From a virus (Duplodnaviria > Caudoviricetes), in the IMG/VR virus record IMGVR_UViG_3300030207_000328, positions 1-25,320 of that record: 25,320 bases of DNA; one strand, written 5' to 3'. The translations under genes and the position numbers were made by a program. Below are positions 1 through 25,320 of this stretch, piece after piece. Within the stretch, counting starts at the first letter, position 1. Each line of letters begins with the position of its first letter. The notes beneath the pieces were generated by a model. The model searched no databases. It had not been told where the DNA came from and saw only the letters and a list, made by a program, of their open reading frames with translations.

Positions 1-2167
1 CAACTAATGAATGTTGACCAAGAATACCAGCCATTTGTTTTGTAATCTGTGTAATAGGTGCTAATAAATTAGCTGTATAAAAAACTCTTTTACCTTGTTC
101 ATTTAATTTACTTAATCCTTTAGTAAAAGGTGATCTTAAAAAATCTTCATACATTCTATTCTGTGCTACACCAAGTATCATATCTAATGCTTCACCAGCA
201 ATCTGTACTTCTTTTGCACTTAAACCTAATGCTTTCAAATCAGTAAGACCTTTCAATGTGCCACCTAATTGACCAAGACCTAACGCACCCTGTTTACTTG
301 CGTGTTGCATAATAATCATTCCTAGTTCTGGCAACGACGACAAACCAGCACGACCAAGAAAAGCATATGCTGTCCAATCAGTTAATGCTCTTGATATTCT
401 TCTATTCAAAGCATCAGGTCTTTGTACTGGAGTTCCTACAACACGATCATACATTTGATATAAGTCTTGTTTTGCTTGTGAAATAGTTTGTGCATTATTA
501 CCATGACGAATCATAGCAAGTTCTTCCATATCAACTAGATCATCCATTGACTTACCTTTGAATGTATTTGCAAATTCAATCTTAGAACCAGTTCTCATCA
601 TGTAATACATTGCAGTATCCAATGGATTTATCTCAATAAAATCTAATAACAAATGATTTGGTATATCTAATTCTCTATGTCTAAGATGCTTAGATAAACC
701 ATATCCCATAAAATCATCTTCAAGATTTTGTTTATTTAAAATCCTATCAACTGTTTTGTTTACTGATCTTTCAATATCAGAAGCTGTTGCATTTGGATTC
801 AATGGATTAGCTGTGTACCAATCTCTTAATATTGTTTTAAAACCATCCATATCATTAGCTATTGCATCAATATTAAAGTATCTTGGATAATAAACACCAC
901 GATATTGTGGGTTGTAACCACTTGCTAGTAAATCTTCTGAATCTTTTAATTTACCTCTTTGTTTACCAAGTATTTCTCTAAGCTTAACTTTTGCTCTTGG
1001 ATTTTTTTCTGTTTTTATTTGATTCTTTATGTCGTCGATTGTTGCTTTTAAATTATTAATTTGCCTGGTGATAGAATCTTTTGTAGCAAGTAGTCCATTA
1101 TCAAGCATATCATTTCCATACTTTGTATAGAACAAATCCATTTCATTAATAAACTCTTCTTCATATCTTGATAGTCTTGCTCTGTTAGGTTGTGCTTCTC
1201 TTAATATTCTTTCTCTTGCTAGTCTTTCAGCAAACTCACGAAAACCAGCACTTCCCATTCCTATTGGTTGATTTGTTTGATTCATAAAATTATGATAGAT
1301 ACCATTTAATTTACGAGAGTGAGCATAGTAATCACCCATGTATGTAACTGATCTCATAAATACAGATGATATACCTTGACCAGCTTTATTTAACATCTGA
1401 CTTAATCCACCATCAGCACCAATTTGTGTCATAAACTTTTTTGTAGATGTAGGTAAATCAGCTTGTAATACTCTTTTAAAAGGAGTGCTTACTAATTTAA
1501 AAAAAGGTGAATTAACAAACCAATTATTTGTATAATCAAAAGTACCAGTAGGGTTTACATCTAAACTATTTTGTACTTCTGTTTGTTCACTTACAAATCT
1601 TTGTGAAGCACGACCAGAGAAAGCACCAGTAATACCACCTAATGTTCCAACCAATGCCGTCGACCCAACAATATTAATGCCACTTTCTGTCAAGGTAGCA
1701 TCAGGTTCAAAAGGCGCTCGTATTAATTCTGTACCAGCACCAATAAAAAAACCTGATTTTGCACCTGATAATGCTCTTGCAGTAATACCAATACCTTTGA
1801 ATGGTAATGACAAAAGATTAACTGGATCAAGAATACCAGCAGTAATCATTGAACCCCAGCCACTTCTGCTTAATATTTCTCTGTTCTCACGCATCTTAGA
1901 GGTATGCGTTCTAAGATAGTTCAAATGATCTAATGATCTTGCTTCAGCAAGAAAACTTACTTGATTTCTGTCATCTAAATCTTCAGTAGTTAAATGATCT
2001 AAAACATTAAAATCTTCATCTTCTTCAAAAGAACTGCCATATAATGCACCCATTATTGGTCTATATTGATAGCCATATGTAGCCATCATTCCATCCCAAA
2101 ATGATGGGTCTTGTTCACCCATTGACATACTGTCGTATGCTATTAATGGTCTACCAATATCTACCAT
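1..2167 (-). CDS. Large internal virion (ejection/core) protein, T7 gp16-like position; truncated by window edge
   Basis: Not in the ORF track because it runs off the window. The ATG at 2167 overlaps the TAA of the upstream gene. It reads MVDIGRPLIAYDSMSMGEQDPSFWDGMMATYGYQY... with a Gly/Ala-rich segment (AGILDPVNLLSLPFKGIG). It is third in the series after tail tube B. Confidence 0.65.
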   Translation of the reverse strand, partial: MVDIGRPLIAYDSMSMGEQDPSFWDGMMATYGYQYRPIMGALYGSSFEEDEDFNVLDHLTTEDLDDRNQVSFLAEARSLDHLNYLRTHTSKMRENREILSRSGWGSMITAGILDPVNLLSLPFKGIGITARALSGAKSGFFIGAGTELIRAPFEPDATLTESGINIVGSTALVGTLGGITGAFSGRASQRFVSEQTEVQNSLDVNPTGTFDYTNNWFVNSPFFKLVSTPFKRVLQADLPTSTKKFMTQIGADGGLSQMLNKAGQGISSVFMRSVTYMGDYYAHSRKLNGIYHNFMNQTNQPIGMGSAGFREFAERLARERILREAQPNRARLSRYEEEFINEMDLFYTKYGNDMLDNGLLATKDSITRQINNLKATIDDIKNQIKTEKNPRAKVKLREILGKQRGKLKDSEDLLASGYNPQYRGVYYPRYFNIDAIANDMDGFKTILRDWYTANPLNPNATASDIERSVNKTVDRILNKQNLEDDFMGYGLSKHLRHRELDIPNHLLLDFIEINPLDTAMYYMMRTGSKIEFANTFKGKSMDDLVDMEELAMIRHGNNAQTISQAKQDLYQMYDRVVGTPVQRPDALNRRISRALTDWTAYAFLGRAGLSSLPELGMIIMQHASKQGALGLGQLGGTLKGLTDLKALGLSAKEVQIAGEALDMILGVAQNRMYEDFLRSPFTKGLSKLNEQGKRVFYTANLLAPITQITKQMAGILGQHSLV

Positions 2168-4329
2168 TAAAAACTATATCCAAATTCTTGTGCCTTACTT
2201 AAATCAACATTAAACTGTTCATCAAGTGACATACTGCCAATAGTGTTATTATCTAAGAATTGATACTCTTGTAATTTTTTATTTCTTTGAACAATCATAC
2301 CAGCAAACTCTAAATTCTTTTTAATCATATCTTCATACTGTTTGCTCATTGCACCAGCAAATTCCATAAGTTCAATAGATACCAGTTGATTATCAACAAC
2401 AACTGGGTCTAATGATCCTTCTTCTCCTGTTGCAATATAATATCTTACATTTGAATTTGCTGAATTAGGATCAACAATAACAAATACATTTTCACCTAAT
2501 ACTGGATTTTGTATTCCTGAAAGCTGCTTAACTTTATTTTCAAATGTTTGTAATGCTTCACCAGAAAATACAAGTTCAGGTGCAAATCTTGTTCTTTTAA
2601 CAGTGCCACCAGAGTTCATATCAACAGCATAACTAGATTCAACCCAAGTTCTATTTACAGTATCAGACATAATATTTATGGCTTCTTTTACTGATGATGT
2701 TGCCATTGCCAAAAACATTGTTTCATCAATAACTTCATCTACTATTGATGAATCTTTTATCTTAGAAAATAATTCTTCTTTAATAATATTTTTAATTGTA
2801 CCTACACCATCAATATATTTATCACTTTTTCTACCAAGTTCTATGTTTACATTTGTTTTTAAACGAGCAAATCTTACTTCTTCAGGTTGATTAATAAAAT
2901 CAACAGCTTTTCTTATTCCTTCTATTGTACTATTAAAAGTAAGCATACTATTTAATGCACGCATCTTTGCTGAAACACTATCACTCATACCCATGCCTTG
3001 AGTTAAATCTCTATGCAAACCTGTCGTCGACATATTTCTTGCCATGTTTTGATATATCTCAAGAACAGCAAAAGATTCTTCTGCATCTAAAGTTCCATCA
3101 ACTAGTGCTTGAAATTTATCTTCCATTACCTTTGGTATTTTTCTTTGTTCAGCAAGTATTCTATAAAAATTAATACTATTTGGATTTTTTGAATCAGCTA
3201 ATAAAAGCATTTGATCTTTTGTTGGTGGTATAATTAAACCAGTTTTTGTTGTTTGTAATTCTACACCTGATTTACCAAATACATATTGTGAATAAACACC
3301 CATTTCTTTTTTACCAATATCTATTCTTATTCCTTGATCTAATGCTGATGTAAGATTTCTTGCTATATTTACTTGTTTTAGTGTTTCTTCATATTGTGCT
3401 TGGTTTACTTTAACAGAATTGATTACTCTTTTAATTATTTGATTATCTAATATATGAGGATTATTACTAAGCAATGATTTAATACGATCAAATGATGCAC
3501 CTCTTGAGATCATTGTTTCTGTATCAGGTAGGTCATCTAATTGTTGTTTACCAAAACTATCAGCTACCATTATTATTTCTTCAGAAGAAAGGTTATTTAA
3601 TGCTATACCAATTCTTTGTTCCATTACTCGTCTACGCAATTCTACTATTCTTCTATTGGCTCCTCCTCCAGTTATTACACCTTCATTCACAAGCTCATTA
3701 TATTCATGTTCTATTGTTTGCATTAATTGATTAGCAGTATTAATATCTCCATTTGCAAACGCATTGATAGCTTGATTAGCCATTACTTCAGTTTGTTGAT
3801 CAGTATTTAAAATTAACTGTTCATCTTCTATTTTTTTTGTATTTGCTAATACTGTATTATTTCCTATAGCTATTTTTGCTGTTGCATAATCTGTAAGAAT
3901 ACCTTTCATACTTGGGTCAGCATTGTCTATTAAACCAGCAGTAGCTATTGAAACATCAGTGCTATATTGGTCTGCGTCTGTTGGATTATCTCTTAATGCA
4001 TTTGATATTTTATTGTCTATTAAACTTCTCATATTTGTTTCATATCTACGAAGCATTGTTTGTTCAAATGCTTTTGTACCTATTGTTCCCATAGACAAAG
4101 GTGCTTTTGTTATTTGCATATTTTCATCAAAGACGTCGACAGATAATGCTTTTCTTGTTCCAGCTTCTTTTGCTTCATCAACTGCTTTTTTATAAAACTC
4201 ACCTGATAAAGCTGATGATATTCTTGATATTGTTTCCCAAGTTTCTGACTCTGCTGTTCTTTCTTGTGAACGTACAACACCTACTGGTTTGTTGAATACT
4301 TGGTTTTTAAATCTTTCTATCTTTACCAT
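2167..4329 (-). CDS. Internal virion protein (gp15-like position), 720 aa
   Basis: Long, helical-looking ORF, translationally coupled to both neighbours. Function inferred from synteny with podovirus core genes. Confidence 0.6.
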   Translation of the reverse strand: MVKIERFKNQVFNKPVGVVRSQERTAESETWETISRISSALSGEFYKKAVDEAKEAGTRKALSVDVFDENMQITKAPLSMGTIGTKAFEQTMLRRYETNMRSLIDNKISNALRDNPTDADQYSTDVSIATAGLIDNADPSMKGILTDYATAKIAIGNNTVLANTKKIEDEQLILNTDQQTEVMANQAINAFANGDINTANQLMQTIEHEYNELVNEGVITGGGANRRIVELRRRVMEQRIGIALNNLSSEEIIMVADSFGKQQLDDLPDTETMISRGASFDRIKSLLSNNPHILDNQIIKRVINSVKVNQAQYEETLKQVNIARNLTSALDQGIRIDIGKKEMGVYSQYVFGKSGVELQTTKTGLIIPPTKDQMLLLADSKNPNSINFYRILAEQRKIPKVMEDKFQALVDGTLDAEESFAVLEIYQNMARNMSTTGLHRDLTQGMGMSDSVSAKMRALNSMLTFNSTIEGIRKAVDFINQPEEVRFARLKTNVNIELGRKSDKYIDGVGTIKNIIKEELFSKIKDSSIVDEVIDETMFLAMATSSVKEAINIMSDTVNRTWVESSYAVDMNSGGTVKRTRFAPELVFSGEALQTFENKVKQLSGIQNPVLGENVFVIVDPNSANSNVRYYIATGEEGSLDPVVVDNQLVSIELMEFAGAMSKQYEDMIKKNLEFAGMIVQRNKKLQEYQFLDNNTIGSMSLDEQFNVDLSKAQEFGYSF

Positions 4330-4814
4330 TAATCTTCTCCAACTTTGACTTTATCATATCTCATTATTCCCTCTGTACCAGCACCAACAAGATTTAATAA
4401 TCCTTGTCGTCGTAAAGATTTAGCTCTATCAGTTGCACTTGATACAGCTTCAAACTTTTGAAGATCATAATTTTTTTGAATATTTTTTCCTTGAATAGCC
4501 ATTCTTTCTAAATCAGTTTGCAGTGTAGCAAAGTTATTTTTTTCAAATGCTCTAAATGATGGATCACTTGCATCTCTTCCCATAATACCTCTCATAGCAA
4601 TATTAGATGCCATTGATTGAGTAAAGCCTTGAAGTAATGCAGTTGTTTCTTGTTCAGCAGTAAGTTGTGCTACTTGTTTTTGTTGTTCTATTCTTTCAGC
4701 AGTTCTTTGACCAGCCCTTAGTGCTTCCTTTGCACCAGCCCTTGCTGACATCATTCCACTTACACCTGATGCTACTGTTGTAAATAATAATAATTGTGGT
4801 GACGGAACACACAT
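4329..4814 (-). CDS. Internal virion protein (gp14-like), 161 aa
   Basis: MC- start, hydrophobic Ala/Gly N-terminus, Gln/Ala-rich helix; directly follows tail tube B. Confidence 0.65.
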   Translation of the reverse strand: MCVPSPQLLLFTTVASGVSGMMSARAGAKEALRAGQRTAERIEQQKQVAQLTAEQETTALLQGFTQSMASNIAMRGIMGRDASDPSFRAFEKNNFATLQTDLERMAIQGKNIQKNYDLQKFEAVSSATDRAKSLRRQGLLNLVGAGTEGIMRYDKVKVGED

Positions 4815-6820
4815 TAGAAAGCTACCTCCACTACCATTCCATTTAATTGTAAAGAAACTGGTGCAGTTTGAGTTATTAAAACTCTTGGGTCTGTACTGTA
4901 ACCCAACATTCTAAACTCTTTCTTACCAGTAAATTTTGATAAGCCTTGTGAAAAATCATCAGTTGTACTTTGTAATATCAATGGTACTGCTGTACCACCA
5001 CTACTTACAGATACAGATAATGTATCCACCAGGTCTAAATTAACTCTTGTTATTTGTCTTGGTTCTGCTGTAAGAGGACCACCATCTACTTGTGCATCTA
5101 ATGGAAGAGTAGTTAATACACCAGTATAACCAAAACCAATTTCTGCTGAACTTGTTGTACTAACAGCAGATACATCTATTTGATTTGAACCTTGAGTAAA
5201 GTTTCCAAGATAATCATTTCCAGATACGACGTCGACCTTTGCATTGTTTTCAAAAATTGAATTTGTTGTGAACACTCCATTACTTCCTGAGAAGTCATCA
5301 CTGCAATCTAAAGTAGCTGTATCTAAGAACTCCTCTAACATAAACCTTACAGTACCACCACCTAAATCTCTTTTAGCAACACAAAACAATCGTTCATCAA
5401 TAGTACACATACTGTGAAATCCACCAGTAGTGCCAGTATCAGAGGTTGTCCACAATGTCCACCCAGCCTTTTGTTCATTACGAATTGAGTGAAATACTGC
5501 GATTGTACCATCACTATTAACAAAGAAAGCATAACTTTCAGGTCTTGCCAACGCACCACGCATAGCTGTCATTTGCGTTGGATCGATCACAAGATGTGAA
5601 CTTAATAGTGAAATAGGTGTTGATACATAAGCACTTTCCTCGTCACTAAATACAAACTCTCTTACTGTCTTGCCACCTCTCTGAACATATACTGTAGCAC
5701 CATCAAATGGTGTAGGTCTTACACTTGCACTACCAAAAGGTGTTTGTCGTCGTATCTGTGCATTAGTTGGTGTTAATGCACTGCTTGAAAATGATGGTAT
5801 AAAAAATTCAGAAGTGCTTGTGAACACTTGCAAATCTCGTGAACTTGTTAAATGTTTGATAGAGTTAAACTCACCAGCACTTATTGCAAACTGTATGCTC
5901 TCATTTGATTGTGCTGTACCAACATCAAAGTTAAAAAACTCTGAAGTTTTCGACGACCATATTCCATCAGGTTGACTTGTTGTACCAGCAAACCAAAGTC
6001 TATCTTCATGGAATGTAACAGCACTTGGAAAACCTCTAAGTGTAGAGTAAGATTGTTCATCCCAATCTGTATCAGCAGTTGTGCCACTTAATGTTTTTCT
6101 TATAGTACCTCTTGCAACAGTTGTACTATCAACAGCAGTTATAAGTATTTCATTTCCTTTATATCTTACAATAGTACCAACATGACCACTTTCCCAATAA
6201 GCAGAAGATGTTGTCATTGTTTTATCTGTACCAGAAGTAGCTTGAGGAGTAAGAGTTACACCACTTTCTTGAAATGCAAAATATGGTTGGAATTTTTCAT
6301 CATTAGCTGTTGTTTCATCAAATGCAAACTTTCTTACTTCAAATGTTGTAAGTCCAGTTCTAACTATTCTCATTTGTATATGAGAACTATGAGCAACAAA
6401 CATATTATCAGCAGACTGTGCTATAGTTTGATGTTCTATTGTATCAACAGTCCAAGGCAATGCTGTACTATCTGTATCTGCTGTTAATGCTTGGATATGA
6501 GATATTGCACCAGTTGATGCAACTATACGAAAGAAGTCACATCTACCAGCACTAAATGCTACAATATATCTTTCGTCGTCAGAAAATAAAAATGGTTCAA
6601 TCTTTACTTGTAATCTTTTTGCATTGTCTACTGTGATAGTAGTAAACTTATGAATAAACTCTGTGCCTGGTCTACGTTTAACTCCACCCTCTGCCATAAG
6701 AAAAAAGTTTCTACACTTCTCTGCTGATTGAACATAAACATTCAAATCAGTTCTTGATGTCATTGATGGTGAAACTTCACCTCTTTCAAAGTTGTTGAGA
6801 GGTACACGAATACGAGCCAT
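4814..6820 (-). CDS. Tail tubular protein B / nozzle (T7 gp12-like), 668 aa
   Basis: N-terminal NF..GEVSP...R.D and N......GG..RRPGT motifs, FHEDRLWFAG beta-propeller repeats; follows tube A. Confidence 0.85.
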   Translation of the reverse strand: MARIRVPLNNFERGEVSPSMTSRTDLNVYVQSAEKCRNFFLMAEGGVKRRPGTEFIHKFTTITVDNAKRLQVKIEPFLFSDDERYIVAFSAGRCDFFRIVASTGAISHIQALTADTDSTALPWTVDTIEHQTIAQSADNMFVAHSSHIQMRIVRTGLTTFEVRKFAFDETTANDEKFQPYFAFQESGVTLTPQATSGTDKTMTTSSAYWESGHVGTIVRYKGNEILITAVDSTTVARGTIRKTLSGTTADTDWDEQSYSTLRGFPSAVTFHEDRLWFAGTTSQPDGIWSSKTSEFFNFDVGTAQSNESIQFAISAGEFNSIKHLTSSRDLQVFTSTSEFFIPSFSSSALTPTNAQIRRQTPFGSASVRPTPFDGATVYVQRGGKTVREFVFSDEESAYVSTPISLLSSHLVIDPTQMTAMRGALARPESYAFFVNSDGTIAVFHSIRNEQKAGWTLWTTSDTGTTGGFHSMCTIDERLFCVAKRDLGGGTVRFMLEEFLDTATLDCSDDFSGSNGVFTTNSIFENNAKVDVVSGNDYLGNFTQGSNQIDVSAVSTTSSAEIGFGYTGVLTTLPLDAQVDGGPLTAEPRQITRVNLDLVDTLSVSVSSGGTAVPLILQSTTDDFSQGLSKFTGKKEFRMLGYSTDPRVLITQTAPVSLQLNGMVVEVAF

Positions 6821-7434
6821 TAGACATTACTCGATAGTGTACCAGTTGTCCTTCTTGATGTAACAAAACGATTAGTAGAAAGTCTAAGAGTTGTCTGCTG
6901 TTGGCTATCAAGTGTTCTTGCTTTCTGCATAAAGAACCTTGCTTTCTCAAACATATTGTTAGACATACTATCATTTCTTGCTAGTGCTAATGCAAAGTGT
7001 CCAGACAGTTCATAGACGACAGCTTGTACAAAGTATGCTGGGAACTTAGCTTCTAATTGTCTAAAGTTATAATCTATGACGACGACATCATTAACACTTG
7101 CATCATTGAAGATAAAGTTACCATAAATCTGATAGTCAATATTTCTATCATTTACTGTAACAGCATTTATCATTAATGAGTCAGAAGGTATTTGGTAAGC
7201 TGAATTATATCTACCAGTTGGTTCATCTGATAGTCTGTTACCTATTGCTTGGTTTACTGCAAATCTCCATCTTGTATTTACAAGACTAGCTTGAATAGTA
7301 TCTTCATAAAGATTAACAGCAACCAATGCTTCGTTTGATCCATCACTAAAAGAAGTAATTGGTTGTGCGCCAATCAACACCAGTGACCGAGTACATATAT
7401 CGATAGGAGATGTCGCTGATGTTGATTGACTCAT
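6820..7434 (-). CDS. Tail tubular protein A / adaptor (T7 gp11-like), 204 aa
   Basis: IDIC..SL..IGA.PI.S, W.FA and Y.IP.D motifs typical of the family; position after the capsid genes. Confidence 0.85.
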   Translation of the reverse strand: MSQSTSATSPIDICTRSLVLIGAQPITSFSDGSNEALVAVNLYEDTIQASLVNTRWRFAVNQAIGNRLSDEPTGRYNSAYQIPSDSLMINAVTVNDRNIDYQIYGNFIFNDASVNDVVVIDYNFRQLEAKFPAYFVQAVVYELSGHFALALARNDSMSNNMFEKARFFMQKARTLDSQQQTTLRLSTNRFVTSRRTTGTLSSNV

Positions 7435-7439
7435 ATTAT

Positions 7440-7706
7440 TTAGTCGCCATCTGTTTCTGCAACAGCAGTTCCGTCTGAAACGTCAACTACTGTACCAGTG
7501 TTTGAAAGCACGGTACAAAAATTTGTTGTTGGAGTATTAGTATCCATAACAATAATTAAGTCCCTTACGTTCAACATATTAGCAGAGTTATTAAAATAAC
7601 CAGCACTGTTAACAGTTGCGATTGTATCTGTGGTTTGATAAATCCAAAGATTTACTCCACTAGCACCACCTATTCGGTGTAATCCAGTTGCACTATAAGC
7701 CATCAT
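7440..7706 (-). CDS. Small virion protein, possible capsid decoration protein
   Basis: Strong RBS (AGGAGG), directly downstream of the major capsid gene, beta-rich composition. The start could be 7703. Confidence 0.55.
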   Translation of the reverse strand: MMAYSATGLHRIGGASGVNLWIYQTTDTIATVNSAGYFNNSANMLNVRDLIIVMDTNTPTTNFCTVLSNTGTVVDVSDGTAVAETDGD

Positions 7707-7713
7707 CTACCTC

Positions 7714-8529
7714 CTAACTGTTATTGTCTAAGAACTCATAGACACCATTGTCATCAATAACAACAGCACCCATTGACATCATAGACGTTGCAAGGTGAGA
7801 TACCCTTTCAGGTATGTAATTTAATTCTGTTGTGACGTCGGCACCAATACCTAGTCCTACAGCAGAAGTGTGATAAGCCATATTCTTACCAGCAGTTACT
7901 GAAGAAGAAGAGAAGAACATAAAACCTAAGAAGTTTTTAGCTGTCATTCCACCAGCAAAAGGTAAGTTAGCTTCACCAACAAAGTCTGCACTAGCAAACT
8001 CATTGATTGCATATAGATCAGCAAATCCCTTTGGGTTCATTGCTACATATCGACCACCATCTTCTGGAATGTCAGCAACACCAAACTGCTCAAACAATGC
8101 TAACACATCTGCCTTTTCAATAGCAGAACTTGTGTCATGAATTTGAGTAGAGTTAGCACCACTATCCATAGCAGTGATTAATATTTCATCAGTCTTTCTA
8201 CCTAAAGCACCAGCTTCAGACTTAGCGATTGCCTGACGTTCATCTATATTAGTTTTGATTTCATCCAACTTGTCAATATATTCAGCGGCATAATGATCTT
8301 CCATTGTTACATCAACAGTTGTGTGGGTCAATTCCATAGGTGTGATTTGACCATTTCTACTTTTAGTAGAAGCTGAACCTTTACCAATCTTCTGAAAGCG
8401 AACTGTGCTTCCTCTCACATTAGCAACAGTACGCACAGTGTTCCTTAATTTAGAACCCATACGTTGATATGCTAAGTGTACTTCAGATTCAAACTGTCTA
8501 ATAAAAGCAGTATCAATAGTATTAGCCAT
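7714..8529 (-). CDS. Major capsid protein, 271 aa
   Basis: F..QF...V..AYQ..GSKLR.TV N-terminus, ALGRK.D.I motif, GAVVID..GV C-terminus, RBS AAGGAG. Confidence 0.9.
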   Translation of the reverse strand: MANTIDTAFIRQFESEVHLAYQRMGSKLRNTVRTVANVRGSTVRFQKIGKGSASTKSRNGQITPMELTHTTVDVTMEDHYAAEYIDKLDEIKTNIDERQAIAKSEAGALGRKTDEILITAMDSGANSTQIHDTSSAIEKADVLALFEQFGVADIPEDGGRYVAMNPKGFADLYAINEFASADFVGEANLPFAGGMTAKNFLGFMFFSSSSVTAGKNMAYHTSAVGLGIGADVTTELNYIPERVSHLATSMMSMGAVVIDDNGVYEFLDNNS

Positions 8530-8637
8530 TGATTGTCTCCTTTAAAAAGTTAAAATTTATCAGTTTGCAGATGATTGTCCAACTTTCAGCTTCATTAAGA
8601 TTGTCTTTAAAAAGGTCTTTCAGCATACATTGGGTCA

Positions 8638-9150
8638 TTACGAATTAAGCATTGGCATTTCTAAACCTTCTTGACAACGCACAAAACGTAAACACTCAAA
8701 ACTATTTACATATACTGGTACAGAATAAAAACTAAACCCAAGCCAAGCTAACCAAGTTATTGTTCTTTTATGATCTGATGGTACAACATTTTCTAATACC
8801 TCATAATCTTTTTGCAAAAGTTCAATAATCTCTCGTGATGCTTTTAAAAAACTAAAGTGGTTTTTCTCTATATCTTTACTGCCAAGTAACCATATAGAAG
8901 CAAAGCTACTGTTGTTTGAATACTGCATTGTACCAAACATACATATAGGAATGTCGTCGACAAGTGCTGTAAATGTTTTACAGCCTTTATCAACTAGTGG
9001 CATATGTAATGCACGATTAGGTGAAACACCATGAATGATACATTCACGAACATCCTCAGGTCTTAGATTTTCTTGTAAATACTTTGCATCTTCACTTGTT
9101 GAAGAAACAATATCAATTCTTCCTATCGTAGCTGTATAGTTACGAACCAT
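8638..9150 (-). CDS. T7 gp13-like (GNAT-fold) virion-associated protein
   Basis: NLR.ED..E, IWLLGS and L.N.V...H...I.WL.WLGF motifs. The start is uncertain; the ORF track gives 9168. Confidence 0.7.
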   Translation of the reverse strand: MVRNYTATIGRIDIVSSTSEDAKYLQENLRPEDVRECIIHGVSPNRALHMPLVDKGCKTFTALVDDIPICMFGTMQYSNNSSFASIWLLGSKDIEKNHFSFLKASREIIELLQKDYEVLENVVPSDHKRTITWLAWLGFSFYSVPVYVNSFECLRFVRCQEGLEMPMLNS

Positions 9151-9859
9151 ACAGTTTATTGAAACCATCAGTTACTTTATTGACAAAGTTTTGATCTCTT
9201 TCACCAGGCTTCCAATATCTAGGATCACGCATCATTTCATCTAAATCATCTTGATTTAATGAAGATGGTTGAGTTGCATGACCACTAAGACTACTGTTCT
9301 TTTGCATCTCCATTATCTTTTCAAGAACACCAATGCCTTCAGCAGTTGAAGCAAGGTTTTGTATTGCACCAAACTCTTCTTCAGTAAAGTTATTCTGTGT
9401 CCACAAAGTTACTGCATCAAGTCTTGCTTGAGCATTATCACCTAACTTTGCTTTTTCAGCTTCAATGTCTGGTTGCATACTATTCATAAACTCAGCAAAC
9501 TTTCCTATACCAGCTTCAAACTCTTCTTGTGAATAACCATTTTCAAATGCTTCATTAGCCCACCAGTTAAACATTTCATTATCTTGGGCTAGTTCTTCAT
9601 CAATGCTTTCAGGTATTTTGTAATCACCAACTGATGCTGGTCTACCATTATAAAACTCTTGTTCAAGTTCTTGTAGAAACTGATCTCTTACAGTTTCATC
9701 TTTTTGACCAATCTTACTTTCTAATTCACCATAACTTTGAACTAAACTTTCAGGTGTTTCAAACTTTTCAGGCAACCATTCAGGTCTTGTTTGTTCCACT
9801 TCTTGGCTTGTTGAAGAGTCCGTCTGATCGTTTACTACTGTCTGTGTCGCTTCTTCCAT
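9140..9859 (-). CDS. Capsid assembly scaffolding protein (T7 gp9-like), 239 aa
   Basis: Acidic protein with RPEWLPEKF...E.L..SY.ELE and C-terminal M.DPRYW motifs; lies upstream of the capsid gene. Confidence 0.85.
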   Translation of the reverse strand: MEEATQTVVNDQTDSSTSQEVEQTRPEWLPEKFETPESLVQSYGELESKIGQKDETVRDQFLQELEQEFYNGRPASVGDYKIPESIDEELAQDNEMFNWWANEAFENGYSQEEFEAGIGKFAEFMNSMQPDIEAEKAKLGDNAQARLDAVTLWTQNNFTEEEFGAIQNLASTAEGIGVLEKIMEMQKNSSLSGHATQPSSLNQDDLDEMMRDPRYWKPGERDQNFVNKVTDGFNKLYGS

Positions 9860-10106
9860 TCTTTACTCCATGATTATGAACAATTCTGCGTTCAATTATC
9901 CCTACAATATATCGCTGACCCTCAAGGTGACGTAGCTTTGCATCTGTTATATCAGGTCCAGCTACCATTTCTATAGTTATACTTTTAAGATATTTCAAGA
10001 CTTCTTGACCTATTGGTGTAGCAAAACAACTACCAACAGCATCTGAAATCATTTCATCATTTTCTTTTGATCTTGGGAATCCATCAATTCCAATATTATT
10101 TGTCAT
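9780..10106 (-). CDS. Conserved podophage head-region protein (Bbp19-like)
   Basis: F.TP.G.EVL.YL and LEGQR.IV..I motifs; lies between portal and scaffold. Its 3' end overlaps the scaffold start by 80 bp. Confidence 0.65.
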   Translation of the reverse strand: MTNNIGIDGFPRSKENDEMISDAVGSCFATPIGQEVLKYLKSITIEMVAGPDITDAKLRHLEGQRYIVGIIERRIVHNHGVKNGRSDTDSSKRSDGLFNKPRSGTNKT

Positions 10107-10357
10107 GTAAACTTCCTATGCGATTTAGTTTTATCCGAAATACGTTTTGGTTGTTTAGAAAACTGTTTGCCTTTTTTAATGGCACGACGTTTTGCTTTAG
10201 TTGACCTTGCGTACTCTTCGTCAGATAATGCACTAATTGCAGAGGAAGGTAAATATCTTTCTCCAGTTGCATCTTTTCCTTGTGTCGACGGCTTACCACT
10301 TTTGGTTCGCCATTTCTGTTTAGTCCATGCAACTAAGGATCGTTGAGGTTTCTTCAT
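10103..10357 (-). CDS. Small basic protein (C-terminal half of a DUF5872-like family)
   Basis: Q.SL..WT.QKW.T, GERYLP..A and GKQF motifs; ATGA overlaps with both neighbours. Confidence 0.65.
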   Translation of the reverse strand: MKKPQRSLVAWTKQKWRTKSGKPSTQGKDATGERYLPSSAISALSDEEYARSTKAKRRAIKKGKQFSKQPKRISDKTKSHRKFT

Positions 10358-10521
10358 GAGGTATAGCCACCACCAGCTTTCTTATATGCTAATGCTAACA
10401 TTTGTGCTTTACGAGCAGACCATTGACCAGGCTTTCCACCTTTGCCACCAGCCTTTATTCTTGCGAATATTCTTTTACGCATTGCTGGCTTGGTATAGTT
10501 GCCAGCTTCATTTACTGCCAT
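10354..10521 (-). CDS. Small basic protein, 55 aa (N-terminal half of a DUF5872-like family)
   Basis: Below the ORF-track cutoff. Translated by hand: MAVNEAGNYTKPAMRKRIFARIKAGGKGGKPGQWSARKAQMLALAYKKAGGGYTS. Confidence 0.7.
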   Translation of the reverse strand: MAVNEAGNYTKPAMRKRIFARIKAGGKGGKPGQWSARKAQMLALAYKKAGGGYTS

Positions 10522-10657
10522 TTTTCTTTTTCTTCATCTTTGAAGCCATGATTTTTTTCTTCAATGCTTCAGGTAAATTCTTTTGTTTGCCTGATAGCTT
10601 TTGATCATTTGATGGTCTACCCTTTTGTGAACCATATGTTCCTTTACCCATTGGCAT
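10508..10657 (-). CDS. Small Lys-rich hypothetical protein, 49 aa
   Basis: RBS AAGGAG. Translated by hand: MPMGKGTYGSQKGRPSNDQKLSGKQKNLPEALKKKIMASKMKKKKNGSK. Fills the gap in the operon. Confidence 0.65.
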   Translation of the reverse strand: MPMGKGTYGSQKGRPSNDQKLSGKQKNLPEALKKKIMASKMKKKKNGSK

Positions 10658-10668
10658 AGTTTATCTCC

Positions 10669-10935
10669 TTAACAATCCCATTTACGAAGTGACTTATTAA
10701 TTCTGCTATTGGGATCGTTTGCTGTTTTAGCAGAAGTTAATTTTCTTTTCATACCACGCATCCTAGCACAAAAACTTTTTCGACGACTAGCAGACTTTGG
10801 ACTTTTCTTAGCTTGTTCTCTTGATACTGGTGGTTTAAGATTGCCACCTTTGGCATTGTAGGAAGCACGACCTTTTGCATTTAATCCACCCTCAGGGTTT
10901 TTACCTTCTTTTCTTTGCCAAGCTGGAGTTGCCAT
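10669..10935 (-). CDS. Small basic conserved phage protein (DUF6321-like, tentative)
   Basis: GKNP.GGLN.KGR, RRKSFCARM and SRINK.LRKW.C motifs. Confidence 0.65.
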   Translation of the reverse strand: MATPAWQRKEGKNPEGGLNAKGRASYNAKGGNLKPPVSREQAKKSPKSASRRKSFCARMRGMKRKLTSAKTANDPNSRINKSLRKWDC

Positions 10936-11193
10936 TTATAATTTGTTTCTCCAAGTTTCTTTACCATATATCCTTAACCATCTTTGTTCTAGCCTATCTA
11001 ACTCCCTTTCTGCATCTACATCTGGAGTATGAGCATTATCTAATAACTTATGTAAATTAATTATTTTTTGTTCCATATTTTTTCTTTGTTGCATCCAAGC
11101 TACTGTCTTATTTTTTGGTTCTTTGATTGGTATATTGTTATTTTTTTTCTTGGATTTTCTTATAGAAGCATTTAATTTTTTTTTATCAATCAT
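10936..11193 (-). CDS. Hypothetical basic protein
   Basis: ORF tiles exactly between its neighbours. Confidence 0.55.
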   Translation of the reverse strand: MIDKKKLNASIRKSKKKNNNIPIKEPKNKTVAWMQQRKNMEQKIINLHKLLDNAHTPDVDAERELDRLEQRWLRIYGKETWRNKL

Positions 11194-11378
11194 TATCTTT
11201 TTCTTTTTGTAAATCCTTTAGGTCCAGCAGTAATACTTTCACTTGTATCAACTGCTTTACTTGATGAATAAACATTTACACCAAATACACTTTGAGAAAT
11301 TTTATTTACCTTTTTTTTAAATCGTTCACCTCTTTCCTTATTTGCTTTTATCATTTTAGGATCATCTGTATAGAACAT
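11193..11378 (-). CDS. Hypothetical basic protein, 61 aa
   Basis: Coupled to the portal stop (TAATG); GGAGG upstream. Confidence 0.55.
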   Translation of the reverse strand: MFYTDDPKMIKANKERGERFKKKVNKISQSVFGVNVYSSSKAVDTSESITAGPKGFTKRKR

Positions 11379-12952
11379 TATTCTTCCTCCATCATAGGTT
11401 GCTGTTGTTGTTGCTGTTGAGCAAGCTGTGCTGTCATTCTAATTATCTCTTCACGGCTGGCTTTATCTCTAATAAGATTATCAGGAACACCAAACTTCCT
11501 TGCTAGATGTATAGATGTTTCTTCACTATCTATTAACAAGTTAATCATCTGTGGTCCAAATCTACCACCAACTAATTCTAAGAATCTGTCGACGGAAACA
11601 ATATCCTGTTGTGCCTGTGCTTGTGCCAATGGAGAAACAGATCTTACTTTTACTTCTCTACCATTGATTGTAGGTATCTCAATACGACCTTGTTTTTTTA
11701 GTATATGTACAACTCTTTGTAATACTGGTGTTACAAGTTCAGCTTGTAATCGACCGAAAGCAGAACCTATGCGTCTTGATAGATCAGCCATTCTTTCAGC
11801 AATCTCTGTAGCACTAGCTGGTGTTCTGTTTGGATCACCAAGCATATCATTATACAATGCTCTTTTGATATTATTACGCATATCATTTAACACAAGATCA
11901 GCGACATCAAATCTACCAGCAGTTGCTATTGGCTGTAATCCAGCAGAACCAGGCGACTTTGGAATTACAGTTCCCGGCACTAATGAAACATTGTCAGGAT
12001 TTATAACTCCATCATCTTCCATCTGATAGATACCAGATATAGCCATCTGTGCATTTTCTAATATTAGTTCAATAGTAAGGTTGGTAGTCTTGATTGCACT
12101 GAGGGCATTGATTAACGGACCTCTCCCATAAACCTCCCCAGATGCTTTCGACCAGCGATAAGCTATTATAGGACATGAACCAACACCCTCATACTGTTCA
12201 TCTAAAATCTTCTGTTTTGTCTCAAGATCAATAACGCAATATTTATGAGCCATAACATTAATTCTAGAATAATCTCTATATACTATTTCTAGTATCTTTC
12301 TTTTTTCTTCAGGACTTCTAAGGACTGCTTCTTTTATTTTTTGCGTAAGAATAGCTTTCGGATACGCAACCAAAAGCTGTCCACCCCTGATTTGACGTTC
12401 TCTATATATGGAGTCAACTCTGTCATCAGGACCGACATCCAAGACAACATGAGGTAATGGAATCGCTGAAAACCTAATCGGATTAACTGCATCACCCTCT
12501 TCGCATAATAGAACACCAGTTCCAACAGCACAGTCAAGAAACGACTCGTGTACTTCTTGAGCAAAGTTACTGTTTTGTAGAATCTCAAATACATAATCTG
12601 TTACTCCTTGCAGTTGAGAATTAACTTCATCTCTTTGTTCTTCAGGTACTTCTGAACCAGCAATAAAGTCAGCCCATCTTGCAAAGTTTGGTACAAGACC
12701 TGATTGCAACCTTGATGCAAATTCTTGTACACCGACGACGGCAGTTTCATCAAAAATTTTATCATCTCGTCTTTGACCAGGTGTTTCTGCATAAAAACTT
12801 TCTCTTTGTGGAAGAGCATACTCATAACATTCTTCAAACAATGATGTCCAATTATCTCTAAGTGACTTTGCTCTTTCATATCTTCTTAATAAATTATCTA
12901 CTGGTTTATCAGCACCAGTATTGATTGGTGTAATTGTATTTACTTCAACCAT
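11378..12952 (-). CDS. Portal protein (head-tail connector, T7 gp8-like), 524 aa
   Basis: IFD.TA......FASRL..GL.P, RW....GEVYGRGP, SATEI.ER and SPLA.AQ motifs. Confidence 0.93.
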   Translation of the reverse strand: MVEVNTITPINTGADKPVDNLLRRYERAKSLRDNWTSLFEECYEYALPQRESFYAETPGQRRDDKIFDETAVVGVQEFASRLQSGLVPNFARWADFIAGSEVPEEQRDEVNSQLQGVTDYVFEILQNSNFAQEVHESFLDCAVGTGVLLCEEGDAVNPIRFSAIPLPHVVLDVGPDDRVDSIYRERQIRGGQLLVAYPKAILTQKIKEAVLRSPEEKRKILEIVYRDYSRINVMAHKYCVIDLETKQKILDEQYEGVGSCPIIAYRWSKASGEVYGRGPLINALSAIKTTNLTIELILENAQMAISGIYQMEDDGVINPDNVSLVPGTVIPKSPGSAGLQPIATAGRFDVADLVLNDMRNNIKRALYNDMLGDPNRTPASATEIAERMADLSRRIGSAFGRLQAELVTPVLQRVVHILKKQGRIEIPTINGREVKVRSVSPLAQAQAQQDIVSVDRFLELVGGRFGPQMINLLIDSEETSIHLARKFGVPDNLIRDKASREEIIRMTAQLAQQQQQQQPMMEEE

Positions 12953-13164
12953 TACATTGGGTCCTTATAATATCCGATACCACCTGATTGTCCTGATATA
13001 AGTGATCGACGACCAACTTTTCCAGAGGAAACCTTTTTGTTAAACTCTTCTTGTTTCTTTTTCTCTGCTTCTTGTCTTTTCTTTTCTTCAGCCTTTTGCT
13101 TTTCGATTTCAGGATCGACTTTGGGTTCAGGCATTACCATTTTAGGACTTTTAAAAAAACACAT
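12952..13164 (-). CDS. Small virion assembly protein upstream of portal (T7 gp6.7/7.3-like position)
   Basis: Likely start MCFFKSPK at 13164 with a GGAG RBS; Pro/charged helix and GRRSLI motif. Confidence 0.6.
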   Translation of the reverse strand: MCFFKSPKMVMPEPKVDPEIEKQKAEEKKRQEAEKKKQEEFNKKVSSGKVGRRSLISGQSGGIGYYKDPM

Positions 13165-13254
13165 AATTTTCGATACTCCATTCAAATGACTTTAGCCACG
13201 CACAAAAATGATACATAGCCAAACCATATATTAATAAAAACACTCTTAACCTAA

Positions 13255-14772
13255 CTACATCCGTGACCACAAGCCAACTCTTCTTTGTTTTGGTCGTCGA
13301 CGAAAAACATCAAACTCAGGTTTTGCATTAAATGATCTTAGTGGTTTACTGTTTCCTATGATTGATCTACCCTCACCAGCACCCAACATTAGATATTGTA
13401 GTGCATCATGTATATGTGAATACATATTCTTATCAGGTTTGTCATCAAATCTTTCACCTGATACTTGTAATCTTCTATATTGGTATCCACCCTCAAAACC
13501 TTTTATTAGCTGTCGACAGCGATAGTCAACCATAAATGCTGGTACACCCTCAACCATCTTCATCAATGATTTATTTACAGCTTCTATTCTTAGAGATACA
13601 TCATTAGATGGTGCTGGTAATGCTCTTAATCCAGCACCTCTGAGTATTTGAAATGGTGTGCTTTCATCTGTTTGCGCCCTGAAGTCACCACTTGGATCAC
13701 CATATATCAGTGCTTCACAGTTCAAATATTTAGTTGCAATCTCTTCTCTTAACAGTTCAGAGAACCTTACTATACCCATATCAAAAGCAACTATCTCAGC
13801 TTGTATTAACCAACGACCTCTTACTTTCTGTGCAAATACTCCAGCTGGAGTTAGTCCAAAGTCTAATCCTATATATACTGGCTGACCATCTGCTACTGGT
13901 ATTTCTTCTTTTGATATATGAGTATCTCCTACAAACATTGGATATATTGGTTTACCATCAGAGATAGTACCAAGTTTGTTCATTACATATACATCTATCC
14001 AAGACTTTGTTTTTCCTTTAACAGTATTTTCATAGTATGTACTCAAAAGGTTTTTTCTGTTTTCTGCTTTACTGTTTTCTTTATAGTCGACGACAGTACC
14101 ATCTTCGTTTTTCTTTTCCAACATTCCTGGTGGCTGTGTAAAGAATAACCAGTTATCAGGTTTGACTAGCATCTTTATTTCTTCTTTTGGAATATGATCT
14201 GGTACTGGAACTTCACCTGACATAATCGCCCACCAGTGATCTTCCTCAGGTGCATTGGTATCACAGATTATACCTGACCAGCTTGGACCTCCATCTCTCA
14301 TAGATGGAAAACGACCAACACGCATGGTACAAGCATCAATAATTGATTTGGGTATCTCTCTTGCTTCATTAACCCATATACCAGTTAGTTCTAATGACAG
14401 TAGTTTTTTTACATCTTCAGGTCTATCAAGTGCTAAGAATATAACTTCAAGTTCCATATCACCTTTGCTTATAAAGTGAGTATATGGAACTTCCCATCTA
14501 AACTTACCCCATGTATTTTCTGGAAACCAATCTAACCACGTTTTGATTGTCGTTGTCCTAAGTTGTGGATTGGTATTTCTAATAATCGCCCACCTCGATT
14601 TACGAATACCCTTTTCGTTTTTTTTCTGTGCCAATGCTCGTCTAAAGACTTCGACACAACACGCCACCGACTTTCCACTTCCAACTGGACCACGCAGTCC
14701 TCTAAAGAACGAGTCATTTTTCATAAACTCCTTTAATACTTCACCATCAGGTTTGTACTTAAATGTTGTCAA
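13255..14772 (-). CDS. terL: Terminase large subunit, 505 aa
   Basis: Walker A GPVGSGKS, Walker B WVNEARE, coupling motif DTN, nuclease GLDFG and H.HDALQY. Confidence 0.93.
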   Translation of the reverse strand: MTTFKYKPDGEVLKEFMKNDSFFRGLRGPVGSGKSVACCVEVFRRALAQKKNEKGIRKSRWAIIRNTNPQLRTTTIKTWLDWFPENTWGKFRWEVPYTHFISKGDMELEVIFLALDRPEDVKKLLSLELTGIWVNEAREIPKSIIDACTMRVGRFPSMRDGGPSWSGIICDTNAPEEDHWWAIMSGEVPVPDHIPKEEIKMLVKPDNWLFFTQPPGMLEKKNEDGTVVDYKENSKAENRKNLLSTYYENTVKGKTKSWIDVYVMNKLGTISDGKPIYPMFVGDTHISKEEIPVADGQPVYIGLDFGLTPAGVFAQKVRGRWLIQAEIVAFDMGIVRFSELLREEIATKYLNCEALIYGDPSGDFRAQTDESTPFQILRGAGLRALPAPSNDVSLRIEAVNKSLMKMVEGVPAFMVDYRCRQLIKGFEGGYQYRRLQVSGERFDDKPDKNMYSHIHDALQYLMLGAGEGRSIIGNSKPLRSFNAKPEFDVFRRRPKQRRVGLWSRM

Positions 14773-14953
14773 TGTTGTTATCTTTACCAGCTTTTATAAG
14801 TTGTTCAACTGTAGCTGGACCTATTGTTGCAATTAATTTATCAGCTTCCCTATCAGATTTATGTTCATCAGGTACATACTGTAAATGTATTTTCTTAACA
14901 ATGGTTCTTAGTAATCGTCTTTCCTCAGGCTTTAGTATGTGTAAAAAACTCAT
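14759..14953 (-). CDS. Hypothetical protein
   Basis: Likely start MSFLHILKPEE at 14953 (ATGA overlap with the upstream gene); the ORF track extends it to 14995. Confidence 0.6.
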   Translation of the reverse strand: MSFLHILKPEERRLLRTIVKKIHLQYVPDEHKSDREADKLIATIGPATVEQLIKAGKDNNIDNI

Positions 14954-15432
14954 AGTTGTCCTGTTCGTTTTTGATAAAATAAATATCCTAGCCACATTAT
15001 CACAGCACCAACCAATGTACAGAGAAATATAACACCAGCTATATTCAATACTCTTGCTCTTAGTTCTTGTTGTGCATACAACTGTTCTTGTCTTTGCTTT
15101 CTTATCTTGGCTTGCATCTTCAATAAATCAGACCATGCGTTAGGACCATGCGTTAGATTAATCCAGTTACGCAGTTCTTCTTCCATAGCTTCTGCCTTTT
15201 TTTTCGCAGCAAATGCATCCATTGCTTCCTGTTCAACACTTGAACCAGCAAATAATTTTTTAAACAATGGTGGGTTCTTGGACATCTTCTCTGCATGGTT
15301 GACATCAGAAACAGCACCCATCCATCTTCCAATGTCACCATACATTGACTCCACATCCTTCCCCATCTGGAAGCCTTTTTTTATTAGGTTGAAGGCTGTT
15401 GAAGCTGTTGCAAGAGCAGTTACTGGGTCCAC
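14950..15432 (-). CDS. Hypothetical membrane-anchored phage protein, 160 aa
   Basis: GTG start MDPVTALA..., coiled-coil middle, single C-terminal transmembrane segment. Confidence 0.65.
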   Translation of the reverse strand: MDPVTALATASTAFNLIKKGFQMGKDVESMYGDIGRWMGAVSDVNHAEKMSKNPPLFKKLFAGSSVEQEAMDAFAAKKKAEAMEEELRNWINLTHGPNAWSDLLKMQAKIRKQRQEQLYAQQELRARVLNIAGVIFLCTLVGAVIMWLGYLFYQKRTGQL

Positions 15433-15434
15433 AA

Positions 15435-16232
15435 TTATCCCAGCAGTGATCGTATCTGCGACATGATACCAGTAAAACCACTCTTCTGTCGTCGTTTTCT
15501 TTTTCTTGAAAGTTCAGTAAGTAGAGTTGGTTCTATTTTTTCTCCAGTAACTAAGTCTAGTTTTGTTTCTTGTGGATTGTCTAGTCGGTTAACAATTCCA
15601 ACTTGCTCTTGTTGAAATGGTGTAAGACCTTTTCTTGTAAAACCTTTTGGTCCAGCCCTATCAGGTGTCATATCTATCAAAGAACCTTTACGACTAAAAC
15701 CTTTTGGTCCACCAGTTTTAACTGCCCTTGAATCTTGTACTCTTACAGATTGTGGGTCTGTGATAGCTTTGATTCTTGTTTCTTTACTAGCAAGTGTTGA
15801 TCCAGTAATAGGGTCTTTATAAATAGTTCCACTTTTTATCTGTCCACCTTTCAGTGTAAACTTTGTTGGACTCTTTGGCTTAGAAAGGGGTGGTGACATT
15901 TTTACTGGCTGGTTAGCTTCAGCTACTTTTCTTGTTATCTTAGGACCACTAGCTTTTGATACTACTGTCTGTATCTTCTTTGCATTGTCTGCACCTCGTG
16001 CTGGCGATTGTGCTTTTGATTTTGCTTTTGCAGATGCCAATGCTTCTTTTTGACTTTTTACTAAAGCAACTCTTGCTCTTTCTTTAGCTTGTGCTAATGC
16101 TTTTTGTGCATTGGCTTTCTCTTGTCTTTCCTTTTCTCTTTGGTCAGACCTAGACTCTTGTGCTGGTCTTGGCGATCTATTTTGTTTTTTCTTTTCTTCT
16201 TGTTTTGCTTTGTAAACACCTCTTGGTGGCAT
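15435..16232 (-). CDS. Highly basic, low-complexity hypothetical protein
   Basis: Likely start MPPRGVYK at 16232 with a GGGAG RBS; Lys/Arg/Ala-rich with two GPKGF.RKG repeats. Confidence 0.6.
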   Translation of the reverse strand: MPPRGVYKAKQEEKKKQNRSPRPAQESRSDQREKERQEKANAQKALAQAKERARVALVKSQKEALASAKAKSKAQSPARGADNAKKIQTVVSKASGPKITRKVAEANQPVKMSPPLSKPKSPTKFTLKGGQIKSGTIYKDPITGSTLASKETRIKAITDPQSVRVQDSRAVKTGGPKGFSRKGSLIDMTPDRAGPKGFTRKGLTPFQQEQVGIVNRLDNPQETKLDLVTGEKIEPTLLTELSRKRKRRQKSGFTGIMSQIRSLLG

Positions 16233-16233
16233 A

Positions 16234-16929
16234 TTAGTTCTCCCTATTTTTAGTTGATGTACTAGATTGCTTTGGTAAAGGCATTGCAGATAAAACTGCA
16301 TTTGCAAGTTTAGATTGCCTTACTGATTGACCTTCTGGTACATTCCAGTTAACAGCTAAGCTACTACTTTCTTTTGGATCAAAAGGTTTTCTATCTGGTT
16401 GTTCAGGAATACGAATACCAGCAAGCATCCTGCCTGGTCCATAAAGAACTCCACCTTGTTTAGCAAGTGCTTCTGGACCGGAAACAACTCTTGTAAATAA
16501 ATTATGTGCTAACTTTAAAGCAACATCTGTGTATCCAACATTTACTTTTTTTGAATCTTCTGTAAGAACATTGCCATCTGTATTTACATACTTTGTTCTA
16601 GGAAAGAAGTCATAAGTATCAATAACATTATAGCCATCTTCTGTTCTTCTTACACCAAATCCACCAAGTATTGTTTTTAGTTGTTTAGATGCACCTTCTA
16701 TATCTTCTTCAAAAATTGATTTTGTTTGAAAGAAAGCATTTATGTGTTCATATTTATACTGTCTGTATGTACCTACTTCGACGTCGCCCATTTGATCGTC
16801 AAGAAATGCCTGAAGTGCTTCCTGTGTTTCTTTACTTATCGACGACATCTTTAGTTCATCACTATCCATGAACTCAGGTAAAAGAGAGTTTGTTATAGCT
16901 TTTAAAAATATCTTTGTATTATCTTTCAT
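16234..16929 (-). CDS. Hypothetical protein, 231 aa
   Basis: Long ORF in the late operon; contains a TILGGF...Y.V.DTYDF motif; no function recognised. Confidence 0.6.
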   Translation of the reverse strand: MKDNTKIFLKAITNSLLPEFMDSDELKMSSISKETQEALQAFLDDQMGDVEVGTYRQYKYEHINAFFQTKSIFEEDIEGASKQLKTILGGFGVRRTEDGYNVIDTYDFFPRTKYVNTDGNVLTEDSKKVNVGYTDVALKLAHNLFTRVVSGPEALAKQGGVLYGPGRMLAGIRIPEQPDRKPFDPKESSSLAVNWNVPEGQSVRQSKLANAVLSAMPLPKQSSTSTKNREN

Positions 16930-17050
16930 ACTCTAGCTTATAAAGGAAAAAAATTATATCAGGCAACGCACAAACCGAACCTCTGTGAAATAAATGCGAG
17001 TGAGAGGGAAGTAACAGTAACAGTACAACGTTTTTTAACCCCCCTACCTA

Positions 17051-17437
17051 CTAAGTAAGATCGATCTGTACCTTAATTTCACCAGCGTGTAGGTGCATAT
17101 GTTTATCTGGTGCTTTGAATCCAGCTCTATCAAGGATATCTTTACTTGCTTCAAGCTGGACATACTCACTTTTAGCACCGCTGGCTAGCTTAACAAGCTT
17201 TGCACTAGCTAACGTAGCATTAACACCCAATGATTCTGTTATTCGTTTCATCATGTACTCTTGCACATGAGGTAGTCGCAAAGCTTTGCTAGCCGTGACT
17301 CTCCCAGAGTCACCACTAGCGTAGCCAGCTTCTTGGCTGGCTTTAGCTATACTACAACCTTCTGCTACGAGTGTATCAACTAAAAGCATCTGTTTCTTTG
17401 TCAAAGGTCGACGACCATTGTCTAAATCTGAACTCAT
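17051..17437 (-). CDS. terS: Terminase small subunit, 128 aa
   Basis: LT.KQ...V, A...AGYA....TASK.LR.P.V HTH and SE.V.L.AS.DILDRAG motifs; RBS AGGGGG. Confidence 0.8.
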   Translation of the reverse strand: MSSDLDNGRRPLTKKQMLLVDTLVAEGCSIAKASQEAGYASGDSGRVTASKALRLPHVQEYMMKRITESLGVNATLASAKLVKLASGAKSEYVQLEASKDILDRAGFKAPDKHMHLHAGEIKVQIDLT

Positions 17438-17455
17438 GACAACCCCCTAGTCCCC

Positions 17456-17485
17456 CTAATACTTCATCAAAATACTACTTGTCAA
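17456..17485 (-). promoter_or_regulatory. Putative sigma70-type promoter for terS
   Basis: Perfect TTGACA (17485-17480), 18-nt spacer, TATTAG, just upstream of the terS RBS. Confidence 0.45.
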
Positions 17486-17560
17486 CCTACAATTATAGGC
17501 TTGGCTTGCCAGGGGCAAGCTAGTCTTATTGTTGGTTGCTAAGCCTAACCAAAGTTGCGT

Positions 17561-18736
17561 CATGATTAATAGAGCCACCTCTAAGGCAGACTAGGTTTGT
17601 GACCAAGCTTCCGCATCAATATCGTCGACTTCCTTACTTGTTCTAACAATTAGACGCCTTTGCTTTTTCGTGTGCCAACCTTTACCAACTAGAGGTTCTT
17701 ATATACCTCAAGATCAGTGGTGTTTGACATCAAGGCGCTCCTTTCACTGTTCTCCAACTACGGCAAGCATAGACATCTGAGGATGCCTAACATCCTGTCC
17801 AGAGCATATCACGCGTAGGAGTTTGTCACGAACCTCAGAGATATGACCAGTCTAACATTGTACACTGTCATCAGAAGTGAAGCACGCGTAAGACTCTATC
17901 TATTAATTATCTGAGACATGAGTGAAACTTCCACAATGCTAGTTTTTTAGTACTAAAAGGGCATACTAAAAACATAACTGCAATTTTAGAATCTAATAAG
18001 TTCTAAAGCATTTCGCACTTTTTTCAGACATTTTGAGTCTCCTACGATTTGGCTAAAATGCAACCCTTTCGCGAGGATCATGCTGTCAACATCACATATC
18101 ATTCGCACGCTTTCAAGTTTGTCCGTACCACCCATAGCCTAACTTGAAAGCGCGTTGATGTATGCTGTTCGCTAGTGATATGACTGACGTCATGGCGAAC
18201 AGTAGCTTCTATGTACGAATGATATGTCATGCCGTCATCATGATGCGAAAGCATTACATTTTAACCAAATAGGAGACTAGAAAATGTCTAAAAAAAGCAC
18301 AAAATACAAGAACTTAGTAGATTCTAAAATCGCAGTTATTAACTACCATTCTGGAGATTCACTAACATATCTCAGAGAATCAATAGCTAGAGACGCGTGC
18401 TACACTTCTGCTAACAGCATACAATATAAGTCTGATCAAATCTCTGAGAACCGAGACAAACTTGCAGACCTACGCGAGACATACTCTGGACAGGAAGTCA
18501 TCCATGTTCAGATGTCTAAACTAGCCTACGTCATTGGAGAACAGCAAAAGGAGCTTTCAGAACTTGATGACAGACACCAAGCTGATCTCGAGGTATATAA
18601 GAAATTAGTTGGTAAAGCTTGGACTCAAAATGCAAAGTCATCTAATTCCAAGAACAAGCTAGCGGAACTCGACGAGATTGATGCTTTATTGAAAGCTTAA
18701 TCACAAACCAATTCTCCCTAAGAGGTGGTAATCATG
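17561..18736. repeat. Giant imperfect inverted repeat (arms ~17561-18108 and ~18213-18736)
   Basis: Hand alignment shows the reverse complement of the left arm is colinear with the right arm throughout. Shared blocks include GAGGTATATAAGAA, TAGATTCTAAAAT, CTCTGGACAGGA, TAGTTGGTAAAG, TAGGAGACT and AGAGGTGG. Confidence 0.95.
18284..18700 (+). CDS. First early gene, coiled-coil protein of unknown function, 138 aa
   Basis: RBS AGGAG at 18271, intact ORF, followed by an intrinsic terminator; forms the right arm of the inverted repeat. Confidence 0.8.
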   Translation: MSKKSTKYKNLVDSKIAVINYHSGDSLTYLRESIARDACYTSANSIQYKSDQISENRDKLADLRETYSGQEVIHVQMSKLAYVIGEQQKELSELDDRHQADLEVYKKLVGKAWTQNAKSSNSKNKLAELDEIDALLKA

Positions 18737-18750
18737 CCACCTCTTTTTTT
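18721..18750 (+). terminator. Rho-independent terminator
   Basis: AGAGGTGG-taatcatg-CCACCTCT followed by a T tract. Confidence 0.8.
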
Positions 18751-18790
18751 ATGCTTATCAACCACTTACTGTATCAACAAGGAGGTACAT

Positions 18791-18970
18791 ATGTTCGAAA
18801 TTATTATTACATTAACTTGTGGTCGTCGTCAAAAACTGTCATCTAAATATTACTATTTCAATCATGCTGTTAGACGTATGAACCACTACAAAAATTATCT
18901 ATCAACAAAATCTAGATATTACCAAAACAAAATCAAATATATCGACATAAAATACAACCATCAATTCTGA
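18791..18970 (+). CDS. Hypothetical basic protein, 59 aa
   Basis: AGGAGG RBS before the ATG at 18791; the longer start in the ORF track overlaps the terminator. Confidence 0.55.
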   Translation: MFEIIITLTCGRRQKLSSKYYYFNHAVRRMNHYKNYLSTKSRYYQNKIKYIDIKYNHQF

Positions 18971-19063
18971 TATAACAAATCGCAAACGACGTAGCGTGTT
19001 GTTACAGCAGTAGCAATAGCCGTCGTTGTAATCATCAATAACAATTCAAATCAAGGAGAAAAA

Positions 19064-19261
19064 ATGACACAAGAAAAAACACTAGATGATTTTACAATCT
19101 ATGTAATGTATTGCCAAGACATGAATGATCTTAACTTTGATACCATGACAATGGAAAGGTACATAAGATTATTCAATGCTGGTAAATTTGTAGATACTAA
19201 ACACATAATCTTGCAAGACATAGAAGTTGCAAGAGCAATGTGTAGGATGAACGCATCATGA
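19064..19261 (+). CDS. Hypothetical protein
   Basis: AAGGAG RBS; coupled to the next ORF. Confidence 0.6.
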   Translation: MTQEKTLDDFTIYVMYCQDMNDLNFDTMTMERYIRLFNAGKFVDTKHIILQDIEVARAMCRMNAS

Positions 19262-19494
19262 GTAGGATGGGTCAAATCAAACTAGCTGGATGGTTGAGCA
19301 TACCATTATGTATTGCAATCATATATGTAATACACAGCTTTCCACAAATGTTTCCCTATCATGGCATATGGCAAATCGTTATAGCTGGGGTAGCATTAAA
19401 TACAATAGTTCATTTAACAATAACAATTCCAAGATGGGAGAAAGACAATGAGCAAAGCAGATCAAATTGTTCAAATCATTATCAAAAAAATTGA
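19258..19494 (+). CDS. Small two-transmembrane hypothetical protein
   Basis: ATGA overlap; two hydrophobic segments. Confidence 0.55.
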   Translation: MSRMGQIKLAGWLSIPLCIAIIYVIHSFPQMFPYHGIWQIVIAGVALNTIVHLTITIPRWEKDNEQSRSNCSNHYQKN

Positions 19495-20329
19495 AGACGG
19501 CATTGATAACAAATGGCAAATGCCCTGGCATAATCGAGACTTTAGATTTCCAATCAACACTGATGGCTATGAGTATCAAGGATTGAATTGCTTTTGGCTT
19601 TGGATGGTCAAAGATATGCGAGGTTATACCAGTAATCAATGGGGTACATACAACCAATGGAAACAAATTGGTGGTGATGTCGGAGGTCAGTCAGCAACTG
19701 CATACAATCAATACATATTGCAACCAAGAATCGGCACTGACGACGACGATAATGTATTCATCAAGGGCTTCAAGACTTGGGCTGTCTTCAATCGCGATCA
19801 AGTCAAAGGCTTACCTAAACTGCAATCAGAACAATCATTTGTTACAGAAGAAATGATAACCGATAAAGCAATCAAACAGCAGTGCATCAACTGGTTCGCA
19901 AACATACCAGCAACAATTCATACTGGTCACAACAAAGCCTGTTATGTTCCATCAAAAGATGAAATCCGTATGCCTGACTTTGATACATTCAGAACAGACA
20001 TTGATTATTATTCTGTACTGGCACATGAGATTATACATTGGACAGGTGCGGACCAAAGACTAAACAGAAAGCTATCACAAGAAAGACAATCATATGCTTT
20101 CGAAGAATTGGTTGCTGAACTTGGCAGTGCATTGATAGCTGCAAATTTAAAGATCCAATCTAAACCAACAGACAATACAACTGCTTACCTCAAAGGCTGG
20201 TTACAAGCAGTTAAAAAGAAACCAAAGACACTATGGGATGCAATGTCTTTGGCTAAACACGCAGTCTCTTTTCTCAATGATTATCAACGCAAGAATATTG
20301 CAAGATCATTGCAGAAAAAGGTTGCATAA
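19448..20329 (+). CDS. ardC: ArdC-like antirestriction protein (ssDNA-binding N-domain plus zincin-like metallopeptidase domain)
   Basis: W.MPW, Y.G.N...LW, W.TY.QW...GG, VFN.DQV.G, ACY.P..D.I.MP, AHEIIHWTG (HExxH) and YAFEELVAELGSA motifs. Confidence 0.88.
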   Translation: MSKADQIVQIIIKKIEDGIDNKWQMPWHNRDFRFPINTDGYEYQGLNCFWLWMVKDMRGYTSNQWGTYNQWKQIGGDVGGQSATAYNQYILQPRIGTDDDDNVFIKGFKTWAVFNRDQVKGLPKLQSEQSFVTEEMITDKAIKQQCINWFANIPATIHTGHNKACYVPSKDEIRMPDFDTFRTDIDYYSVLAHEIIHWTGADQRLNRKLSQERQSYAFEELVAELGSALIAANLKIQSKPTDNTTAYLKGWLQAVKKKPKTLWDAMSLAKHAVSFLNDYQRKNIARSLQKKVA

Positions 20330-20387
20330 TCTATTGCGTTCATGCAATAATATATAACACTTTGATAAATATAGAGGAGAATAACGA

Positions 20388-20654
20388 ATGAATTTATCAA
20401 ATAGCGAAGCCATGACGGCTGACAATATCTTAAATCAAATAGCAAACAAAGTTGTTGACTCAATGAAAACTGAGTTTGGTAACTCACCTATCGAATGTCT
20501 TAGGTTTATTCAAAGTCTAAGAGATAGAGGTATTGAGATTACAAACTCAAGTCCAATCGGTGTGTTTGAAGTTGAATGTAACAATATACTTGATGCTCTT
20601 GCTGAAGAAGCTGAAGCAAAAGCAATCATGGCAAATAAAGATGGAGGTTACTAA
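20388..20654 (+). CDS. Hypothetical protein
   Basis: GAGGAG RBS; intact ORF. Confidence 0.6.
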   Translation: MNLSNSEAMTADNILNQIANKVVDSMKTEFGNSPIECLRFIQSLRDRGIEITNSSPIGVFEVECNNILDALAEEAEAKAIMANKDGGY

Positions 20655-20896
20655 TGGGTAAGGTCGTCGACATAGGTGCTAAAGAAACCTTAAAAGAAAT
20701 ATCTGTAAGTCTTAACTGTAGGATTAAACTCAAGATATATCTTACAAGAGATAAAACTACACCAGGCTTTTACAAACTGGCTGAGAATGAGTTGGTCAAT
20801 ATTAACAGACTCATTGAAGATTACATGAAAGGTAATATGTATGAGGTCCAGCAGTTTCATTGGTATGTAGATCAGGAGGAAGTCAATGGCTCGTAA
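20654..20896 (+). CDS. Hypothetical protein
   Basis: GGAGG RBS; TAATG coupling. Confidence 0.6.
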   Translation: MGKVVDIGAKETLKEISVSLNCRIKLKIYLTRDKTTPGFYKLAENELVNINRLIEDYMKGNMYEVQQFHWYVDQEEVNGS

Positions 20897-21092
20897 TACA
20901 CCAACTGAAATACTAGACAATATTAAAAAACTTTTAGTAAAAGATATTATAAATCTTTGGGATACTGCAAACATAAATAATAATGCAGTTTCCAATATTA
21001 AAAGTATAGCACCATCAGTAAGAAACTTTGAGTTTGATATTAAACTAAAACTTCTTACTAAAATAGTAGATATGGAGGTGAGTGATGGTTAA
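20886..21092 (+). CDS. Hypothetical protein
   Basis: AGGAGG RBS; overlaps its neighbours. Confidence 0.55.
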   Translation: MARNTPTEILDNIKKLLVKDIINLWDTANINNNAVSNIKSIAPSVRNFEFDIKLKLLTKIVDMEVSDG

Positions 21093-21303
21093 TTGTACTA
21101 AACAAAGCGACATCAAAATTGAAGTCGTATGGGGTATGGATAACAACGACACCAGCGAATATCATTTCGAAAGCGAAAAAGAAAAGACTGCTTTTGTTGA
21201 TGGAATTAATGAAGCAGTAGGCTGGCATGATTGTGTTGTATGTGGTGATGGTTATGAATATTCATCAGCAGAAGAATACTTAAAGGAGATGGATGATGAG
21301 TAA
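21085..21303 (+). CDS. Hypothetical acidic protein
   Basis: GGAGGT RBS; Y.F.S..E..AF..GI.EA.GW motif. Confidence 0.6.
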   Translation: MVNCTKQSDIKIEVVWGMDNNDTSEYHFESEKEKTAFVDGINEAVGWHDCVVCGDGYEYSSAEEYLKEMDDE

Positions 21304-21538
21304 AGATAAACCAGCTACTGTATATTATATCCCAGCTACAAGATTTCTTGGTATTCAATTAGATTTTGCATCTAAATTGATGGAAGAAAAATATGGTTTG
21401 ACTTGTTTAGAAAAAACAGAATGTGGACATTATAAATATACAGACATTCATCAAGATATATTTAATGAAATCTATGATGATGTTGAAAGTATTTTAGAAA
21501 AAAATAATGTCTATAAAAAAGATTCTCAATGTCCATAA
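21293..21538 (+). CDS. Hypothetical protein
   Basis: AAGGAG RBS; intact ORF. Confidence 0.55.
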   Translation: MMSKDKPATVYYIPATRFLGIQLDFASKLMEEKYGLTCLEKTECGHYKYTDIHQDIFNEIYDDVESILEKNNVYKKDSQCP

Positions 21539-21574
21539 AATGTAGGATACCTATGGTGGTACTACCATTGAGAT

Positions 21575-21617
21575 ACACAACCAACACGGCTAACCCAAAC
21601 AAGCCGTGTGGTTGTGT
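21575..21617. other. Intergenic stem-loop (terminator or processing site)
   Basis: ACACAACCA-a-CACGGCT pairs with AGCCGTG-TGGTTGTGT: 16 bp with one bulge. Confidence 0.6.
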
Positions 21618-21646
21618 TCATTGCGTTAATGCAGTAAGGTGTGATT

Positions 21647-21886
21647 ATGAATAGTTATATAGTTGAATTAATAAGAATATCTAGGAAGATAGATATATCT
21701 TTGATACAAGCATGGAAACACTCAGGCATTGATATGTCTACATATTATCGTGCAATCAATGGTGCTGAGTTGAAACACGCAACAGCTTTAAAGGTTGAAG
21801 ATGCACTTTACTCATTACAAAAGGCCAGTAAAAATAACAGAGAACTGGCAAAAAATTATAAACGATTTAAAAAAATATCGAAATAA
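21647..21886 (+). CDS. Putative HTH DNA-binding protein
   Basis: L..AW..SGI..STYYR.ING....TA.KV pattern resembles a Cro/XRE-like HTH. Confidence 0.6.
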   Translation: MNSYIVELIRISRKIDISLIQAWKHSGIDMSTYYRAINGAELKHATALKVEDALYSLQKASKNNRELAKNYKRFKKISK

Positions 21887-22082
21887 AAAAGGTATGAGCC
21901 AAGAAGCATTAGCTGGTGAAATGGGTATCGAACCAAGTCTAATGCAGAAATGGGAAACATTTAAGAGAGTGCCATCAGGATTTATGTTTAGTTGCTGGCT
22001 TGATGCACTTGAATTAGGAATAACAATTCAAACTATTGGAGGTGCGAATGTCAAACGAAAAGAACAAAGGAAGTTACCATGA
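21801..22082 (+). CDS. XRE-family HTH transcriptional regulator
   Basis: LKKYRNKKGMSQEALAGEMGIEPSLMQKWETFKRVPS is a canonical HTH_3 pattern. Confidence 0.85.
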   Translation: MHFTHYKRPVKITENWQKIINDLKKYRNKKGMSQEALAGEMGIEPSLMQKWETFKRVPSGFMFSCWLDALELGITIQTIGGANVKRKEQRKLP

Positions 22083-22419
22083 AAGATGGTGGGTAAATCT
22101 TTTTAATAGCTGGGGATGGAGTGCAAAACGACAGCCATTATCAGGTGCATTAAAAGATTATCCAAGTGATATTGATTTGAATGTCAATATATTTGGAGAT
22201 GGTAATTACATAACATCAATACAGTTATTATGCGAAAGCAAATACAGACATAATGGTTTTGCTTTGATCTCAAAATATCTTGGAAAAAAAAATAATAATT
22301 ATGATAACGATTTACTTTTGTTGAAGCAAAAGAATGGTGAAGCATTTATGTGTTTCAATGTGAAGAATACAAAAGTATTACACCTGGTCAGATTTCAAAC
22401 AGAGGAGAATGAAAATTGA
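22048..22419 (+). CDS. Holliday junction resolvase-like PD-(D/E)XK nuclease
   Basis: KG...ER, R.PLSGA, SDI and ESK motifs; GGAGG RBS before the ATG at 22048. Confidence 0.75.
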   Translation: MSNEKNKGSYHERWWVNLFNSWGWSAKRQPLSGALKDYPSDIDLNVNIFGDGNYITSIQLLCESKYRHNGFALISKYLGKKNNNYDNDLLLLKQKNGEAFMCFNVKNTKVLHLVRFQTEENEN

Positions 22420-22610
22420 GAGATACTTATAATGGTTTAACAAATAATTTTATTGAAGAACTTGAAGAGTTCTTGAATGAAAAGTTTGATGGCGAATGGG
22501 AAATGAACTTTCAAGTAGATGGTAGAGCAATCGATATAAGACTATTGATGTCACCAGAAGAAAGAGTCGTCGTCAAAAAAGGAAATGTAATTCAATTATT
22601 TCCTAAATAA
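22416..22610 (+). CDS. Hypothetical protein
   Basis: TTG start with a GAGGAG RBS; C-terminal NVIQLFP motif. Confidence 0.55.
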   Translation: MRDTYNGLTNNFIEELEEFLNEKFDGEWEMNFQVDGRAIDIRLLMSPEERVVVKKGNVIQLFPK

Positions 22611-22646
22611 AAAACCCTCATGGAGAGGGGATACAATCCATGAGGG
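22609..22646 (-). terminator. Intrinsic terminator oriented on the minus strand
   Basis: Perfect 10-bp stem CCCTCATGGA/TCCATGAGGG (22615-22646). The A-run on its left reads as a U-tract on the minus strand. Confidence 0.55.
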
Positions 22647-22718
22647 AGTATTCAGTAGAGGATAACGAATAATCTATATGTACCAATACAAACCATACAA
22701 TGTCAAGAGGTAAACGAT

Positions 22719-23378
22719 ATGAGTTTCAAAAGAGTCTCAGCAGTTATGGATATTGAACTATCAGATGGTCTTGCAAAGTGGGTACTTGTAACACTTGCGC
22801 ATCATGAGAACAGCAATACTGGACACTGCTTTCCATCAATAGATAGGCTAGTAAAACTAACTGGTTTATCAAGAAGTACAGTAATCAGATGTTTGAAAAA
22901 GCTGGTTGATCTCAGGTTAATACACAAACATCCTGATCGTGGTAAGTCTAATCATTACGAATTTCTTTTTGAATACAAAGTCATCAGAAAGAACCAGTGT
23001 CAGAGTGACACTACACCAGTATCAGACAGACACCCTAATAGAGAAGTAATAAAGAAAGTCGTCGATACAGAACAGCAGAAAGATGTATGGAAACAATGGA
23101 TGCCATCTGATGCTGAGAAAGAAATCCTTAACAATGAATTTGGAGAGATAGATCATGCCAAAGAAATTATCAAGTATAAAAAATATTATGCCAACTCAAC
23201 AATCGCAGTACCATTCAAGCACTACAGAAGCTGGTGTCAAAGAGTCGCAGAGTTCGCTGGAGTTAACAGAGAGGGAAAACAAGTATTACCTAGTGTCCAA
23301 ACTGGAAGGAGGAAATCCAATCGCAATAGACAAAGAAGTTCGCTTGTCAGTGTTATTAGAACTATCAGGAATGATTGA
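22719..23378 (+). CDS. Phage replication initiator (N-terminal winged HTH, lambda O-like organisation)
   Basis: AK.VL..LA.......CFPSI.RL...TGLSRSTV.R.L..L (HTH_36-like), SN.Y motif, internal iterons. Confidence 0.78.
   Translation: MSFKRVSAVMDIELSDGLAKWVLVTLAHHENSNTGHCFPSIDRLVKLTGLSRSTVIRCLKKLVDLRLIHKHPDRGKSNHYEFLFEYKVIRKNQCQSDTTPVSDRHPNREVIKKVVDTEQQKDVWKQWMPSDAEKEILNNEFGEIDHAKEIIKYKKYYANSTIAVPFKHYRSWCQRVAEFAGVNREGKQVLPSVQTGRRKSNRNRQRSSLVSVIRTIRND
22993..23033. repeat. Two 19-bp iteron-like direct repeats (putative origin)
   Basis: ACCAGTGTCAGAGTGACAC (22993) and ACCAGTATCAGACAGACAC (23015), 22-bp period, inside the initiator gene. Confidence 0.6.
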
Positions 23379-23781
23379 TATAGAAGAGTCTTATCAAGAT
23401 GGTAAGATATCAGTTAACAGGATAGTCATACATTCAGATGACAAAGAGAAGTTACACCGTGCTTTGAAGGTATCAAAAGGTTATTCTACTACACTTGAAG
23501 ATGATGACTTGTTAGCCAGGCTTACGATTATGTTTTCAATGATGAACAAACAAAACTTTGATGAAGAAGATTTAGAATTGAAGATACGTTCTCTTGTTCA
23601 GCAGATAAATCATGTAGATAAAATACCAGCAGACATAATGATAAAGTGTATTGACTACATGACAAAGTACAAAGAGTGGTATCCTTCATACGCAGACATC
23701 TATAAATTCTGCGGTGATAAGTTTATGCTAAGAAAAAAGCTAACCAATGCCTTGCATGAACGCATTAAATACTTGCAATAA
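23155..23781 (+). CDS. Hypothetical protein, possible helicase-loader/lambda P-position protein
   Basis: Follows the initiator; C-terminal PAD....C......WYPS.ADI motif. The start is either 23155 (GGAG RBS) or 23371. Confidence 0.55.
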   Translation: MPKKLSSIKNIMPTQQSQYHSSTTEAGVKESQSSLELTERENKYYLVSKLEGGNPIAIDKEVRLSVLLELSGMIDIEESYQDGKISVNRIVIHSDDKEKLHRALKVSKGYSTTLEDDDLLARLTIMFSMMNKQNFDEEDLELKIRSLVQQINHVDKIPADIMIKCIDYMTKYKEWYPSYADIYKFCGDKFMLRKKLTNALHERIKYLQ

Positions 23782-23801
23782 GAAACGAATAGTAGTAAAT
23801 T
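23773..23801 (+). promoter_or_regulatory. Putative sigma70 promoter for the exonuclease-ERF operon
   Basis: TTGCAA-17 nt-TAAATT upstream of RBS GAGGAG. Confidence 0.5.
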
Positions 23802-23825
23802 GTAACCAAAAGTAGAGGAGAAAAT

Positions 23826-24698
23826 ATGAACCGAAAAGGTACAATCGGTGGCTCAGACGTCGCCAAATTACAAGACCCCAACAACTGGTTTGAAATGTGG
23901 GAGATCAAGACTGGTCGTAAGCAGTCACCTGATCTTTCAGATGTATTACCAGTAGCTATGGGTGCAACAACTGAAGCATTGAATCATGCTTGGTTTAGAA
24001 AACATATGACAGGTGGCAATGAAGAAATGATGCACAGTATATTCTATGAAGAACGTACTGAGTATTGGCAACCAAAGAAAGTAGATCAGACTTTATCATT
24101 GCAGCTTTTTGATGATCCTGATGTTATCGTTGCTAACATTGATTGCATCTATGCTTCCAATGATGAAAGTAATTTTGATACTTACTTAGTTGAGTTCAAA
24201 CATACTCATGCAAATAACAGATTAGATAATGTATGTAGTGACTATATGCCACAGATACAATTCTATCTCAATGTAGCTAAGATTGAAAAAGCATATCTAT
24301 CTGTATTGTTTGGTAACAACAGACATGAAGTTTGTTGGATAGGTAGGAGTAGAGAATACTTTGATAAGACTATGATCAATGTCAAAAACTTTTGGGCTTA
24401 TGTTAGAGATGATACACCACCACCAATGGAACAAGTTGCAATCAAAGAAGTATCTGTTGATAAAGTTATTGTCGACGGCTTGATTGCTAGAGATGTAAGT
24501 AAAAGTAATTCATTTACATCAAGTGCAGATATATATGCAAGTACATTGGTATCAGCAAAAGCAAATGCAGAAGCAAAGAAATCACTTCTTGAAGAGTTGA
24601 AAGATACAGATAGAGAAGTTTACAATGACCAGGTGAGAGTTTACAGAACTAAGAATGGTCGGAGAGTTGCTCTCCAAAACAAACTGGATGTAGCATGA
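23826..24698 (+). CDS. YqaJ/lambda-exonuclease family recombination nuclease, 290 aa
   Basis: R...IGGSD, W..KTG, G...E, ANID, VEFK and Y.PQIQ.Y motifs. Confidence 0.88.
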   Translation: MNRKGTIGGSDVAKLQDPNNWFEMWEIKTGRKQSPDLSDVLPVAMGATTEALNHAWFRKHMTGGNEEMMHSIFYEERTEYWQPKKVDQTLSLQLFDDPDVIVANIDCIYASNDESNFDTYLVEFKHTHANNRLDNVCSDYMPQIQFYLNVAKIEKAYLSVLFGNNRHEVCWIGRSREYFDKTMINVKNFWAYVRDDTPPPMEQVAIKEVSVDKVIVDGLIARDVSKSNSFTSSADIYASTLVSAKANAEAKKSLLEELKDTDREVYNDQVRVYRTKNGRRVALQNKLDVA

Positions 24699-24755
24699 GG
24701 AAACAAATGCTACACCCAATCATATTTTCAAAATCATTTCATGGGAGAAATTATA

Positions 24756-25259
24756 ATGAATGATAAAAAACCTAATATAACACAACCGAAAAAGCAACAG
24801 ACAATTGCTCCAAAAAATATTGATGAAGCAATGTTGTTATTTCAACAAGACAATATTACTGCAACCAAGTCTACCAAAAATCCTTTTTTCAAAAGCACAT
24901 ATGCTAGTCTTGAAGAAGTGATGAAGGCTTGTGATCATGGTAACAAATATGGAATACTGTATGGTTATCAATCAAGAGTTACAGAAACTGGTAATCTAAT
25001 TATCATTGCTACTGCTACTCATGTTCCTAGTGGCACAAGCAAAGAACTACCAGTTCCATGTCTTGTACCTAACTTGCATGATCCTCAAAAGCTGGGGTCA
25101 GCTATCACATATGCAAAGCGATATGCTCTGCAAGCATTGTTTGCATTGCCATCAGAAGATGACGACGGCAACAAAGCAAGTGGTATTACTGTACCAACTG
25201 GTAAAGTACAACCAAAACAACCACAATCATCTAACAAAAAGACAGGAGATTTTGCATGA
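24756..25259 (+). CDS. erf: ERF-family single-strand annealing protein
   Basis: K...NPFFKS.YASLE, H..SG and PQ.LGSAITYAKRYAL.A.F.L..EDDDGN motifs. Confidence 0.9.
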   Translation: MNDKKPNITQPKKQQTIAPKNIDEAMLLFQQDNITATKSTKNPFFKSTYASLEEVMKACDHGNKYGILYGYQSRVTETGNLIIIATATHVPSGTSKELPVPCLVPNLHDPQKLGSAITYAKRYALQALFALPSEDDDGNKASGITVPTGKVQPKQPQSSNKKTGDFA

Positions 25260-25320
25260 GTGATTATGATGATACAGACAAAGGTGTCTTATGGAAACCA
25301 AGAACAGATCAAGTTCTTCG
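25256..25320 (+). CDS. Partial ORF (MSDYDDTDKGVLWKP...), possibly an ssDNA-binding protein
   Basis: ATGA overlap with erf and an AGGAG RBS; truncated by the window edge. Function inferred from position only. Confidence 0.45.
   Translation, partial: MSDYDDTDKGVLWKPRTDQVL

Follow-up and report, generated by a model that had tools for sequence, protein, structure and literature searches.

An evenly spaced palindrome array within the genes of a clade of uncultured marine short-tailed phages and a predicted MerR-like protein that may read it

Dense, even palindromes selected inside genes are known from the cyanobacterial HIP1 motif, the job of which is still debated. Chi-like sites are by definition non-palindromic and strand-polarised, and virion nick motifs of the T5, tf and phiKMV type are asymmetric motifs on one strand. 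Stoperators are asymmetric and oriented and lie mostly between genes, and pSK1 Par binds clustered direct repeats. According to the accessible text of the respective reports, the binding sites of D29 Gp36 are direct repeats (PMC12266134), and RacA from Bacillus subtilis is a small MerR-like winged-helix protein that nucleates at ram sites and then coats the DNA (PMC4914108). The ram site TGACGCCGGCGTCA is described in that text as being 14 bp long with a 4-bp spacer and the half-site TGACG, it is present as about 25 dispersed sites, and the terminal TpG steps are read by an Arg (PMC4914108). Elhai's ratchet model, as set out in the available part of the source, leads from a methylated core through wrong-ended 7-mer intermediates to the full palindrome, with saturation near one site per kb (PMC4390886). 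The restriction enzyme Hpy99I recognises CGWCG, and M.Hpy99I is listed in the accessible text as an m4C enzyme (PMC3936762).

The stretch of DNA analysed here (the window) comprises 25,320 nucleotides. The initial annotation had reported 33 loci of an over-represented (GWC)n motif (GWCGWCG or CGWCGWC), all of which were recovered by a merged regex scan with identical starts, and a CG-poor background, which agrees with a CpG observed/expected ratio of 0.45. The enrichment survives the synonymous-codon null model that the annotation had named as a possible refutation: the 33 loci compare with a mean of 5.3 (maximum 10) in 300 shuffles within genes and of 3.4 (maximum 9) in 300 genome-wide shuffles. 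While the enrichment was confirmed, the repeat nature was not, as the unit is a 9-bp palindrome, G-N-CG-W-CG-N-C. Full GNCG(W)CGNC palindromes occur at 20 loci compared with 0.6 under the null model (maximum 2 in 60 shuffles) and copies with one mismatched end at 14 compared with 5.4, while mismatches within the CG pairs are at background level (8 and 6) and the bare CGWCG core without the ends is not enriched (3 vs 6.5). The palindrome of the clade, GNCGNCGNC, has 9 bases and is found about once per kb, mostly within genes; the extended form of 9-11 bp reads (T)GNCGWCGNC(A), with the half-site TG(A/T/C)CG and T at position -5 in 40-78% of the sites. In the window the core occurs 22 times as CGACG and 20 times as CGTCG, with no CGSCG, and the centre base of full sites is T/A in 12/8 cases (16/18 in the relative G006). 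The use of different reading frames was seen correctly: the 42 CGWCG start at codon position 3 (23), position 1 (10) or position 2 (6) or are intergenic (3). The shuffles, the palindrome null and the conservation at synonymous positions described below support the earlier proposal of a DNA-level signal overlaid on coding sequence, and on sequence grounds the array is best read as genome-wide and under selection.

The whole array (333..25169, unstranded) contains the 20 full sites and the 14 copies with one end mismatch, about one per 750 bp, and 32 of the 34 lie within ORFs. The full sites in the first half are GCCGTCGAC in the internal virion protein gene (1656..1664; kept in G006, G007, G008 and L105), GTCGTCGAC at 3023..3031 and 8953..8961, GACGTCGAC at 4132..4140 and in a tail gene (5228..5236), GACGACGAC at 7078..7086, GACGTCGGC in the major capsid gene (7834..7842; kept also in the distant G001) and GTCGACGGC at 10284..10292. 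These are followed by GACGACGGC in the portal gene (12734..12742), GTCGTCGAC at the end of the terminase gene (13293..13301; kept in 7/7 motif-bearing records covering the position), GTCGACGAC in the terminase (14086..14094) and in the small terminase gene (17407..17415), GACGTCGCC at 16780..16788, GTCGTCGTC at 18822..18830 and 22566..22574, GACGACGAC in the ArdC gene (19739..19747), GTCGTCGAC at 20663..20671, GACGTCGCC in the YqaJ exonuclease gene (23856..23864), GTCGACGGC at 24471..24479 and GACGACGGC at 25161..25169. The last one is kept also in G001 and lies in the ERF gene, which together with the start of an SSB-like gene occupies 24741..25320 on the plus strand. The 14 weaker copies with one wrong end base (333..23066, unstranded) have 9-bp frames starting at 333, 1031, 4406, 5746, 5949, 6572, 10779, 11588, 13005, 15488, 16838, 17621, 19019 and 23058, of which the copy at 19019 is a further site beyond the 33 regex loci.

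The even spread that had been remarked on is borne out, with a coefficient of variation (CV) of the gaps of 0.54 compared with 0.97 for random placement; none of 20000 draws was as low, and the value is below that of all 370 control 5-7-mers with a similar count. Gaps between full sites in the window range from 559 to 2694 bp, none being shorter than 400 bp where 5.2 are expected, and their CV is 0.39-0.63 across the window, G006, G007, G008 and G001 (P ≤ 0.008 each). The weaker copies tend toward the gaps between full sites (mean distance to the nearest full site 581 bp, P = 0.03). The locus L087 tolerates a 4.7-kb stretch free of sites, and helical phasing at 10.5 bp was looked for and not found. 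Third-position identity to G007 is 63/73 (0.86) within sites vs 572/1018 (0.56) at other codons ending in C or G, and for G008 the values are 57/65 vs 444/824. In G007, G008 and L005 a site is retained at position 14086 or a few bases away from it, over a different peptide (DVENY vs TVVDY). Only 7 of the 33 sites mapped in G001 are common to the window, and site positions differ between subclades while the density stays constant.

Judged by the sequences compared, the array marks a single clade among uncultured marine short-tailed phages. It is present in 9/80 relatives by portal protein, all at a portal identity of at least 86%, and 18 low-GC motif-negative loci have 1 site in 150 kb. Five related isolates matching the tail-fibre or portal protein have 0-1 sites each, and Hodr has none. 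When loci of at least 9 kb were scanned de novo for 7/8-mers and dyads, no comparable motif outside the clade was among the matches listed. A lineage motif considered for Hodr was rejected, as its GCSGC excess reflects Ala-Ala recoding (39/43 in frame 1); a CCCGA excess in L012 and L055 is clustered. Matches in sequencing runs came solely from metagenomes of marine or estuarine origin and from one coded organism. A literature search largely confined to non-subscription papers found no paper on the motif in phages or on Hodr.

A candidate for the protein that reads the sites is encoded some 360 bp beyond the end of the window, in the DNA-metabolism arm, as judged from the near-identical locus L082 (96.8% identity to window positions 19375-25320), which contains a predicted 86-aa MerR/Xis-type winged-helix gene there (L082:6297-6554); the copy of G006 is at L114:13555-13812. 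The family HMM finds 15 loci at E<1e-35, all of them motif-bearing, with the next match at E 0.26; the IMG/VR loci with the gene are motif-bearing in 17/17 cases, and L487 carries a 37%-identical copy together with the motif. As this co-occurrence is confined to a single clade it counts as one event. Absence of the gene was checked in the more distant negatives, the nearest ones (portal identity 79-81%) not covering the region, and the distribution of the gene is shared by a basic ORF of 290 aa and by three small ORFs. The predicted structure (pLDDT 79) best matches the DNA-binding domain of pSK1 Par (8csh; probability 0.99, Z 7.0, rmsd 1.9, 53 aligned residues), followed by RacA (5i44; probability 0.95, Z 6.4, rmsd 3.2, 60 aligned); it also matches BldC, the best VIA matches are mostly MerR-type, and the ESM Atlas gave 0.93 to a cluster of which 40% is HTH_17. 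With weak Foldseek E-values (0.15-0.8), Z below 8 and no PDB match found at sequence level, the protein is predicted to be a MerR-like winged helix of the RacA/pSK1 Par type as a fold class only. This is a common small fold that is shared with Xis, BldC and GlnR. Family members have 86-107 aa, Arg45 in the predicted recognition helix is invariant, and the modelled chain finishes with a short basic tail. The gene may also be an ordinary regulator, as this place is occupied by other genes of HTH-like appearance in several motif-negative relatives.

The sites are possibly docking points for this 86-aa protein and form a selected genome-wide array, a reading to which we give a probability of roughly 40%. 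That the protein reading the sites is encoded by the phage itself is probable; that it is the 86-aa protein has slightly less than an even chance. We infer that its job is architectural rather than that of a transcription roadblock. The phage would keep (T)GNCGWCGNC(A) about once per kb throughout its genome, the protein would nucleate at each site and then spread, and the spreading protein would coat the phage DNA during replication, compact it or tether it. Selection would act on the coverage of the genome by sites, and a site would outlast the CpG loss of the phage only if there is no other full site within a few hundred bases; this would account both for the lack of short gaps and for the scarcity of long ones. 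The protein would be expected to prefer TGTCGTCGACA over TGTCGTAGACA or a scrambled control. The broader idea is more tentative, namely that lytic marine podoviruses of one clade carry in their coding DNA a private 'chromosome organisation code' that spaces itself and is read by one minimal RacA-like protein, and that the resulting phage nucleoid sets viral DNA apart from host DNA. Such a nucleoid would serve compaction, tethering or nuclease shielding and would be a centromere-type system stretched genome-wide, without a ParA, SMC or methylase partner.

An unlikely alternative is that a host protein reads the sites and that the phages of that one host are selected to carry them every kb, either as a self-mark against a nuclease or defence translocase or for a host nucleoid, partition or import protein. 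The restriction to a single clade could as well reflect a single host, and the clade strongly avoids GCNGC, GGCC and CCGG and encodes the anti-restriction gene ArdC, which indicates real host pressure on the DNA sequence. However, five swapped tail-fibre modules, presumably derived from phages that infect the same or similar hosts, have 1 site in 14,618 bp compared with 19.6 expected, and among 163 IMG/VR loci chosen for one motif copy the only low-GC enriched ones are two clade members. The array was also found in no sampled bacterial genome. In two class-level sets of 301 genomes each, one around a MAG titled Rhodobacterales and the other around a MAG titled Gammaproteobacteria, tallies that include the genomes G255, G055, G354, G611 and G456, none reaches the site density of the phage: the top GTCGWCGAC density in the former is 144/Mb vs 237/Mb in the window, and TGTCGWCGACA reaches at most about 5/Mb in the latter vs 79/Mb. 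Neither set gave a host. From the first 301 bacteria 14 were followed up; all have 46-70% GC, and the raised density of two of them reflects GGCGGC-type runs, one stretch being a prophage. Eight matches on cellular genome contigs look like mis-binned phage contigs and are uninformative on the host. A cellular CGWCG excess does exist in five Pacearchaeota-like contigs with no phage in view, but their flanks differ from those of the phage, with G at -4 at 0.31 vs 0.70.

A HIP1-type ratchet is a minority rival that is still live, at odds slightly lower than those of a host reader. A host CGWCG/CGNCG methyltransferase (MTase) together with a methyl-directed repair nickase would fix sites where none is present within about 1 kb, and the array would be a by-product or a strand-discrimination aid. 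A pattern that tolerates wrong ends but not a changed core, and a density close to 1/kb, match Elhai's model, 7-mer intermediates with wrong ends are seen in the window next to the full palindrome, and a CGWCG m4C enzyme is available in M.Hpy99I. G001 encodes a C5-type MTase (phrog_757), the only MTase found and one present in no fetched locus outside G001. Against the ratchet, divergence at fourfold sites shows no consistent drop at distances of up to 200 bp from full sites (2/24 relatives at P<0.05; 0/24 using all sites) and is not lower but goes the opposite way in G007 and G008; an apparent gradient against G006 (0.028 to 0.081) was lost under fourfold-site and shift controls. In the G001 group 31% of the sites have S at the centre, which would require a second enzyme, the donor modules are without sites and no array-bearing host was found. 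No MTase was seen in G007, and neither MTase family nor motif in the 99%-complete G006, which also leaves a methylation mark of the phage unsupported.

It is improbable that a virion or late protein reads the sites and condenses the DNA for packaging or ratchets its ejection. The candidates are the 290-aa ORF (15435..16307, minus strand), low in complexity, rich in lysine and arginine and found only in motif-bearing records, and, as the weaker one, a 231-aa ORF (16234..16929, minus strand). Both adjoin the terminase genes, and every motif-bearing record that covers the region has them, but the 231-aa family is also found in the motif-negative L063 and has 46 representatives library-wide; its model is of low confidence (pLDDT 56) and gave no Foldseek match, and no homolog was found in isolate phages. 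The 290-aa protein would be a poor sequence-specific reader because it is of low complexity and its sequence changes fast (30-67% identity) with the motif remaining constant. About as improbable is that the 86-aa protein blocks or times transcription throughout the genome, in the manner of mycobacteriophage stoperators or D29 Gp36. MerR-like phage proteins repress genes downstream of intragenic GC-rich sites according to the accessible text (D29 Gp36; PMC12266134) and the gene lies in the DNA-metabolism arm, but the sites show no link to promoters or gene starts and shift between genes across subclades, and repression does not need even spacing. Among the functions offered in the initial annotation a nucleoid-type protein site fits best, whereas a Chi-like role fits poorly, the sites being palindromic without strand bias or a robust divergence halo.

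If the docking reading is true, small phages that lack a polymerase of their own use a sequence-specific architectural protein to organise their DNA, and a positional code is carried by synonymous codon choice in phage genes. The phage has 33 kb and about 60 genes, and with a candidate reader named, the motif, the reader and the spacing rule are directly testable in it. The motif also serves as a clade marker and as a flag for recently swapped modules.

Compared with known systems, the sites differ from Chi-like sites and virion nick motifs in being symmetric, present in both orientations and unbiased in the T/A centre. They share the 5-bp core with Hpy99I, whereas the core alone is not enriched in the window, and Hpy99I restriction is a poor fit because a restriction site would be avoided and not hoarded. 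The likeness to pSK1 Par (8csh) and, in the accessible text, D29 Gp36 is that of a single small element-encoded MerR-like protein that binds its own DNA at several sites (PMC12266134), as the phage candidate would. In contrast to the sites of Gp36, stoperators and pSK1 Par, those of the phage are palindromic, unoriented, coding and evenly spaced, with 32/34 within ORFs and turnover of positions instead of oriented or direct repeats tied to transcription units. As in HIP1, as far as described in the available text, a GC-rich palindrome is iterated in all frames at about 1/kb, is over-represented and conserved beyond codon needs and has its near-misses mostly at the first or last base (PMC4390886, PMC5861425, PMC13756078). 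HIP1 is described in these parts as chromosomal, 8 bp long and even-centred, with orphan methyltransferases and a periodicity reported at tens of kb, whereas the phage array is the trait of a phage clade with local under-dispersion, an odd centre, no host copy found and no MTase in the close complete genomes. With RacA and ram, on the evidence of the accessible text, the phage shares a GC-rich palindrome with TG...CA ends and the half-site TGACG, and the predicted fold of the candidate matches the RacA domain (Z 6.4-7.0 overall, fold class only). The half-site spacer is 4 bp in ram and 1 bp in the phage, and the form with the 4-bp spacer, GNCG-N4-CGNC, is absent from the window (0 vs 0.2 under the null model). 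The phage protein is without the long linker and the C-terminal oligomerisation or anchoring domain, and, as far as that text describes them, ram sites cluster around the origin, whereas the phage sites are tiled at about 1 kb through the coding DNA of a 33-kb phage.

All 33 GWCGWCG/CGWCGWC loci listed in the initial annotation are present at their places and their over-representation survives a synonymous-codon null, the test named there as capable of refuting it, as shuffles give 3.4-5.3 loci with a maximum of 10 (600 shuffles). While the enrichment stands, the proposed (GWC)n unit does not: on dissection it is a 9-bp palindrome, G-N-CG-W-CG-N-C. Full palindromes occur at 20 loci (0.6 expected) and copies with a single wrong end 14 times (5.4 expected), while inner-mismatch copies are at background (8 vs. 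6.8 and 6 vs. 4.2 expected) and the bare CGWCG core is not enriched in the window (3 vs. 6.5 expected). T is preferred at position -5 (in 53% of the window's sites and 78% of those in the group of the more distant relative G001), and CpG observed/expected outside the sites is 0.35. The sites occur in both orientations and, as had been claimed, in all three reading frames. The fairly even spread was likewise borne out: full-site gaps range from 559 to 2694 bp, none is below 400 bp in the window (5.2 expected), and five records have gap CVs of 0.39-0.63; with the motif taken in a looser 7-mer definition, 0/370, 1/377, 0/494, 0/385 and 3/349 control words match or beat its CV.

The array is real, evenly spaced and under selection. 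Compared with the relatives G007 and G008 (~85% DNA identity to the window), conserved codons match at the third position at a fraction of 0.86-0.88 in sites, against 0.54-0.56 in other C/G-ending codons. This excess is weaker at greater distance (sites vs. other codons, 0.50 vs. 0.45 in G004 and 0.33 vs. 0.44 in L006), fading in distant motif-bearing records because the sites have moved. Only 7/33 mapped sites in G001 and 5/14 in G004 are shared with the window at unchanged overall density, and the site at 14086 is retained although the peptide changed; coverage is conserved, site position is not.

Among 80 portal relatives, the nine with at least 86% identity are enriched and the 71 with at most 81% are not; 18 low-GC negatives together hold a single site in 150 kb. 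Near-complete genomes contain 33 (the 99%-complete close relative G006), 23 (G007) and 23 (G001) copies of GHCGNCGDC, the G001 group tolerating C/G at the centre, while Hodr has no site and HTVC131P, CRP-1, HMO-2011, MEP301 and Kolga have 0-1. In five contigs of the motif-bearing clade, DNA not alignable to G006 carries one site in 14,618 bp (19.6 expected), a count leaving out four contigs with <700 unaligned bases (0 sites) and the unalignable DNA of G001 (7 sites/10 kb); the three contigs with ORFs listed have tail-fibre-like content there. Three pattern scans of IMG/VR yielded 199 loci, of which 163 were 2 kb or longer; the five with the strongest enrichment were two members of the clade and three large genomes of 43-50% GC that share no protein match with it. 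In the motif-negative relatives L012 and L055/L112 (G005), CCCGA/TCGGG is over-represented and clustered, possibly through recoding imposed by avoidance of a site. A GCSGC excess in Hodr (L081, OQ414635; 43 vs. 3 GCWGC) was rejected as an enriched motif, as 39/43 are in-frame Ala-Ala, a recoding artefact.

The fragment (25.3 kb, 35.6% GC) derives from an uncultured podovirus, with internal virion proteins, tail tubes, capsid, portal and both terminases in the left arm and ArdC, two HTH genes, a RusA-like resolvase, an O-like initiator, a YqaJ exonuclease and ERF in the right. Among isolates, Pelagibacter phage Hodr is closest to it (65% in the terminase, 66% in the portal), and sequencing runs containing its DNA are marine or estuarine metagenomes. 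GANTC is scarce in the window (48 vs. 84.5 expected), which is compatible with an alphaproteobacterial host. GCNGC (5 vs. 33), GGCC (1 vs. 22) and CCGG are strongly avoided window-wide, likewise in G006, G007, G008 and G001; CATG avoidance in the window (67 vs. 126) is far weaker than in G007 (7 vs. 141) and G008 (15 vs. 104), which suggests that host restriction sets differ inside the clade. Relatives also appear as contigs L119-L126 within GTDB genomes whose titles name Gammaproteobacteria, Methanobacteriota, Rhodobacterales, Neomarinimicrobiota, Flavobacteriales and Halobacteriovorax; these are probably viral contigs assigned to the wrong bin. The full ArdC (ArdcN and zincin domain; 19448-20329, +), here in a small podovirus, is common to Hodr, L012 and L125 and not found in records G616-G620. 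The window is 97-99% identical to G006 except for mosaic blocks, 11-28% divergent, at 2000-4000 (internal virion protein) and 15500-17000 (290-aa and 231-aa genes). Two small ORFs at 10936-11378 lack a counterpart in G006, G007 and G008; the C-terminal AGPKGFTKRKR of one reappears in the 290-aa ORF (GGPKGFSRK, AGPKGFTRK).

Restricted to motif-bearing records are this 290-aa basic ORF (15435..16307, -), a pair of small membrane-like ORFs, and ORFs of 78 and 86 aa. A DUF6378 gene likewise has no match in motif-negative records, though its family is a wide one, and the 231-aa ORF (16234..16929, -) is also present in motif-negative L063. The latter, with 46 family representatives library-wide, has a conserved LGxFxVxxxxxGYxVxDTYDF stretch, whose DxYDF run may resemble the colicin M catalytic motif; its low-confidence model gave no fold match. 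The 86-aa gene follows an SSB-like gene just past the window end and is present in near-identical contigs (L082:6297-6554; G006 copy L114:13555-13812). All 17 IMG/VR loci carrying it are motif-bearing, and its HMM has no match in Hodr or G616-G620. The protein is predicted to adopt a MerR/Xis-type winged helix, with the DNA-binding domains of pSK1 Par and RacA as top matches. RacA binds TGACGCCGGCGTCA, an arginine reading the terminal TpG, and then coats DNA (PMC4914108). The half-site is identical to that of the phage, whereas the spacer is 4 bp in RacA and 1 bp in the phage. This modelled likeness is no more than suggestive: the fold is common and Z is <8, the co-occurrence of gene and motif amounts to a single evolutionary event, and the closest motif-negative relatives do not cover the locus.

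A phage-encoded reader is plausible, and we assign a probability of about 0.4 to the 86-aa protein as reader with DNA coating as function. Expressed from the DNA-metabolism arm, it would dock as a dimer on each palindrome and spread several hundred bases, so that sites ~1 kb apart would suffice to coat the whole genome; a site close to another would be redundant and decay through CpG loss. The coated DNA might be compacted, tethered or marked as self.

That the host encodes the reader is unlikely. No host array was found in two bacterial class samples (301 genomes each, tallies that take in five unpublished genomes as counts). Host-side explanations are kept alive, against a purely phage story, by a metagenome scan (80/118 loci examined, 36 of <42% GC), in which five contigs of 30-31% GC (L422, L394, L361, L386, L348) have CGACG/CGTCG as top over-represented 5-mer (7-22 vs. 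0.4-3.4 expected), the one motif copy for which loci were chosen being subtracted before counting. L394, the only one typed, is Pacearchaeota/Nanoarchaeota by homolog names. Unlike in the phage, the core itself is enriched in these Pacearchaeota-like contigs; G at -4 reaches 0.31 vs. 0.70 in the phage, spacing is mixed (CV 0.35-1.1), CGSCG is rare and the context is a loose TTTSTCGWCGASAAA. It appears to be a HIP-like signal in its own right, possibly an undescribed one of DPANN archaea; literature searches turned up no report of it.

Somewhat less probable still is that the sites arose by an Elhai-type methylation-repair ratchet, for which the model predicts the same site anatomy (PMC4390886); however, no protective halo was seen around sites and neither a methyltransferase nor a host array was found. 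The methyltransferase that the initial annotation had suggested seeking elsewhere in the genome was not seen in G006 (Pfam/PHROG scans of window genes and extra G006 ORFs; motif scan). Among all fetched loci, only G001 has one, a 211-aa phrog_757 DNA methyltransferase encoded by an insertion that follows the RusA-like gene (L109:13219-13851), in the subclade with C/G tolerated at the motif centre. We give little credence to a virion protein as reader, and least to the sites acting as a transcription roadblock.

The over-represented oligomers tabulated in the supplements of PMC4390886 are cyanobacterial only. Among known systems, the phage array would resemble RacA/ram in its proposed working and resembles HIP1 in anatomy, and is a member of neither.

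Follow-up and report, generated by a model that had tools for sequence, protein, structure and literature searches.

Why should a tailed phage keep, between its packaging operon and its first early gene, a non-coding stretch of DNA that reads as a reversed copy of that same gene? The question is raised by a stretch of 25,320 nucleotides (IMG/VR record IMGVR_UViG_3300030207_000328, positions 1 to 25,320, called the window below), a podovirus record that is 76% complete. Its virion genes occupy the minus strand; on the plus strand, an operon encodes ArdC, a lambda-O-like initiator, YqaJ and ERF; genes for terL, portal, capsid and tail tubes are recognisable, as well as a RusA-like gene. At the junction of the two gene sets, 17533-18108 is the reverse complement of 18213-18764 (Table 1). 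The earlier note on this DNA, made from the letters alone, had placed the repeat at 17561-18108 and 18213-18736; it is real and reaches slightly further. The alignment of the two arms, which are 83% complementary, comprises 434 matches, 90 mismatches and 20 blocks, and its longest perfect run is 14, in agreement with the value of about 14 bp given before. The local score is 532, against 34±4 (maximum 51) in 100 shuffles and 27-71 elsewhere in the window. The right arm starts 71 nt ahead of the ATG and ends 64 nt beyond the stop codon. It thus covers the upstream region, the RBS and the full ORF, as had been described, and the whole terminator rather than half of it. The mirror retains just the 5' half and the loop of this terminator, so that the terminator hairpin cannot form there. 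It also keeps an AGGAG (18043) and an ATG (18031), followed by a stop after 12 codons, and each of its three minus-strand frames contains 13-16 stops. As the note had it, the mirror is non-coding.

Table 1. Parts of the element and neighbouring genes, with positions in the window
Feature	Position	Strand	Remarks
Non-coding mirror arm	17533..18108	-	Early transcription unit in a sense-like copy; in the predicted fold-back, the non-template partner
Mirrored arm	18213..18764	+	Upstream 71 nt, RBS (18271-18275), ORF, terminator and ~12 nt past the T-tract
First early gene, 138 aa	18284..18700	+	Predicted helical hairpin, pLDDT 92
Central loop	18109..18212		Predicted fold: two hairpins (18108-18152, 18165-18202), branched tip
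Hairpin with T-tract after the first early gene, like an intrinsic terminator	18720..18752	+
Hairpin insert of 28 nt	17946..17973	-	Looped out of the mirror; two TTTTAGTA copies
Terminator-like hairpin	17501..17523	+	Outer edge of the mirror
terS promoter-like site	17443..17485	-	TTGACA, 18 nt, TATTAG, then two G-tracts
terS, first gene of the virion/packaging operon	17051..17437	-	PF03592
ArdC-like gene	19448..20329	+	PF08401, PF18818; neighbour, no constant part of the element

The protein encoded by the mirrored gene has 98 relatives at the 50%-cluster level. No family could be assigned to it; there is no Pfam match, and PHROGs gave one weak match of unknown function. Fold searches returned generic helical hairpins, the best Z of 10.6 being below the helical threshold and the best Atlas score being 0.77. 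One mosaic homologue, P0004, matches the window protein over ~95 residues and then continues with a different C-terminus (seen at the protein level only). The identities proposed for the neighbours, terS and ArdC, both hold. A general link between the element and ArdC does not, this gene being present in just three of five near-complete genomes. Three ORFs without Pfam match (231, 290 and 160 aa; 14950-16929, minus strand) lie between terS and terL, and the terS-terL gap is shorter in several distant relatives than in the window. Pooled over lineages, the plus-strand GC skew climbs over the first 3.5 kb downstream of the gene start, being close to 0 at the element and about +0.12 at 2.5-3.5 kb; this may reflect gene content or exposure as ssDNA.

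The element is not an assembly artefact. Single contigs from three of four independent DNA studies (X11, X12, X14) cross both arms, and a strand-switch joint was seen in none of the four, on which basis (contigs only) inversion of the central loop was rejected. Natural variants were found: X7 and X12 carry a deletion of 19 nt in the inner central hairpin (at 18172), and X11 has 4 nt inserted in the mirror (at 17856), L007 having a similar insertion. Three scans of IMG/VR for homologues of the 138-aa gene gave 12, 43 and the best 80 of 123 loci. Two loci were dropped for too little upstream DNA, and 101, including the window and the cultured pelagiphage Hodr, were scored. A mirror of the locus's own gene (score of at least 60) is present in 99 of them, down to 34% protein identity. 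The scored loci form 30 clusters at 70% protein identity, and each of the 11 lowest-scoring representatives lies above its own 30 shuffles. The arm passes the stop codon in 58 of the scored loci and ends before it in 43 of the 101 (a few of these being contig ends), so full coverage of the gene is not required.

The two arms also change together, as they do in 15 of 17 genome pairs. Between the window and L008, 65 columns have changed in both arms where 17.6 are expected, with bulges retained; 51 compensated columns stand side by side with 75 columns in which a bulge is shared and 73 that are unpaired in both. In 11 of 21 lineages (p at most 0.026), column shuffling gives longer perfect runs than those observed, and interruptions spread evenly in this manner would keep the repeat stable in duplex DNA. 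The view that this is a selected rod rather than a decayed duplicate is thus borne out by conservation and co-variation. The element is real, selected and widespread in this marine podovirus family.

What is mirrored can be read from the ends of the arms, whose starts lie 39-115 nt ahead of the ATG. Among full-length lineages, 16 of 18 have a terminator after the gene, against 3 of 11 short-arm lineages (p=0.0013, for lineages that are not independent and with one dropped at a contig end). In 14 of the 16 full-length lineages with a terminator, the arm end lies -5 to +17 nt from the terminator end, whereas the position relative to terS differs between lineages by several hundred bases, the arm lying well upstream of terS at one extreme and reaching 264 nt into it at the other. 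Because the arm ends track the terminator while the terS offset varies, the mirrored unit is the gene's transcript and not terS. The repeat had been said to end at the boundaries of the transcription unit; this is supported at the 3' boundary, by the terminator, and only there. On the outer side of the mirror, the hairpin at its edge would presumably stop plus-strand read-through into the mirror.

A promoter of the Frpo type, rebuilt as -35 and -10 by the fold, is not supported. We found no sigma-70 consensus for the gene, either folded or linear: mean scores over 30 lineages are 7.9 for linear DNA, 8.2 for the mirror and 7.5 for the bulge-corrected duplex, against 8.15 for shuffled sequences and 9.8 upstream of terS. 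One candidate at 18180-18208 loses its -35 in the natural 19-nt deletion, and a TTGACA in the mirror, considered as a fold-specific -35, is not conserved. That the duplex has no consensus promoter is in keeping with a gene that stays silent in this form. Contig ends, considered as a sign of genome termini, are distributed flatly and were uninformative.

Several smaller parts recur. In 15 of 30 lineages, the minus strand upstream of the gene carries the 7-mer core of the TTTTAGTA motif, against a background of 0.09 per kb per strand. The motif is often doubled, is found within the mirror or next to it (again 15 of 30) and is a candidate protein-binding or cut site. The second central stem (18165-18202) resembles a motif common to about one third of the lineages. 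This conserved stem (GTTCGCAA / TTGCGAAC) forms a three-way junction with a variable inner loop, has no match in Rfam, and is present in L013, L067, L075, L085, L090, L093 and others, 90-190 nt before the ATG. Super-stable DNA GNA triloops were considered as a feature of the tip and found in one of 54 hairpins only. Upstream of terS, TTGACA followed by a G-run, usually two G5-7 tracts, occurs in 23 of 30 lineages, and ~690 stored IMG/VR stretches contain a stricter form of this motif. An R-loop or a hybrid quadruplex may form there, or the site may act as a pac signal or be no more than an unusual leader.

This terS promoter/G-tract motif was scanned for and found at 120 loci; in 51 the upstream DNA was too short, which left 69. 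A fold-back is found in 30 of the 47 with a terS relative and in 2 of the 22 without. No relative of the 138-aa gene is detectable in 18 of these 30 loci, where the short arms lie mostly over the start of an ORF of 122-168 aa that may be a remote relative of it. MEP301, Skadi-1 and BcepC6B have no fold-back at the corresponding junction. A prophage context was also considered; GTDB gave a single match, the archaeal MAG contig L106 (PBGS01000047.1), with a weak fold-back score of 71, and this is probably a mis-binned phage contig.

Hodr, whose host is Pelagibacter HTCC1062, encodes a remote homologue of the 138-aa protein (probability 82.5%). Its mirror scores 274 against a genome median of 34 and takes in the promoter of terS together with 264 nt of the terS coding sequence. 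These terS codons (L044:11773-12036, in a record named Hodr whose locus tags read 'EXVC032PBaldr') are complementary to the early gene over its 3' part, with a score of 109 against 30±5, so that one sequence here serves both coding and pairing. Such an overlap with terS is not convincing in the other 29 lineages (z at most 3.2).

The two strands of the element are not equivalent. In the window, 36 transition mismatches form G·T on the minus strand and 3 do so on the plus strand (p=4e-8), and folding of both strands, a check that had been advised, favours the minus strand both as RNA (-693 versus -569 kcal/mol) and as DNA (-395 versus -333 kcal/mol). The minus strand is the template strand of the mirrored gene, and in the predicted fold its 18213-18764 segment is the paired template. 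Pooled over 21 lineages, the minus strand has 675 G·T against 113 C·A, 403 G·A against 214 C·T, 146 G·G against 38 C·C and 240 T·T against 105 A·A. All these classes favour the minus strand, yet they fit either DNA or RNA. A cis-antisense RNA acting on the mRNA, one of the options raised before, is disfavoured, because such a pair would hold C·A where G·T is seen; the favoured wobble lies on the other strand. A plus-strand leader hairpin likewise has the wrong wobble strand, and a deamination purge of unpaired C as sole cause of the bias was rejected, bulges being rich in C and T. Little wobble bias is seen in Hodr (11:7) and in 6 of its 10 relatives tested (61:51 pooled).

The context of the mismatches separates the two molecules. 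In a regression on 1026 isolated mismatches from 21 lineages, with mismatch class, flank GC and neighbour identity controlled, the slope on the minus-strand DNA penalty is -1.00 per kcal (lineage bootstrap -1.20 to -0.83) with the right sign in 21 of 21 lineages, that on the RNA penalty is 0.17 (-0.03 to 0.43) with the right sign in 4 of 21, and that on the plus-strand DNA penalty is +0.27, all these values depending on one parameter set per molecule, on related lineages and on alignment-dependent columns. The outcome is the same without covariates. Alternative energy sets gave identical output and are therefore no independent checks. In a permutation test, z is -2.7 for DNA, -1.2 for RNA and -0.2 for simulated decay; RNA energies thus give a weak signal here, negative in 18 of 21 lineages. 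A second set of 20 motif-scan loci, mostly from other lineages, gave -0.60±0.16 for DNA and +0.53±0.20 for RNA, and the mismatches of Hodr still show the DNA-context sign. GNRA or UNCG loops occur in 11 of 23 terminator hairpins, against 0 of 54 and 1 of 58 central hairpins. Since the mismatches follow DNA energies and the tip is without RNA tetraloops, the folded molecule is likely ssDNA of the gene's template (minus) strand, and the preference of the earlier note for an ssDNA fold-back over a long structured RNA gains support. The same signature could also arise if repair or conversion acted on DNA hairpins that form transiently.

The repeat, its conservation, the co-variation of its arms, their strand asymmetry and their end at the terminator are all directly observed. 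We propose that the element is a co-evolving inverted copy whose minus strand folds into a rod, the mirror being a built-in non-template strand for transcription; the chances that this is correct seem to us about even. A transiently single-stranded minus (template) strand would fold back into a rod of ~550 bp, and the mirror, as a substitute non-template strand, would let host RNA polymerase make, release and terminate the gene's mRNA. Bacterial RNA polymerase leaves its RNA hybridised to single-stranded templates, and for this reason a mirror that extends through the terminator would be sensible as such a substitute. The virion RNA polymerase of N4 also leaves RNA:DNA hybrids on single-stranded templates and, according to the accessible text on it, SSB is needed for displacement (PMC4496689). 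As a source of the ssDNA we favour resection, running 5'-to-3' once the DNA has been ejected, of the genome end next to terS. If packaging proceeds from near terS into the late genes, in the manner of P22, the second end would lie immediately to the left of the element, and it is the minus strand that such resection would lay bare. Strand displacement from the terS G-tract site is the alternative source. We know of no ssDNA stage in podoviruses. The missing sigma-70 promoter, the short arms in 43 of 101 loci and the small wobble bias in the Hodr family also speak against the model.

Tailed phages are assumed to express their early genes from duplex DNA. A bolder form of the proposal would have a programmed single-stranded stage at the terS/early junction, with a self-annealing 'spare strand' and a first gene expressed only from folded ssDNA; we advance it tentatively and think it somewhat more likely to be wrong. 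If true, the gene would be switched on by resection or displacement, for example in answer to attack of a host exonuclease on the entering end.

The same ssDNA fold could serve DNA metabolism instead, as a giant single-strand origin, a replication roadblock or a substrate of a resolvase or terminase, which we consider possible though unlikely. In one variant, displacement primed at the terS promoter and G-tracts would free the minus strand and expose the mirror last. A parallel is offered by most rolling-circle plasmids, whose sso lies upstream of the dso and is exposed last, as the available text of PMC4595007 describes. Likewise, ssp2 of F is presented as a replication roadblock and Frpo transcripts as primers of synthesis in the accessible part of 10.64898/2026.01.09.698686, and two G-tracts are reported to be enough for the RNA:DNA hybrid quadruplexes that stabilise the mitochondrial primer R-loop (excerpts of PMC3664831 and PMC3488243). 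The DNA signature of the mismatch contexts agrees with such a role, as do the conserved looped-out TTTTAGTA motif, the RusA-like gene and the scarcity of terminators after the gene in short-arm forms (3 of 11). However, it fails to explain why full-length arms track the terminator and the coding sequence. Hodr has a mirror without G-tracts, the second G-tract can act as the ribosome-binding site of terS, and the lambda-O-like initiator encoded by the phage does not favour this reading either.

A long minus-strand RNA (antisense, loop and mirror) folding into a rod, from which the perfectly matching mRNA would displace the mirror as a switch, is improbable in our opinion. The G·U bias and the better RNA fold of the minus strand are in its favour, and the RBS and start are covered in most forms. 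Six short contigs from RNA libraries (4 runs) all fall within 17294-18665, two of them on the mirror, although these libraries are unstranded, the runs were selected by the element region and DNA carry-over is possible. The mismatch contexts do not follow RNA energies, though, and the tip has almost no RNA tetraloops. Moreover, there is no conserved minus-strand promoter beyond the arm, terS has its own promoter (inside the arm in Hodr), and a search of the window region and 12 loci against Rfam gave only sub-threshold, chance-level matches.

Neutral concerted evolution has little probability as well. Here an old inverted duplication would be kept alike by arm-to-arm conversion in transient hairpins, from which stable mismatches escape. 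Conversion alone yields double changes, and in 7 of 17 pairs (window correlation, p<0.05) the changes cluster at corresponding places of the two arms. Such copying should nevertheless erase the shared bulges and unpaired columns among which the compensated columns stand in the comparison with L008. Nor would it fix the boundaries to the gene, keep ~600 bp in genomes of 32-34 kb, or make the Hodr terS codons complementary to the gene. Finally, a recent decayed duplicate or an assembly artefact, suggested by the stops and indels in the mirror and by mismatches spread evenly over codon positions (18, 25 and 24), is refuted by the own-gene mirrors in 99 of 101 loci, co-variation, spanning independent contigs and a cultured isolate, and has practically no chance of being right.

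A selected, gene-length ssDNA fold-back in many marine lineages would point to an unrecognised single-stranded stage in entry or replication. This is testable in a cultured phage-host pair, Hodr on Pelagibacter HTCC1062, and the mismatch-context test provides a sequence-only means to separate DNA from RNA structure in other mirrors.

The earlier note knew of no described phage element of this kind, and we found none for tailed phages in searches of full-text papers, mostly from outside the subscription journals. In phage antisense and fold-back RNAs such as P1 c4 and P4 CI, and in the fold-back inhibition of IS10, complementarity covers the RBS and start codon. That of the element spans both too; unlike in those RNAs, the pairing favoured here joins two parts of the antisense strand and obeys DNA energies, and Rfam has no match. 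The proposed early transcription through a DNA structure of the template strand, with a transcript that needs displacement, recalls the hairpin promoters of the N4 virion RNA polymerase with EcoSSB. According to the available text (PMC4496689), N4 uses short hairpins, its own virion RNA polymerase and SSB, whereas no RNA polymerase gene was identified in the present 76%-complete record. With the sso of rolling-circle plasmids and ICEBs1, the element shares a strand-specific imperfect hairpin beside a candidate initiation site (PMC4595007). RNA polymerase-dependent sso hairpins are active solely as ssDNA and, as far as the excerpts of that source describe them, do not mirror a gene (PMC4595007). 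Among the window proteins scanned (record 76% complete), no rolling-circle Rep or relaxase was found, and a lambda-O-like initiator was. Also close in design are the single-stranded promoters Frpo and ssi of the F and ColIb-P9 leading regions (PMC9849209, PMC11541004). In both cases an imperfect fold-back of the template strand lies in non-coding DNA just upstream of entry genes, with transcription from ssDNA being proposed, and a stable, strand-specific stem-loop of the template strand upstream of the gene is also predicted here. In the accessible text of these sources, Frpo is an intergenic stem-loop that rebuilds a canonical -35/-10, and the strand that bears it is known to enter the cell single-stranded. 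Here the fold rebuilds no canonical -35/-10, scores being at shuffle level in 30 lineages, and the setting is not a conjugative leading region but a podovirus with terL, portal, capsid and tail tubes. In contrast to Frpo so described, the element is without a consensus promoter and belongs to a tailed dsDNA phage, and its stem covers the gene and its terminator and needs a co-evolving copy of the coding sequence.

Follow-up and report, generated by a model that had tools for sequence, protein, structure and literature searches.

An inverted copy of the first early gene, kept across a clade of podoviruses, is predicted to let the template strand of that gene fold back on itself

The window (the whole stretch of DNA analysed, 25,320 nt) belongs to a podovirus with T7-like structural genes. 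Its nearest isolate is the Pelagibacter phage Hodr (TerL 65%, terS 64%), a cultured member of the clade whose host is Pelagibacter HTCC1062. About 1400 viral stretches are estimated to match the terS of the window, and the phages that carry the element described here are very common in the ocean. Five MAG matches were considered as a guide to the host and were rejected, as they look like binned viral contigs.

TerL and terS are on the minus strand and the early block is divergent from them. The terminase small subunit gene, terS (17051–17437, minus strand; PHROG 2538, E 8e-9), is the first late gene. The early block includes ArdC, an O-like initiator, a RecE-like exonuclease and Erf. The ArdC-like protein, a ssDNA-binding anti-restriction protein (19448–20329, plus strand; PF08401, PF18818; PHROG 7245), is encoded downstream in the early operon. 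Among 27 loci the next large early gene encodes ArdC in seven, a DUF932 protein in 13 and neither in seven (a scan of 75 proteins, mostly one to three per locus, with seven each for Hodr and the window). ArdC is reported to combine a ssDNA-binding domain with anti-restriction activity in recipients (PMC7213743). Elsewhere in the window there is a Lys/Arg-rich low-complexity ORF between terS and TerL (15435–16232, minus strand) and an adjoining ORF of 231 aa (16234–16929), the first without a family match and the second likewise without a name. The O-like initiator ORF (22719–23378) and the next ORF (23155–23781) overlap by approximately 220 nt in different frames, and a similar overlap is seen in locus L056. 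The small early gene at 21278–21513 is a variable cassette, being replaced by 21 other letters in contigs of two runs.

The first early gene (18284–18700, plus strand) encodes a protein of 138 aa from an unnamed phage family, with 96 relatives at E ≤ 0.001 that include Hodr gene 022. The predicted structure is an all-helical long coiled-coil hairpin (pLDDT 91). There was no Pfam or PHROG family for this protein and no PDB match at E ≤ 0.001. The best VIA Z was 10.4, among generic coiled coils, the best Atlas value was 0.77 and the best viral match was an uncharacterised phage protein (E 1.1e-4). A role in anti-defence or polymerase binding would be a guess. The gene is preceded by a Shine–Dalgarno sequence (18270–18275, plus strand) and followed by an intrinsic-terminator-like hairpin with a T tract (18720–18752, plus strand).

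There is one long imperfect inverted repeat in the window (17533–18764, 1.2 kb): one arm holds the first early gene and the other, upstream of terS, a non-coding mirror of it. The repeat had been recognised in a preliminary description of this DNA, although it extends slightly further than was reported there. The mirror arm (17533–18108, minus strand) is an inverted copy of the leader, ORF and terminator of the early gene and forms the 3′ arm in the predicted fold of the minus strand; between 17561 and 18108, each of the three minus frames contains stops. In the gene arm (18213–18764, minus strand), which is the early gene's template strand, 71 nt precede the ATG and 64 nt follow the stop; the fold-back ends just beyond the terminator-like hairpin. 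The Shine–Dalgarno sequence lies within the stem, and its positions are 0.80–0.96 paired across 25 lineages. The apical loop (18109–18212) has two small hairpins (approximately 18109–18151 and 18164–18203). A side hairpin of 28 nt is inserted in the mirror (17946–17973, minus strand); it is present in L008 too, and L035 has a similar insertion in the same place.

Both the window and Hodr have one strong fold per genome, with no comparable further fold-back in either. Rfam covariance models gave two weak matches, of 22 and 15 bits against gathering thresholds of 90 and 229. Contigs assembled from DNA in other studies cross the repeat (a 3648-nt contig in run X4 and an 11.8-kb contig in run X9), so it is not an assembly artefact, and there are no strand-changing joints in three DNA runs. 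Contig depth is doubled at 17106–17753 in one run, which may be due to strain sharing. The template and variable repeats of a diversity-generating retroelement were considered and rejected, because the repeat is inverted and the differences fall at C (28) as well as at A (43 of 93).

When the gene arm was aligned with the reverse-complemented mirror, transitions were asymmetric under all four scoring sets, with ratios of A>G plus C>T to G>A plus T>C of 39:6, 36:3, 39:6 and 35:3 (binomial P 5e-7 to 4e-8). A hand count in the preliminary description (about 20 A>G, 12 C>T, one G>A and one T>C) agrees well with the stricter computed set (23, 13, 1 and 2), and its reading of these differences as G.T on the minus strand, and not A.C, stands. 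The minus-strand transversions in the stricter set are T.T 16, G.G 9, G.A 7, A.A 6, C.T 4 and C.C 2. The two strands also fold with different stability. The DNA MFE of 17533–18764 is −387 for the minus strand and −325 for the plus strand, in comparison with −121 to −145 for shuffles (six per strand), and the RNA MFE of 17561–18745 is −655 and −531 kcal/mol, respectively. Mismatches are evenly spaced in the window (P 0.007); the spacing was not significant in L056 and L035.

All 12 loci found through the gene carry the repeat. Among 69 distinct regions upstream of terS, 49 score at least 60 and 20 score 30–58, with control regions, taken only where obtainable, at 20–37; the 20 regions under 60 count against the view, developed below, that the fold-back serves to express the gene. 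A subfamily alignment brought in 160 further loci; the gene was called in 143, and 66 were distinct and had sufficient flanking sequence. Each of these 66 folds back (scores 65–535; near-copies of the window included), and in 65 of them the inner edge lies 61–119 nt before the ATG. Every one of the 50 long mirrors ends 20–73 nt past the stop, over the terminator-like hairpin. The remaining 16 are short and end within the gene, which shows that cover of the whole gene is not essential. A tree of 29 lineages needs four changes between long and short, at least two of which are forced by well-supported branches. The repeat persists where the first genes share less than 30% identity.

The Hodr fold-back (L013, approximately 11985–12560) scores 160 but has no G.T bias (4:4), and its strands have DNA MFEs of −75 and −72. 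It is interrupted almost only by small bulges, not by mismatches. No such element was found in HTVC010P, MEP301 or DvV-SI2 (best scores 78, 43 and 45), and the HTVC010P match is AT-rich and without G.T bias (8:14). In L030 (4706–5590) and L066 ArdC itself is the first early gene and the fold-back scores are 33–34, counted as none; this suggests that the mirror accompanies the coiled-coil gene. In L048 (5368–5819), L053, L062 and L077 the mirror ends 190–280 nt before the terS promoter, and in L048 there is a second hairpin in this gap.

The mirror changes in step with the gene. Between the window and L008, whose gene arms are 84% identical, 52 of 65 gene differences are matched at the paired mirror site, and 44 of these 52 restore Watson–Crick pairs. 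At unchanged gene sites the mirror has changed at only 26 of 405. Additionally, each mirror is 0.76–0.83 identical to its own gene in comparison with 0.54–0.64 for the genes of distant relatives. One DNA strand is therefore predicted to fold back. Another alignment gave 40 concordant changes, of which 23 were isolated and 21 lay within 6 nt of a mismatch retained in both lineages, while some occurred in runs; point compensation or very short conversion tracts fit this better than wholesale copying.

The excess of G.T on the late strand is found throughout the clade. Late-strand counts in 27 independent lineages are 338:60 for G.T:A.C, 299:74 for G.A:C.T, 90:14 for G.G:C.C and 142:62 for T.T:A.A, and 26 held-out lineages give 798:162, 526:194, 167:52 and 231:121. 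G.T exceeds A.C in 24 of the 27 and in 26 of the 26 (50 of 53 lineages), which supports the earlier proposal that the strand that folds is the template (late-sense) strand and not the mRNA. The preliminary description had overlooked, however, that the late strand is G-rich in any case, with a GC skew of 0.33 at the four-fold sites of the gene outside the mirror and of 0.15 in terS. Class counts alone are thus no proof of selection, and we modelled the choice of mismatch instead.

The model was a conditional logit of which of the three mismatching bases the mirror carries, fitted to isolated mismatches (n = 300 and 735), with energies from the Biopython DNA mismatch tables or from ViennaRNA Turner 2004 (DNA:DNA and RNA:RNA duplexes, respectively). 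Base composition alone explains 32 units of mismatch choice in the first set of lineages. Over the base-composition model, late-strand DNA energies add 28.6 and 31.0 log-likelihood units and RNA energies 0.3 and 0.0; over a class-saturated model, with a free rate for each class, DNA adds 25.4 and 27.7 and RNA 5.8 and 0.9. The DNA term has slopes of 1.8 and 1.1 per kcal/mol. For the held-out lineages, adding RNA energies to the DNA model gains 0.0 units, whereas adding DNA energies to the RNA model gains 26.8. Early-strand coefficients are negative or near zero in pooled fits, and the window alone (36 sites) points weakly in the same direction as the clade. The ranking of mismatch stability that had been invoked for the window therefore holds, and specifically for DNA; the choice does not follow RNA nearest-neighbour energies, as it would in a functional double-stranded RNA hairpin. 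The background G skew does not account for the effect of neighbour context. Taken together, the data show that the fold-back is real, clade-wide and under selection for DNA pairing on the template strand. More generally, a neighbour-dependent mismatch test of this kind could serve to tell DNA from RNA structures by sequence data alone.

The terS promoter (17443–17485, minus strand), which follows the mirror on the late strand, consists of TTGACA, 18 nt and TATTAG with two G tracts. The pattern TTGAC, 18 nt and an A-x-A hexamer with two G tracts precedes terS in 26 of 27 lineages. The G tracts (17443–17456, minus strand) are directly past the −10 box and have 5–8 G with a spacer of 2–9 nt; they may serve as a signal for packaging, act as a leader element or form a G-quadruplex. 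In Hodr the promoter is TTGACA-17-TATACT without G tracts. The mirror ends before the terS −35 box in 20 of 26 lineages and 8–92 nt past it in the other six, so an ordinary late transcript would mostly exclude the mirror. Matches to the late-sense promoter pattern are in excess immediately after the mirror (12 of 29, with 1.0 expected). There is no such excess outside the gene arm (2 of 29, with 1.2 expected) or within the loop (1 of 29, with 0.4 expected).

Before the early gene, in the early sense, the pattern occurs in 0 of 29. An ordinary two-box sigma-70 promoter was not found there either, the scores for the two arms being 9.3 and 9.4 in comparison with 9.1 for shuffled sequence and 11.4 for terS. 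There is no canonical −35/−10 pair on either arm, and this counts against expression from the fold-back. A −10 box on the mirror only, suggestive by eye in several lineages, was not significant (P ~0.2). In the leaders of L188, L226 and L281 the mirror has, at the palindrome loop, a T in place of the G of the gene; this makes the hexamer more like TATAAT but creates an unfavourable C.T mismatch, and it is seen in these three cases only. The small GC-rich palindrome itself is present in the leaders of 38 of 49 lineages, centred approximately 31 nt before the ATG, and is absent from the window. Its upstream half is 0.90 paired with the mirror and its downstream half 0.62 (P 6e-7), and there is a poorly paired patch immediately upstream of it. 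The palindrome may form a hairpin at the 5′ end of the mRNA, with a pre-melted site of initiation before it, or may be an operator destroyed by the fold-back.

RNA run X20 gave two long matching contigs. One (17294–17450, depth 4.7) ends at the predicted terS start, a weak indication, and the other (17800–18082, depth 2.6) is on the mirror. Both are unstranded and may be DNA; the mirror contig is nevertheless a result against expression from the fold-back. Contigs of a second RNA run, X21, map to capsid-region genes and to two further pieces; none covers the element, which proves nothing. There is a minus-strand promoter-like site at 18832–18803, in a window scan that found six sites with 7.2 expected.

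The mirror, its co-variation with the gene, the strand bias, the DNA-type energetics, the borders and the lack of a two-box promoter are all read directly from the sequence. The interpretation that we prefer, with a probability of roughly 0.55, is that the minus strand, when single, folds back into a duplex transcription unit, comparable to the Frpo promoters of plasmids but covering a whole gene, and that it does so most likely at entry. That a DNA strand folds is highly probable, and that the fold-back is used to express the first gene is probable; that it acts at entry rather than in replication is a tentative assignment, close to even. Folding would rebuild the leader, reading frame and terminator of the gene as duplex, and RNA polymerase would transcribe the first gene while the second strand is still absent, most likely during entry into the cell of the genome end with the mirror and first gene. 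Initiation would occur at a mismatched bubble approximately 40 nt before the ATG. On a naked single strand bacterial polymerase is reported to make hybrid-bound RNA of approximately 20–30 nt, and release of the RNA to require rewinding with a non-template strand (PMC2241882). The mirror is predicted to act as that strand, and the mRNA would then be released; a mirror over the Shine–Dalgarno sequence and the start of the ORF, or over the whole gene to the terminator, would supply it. Restoration of the duplex would switch the unit off.

The single strand could arise from one-strand entry, or from 5′-to-3′ trimming of the leading end that leaves a 3′ tail. Packaging that starts near terS and proceeds into the late genes would cause this region to be packaged last and ejected first, with the folding strand carrying the 3′ end. 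Among near-complete contigs (one of 25 was dropped because no promoter was found) the break lies 0–2.5 kb inside the late genes in six of 24 and within 5 kb of the terS promoter in 14 of 24. The region is variable and clustering at the boundary is confounded, so these breaks were not used as genome ends. We know of no route that makes such a strand single in a tailed phage, and this counts against the interpretation. The unbiased fold-back of Hodr, the lack of the leader palindrome in the window, the short mirrors and the single strong fold per genome likewise speak against it.

An alternative that we consider unlikely is that the fold-back is a priming or processing signal, which would prime plus-strand synthesis in rolling-circle replication, through its own 3′ end or an RNA primer, or would duplicate a terminal repeat at packaging. 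The DNA energetics fit this equally well, there is a single copy per genome, and the mirror is the 3′ arm and adjoins terS and the conserved G tracts. For duplication of a terminal repeat the concatemer hairpin of T7 is a precedent. Fixed terminal repeats are reported as the rule in marine phages (93.7%; PMC7111524), and Frpo promoters have been proposed to supply primers too (PMC12672017). However, a primer has no need of a mirrored ORF, yet the terminator is where 50 of 50 long mirrors end, and in 65 of 66 mirrors the start lies just upstream of the leader. Additionally, a full non-template strand would release the RNA and not retain it as a primer, and the distance from the mirror end to the terS −35 box is variable (approximately −100 to +80 nt).

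Less probable again is pairing through a late-sense RNA, be it a rod-like transcript of 1.2 kb or a mirror-only RNA that silences the gene in an R-loop on the template. The bias is compatible with G.U pairs, the RNA MFE favours the same strand, the X20 contigs lie on the mirror and at the 5′ end of terS, and the promoter-like site at 18832–18803 is on the minus strand. Against this, RNA duplex energies add nothing beyond DNA energies, and isolated G.A mismatches, which RNA 1×1 loop energies do not favour, are common (63 and 134). Mirror A opposite template C is rare (5 and 22) in comparison with mirror A opposite template G (28 and 67), whereas the two types should be similar in RNA:DNA hybrids. 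There is also no conserved late-sense promoter past the gene arm or in the loop, and the contigs of X21 lie on capsid genes and leave the element uncovered.

It is very improbable that the repeat is an inverted duplication without function, whose arms stay alike through template switching or gene conversion and whose bias comes from strand-asymmetric mutation. The G-richness of the late strand, the part of mismatch choice explained by base composition and the runs of concordant changes would all suit such upkeep. The neighbour-dependent DNA energies, however, add 25–28 units over any context-free mutation matrix, just over half of the concordant changes are isolated and just over half are close to a retained mismatch, as described above, and the element keeps its borders fixed to the transcription unit and persists where first-gene identity has fallen below 30%. 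Least credible is a self-antisense control of translation, in which the mirror would be part of an early-sense transcript that folds and so masks the ribosome site of the gene. The plus strand does fold far better than shuffles and the Shine–Dalgarno sequence is in the stem, but the plus-strand mismatches are of the least stable classes (A.C, C.U and C.C), the coefficients of the early-strand energies are negative or near zero and it is the opposite strand that has the G.T excess.

Tailed phages are taken to inject, and first to transcribe, double-stranded DNA, and a single-stranded state at the first gene is not expected in a tailed dsDNA phage. That DNA pairing is selected clade-wide on one of the strands implies that this gene regularly passes through a single-stranded stage. 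A further, speculative reading, which goes beyond the fold-back transcription unit that we prefer, is that the genome of these phages, in whole or for its first kilobases, might enter single-stranded with the 3′ end leading, and that infection might boot from a self-folding DNA cassette that rebuilds one complete double-stranded gene, followed by plasmid-style genes for the ssDNA stage (ArdC, DUF932). As a cultured member of the clade exists in Hodr, the state of the entering DNA is directly testable. We found no description of the element in the literature searched, which included few subscription papers.

Several known systems resemble the element in part. T7 has a short palindromic hairpin at the concatemer junction, involved in duplication of the terminal repeat, and this too is a DNA fold-back adjoining packaging genes, in the podovirus whose structural genes those of the window resemble. 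In contrast with the phage element, it has no gene mirror, and the window has an O-like initiator, a RecE-like exonuclease and Erf, not T7 polymerases. The hairpin promoters of the N4 virion RNA polymerase have a few base pairs, are extruded from supercoiled duplex and are read by the packaged polymerase. Like the proposed unit, they are template-strand-specific DNA hairpins for the first transcripts of a tailed phage, but the arms of the phage element are approximately 100–600 nt long. In a family scan, the internal virion proteins covered matched PHROG 342 or 418 or had no match, with no polymerase family among them. A loose precedent for one-strand entry is RcGTA, a phage-like particle whose DNA is reported to enter alphaproteobacteria by the competence machinery (ComEC/ComF/ComM; PMC10883770). 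GTA DNA is not self-expressing phage DNA.

The closest comparison is with the Frpo hairpins, which are described as allowing RNA polymerase to read the first genes from a plasmid strand as it enters the cell, until second-strand synthesis silences the hairpins (PMC9849209, PMC11541004, PMC12672017). The leading region of F served as a positive control for strand bias: three of four tested regions form hairpins, with template-strand mismatches of G.T 20, A.C 7, G.A 17 and C.T 10. Like Frpo/ssi (Frpo1 and Frpo2 of F), the phage element is a long imperfect template-strand hairpin upstream of first-expressed genes, its mismatch bias has the same direction as in the three F hairpins, and its neighbours are of the ArdC and DUF932 kind, F having a DUF932 gene two genes behind the hairpin taken as Frpo1. 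Unlike Frpo, it is found in a tailed dsDNA phage in which no oriT or relaxase was seen, surrounded by terS, TerL, portal, capsid and early phage genes and not in the leading region of a conjugative T-strand. Its stem has no canonical −35/−10 boxes, and blastn of the mirror and loop against 72,556 plasmids gave no match at E 0.01. Additionally, the stems in F end 36–46 nt before the ATG, whereas the phage stem covers the Shine–Dalgarno sequence, part or all of the ORF and, in the long form, the terminator; and plasmid leading regions carry several hairpins, in contrast with one per phage genome. As canonical boxes, sequence similarity and conjugative context all fail, the phage element is not a member of the Frpo family. 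If the proposed interpretation is true, the Frpo principle moves from conjugation to phages and is extended to a whole gene and its terminator: it would be the single-strand-promoter principle in a new form, and the mode of phage entry behind it is possibly new.
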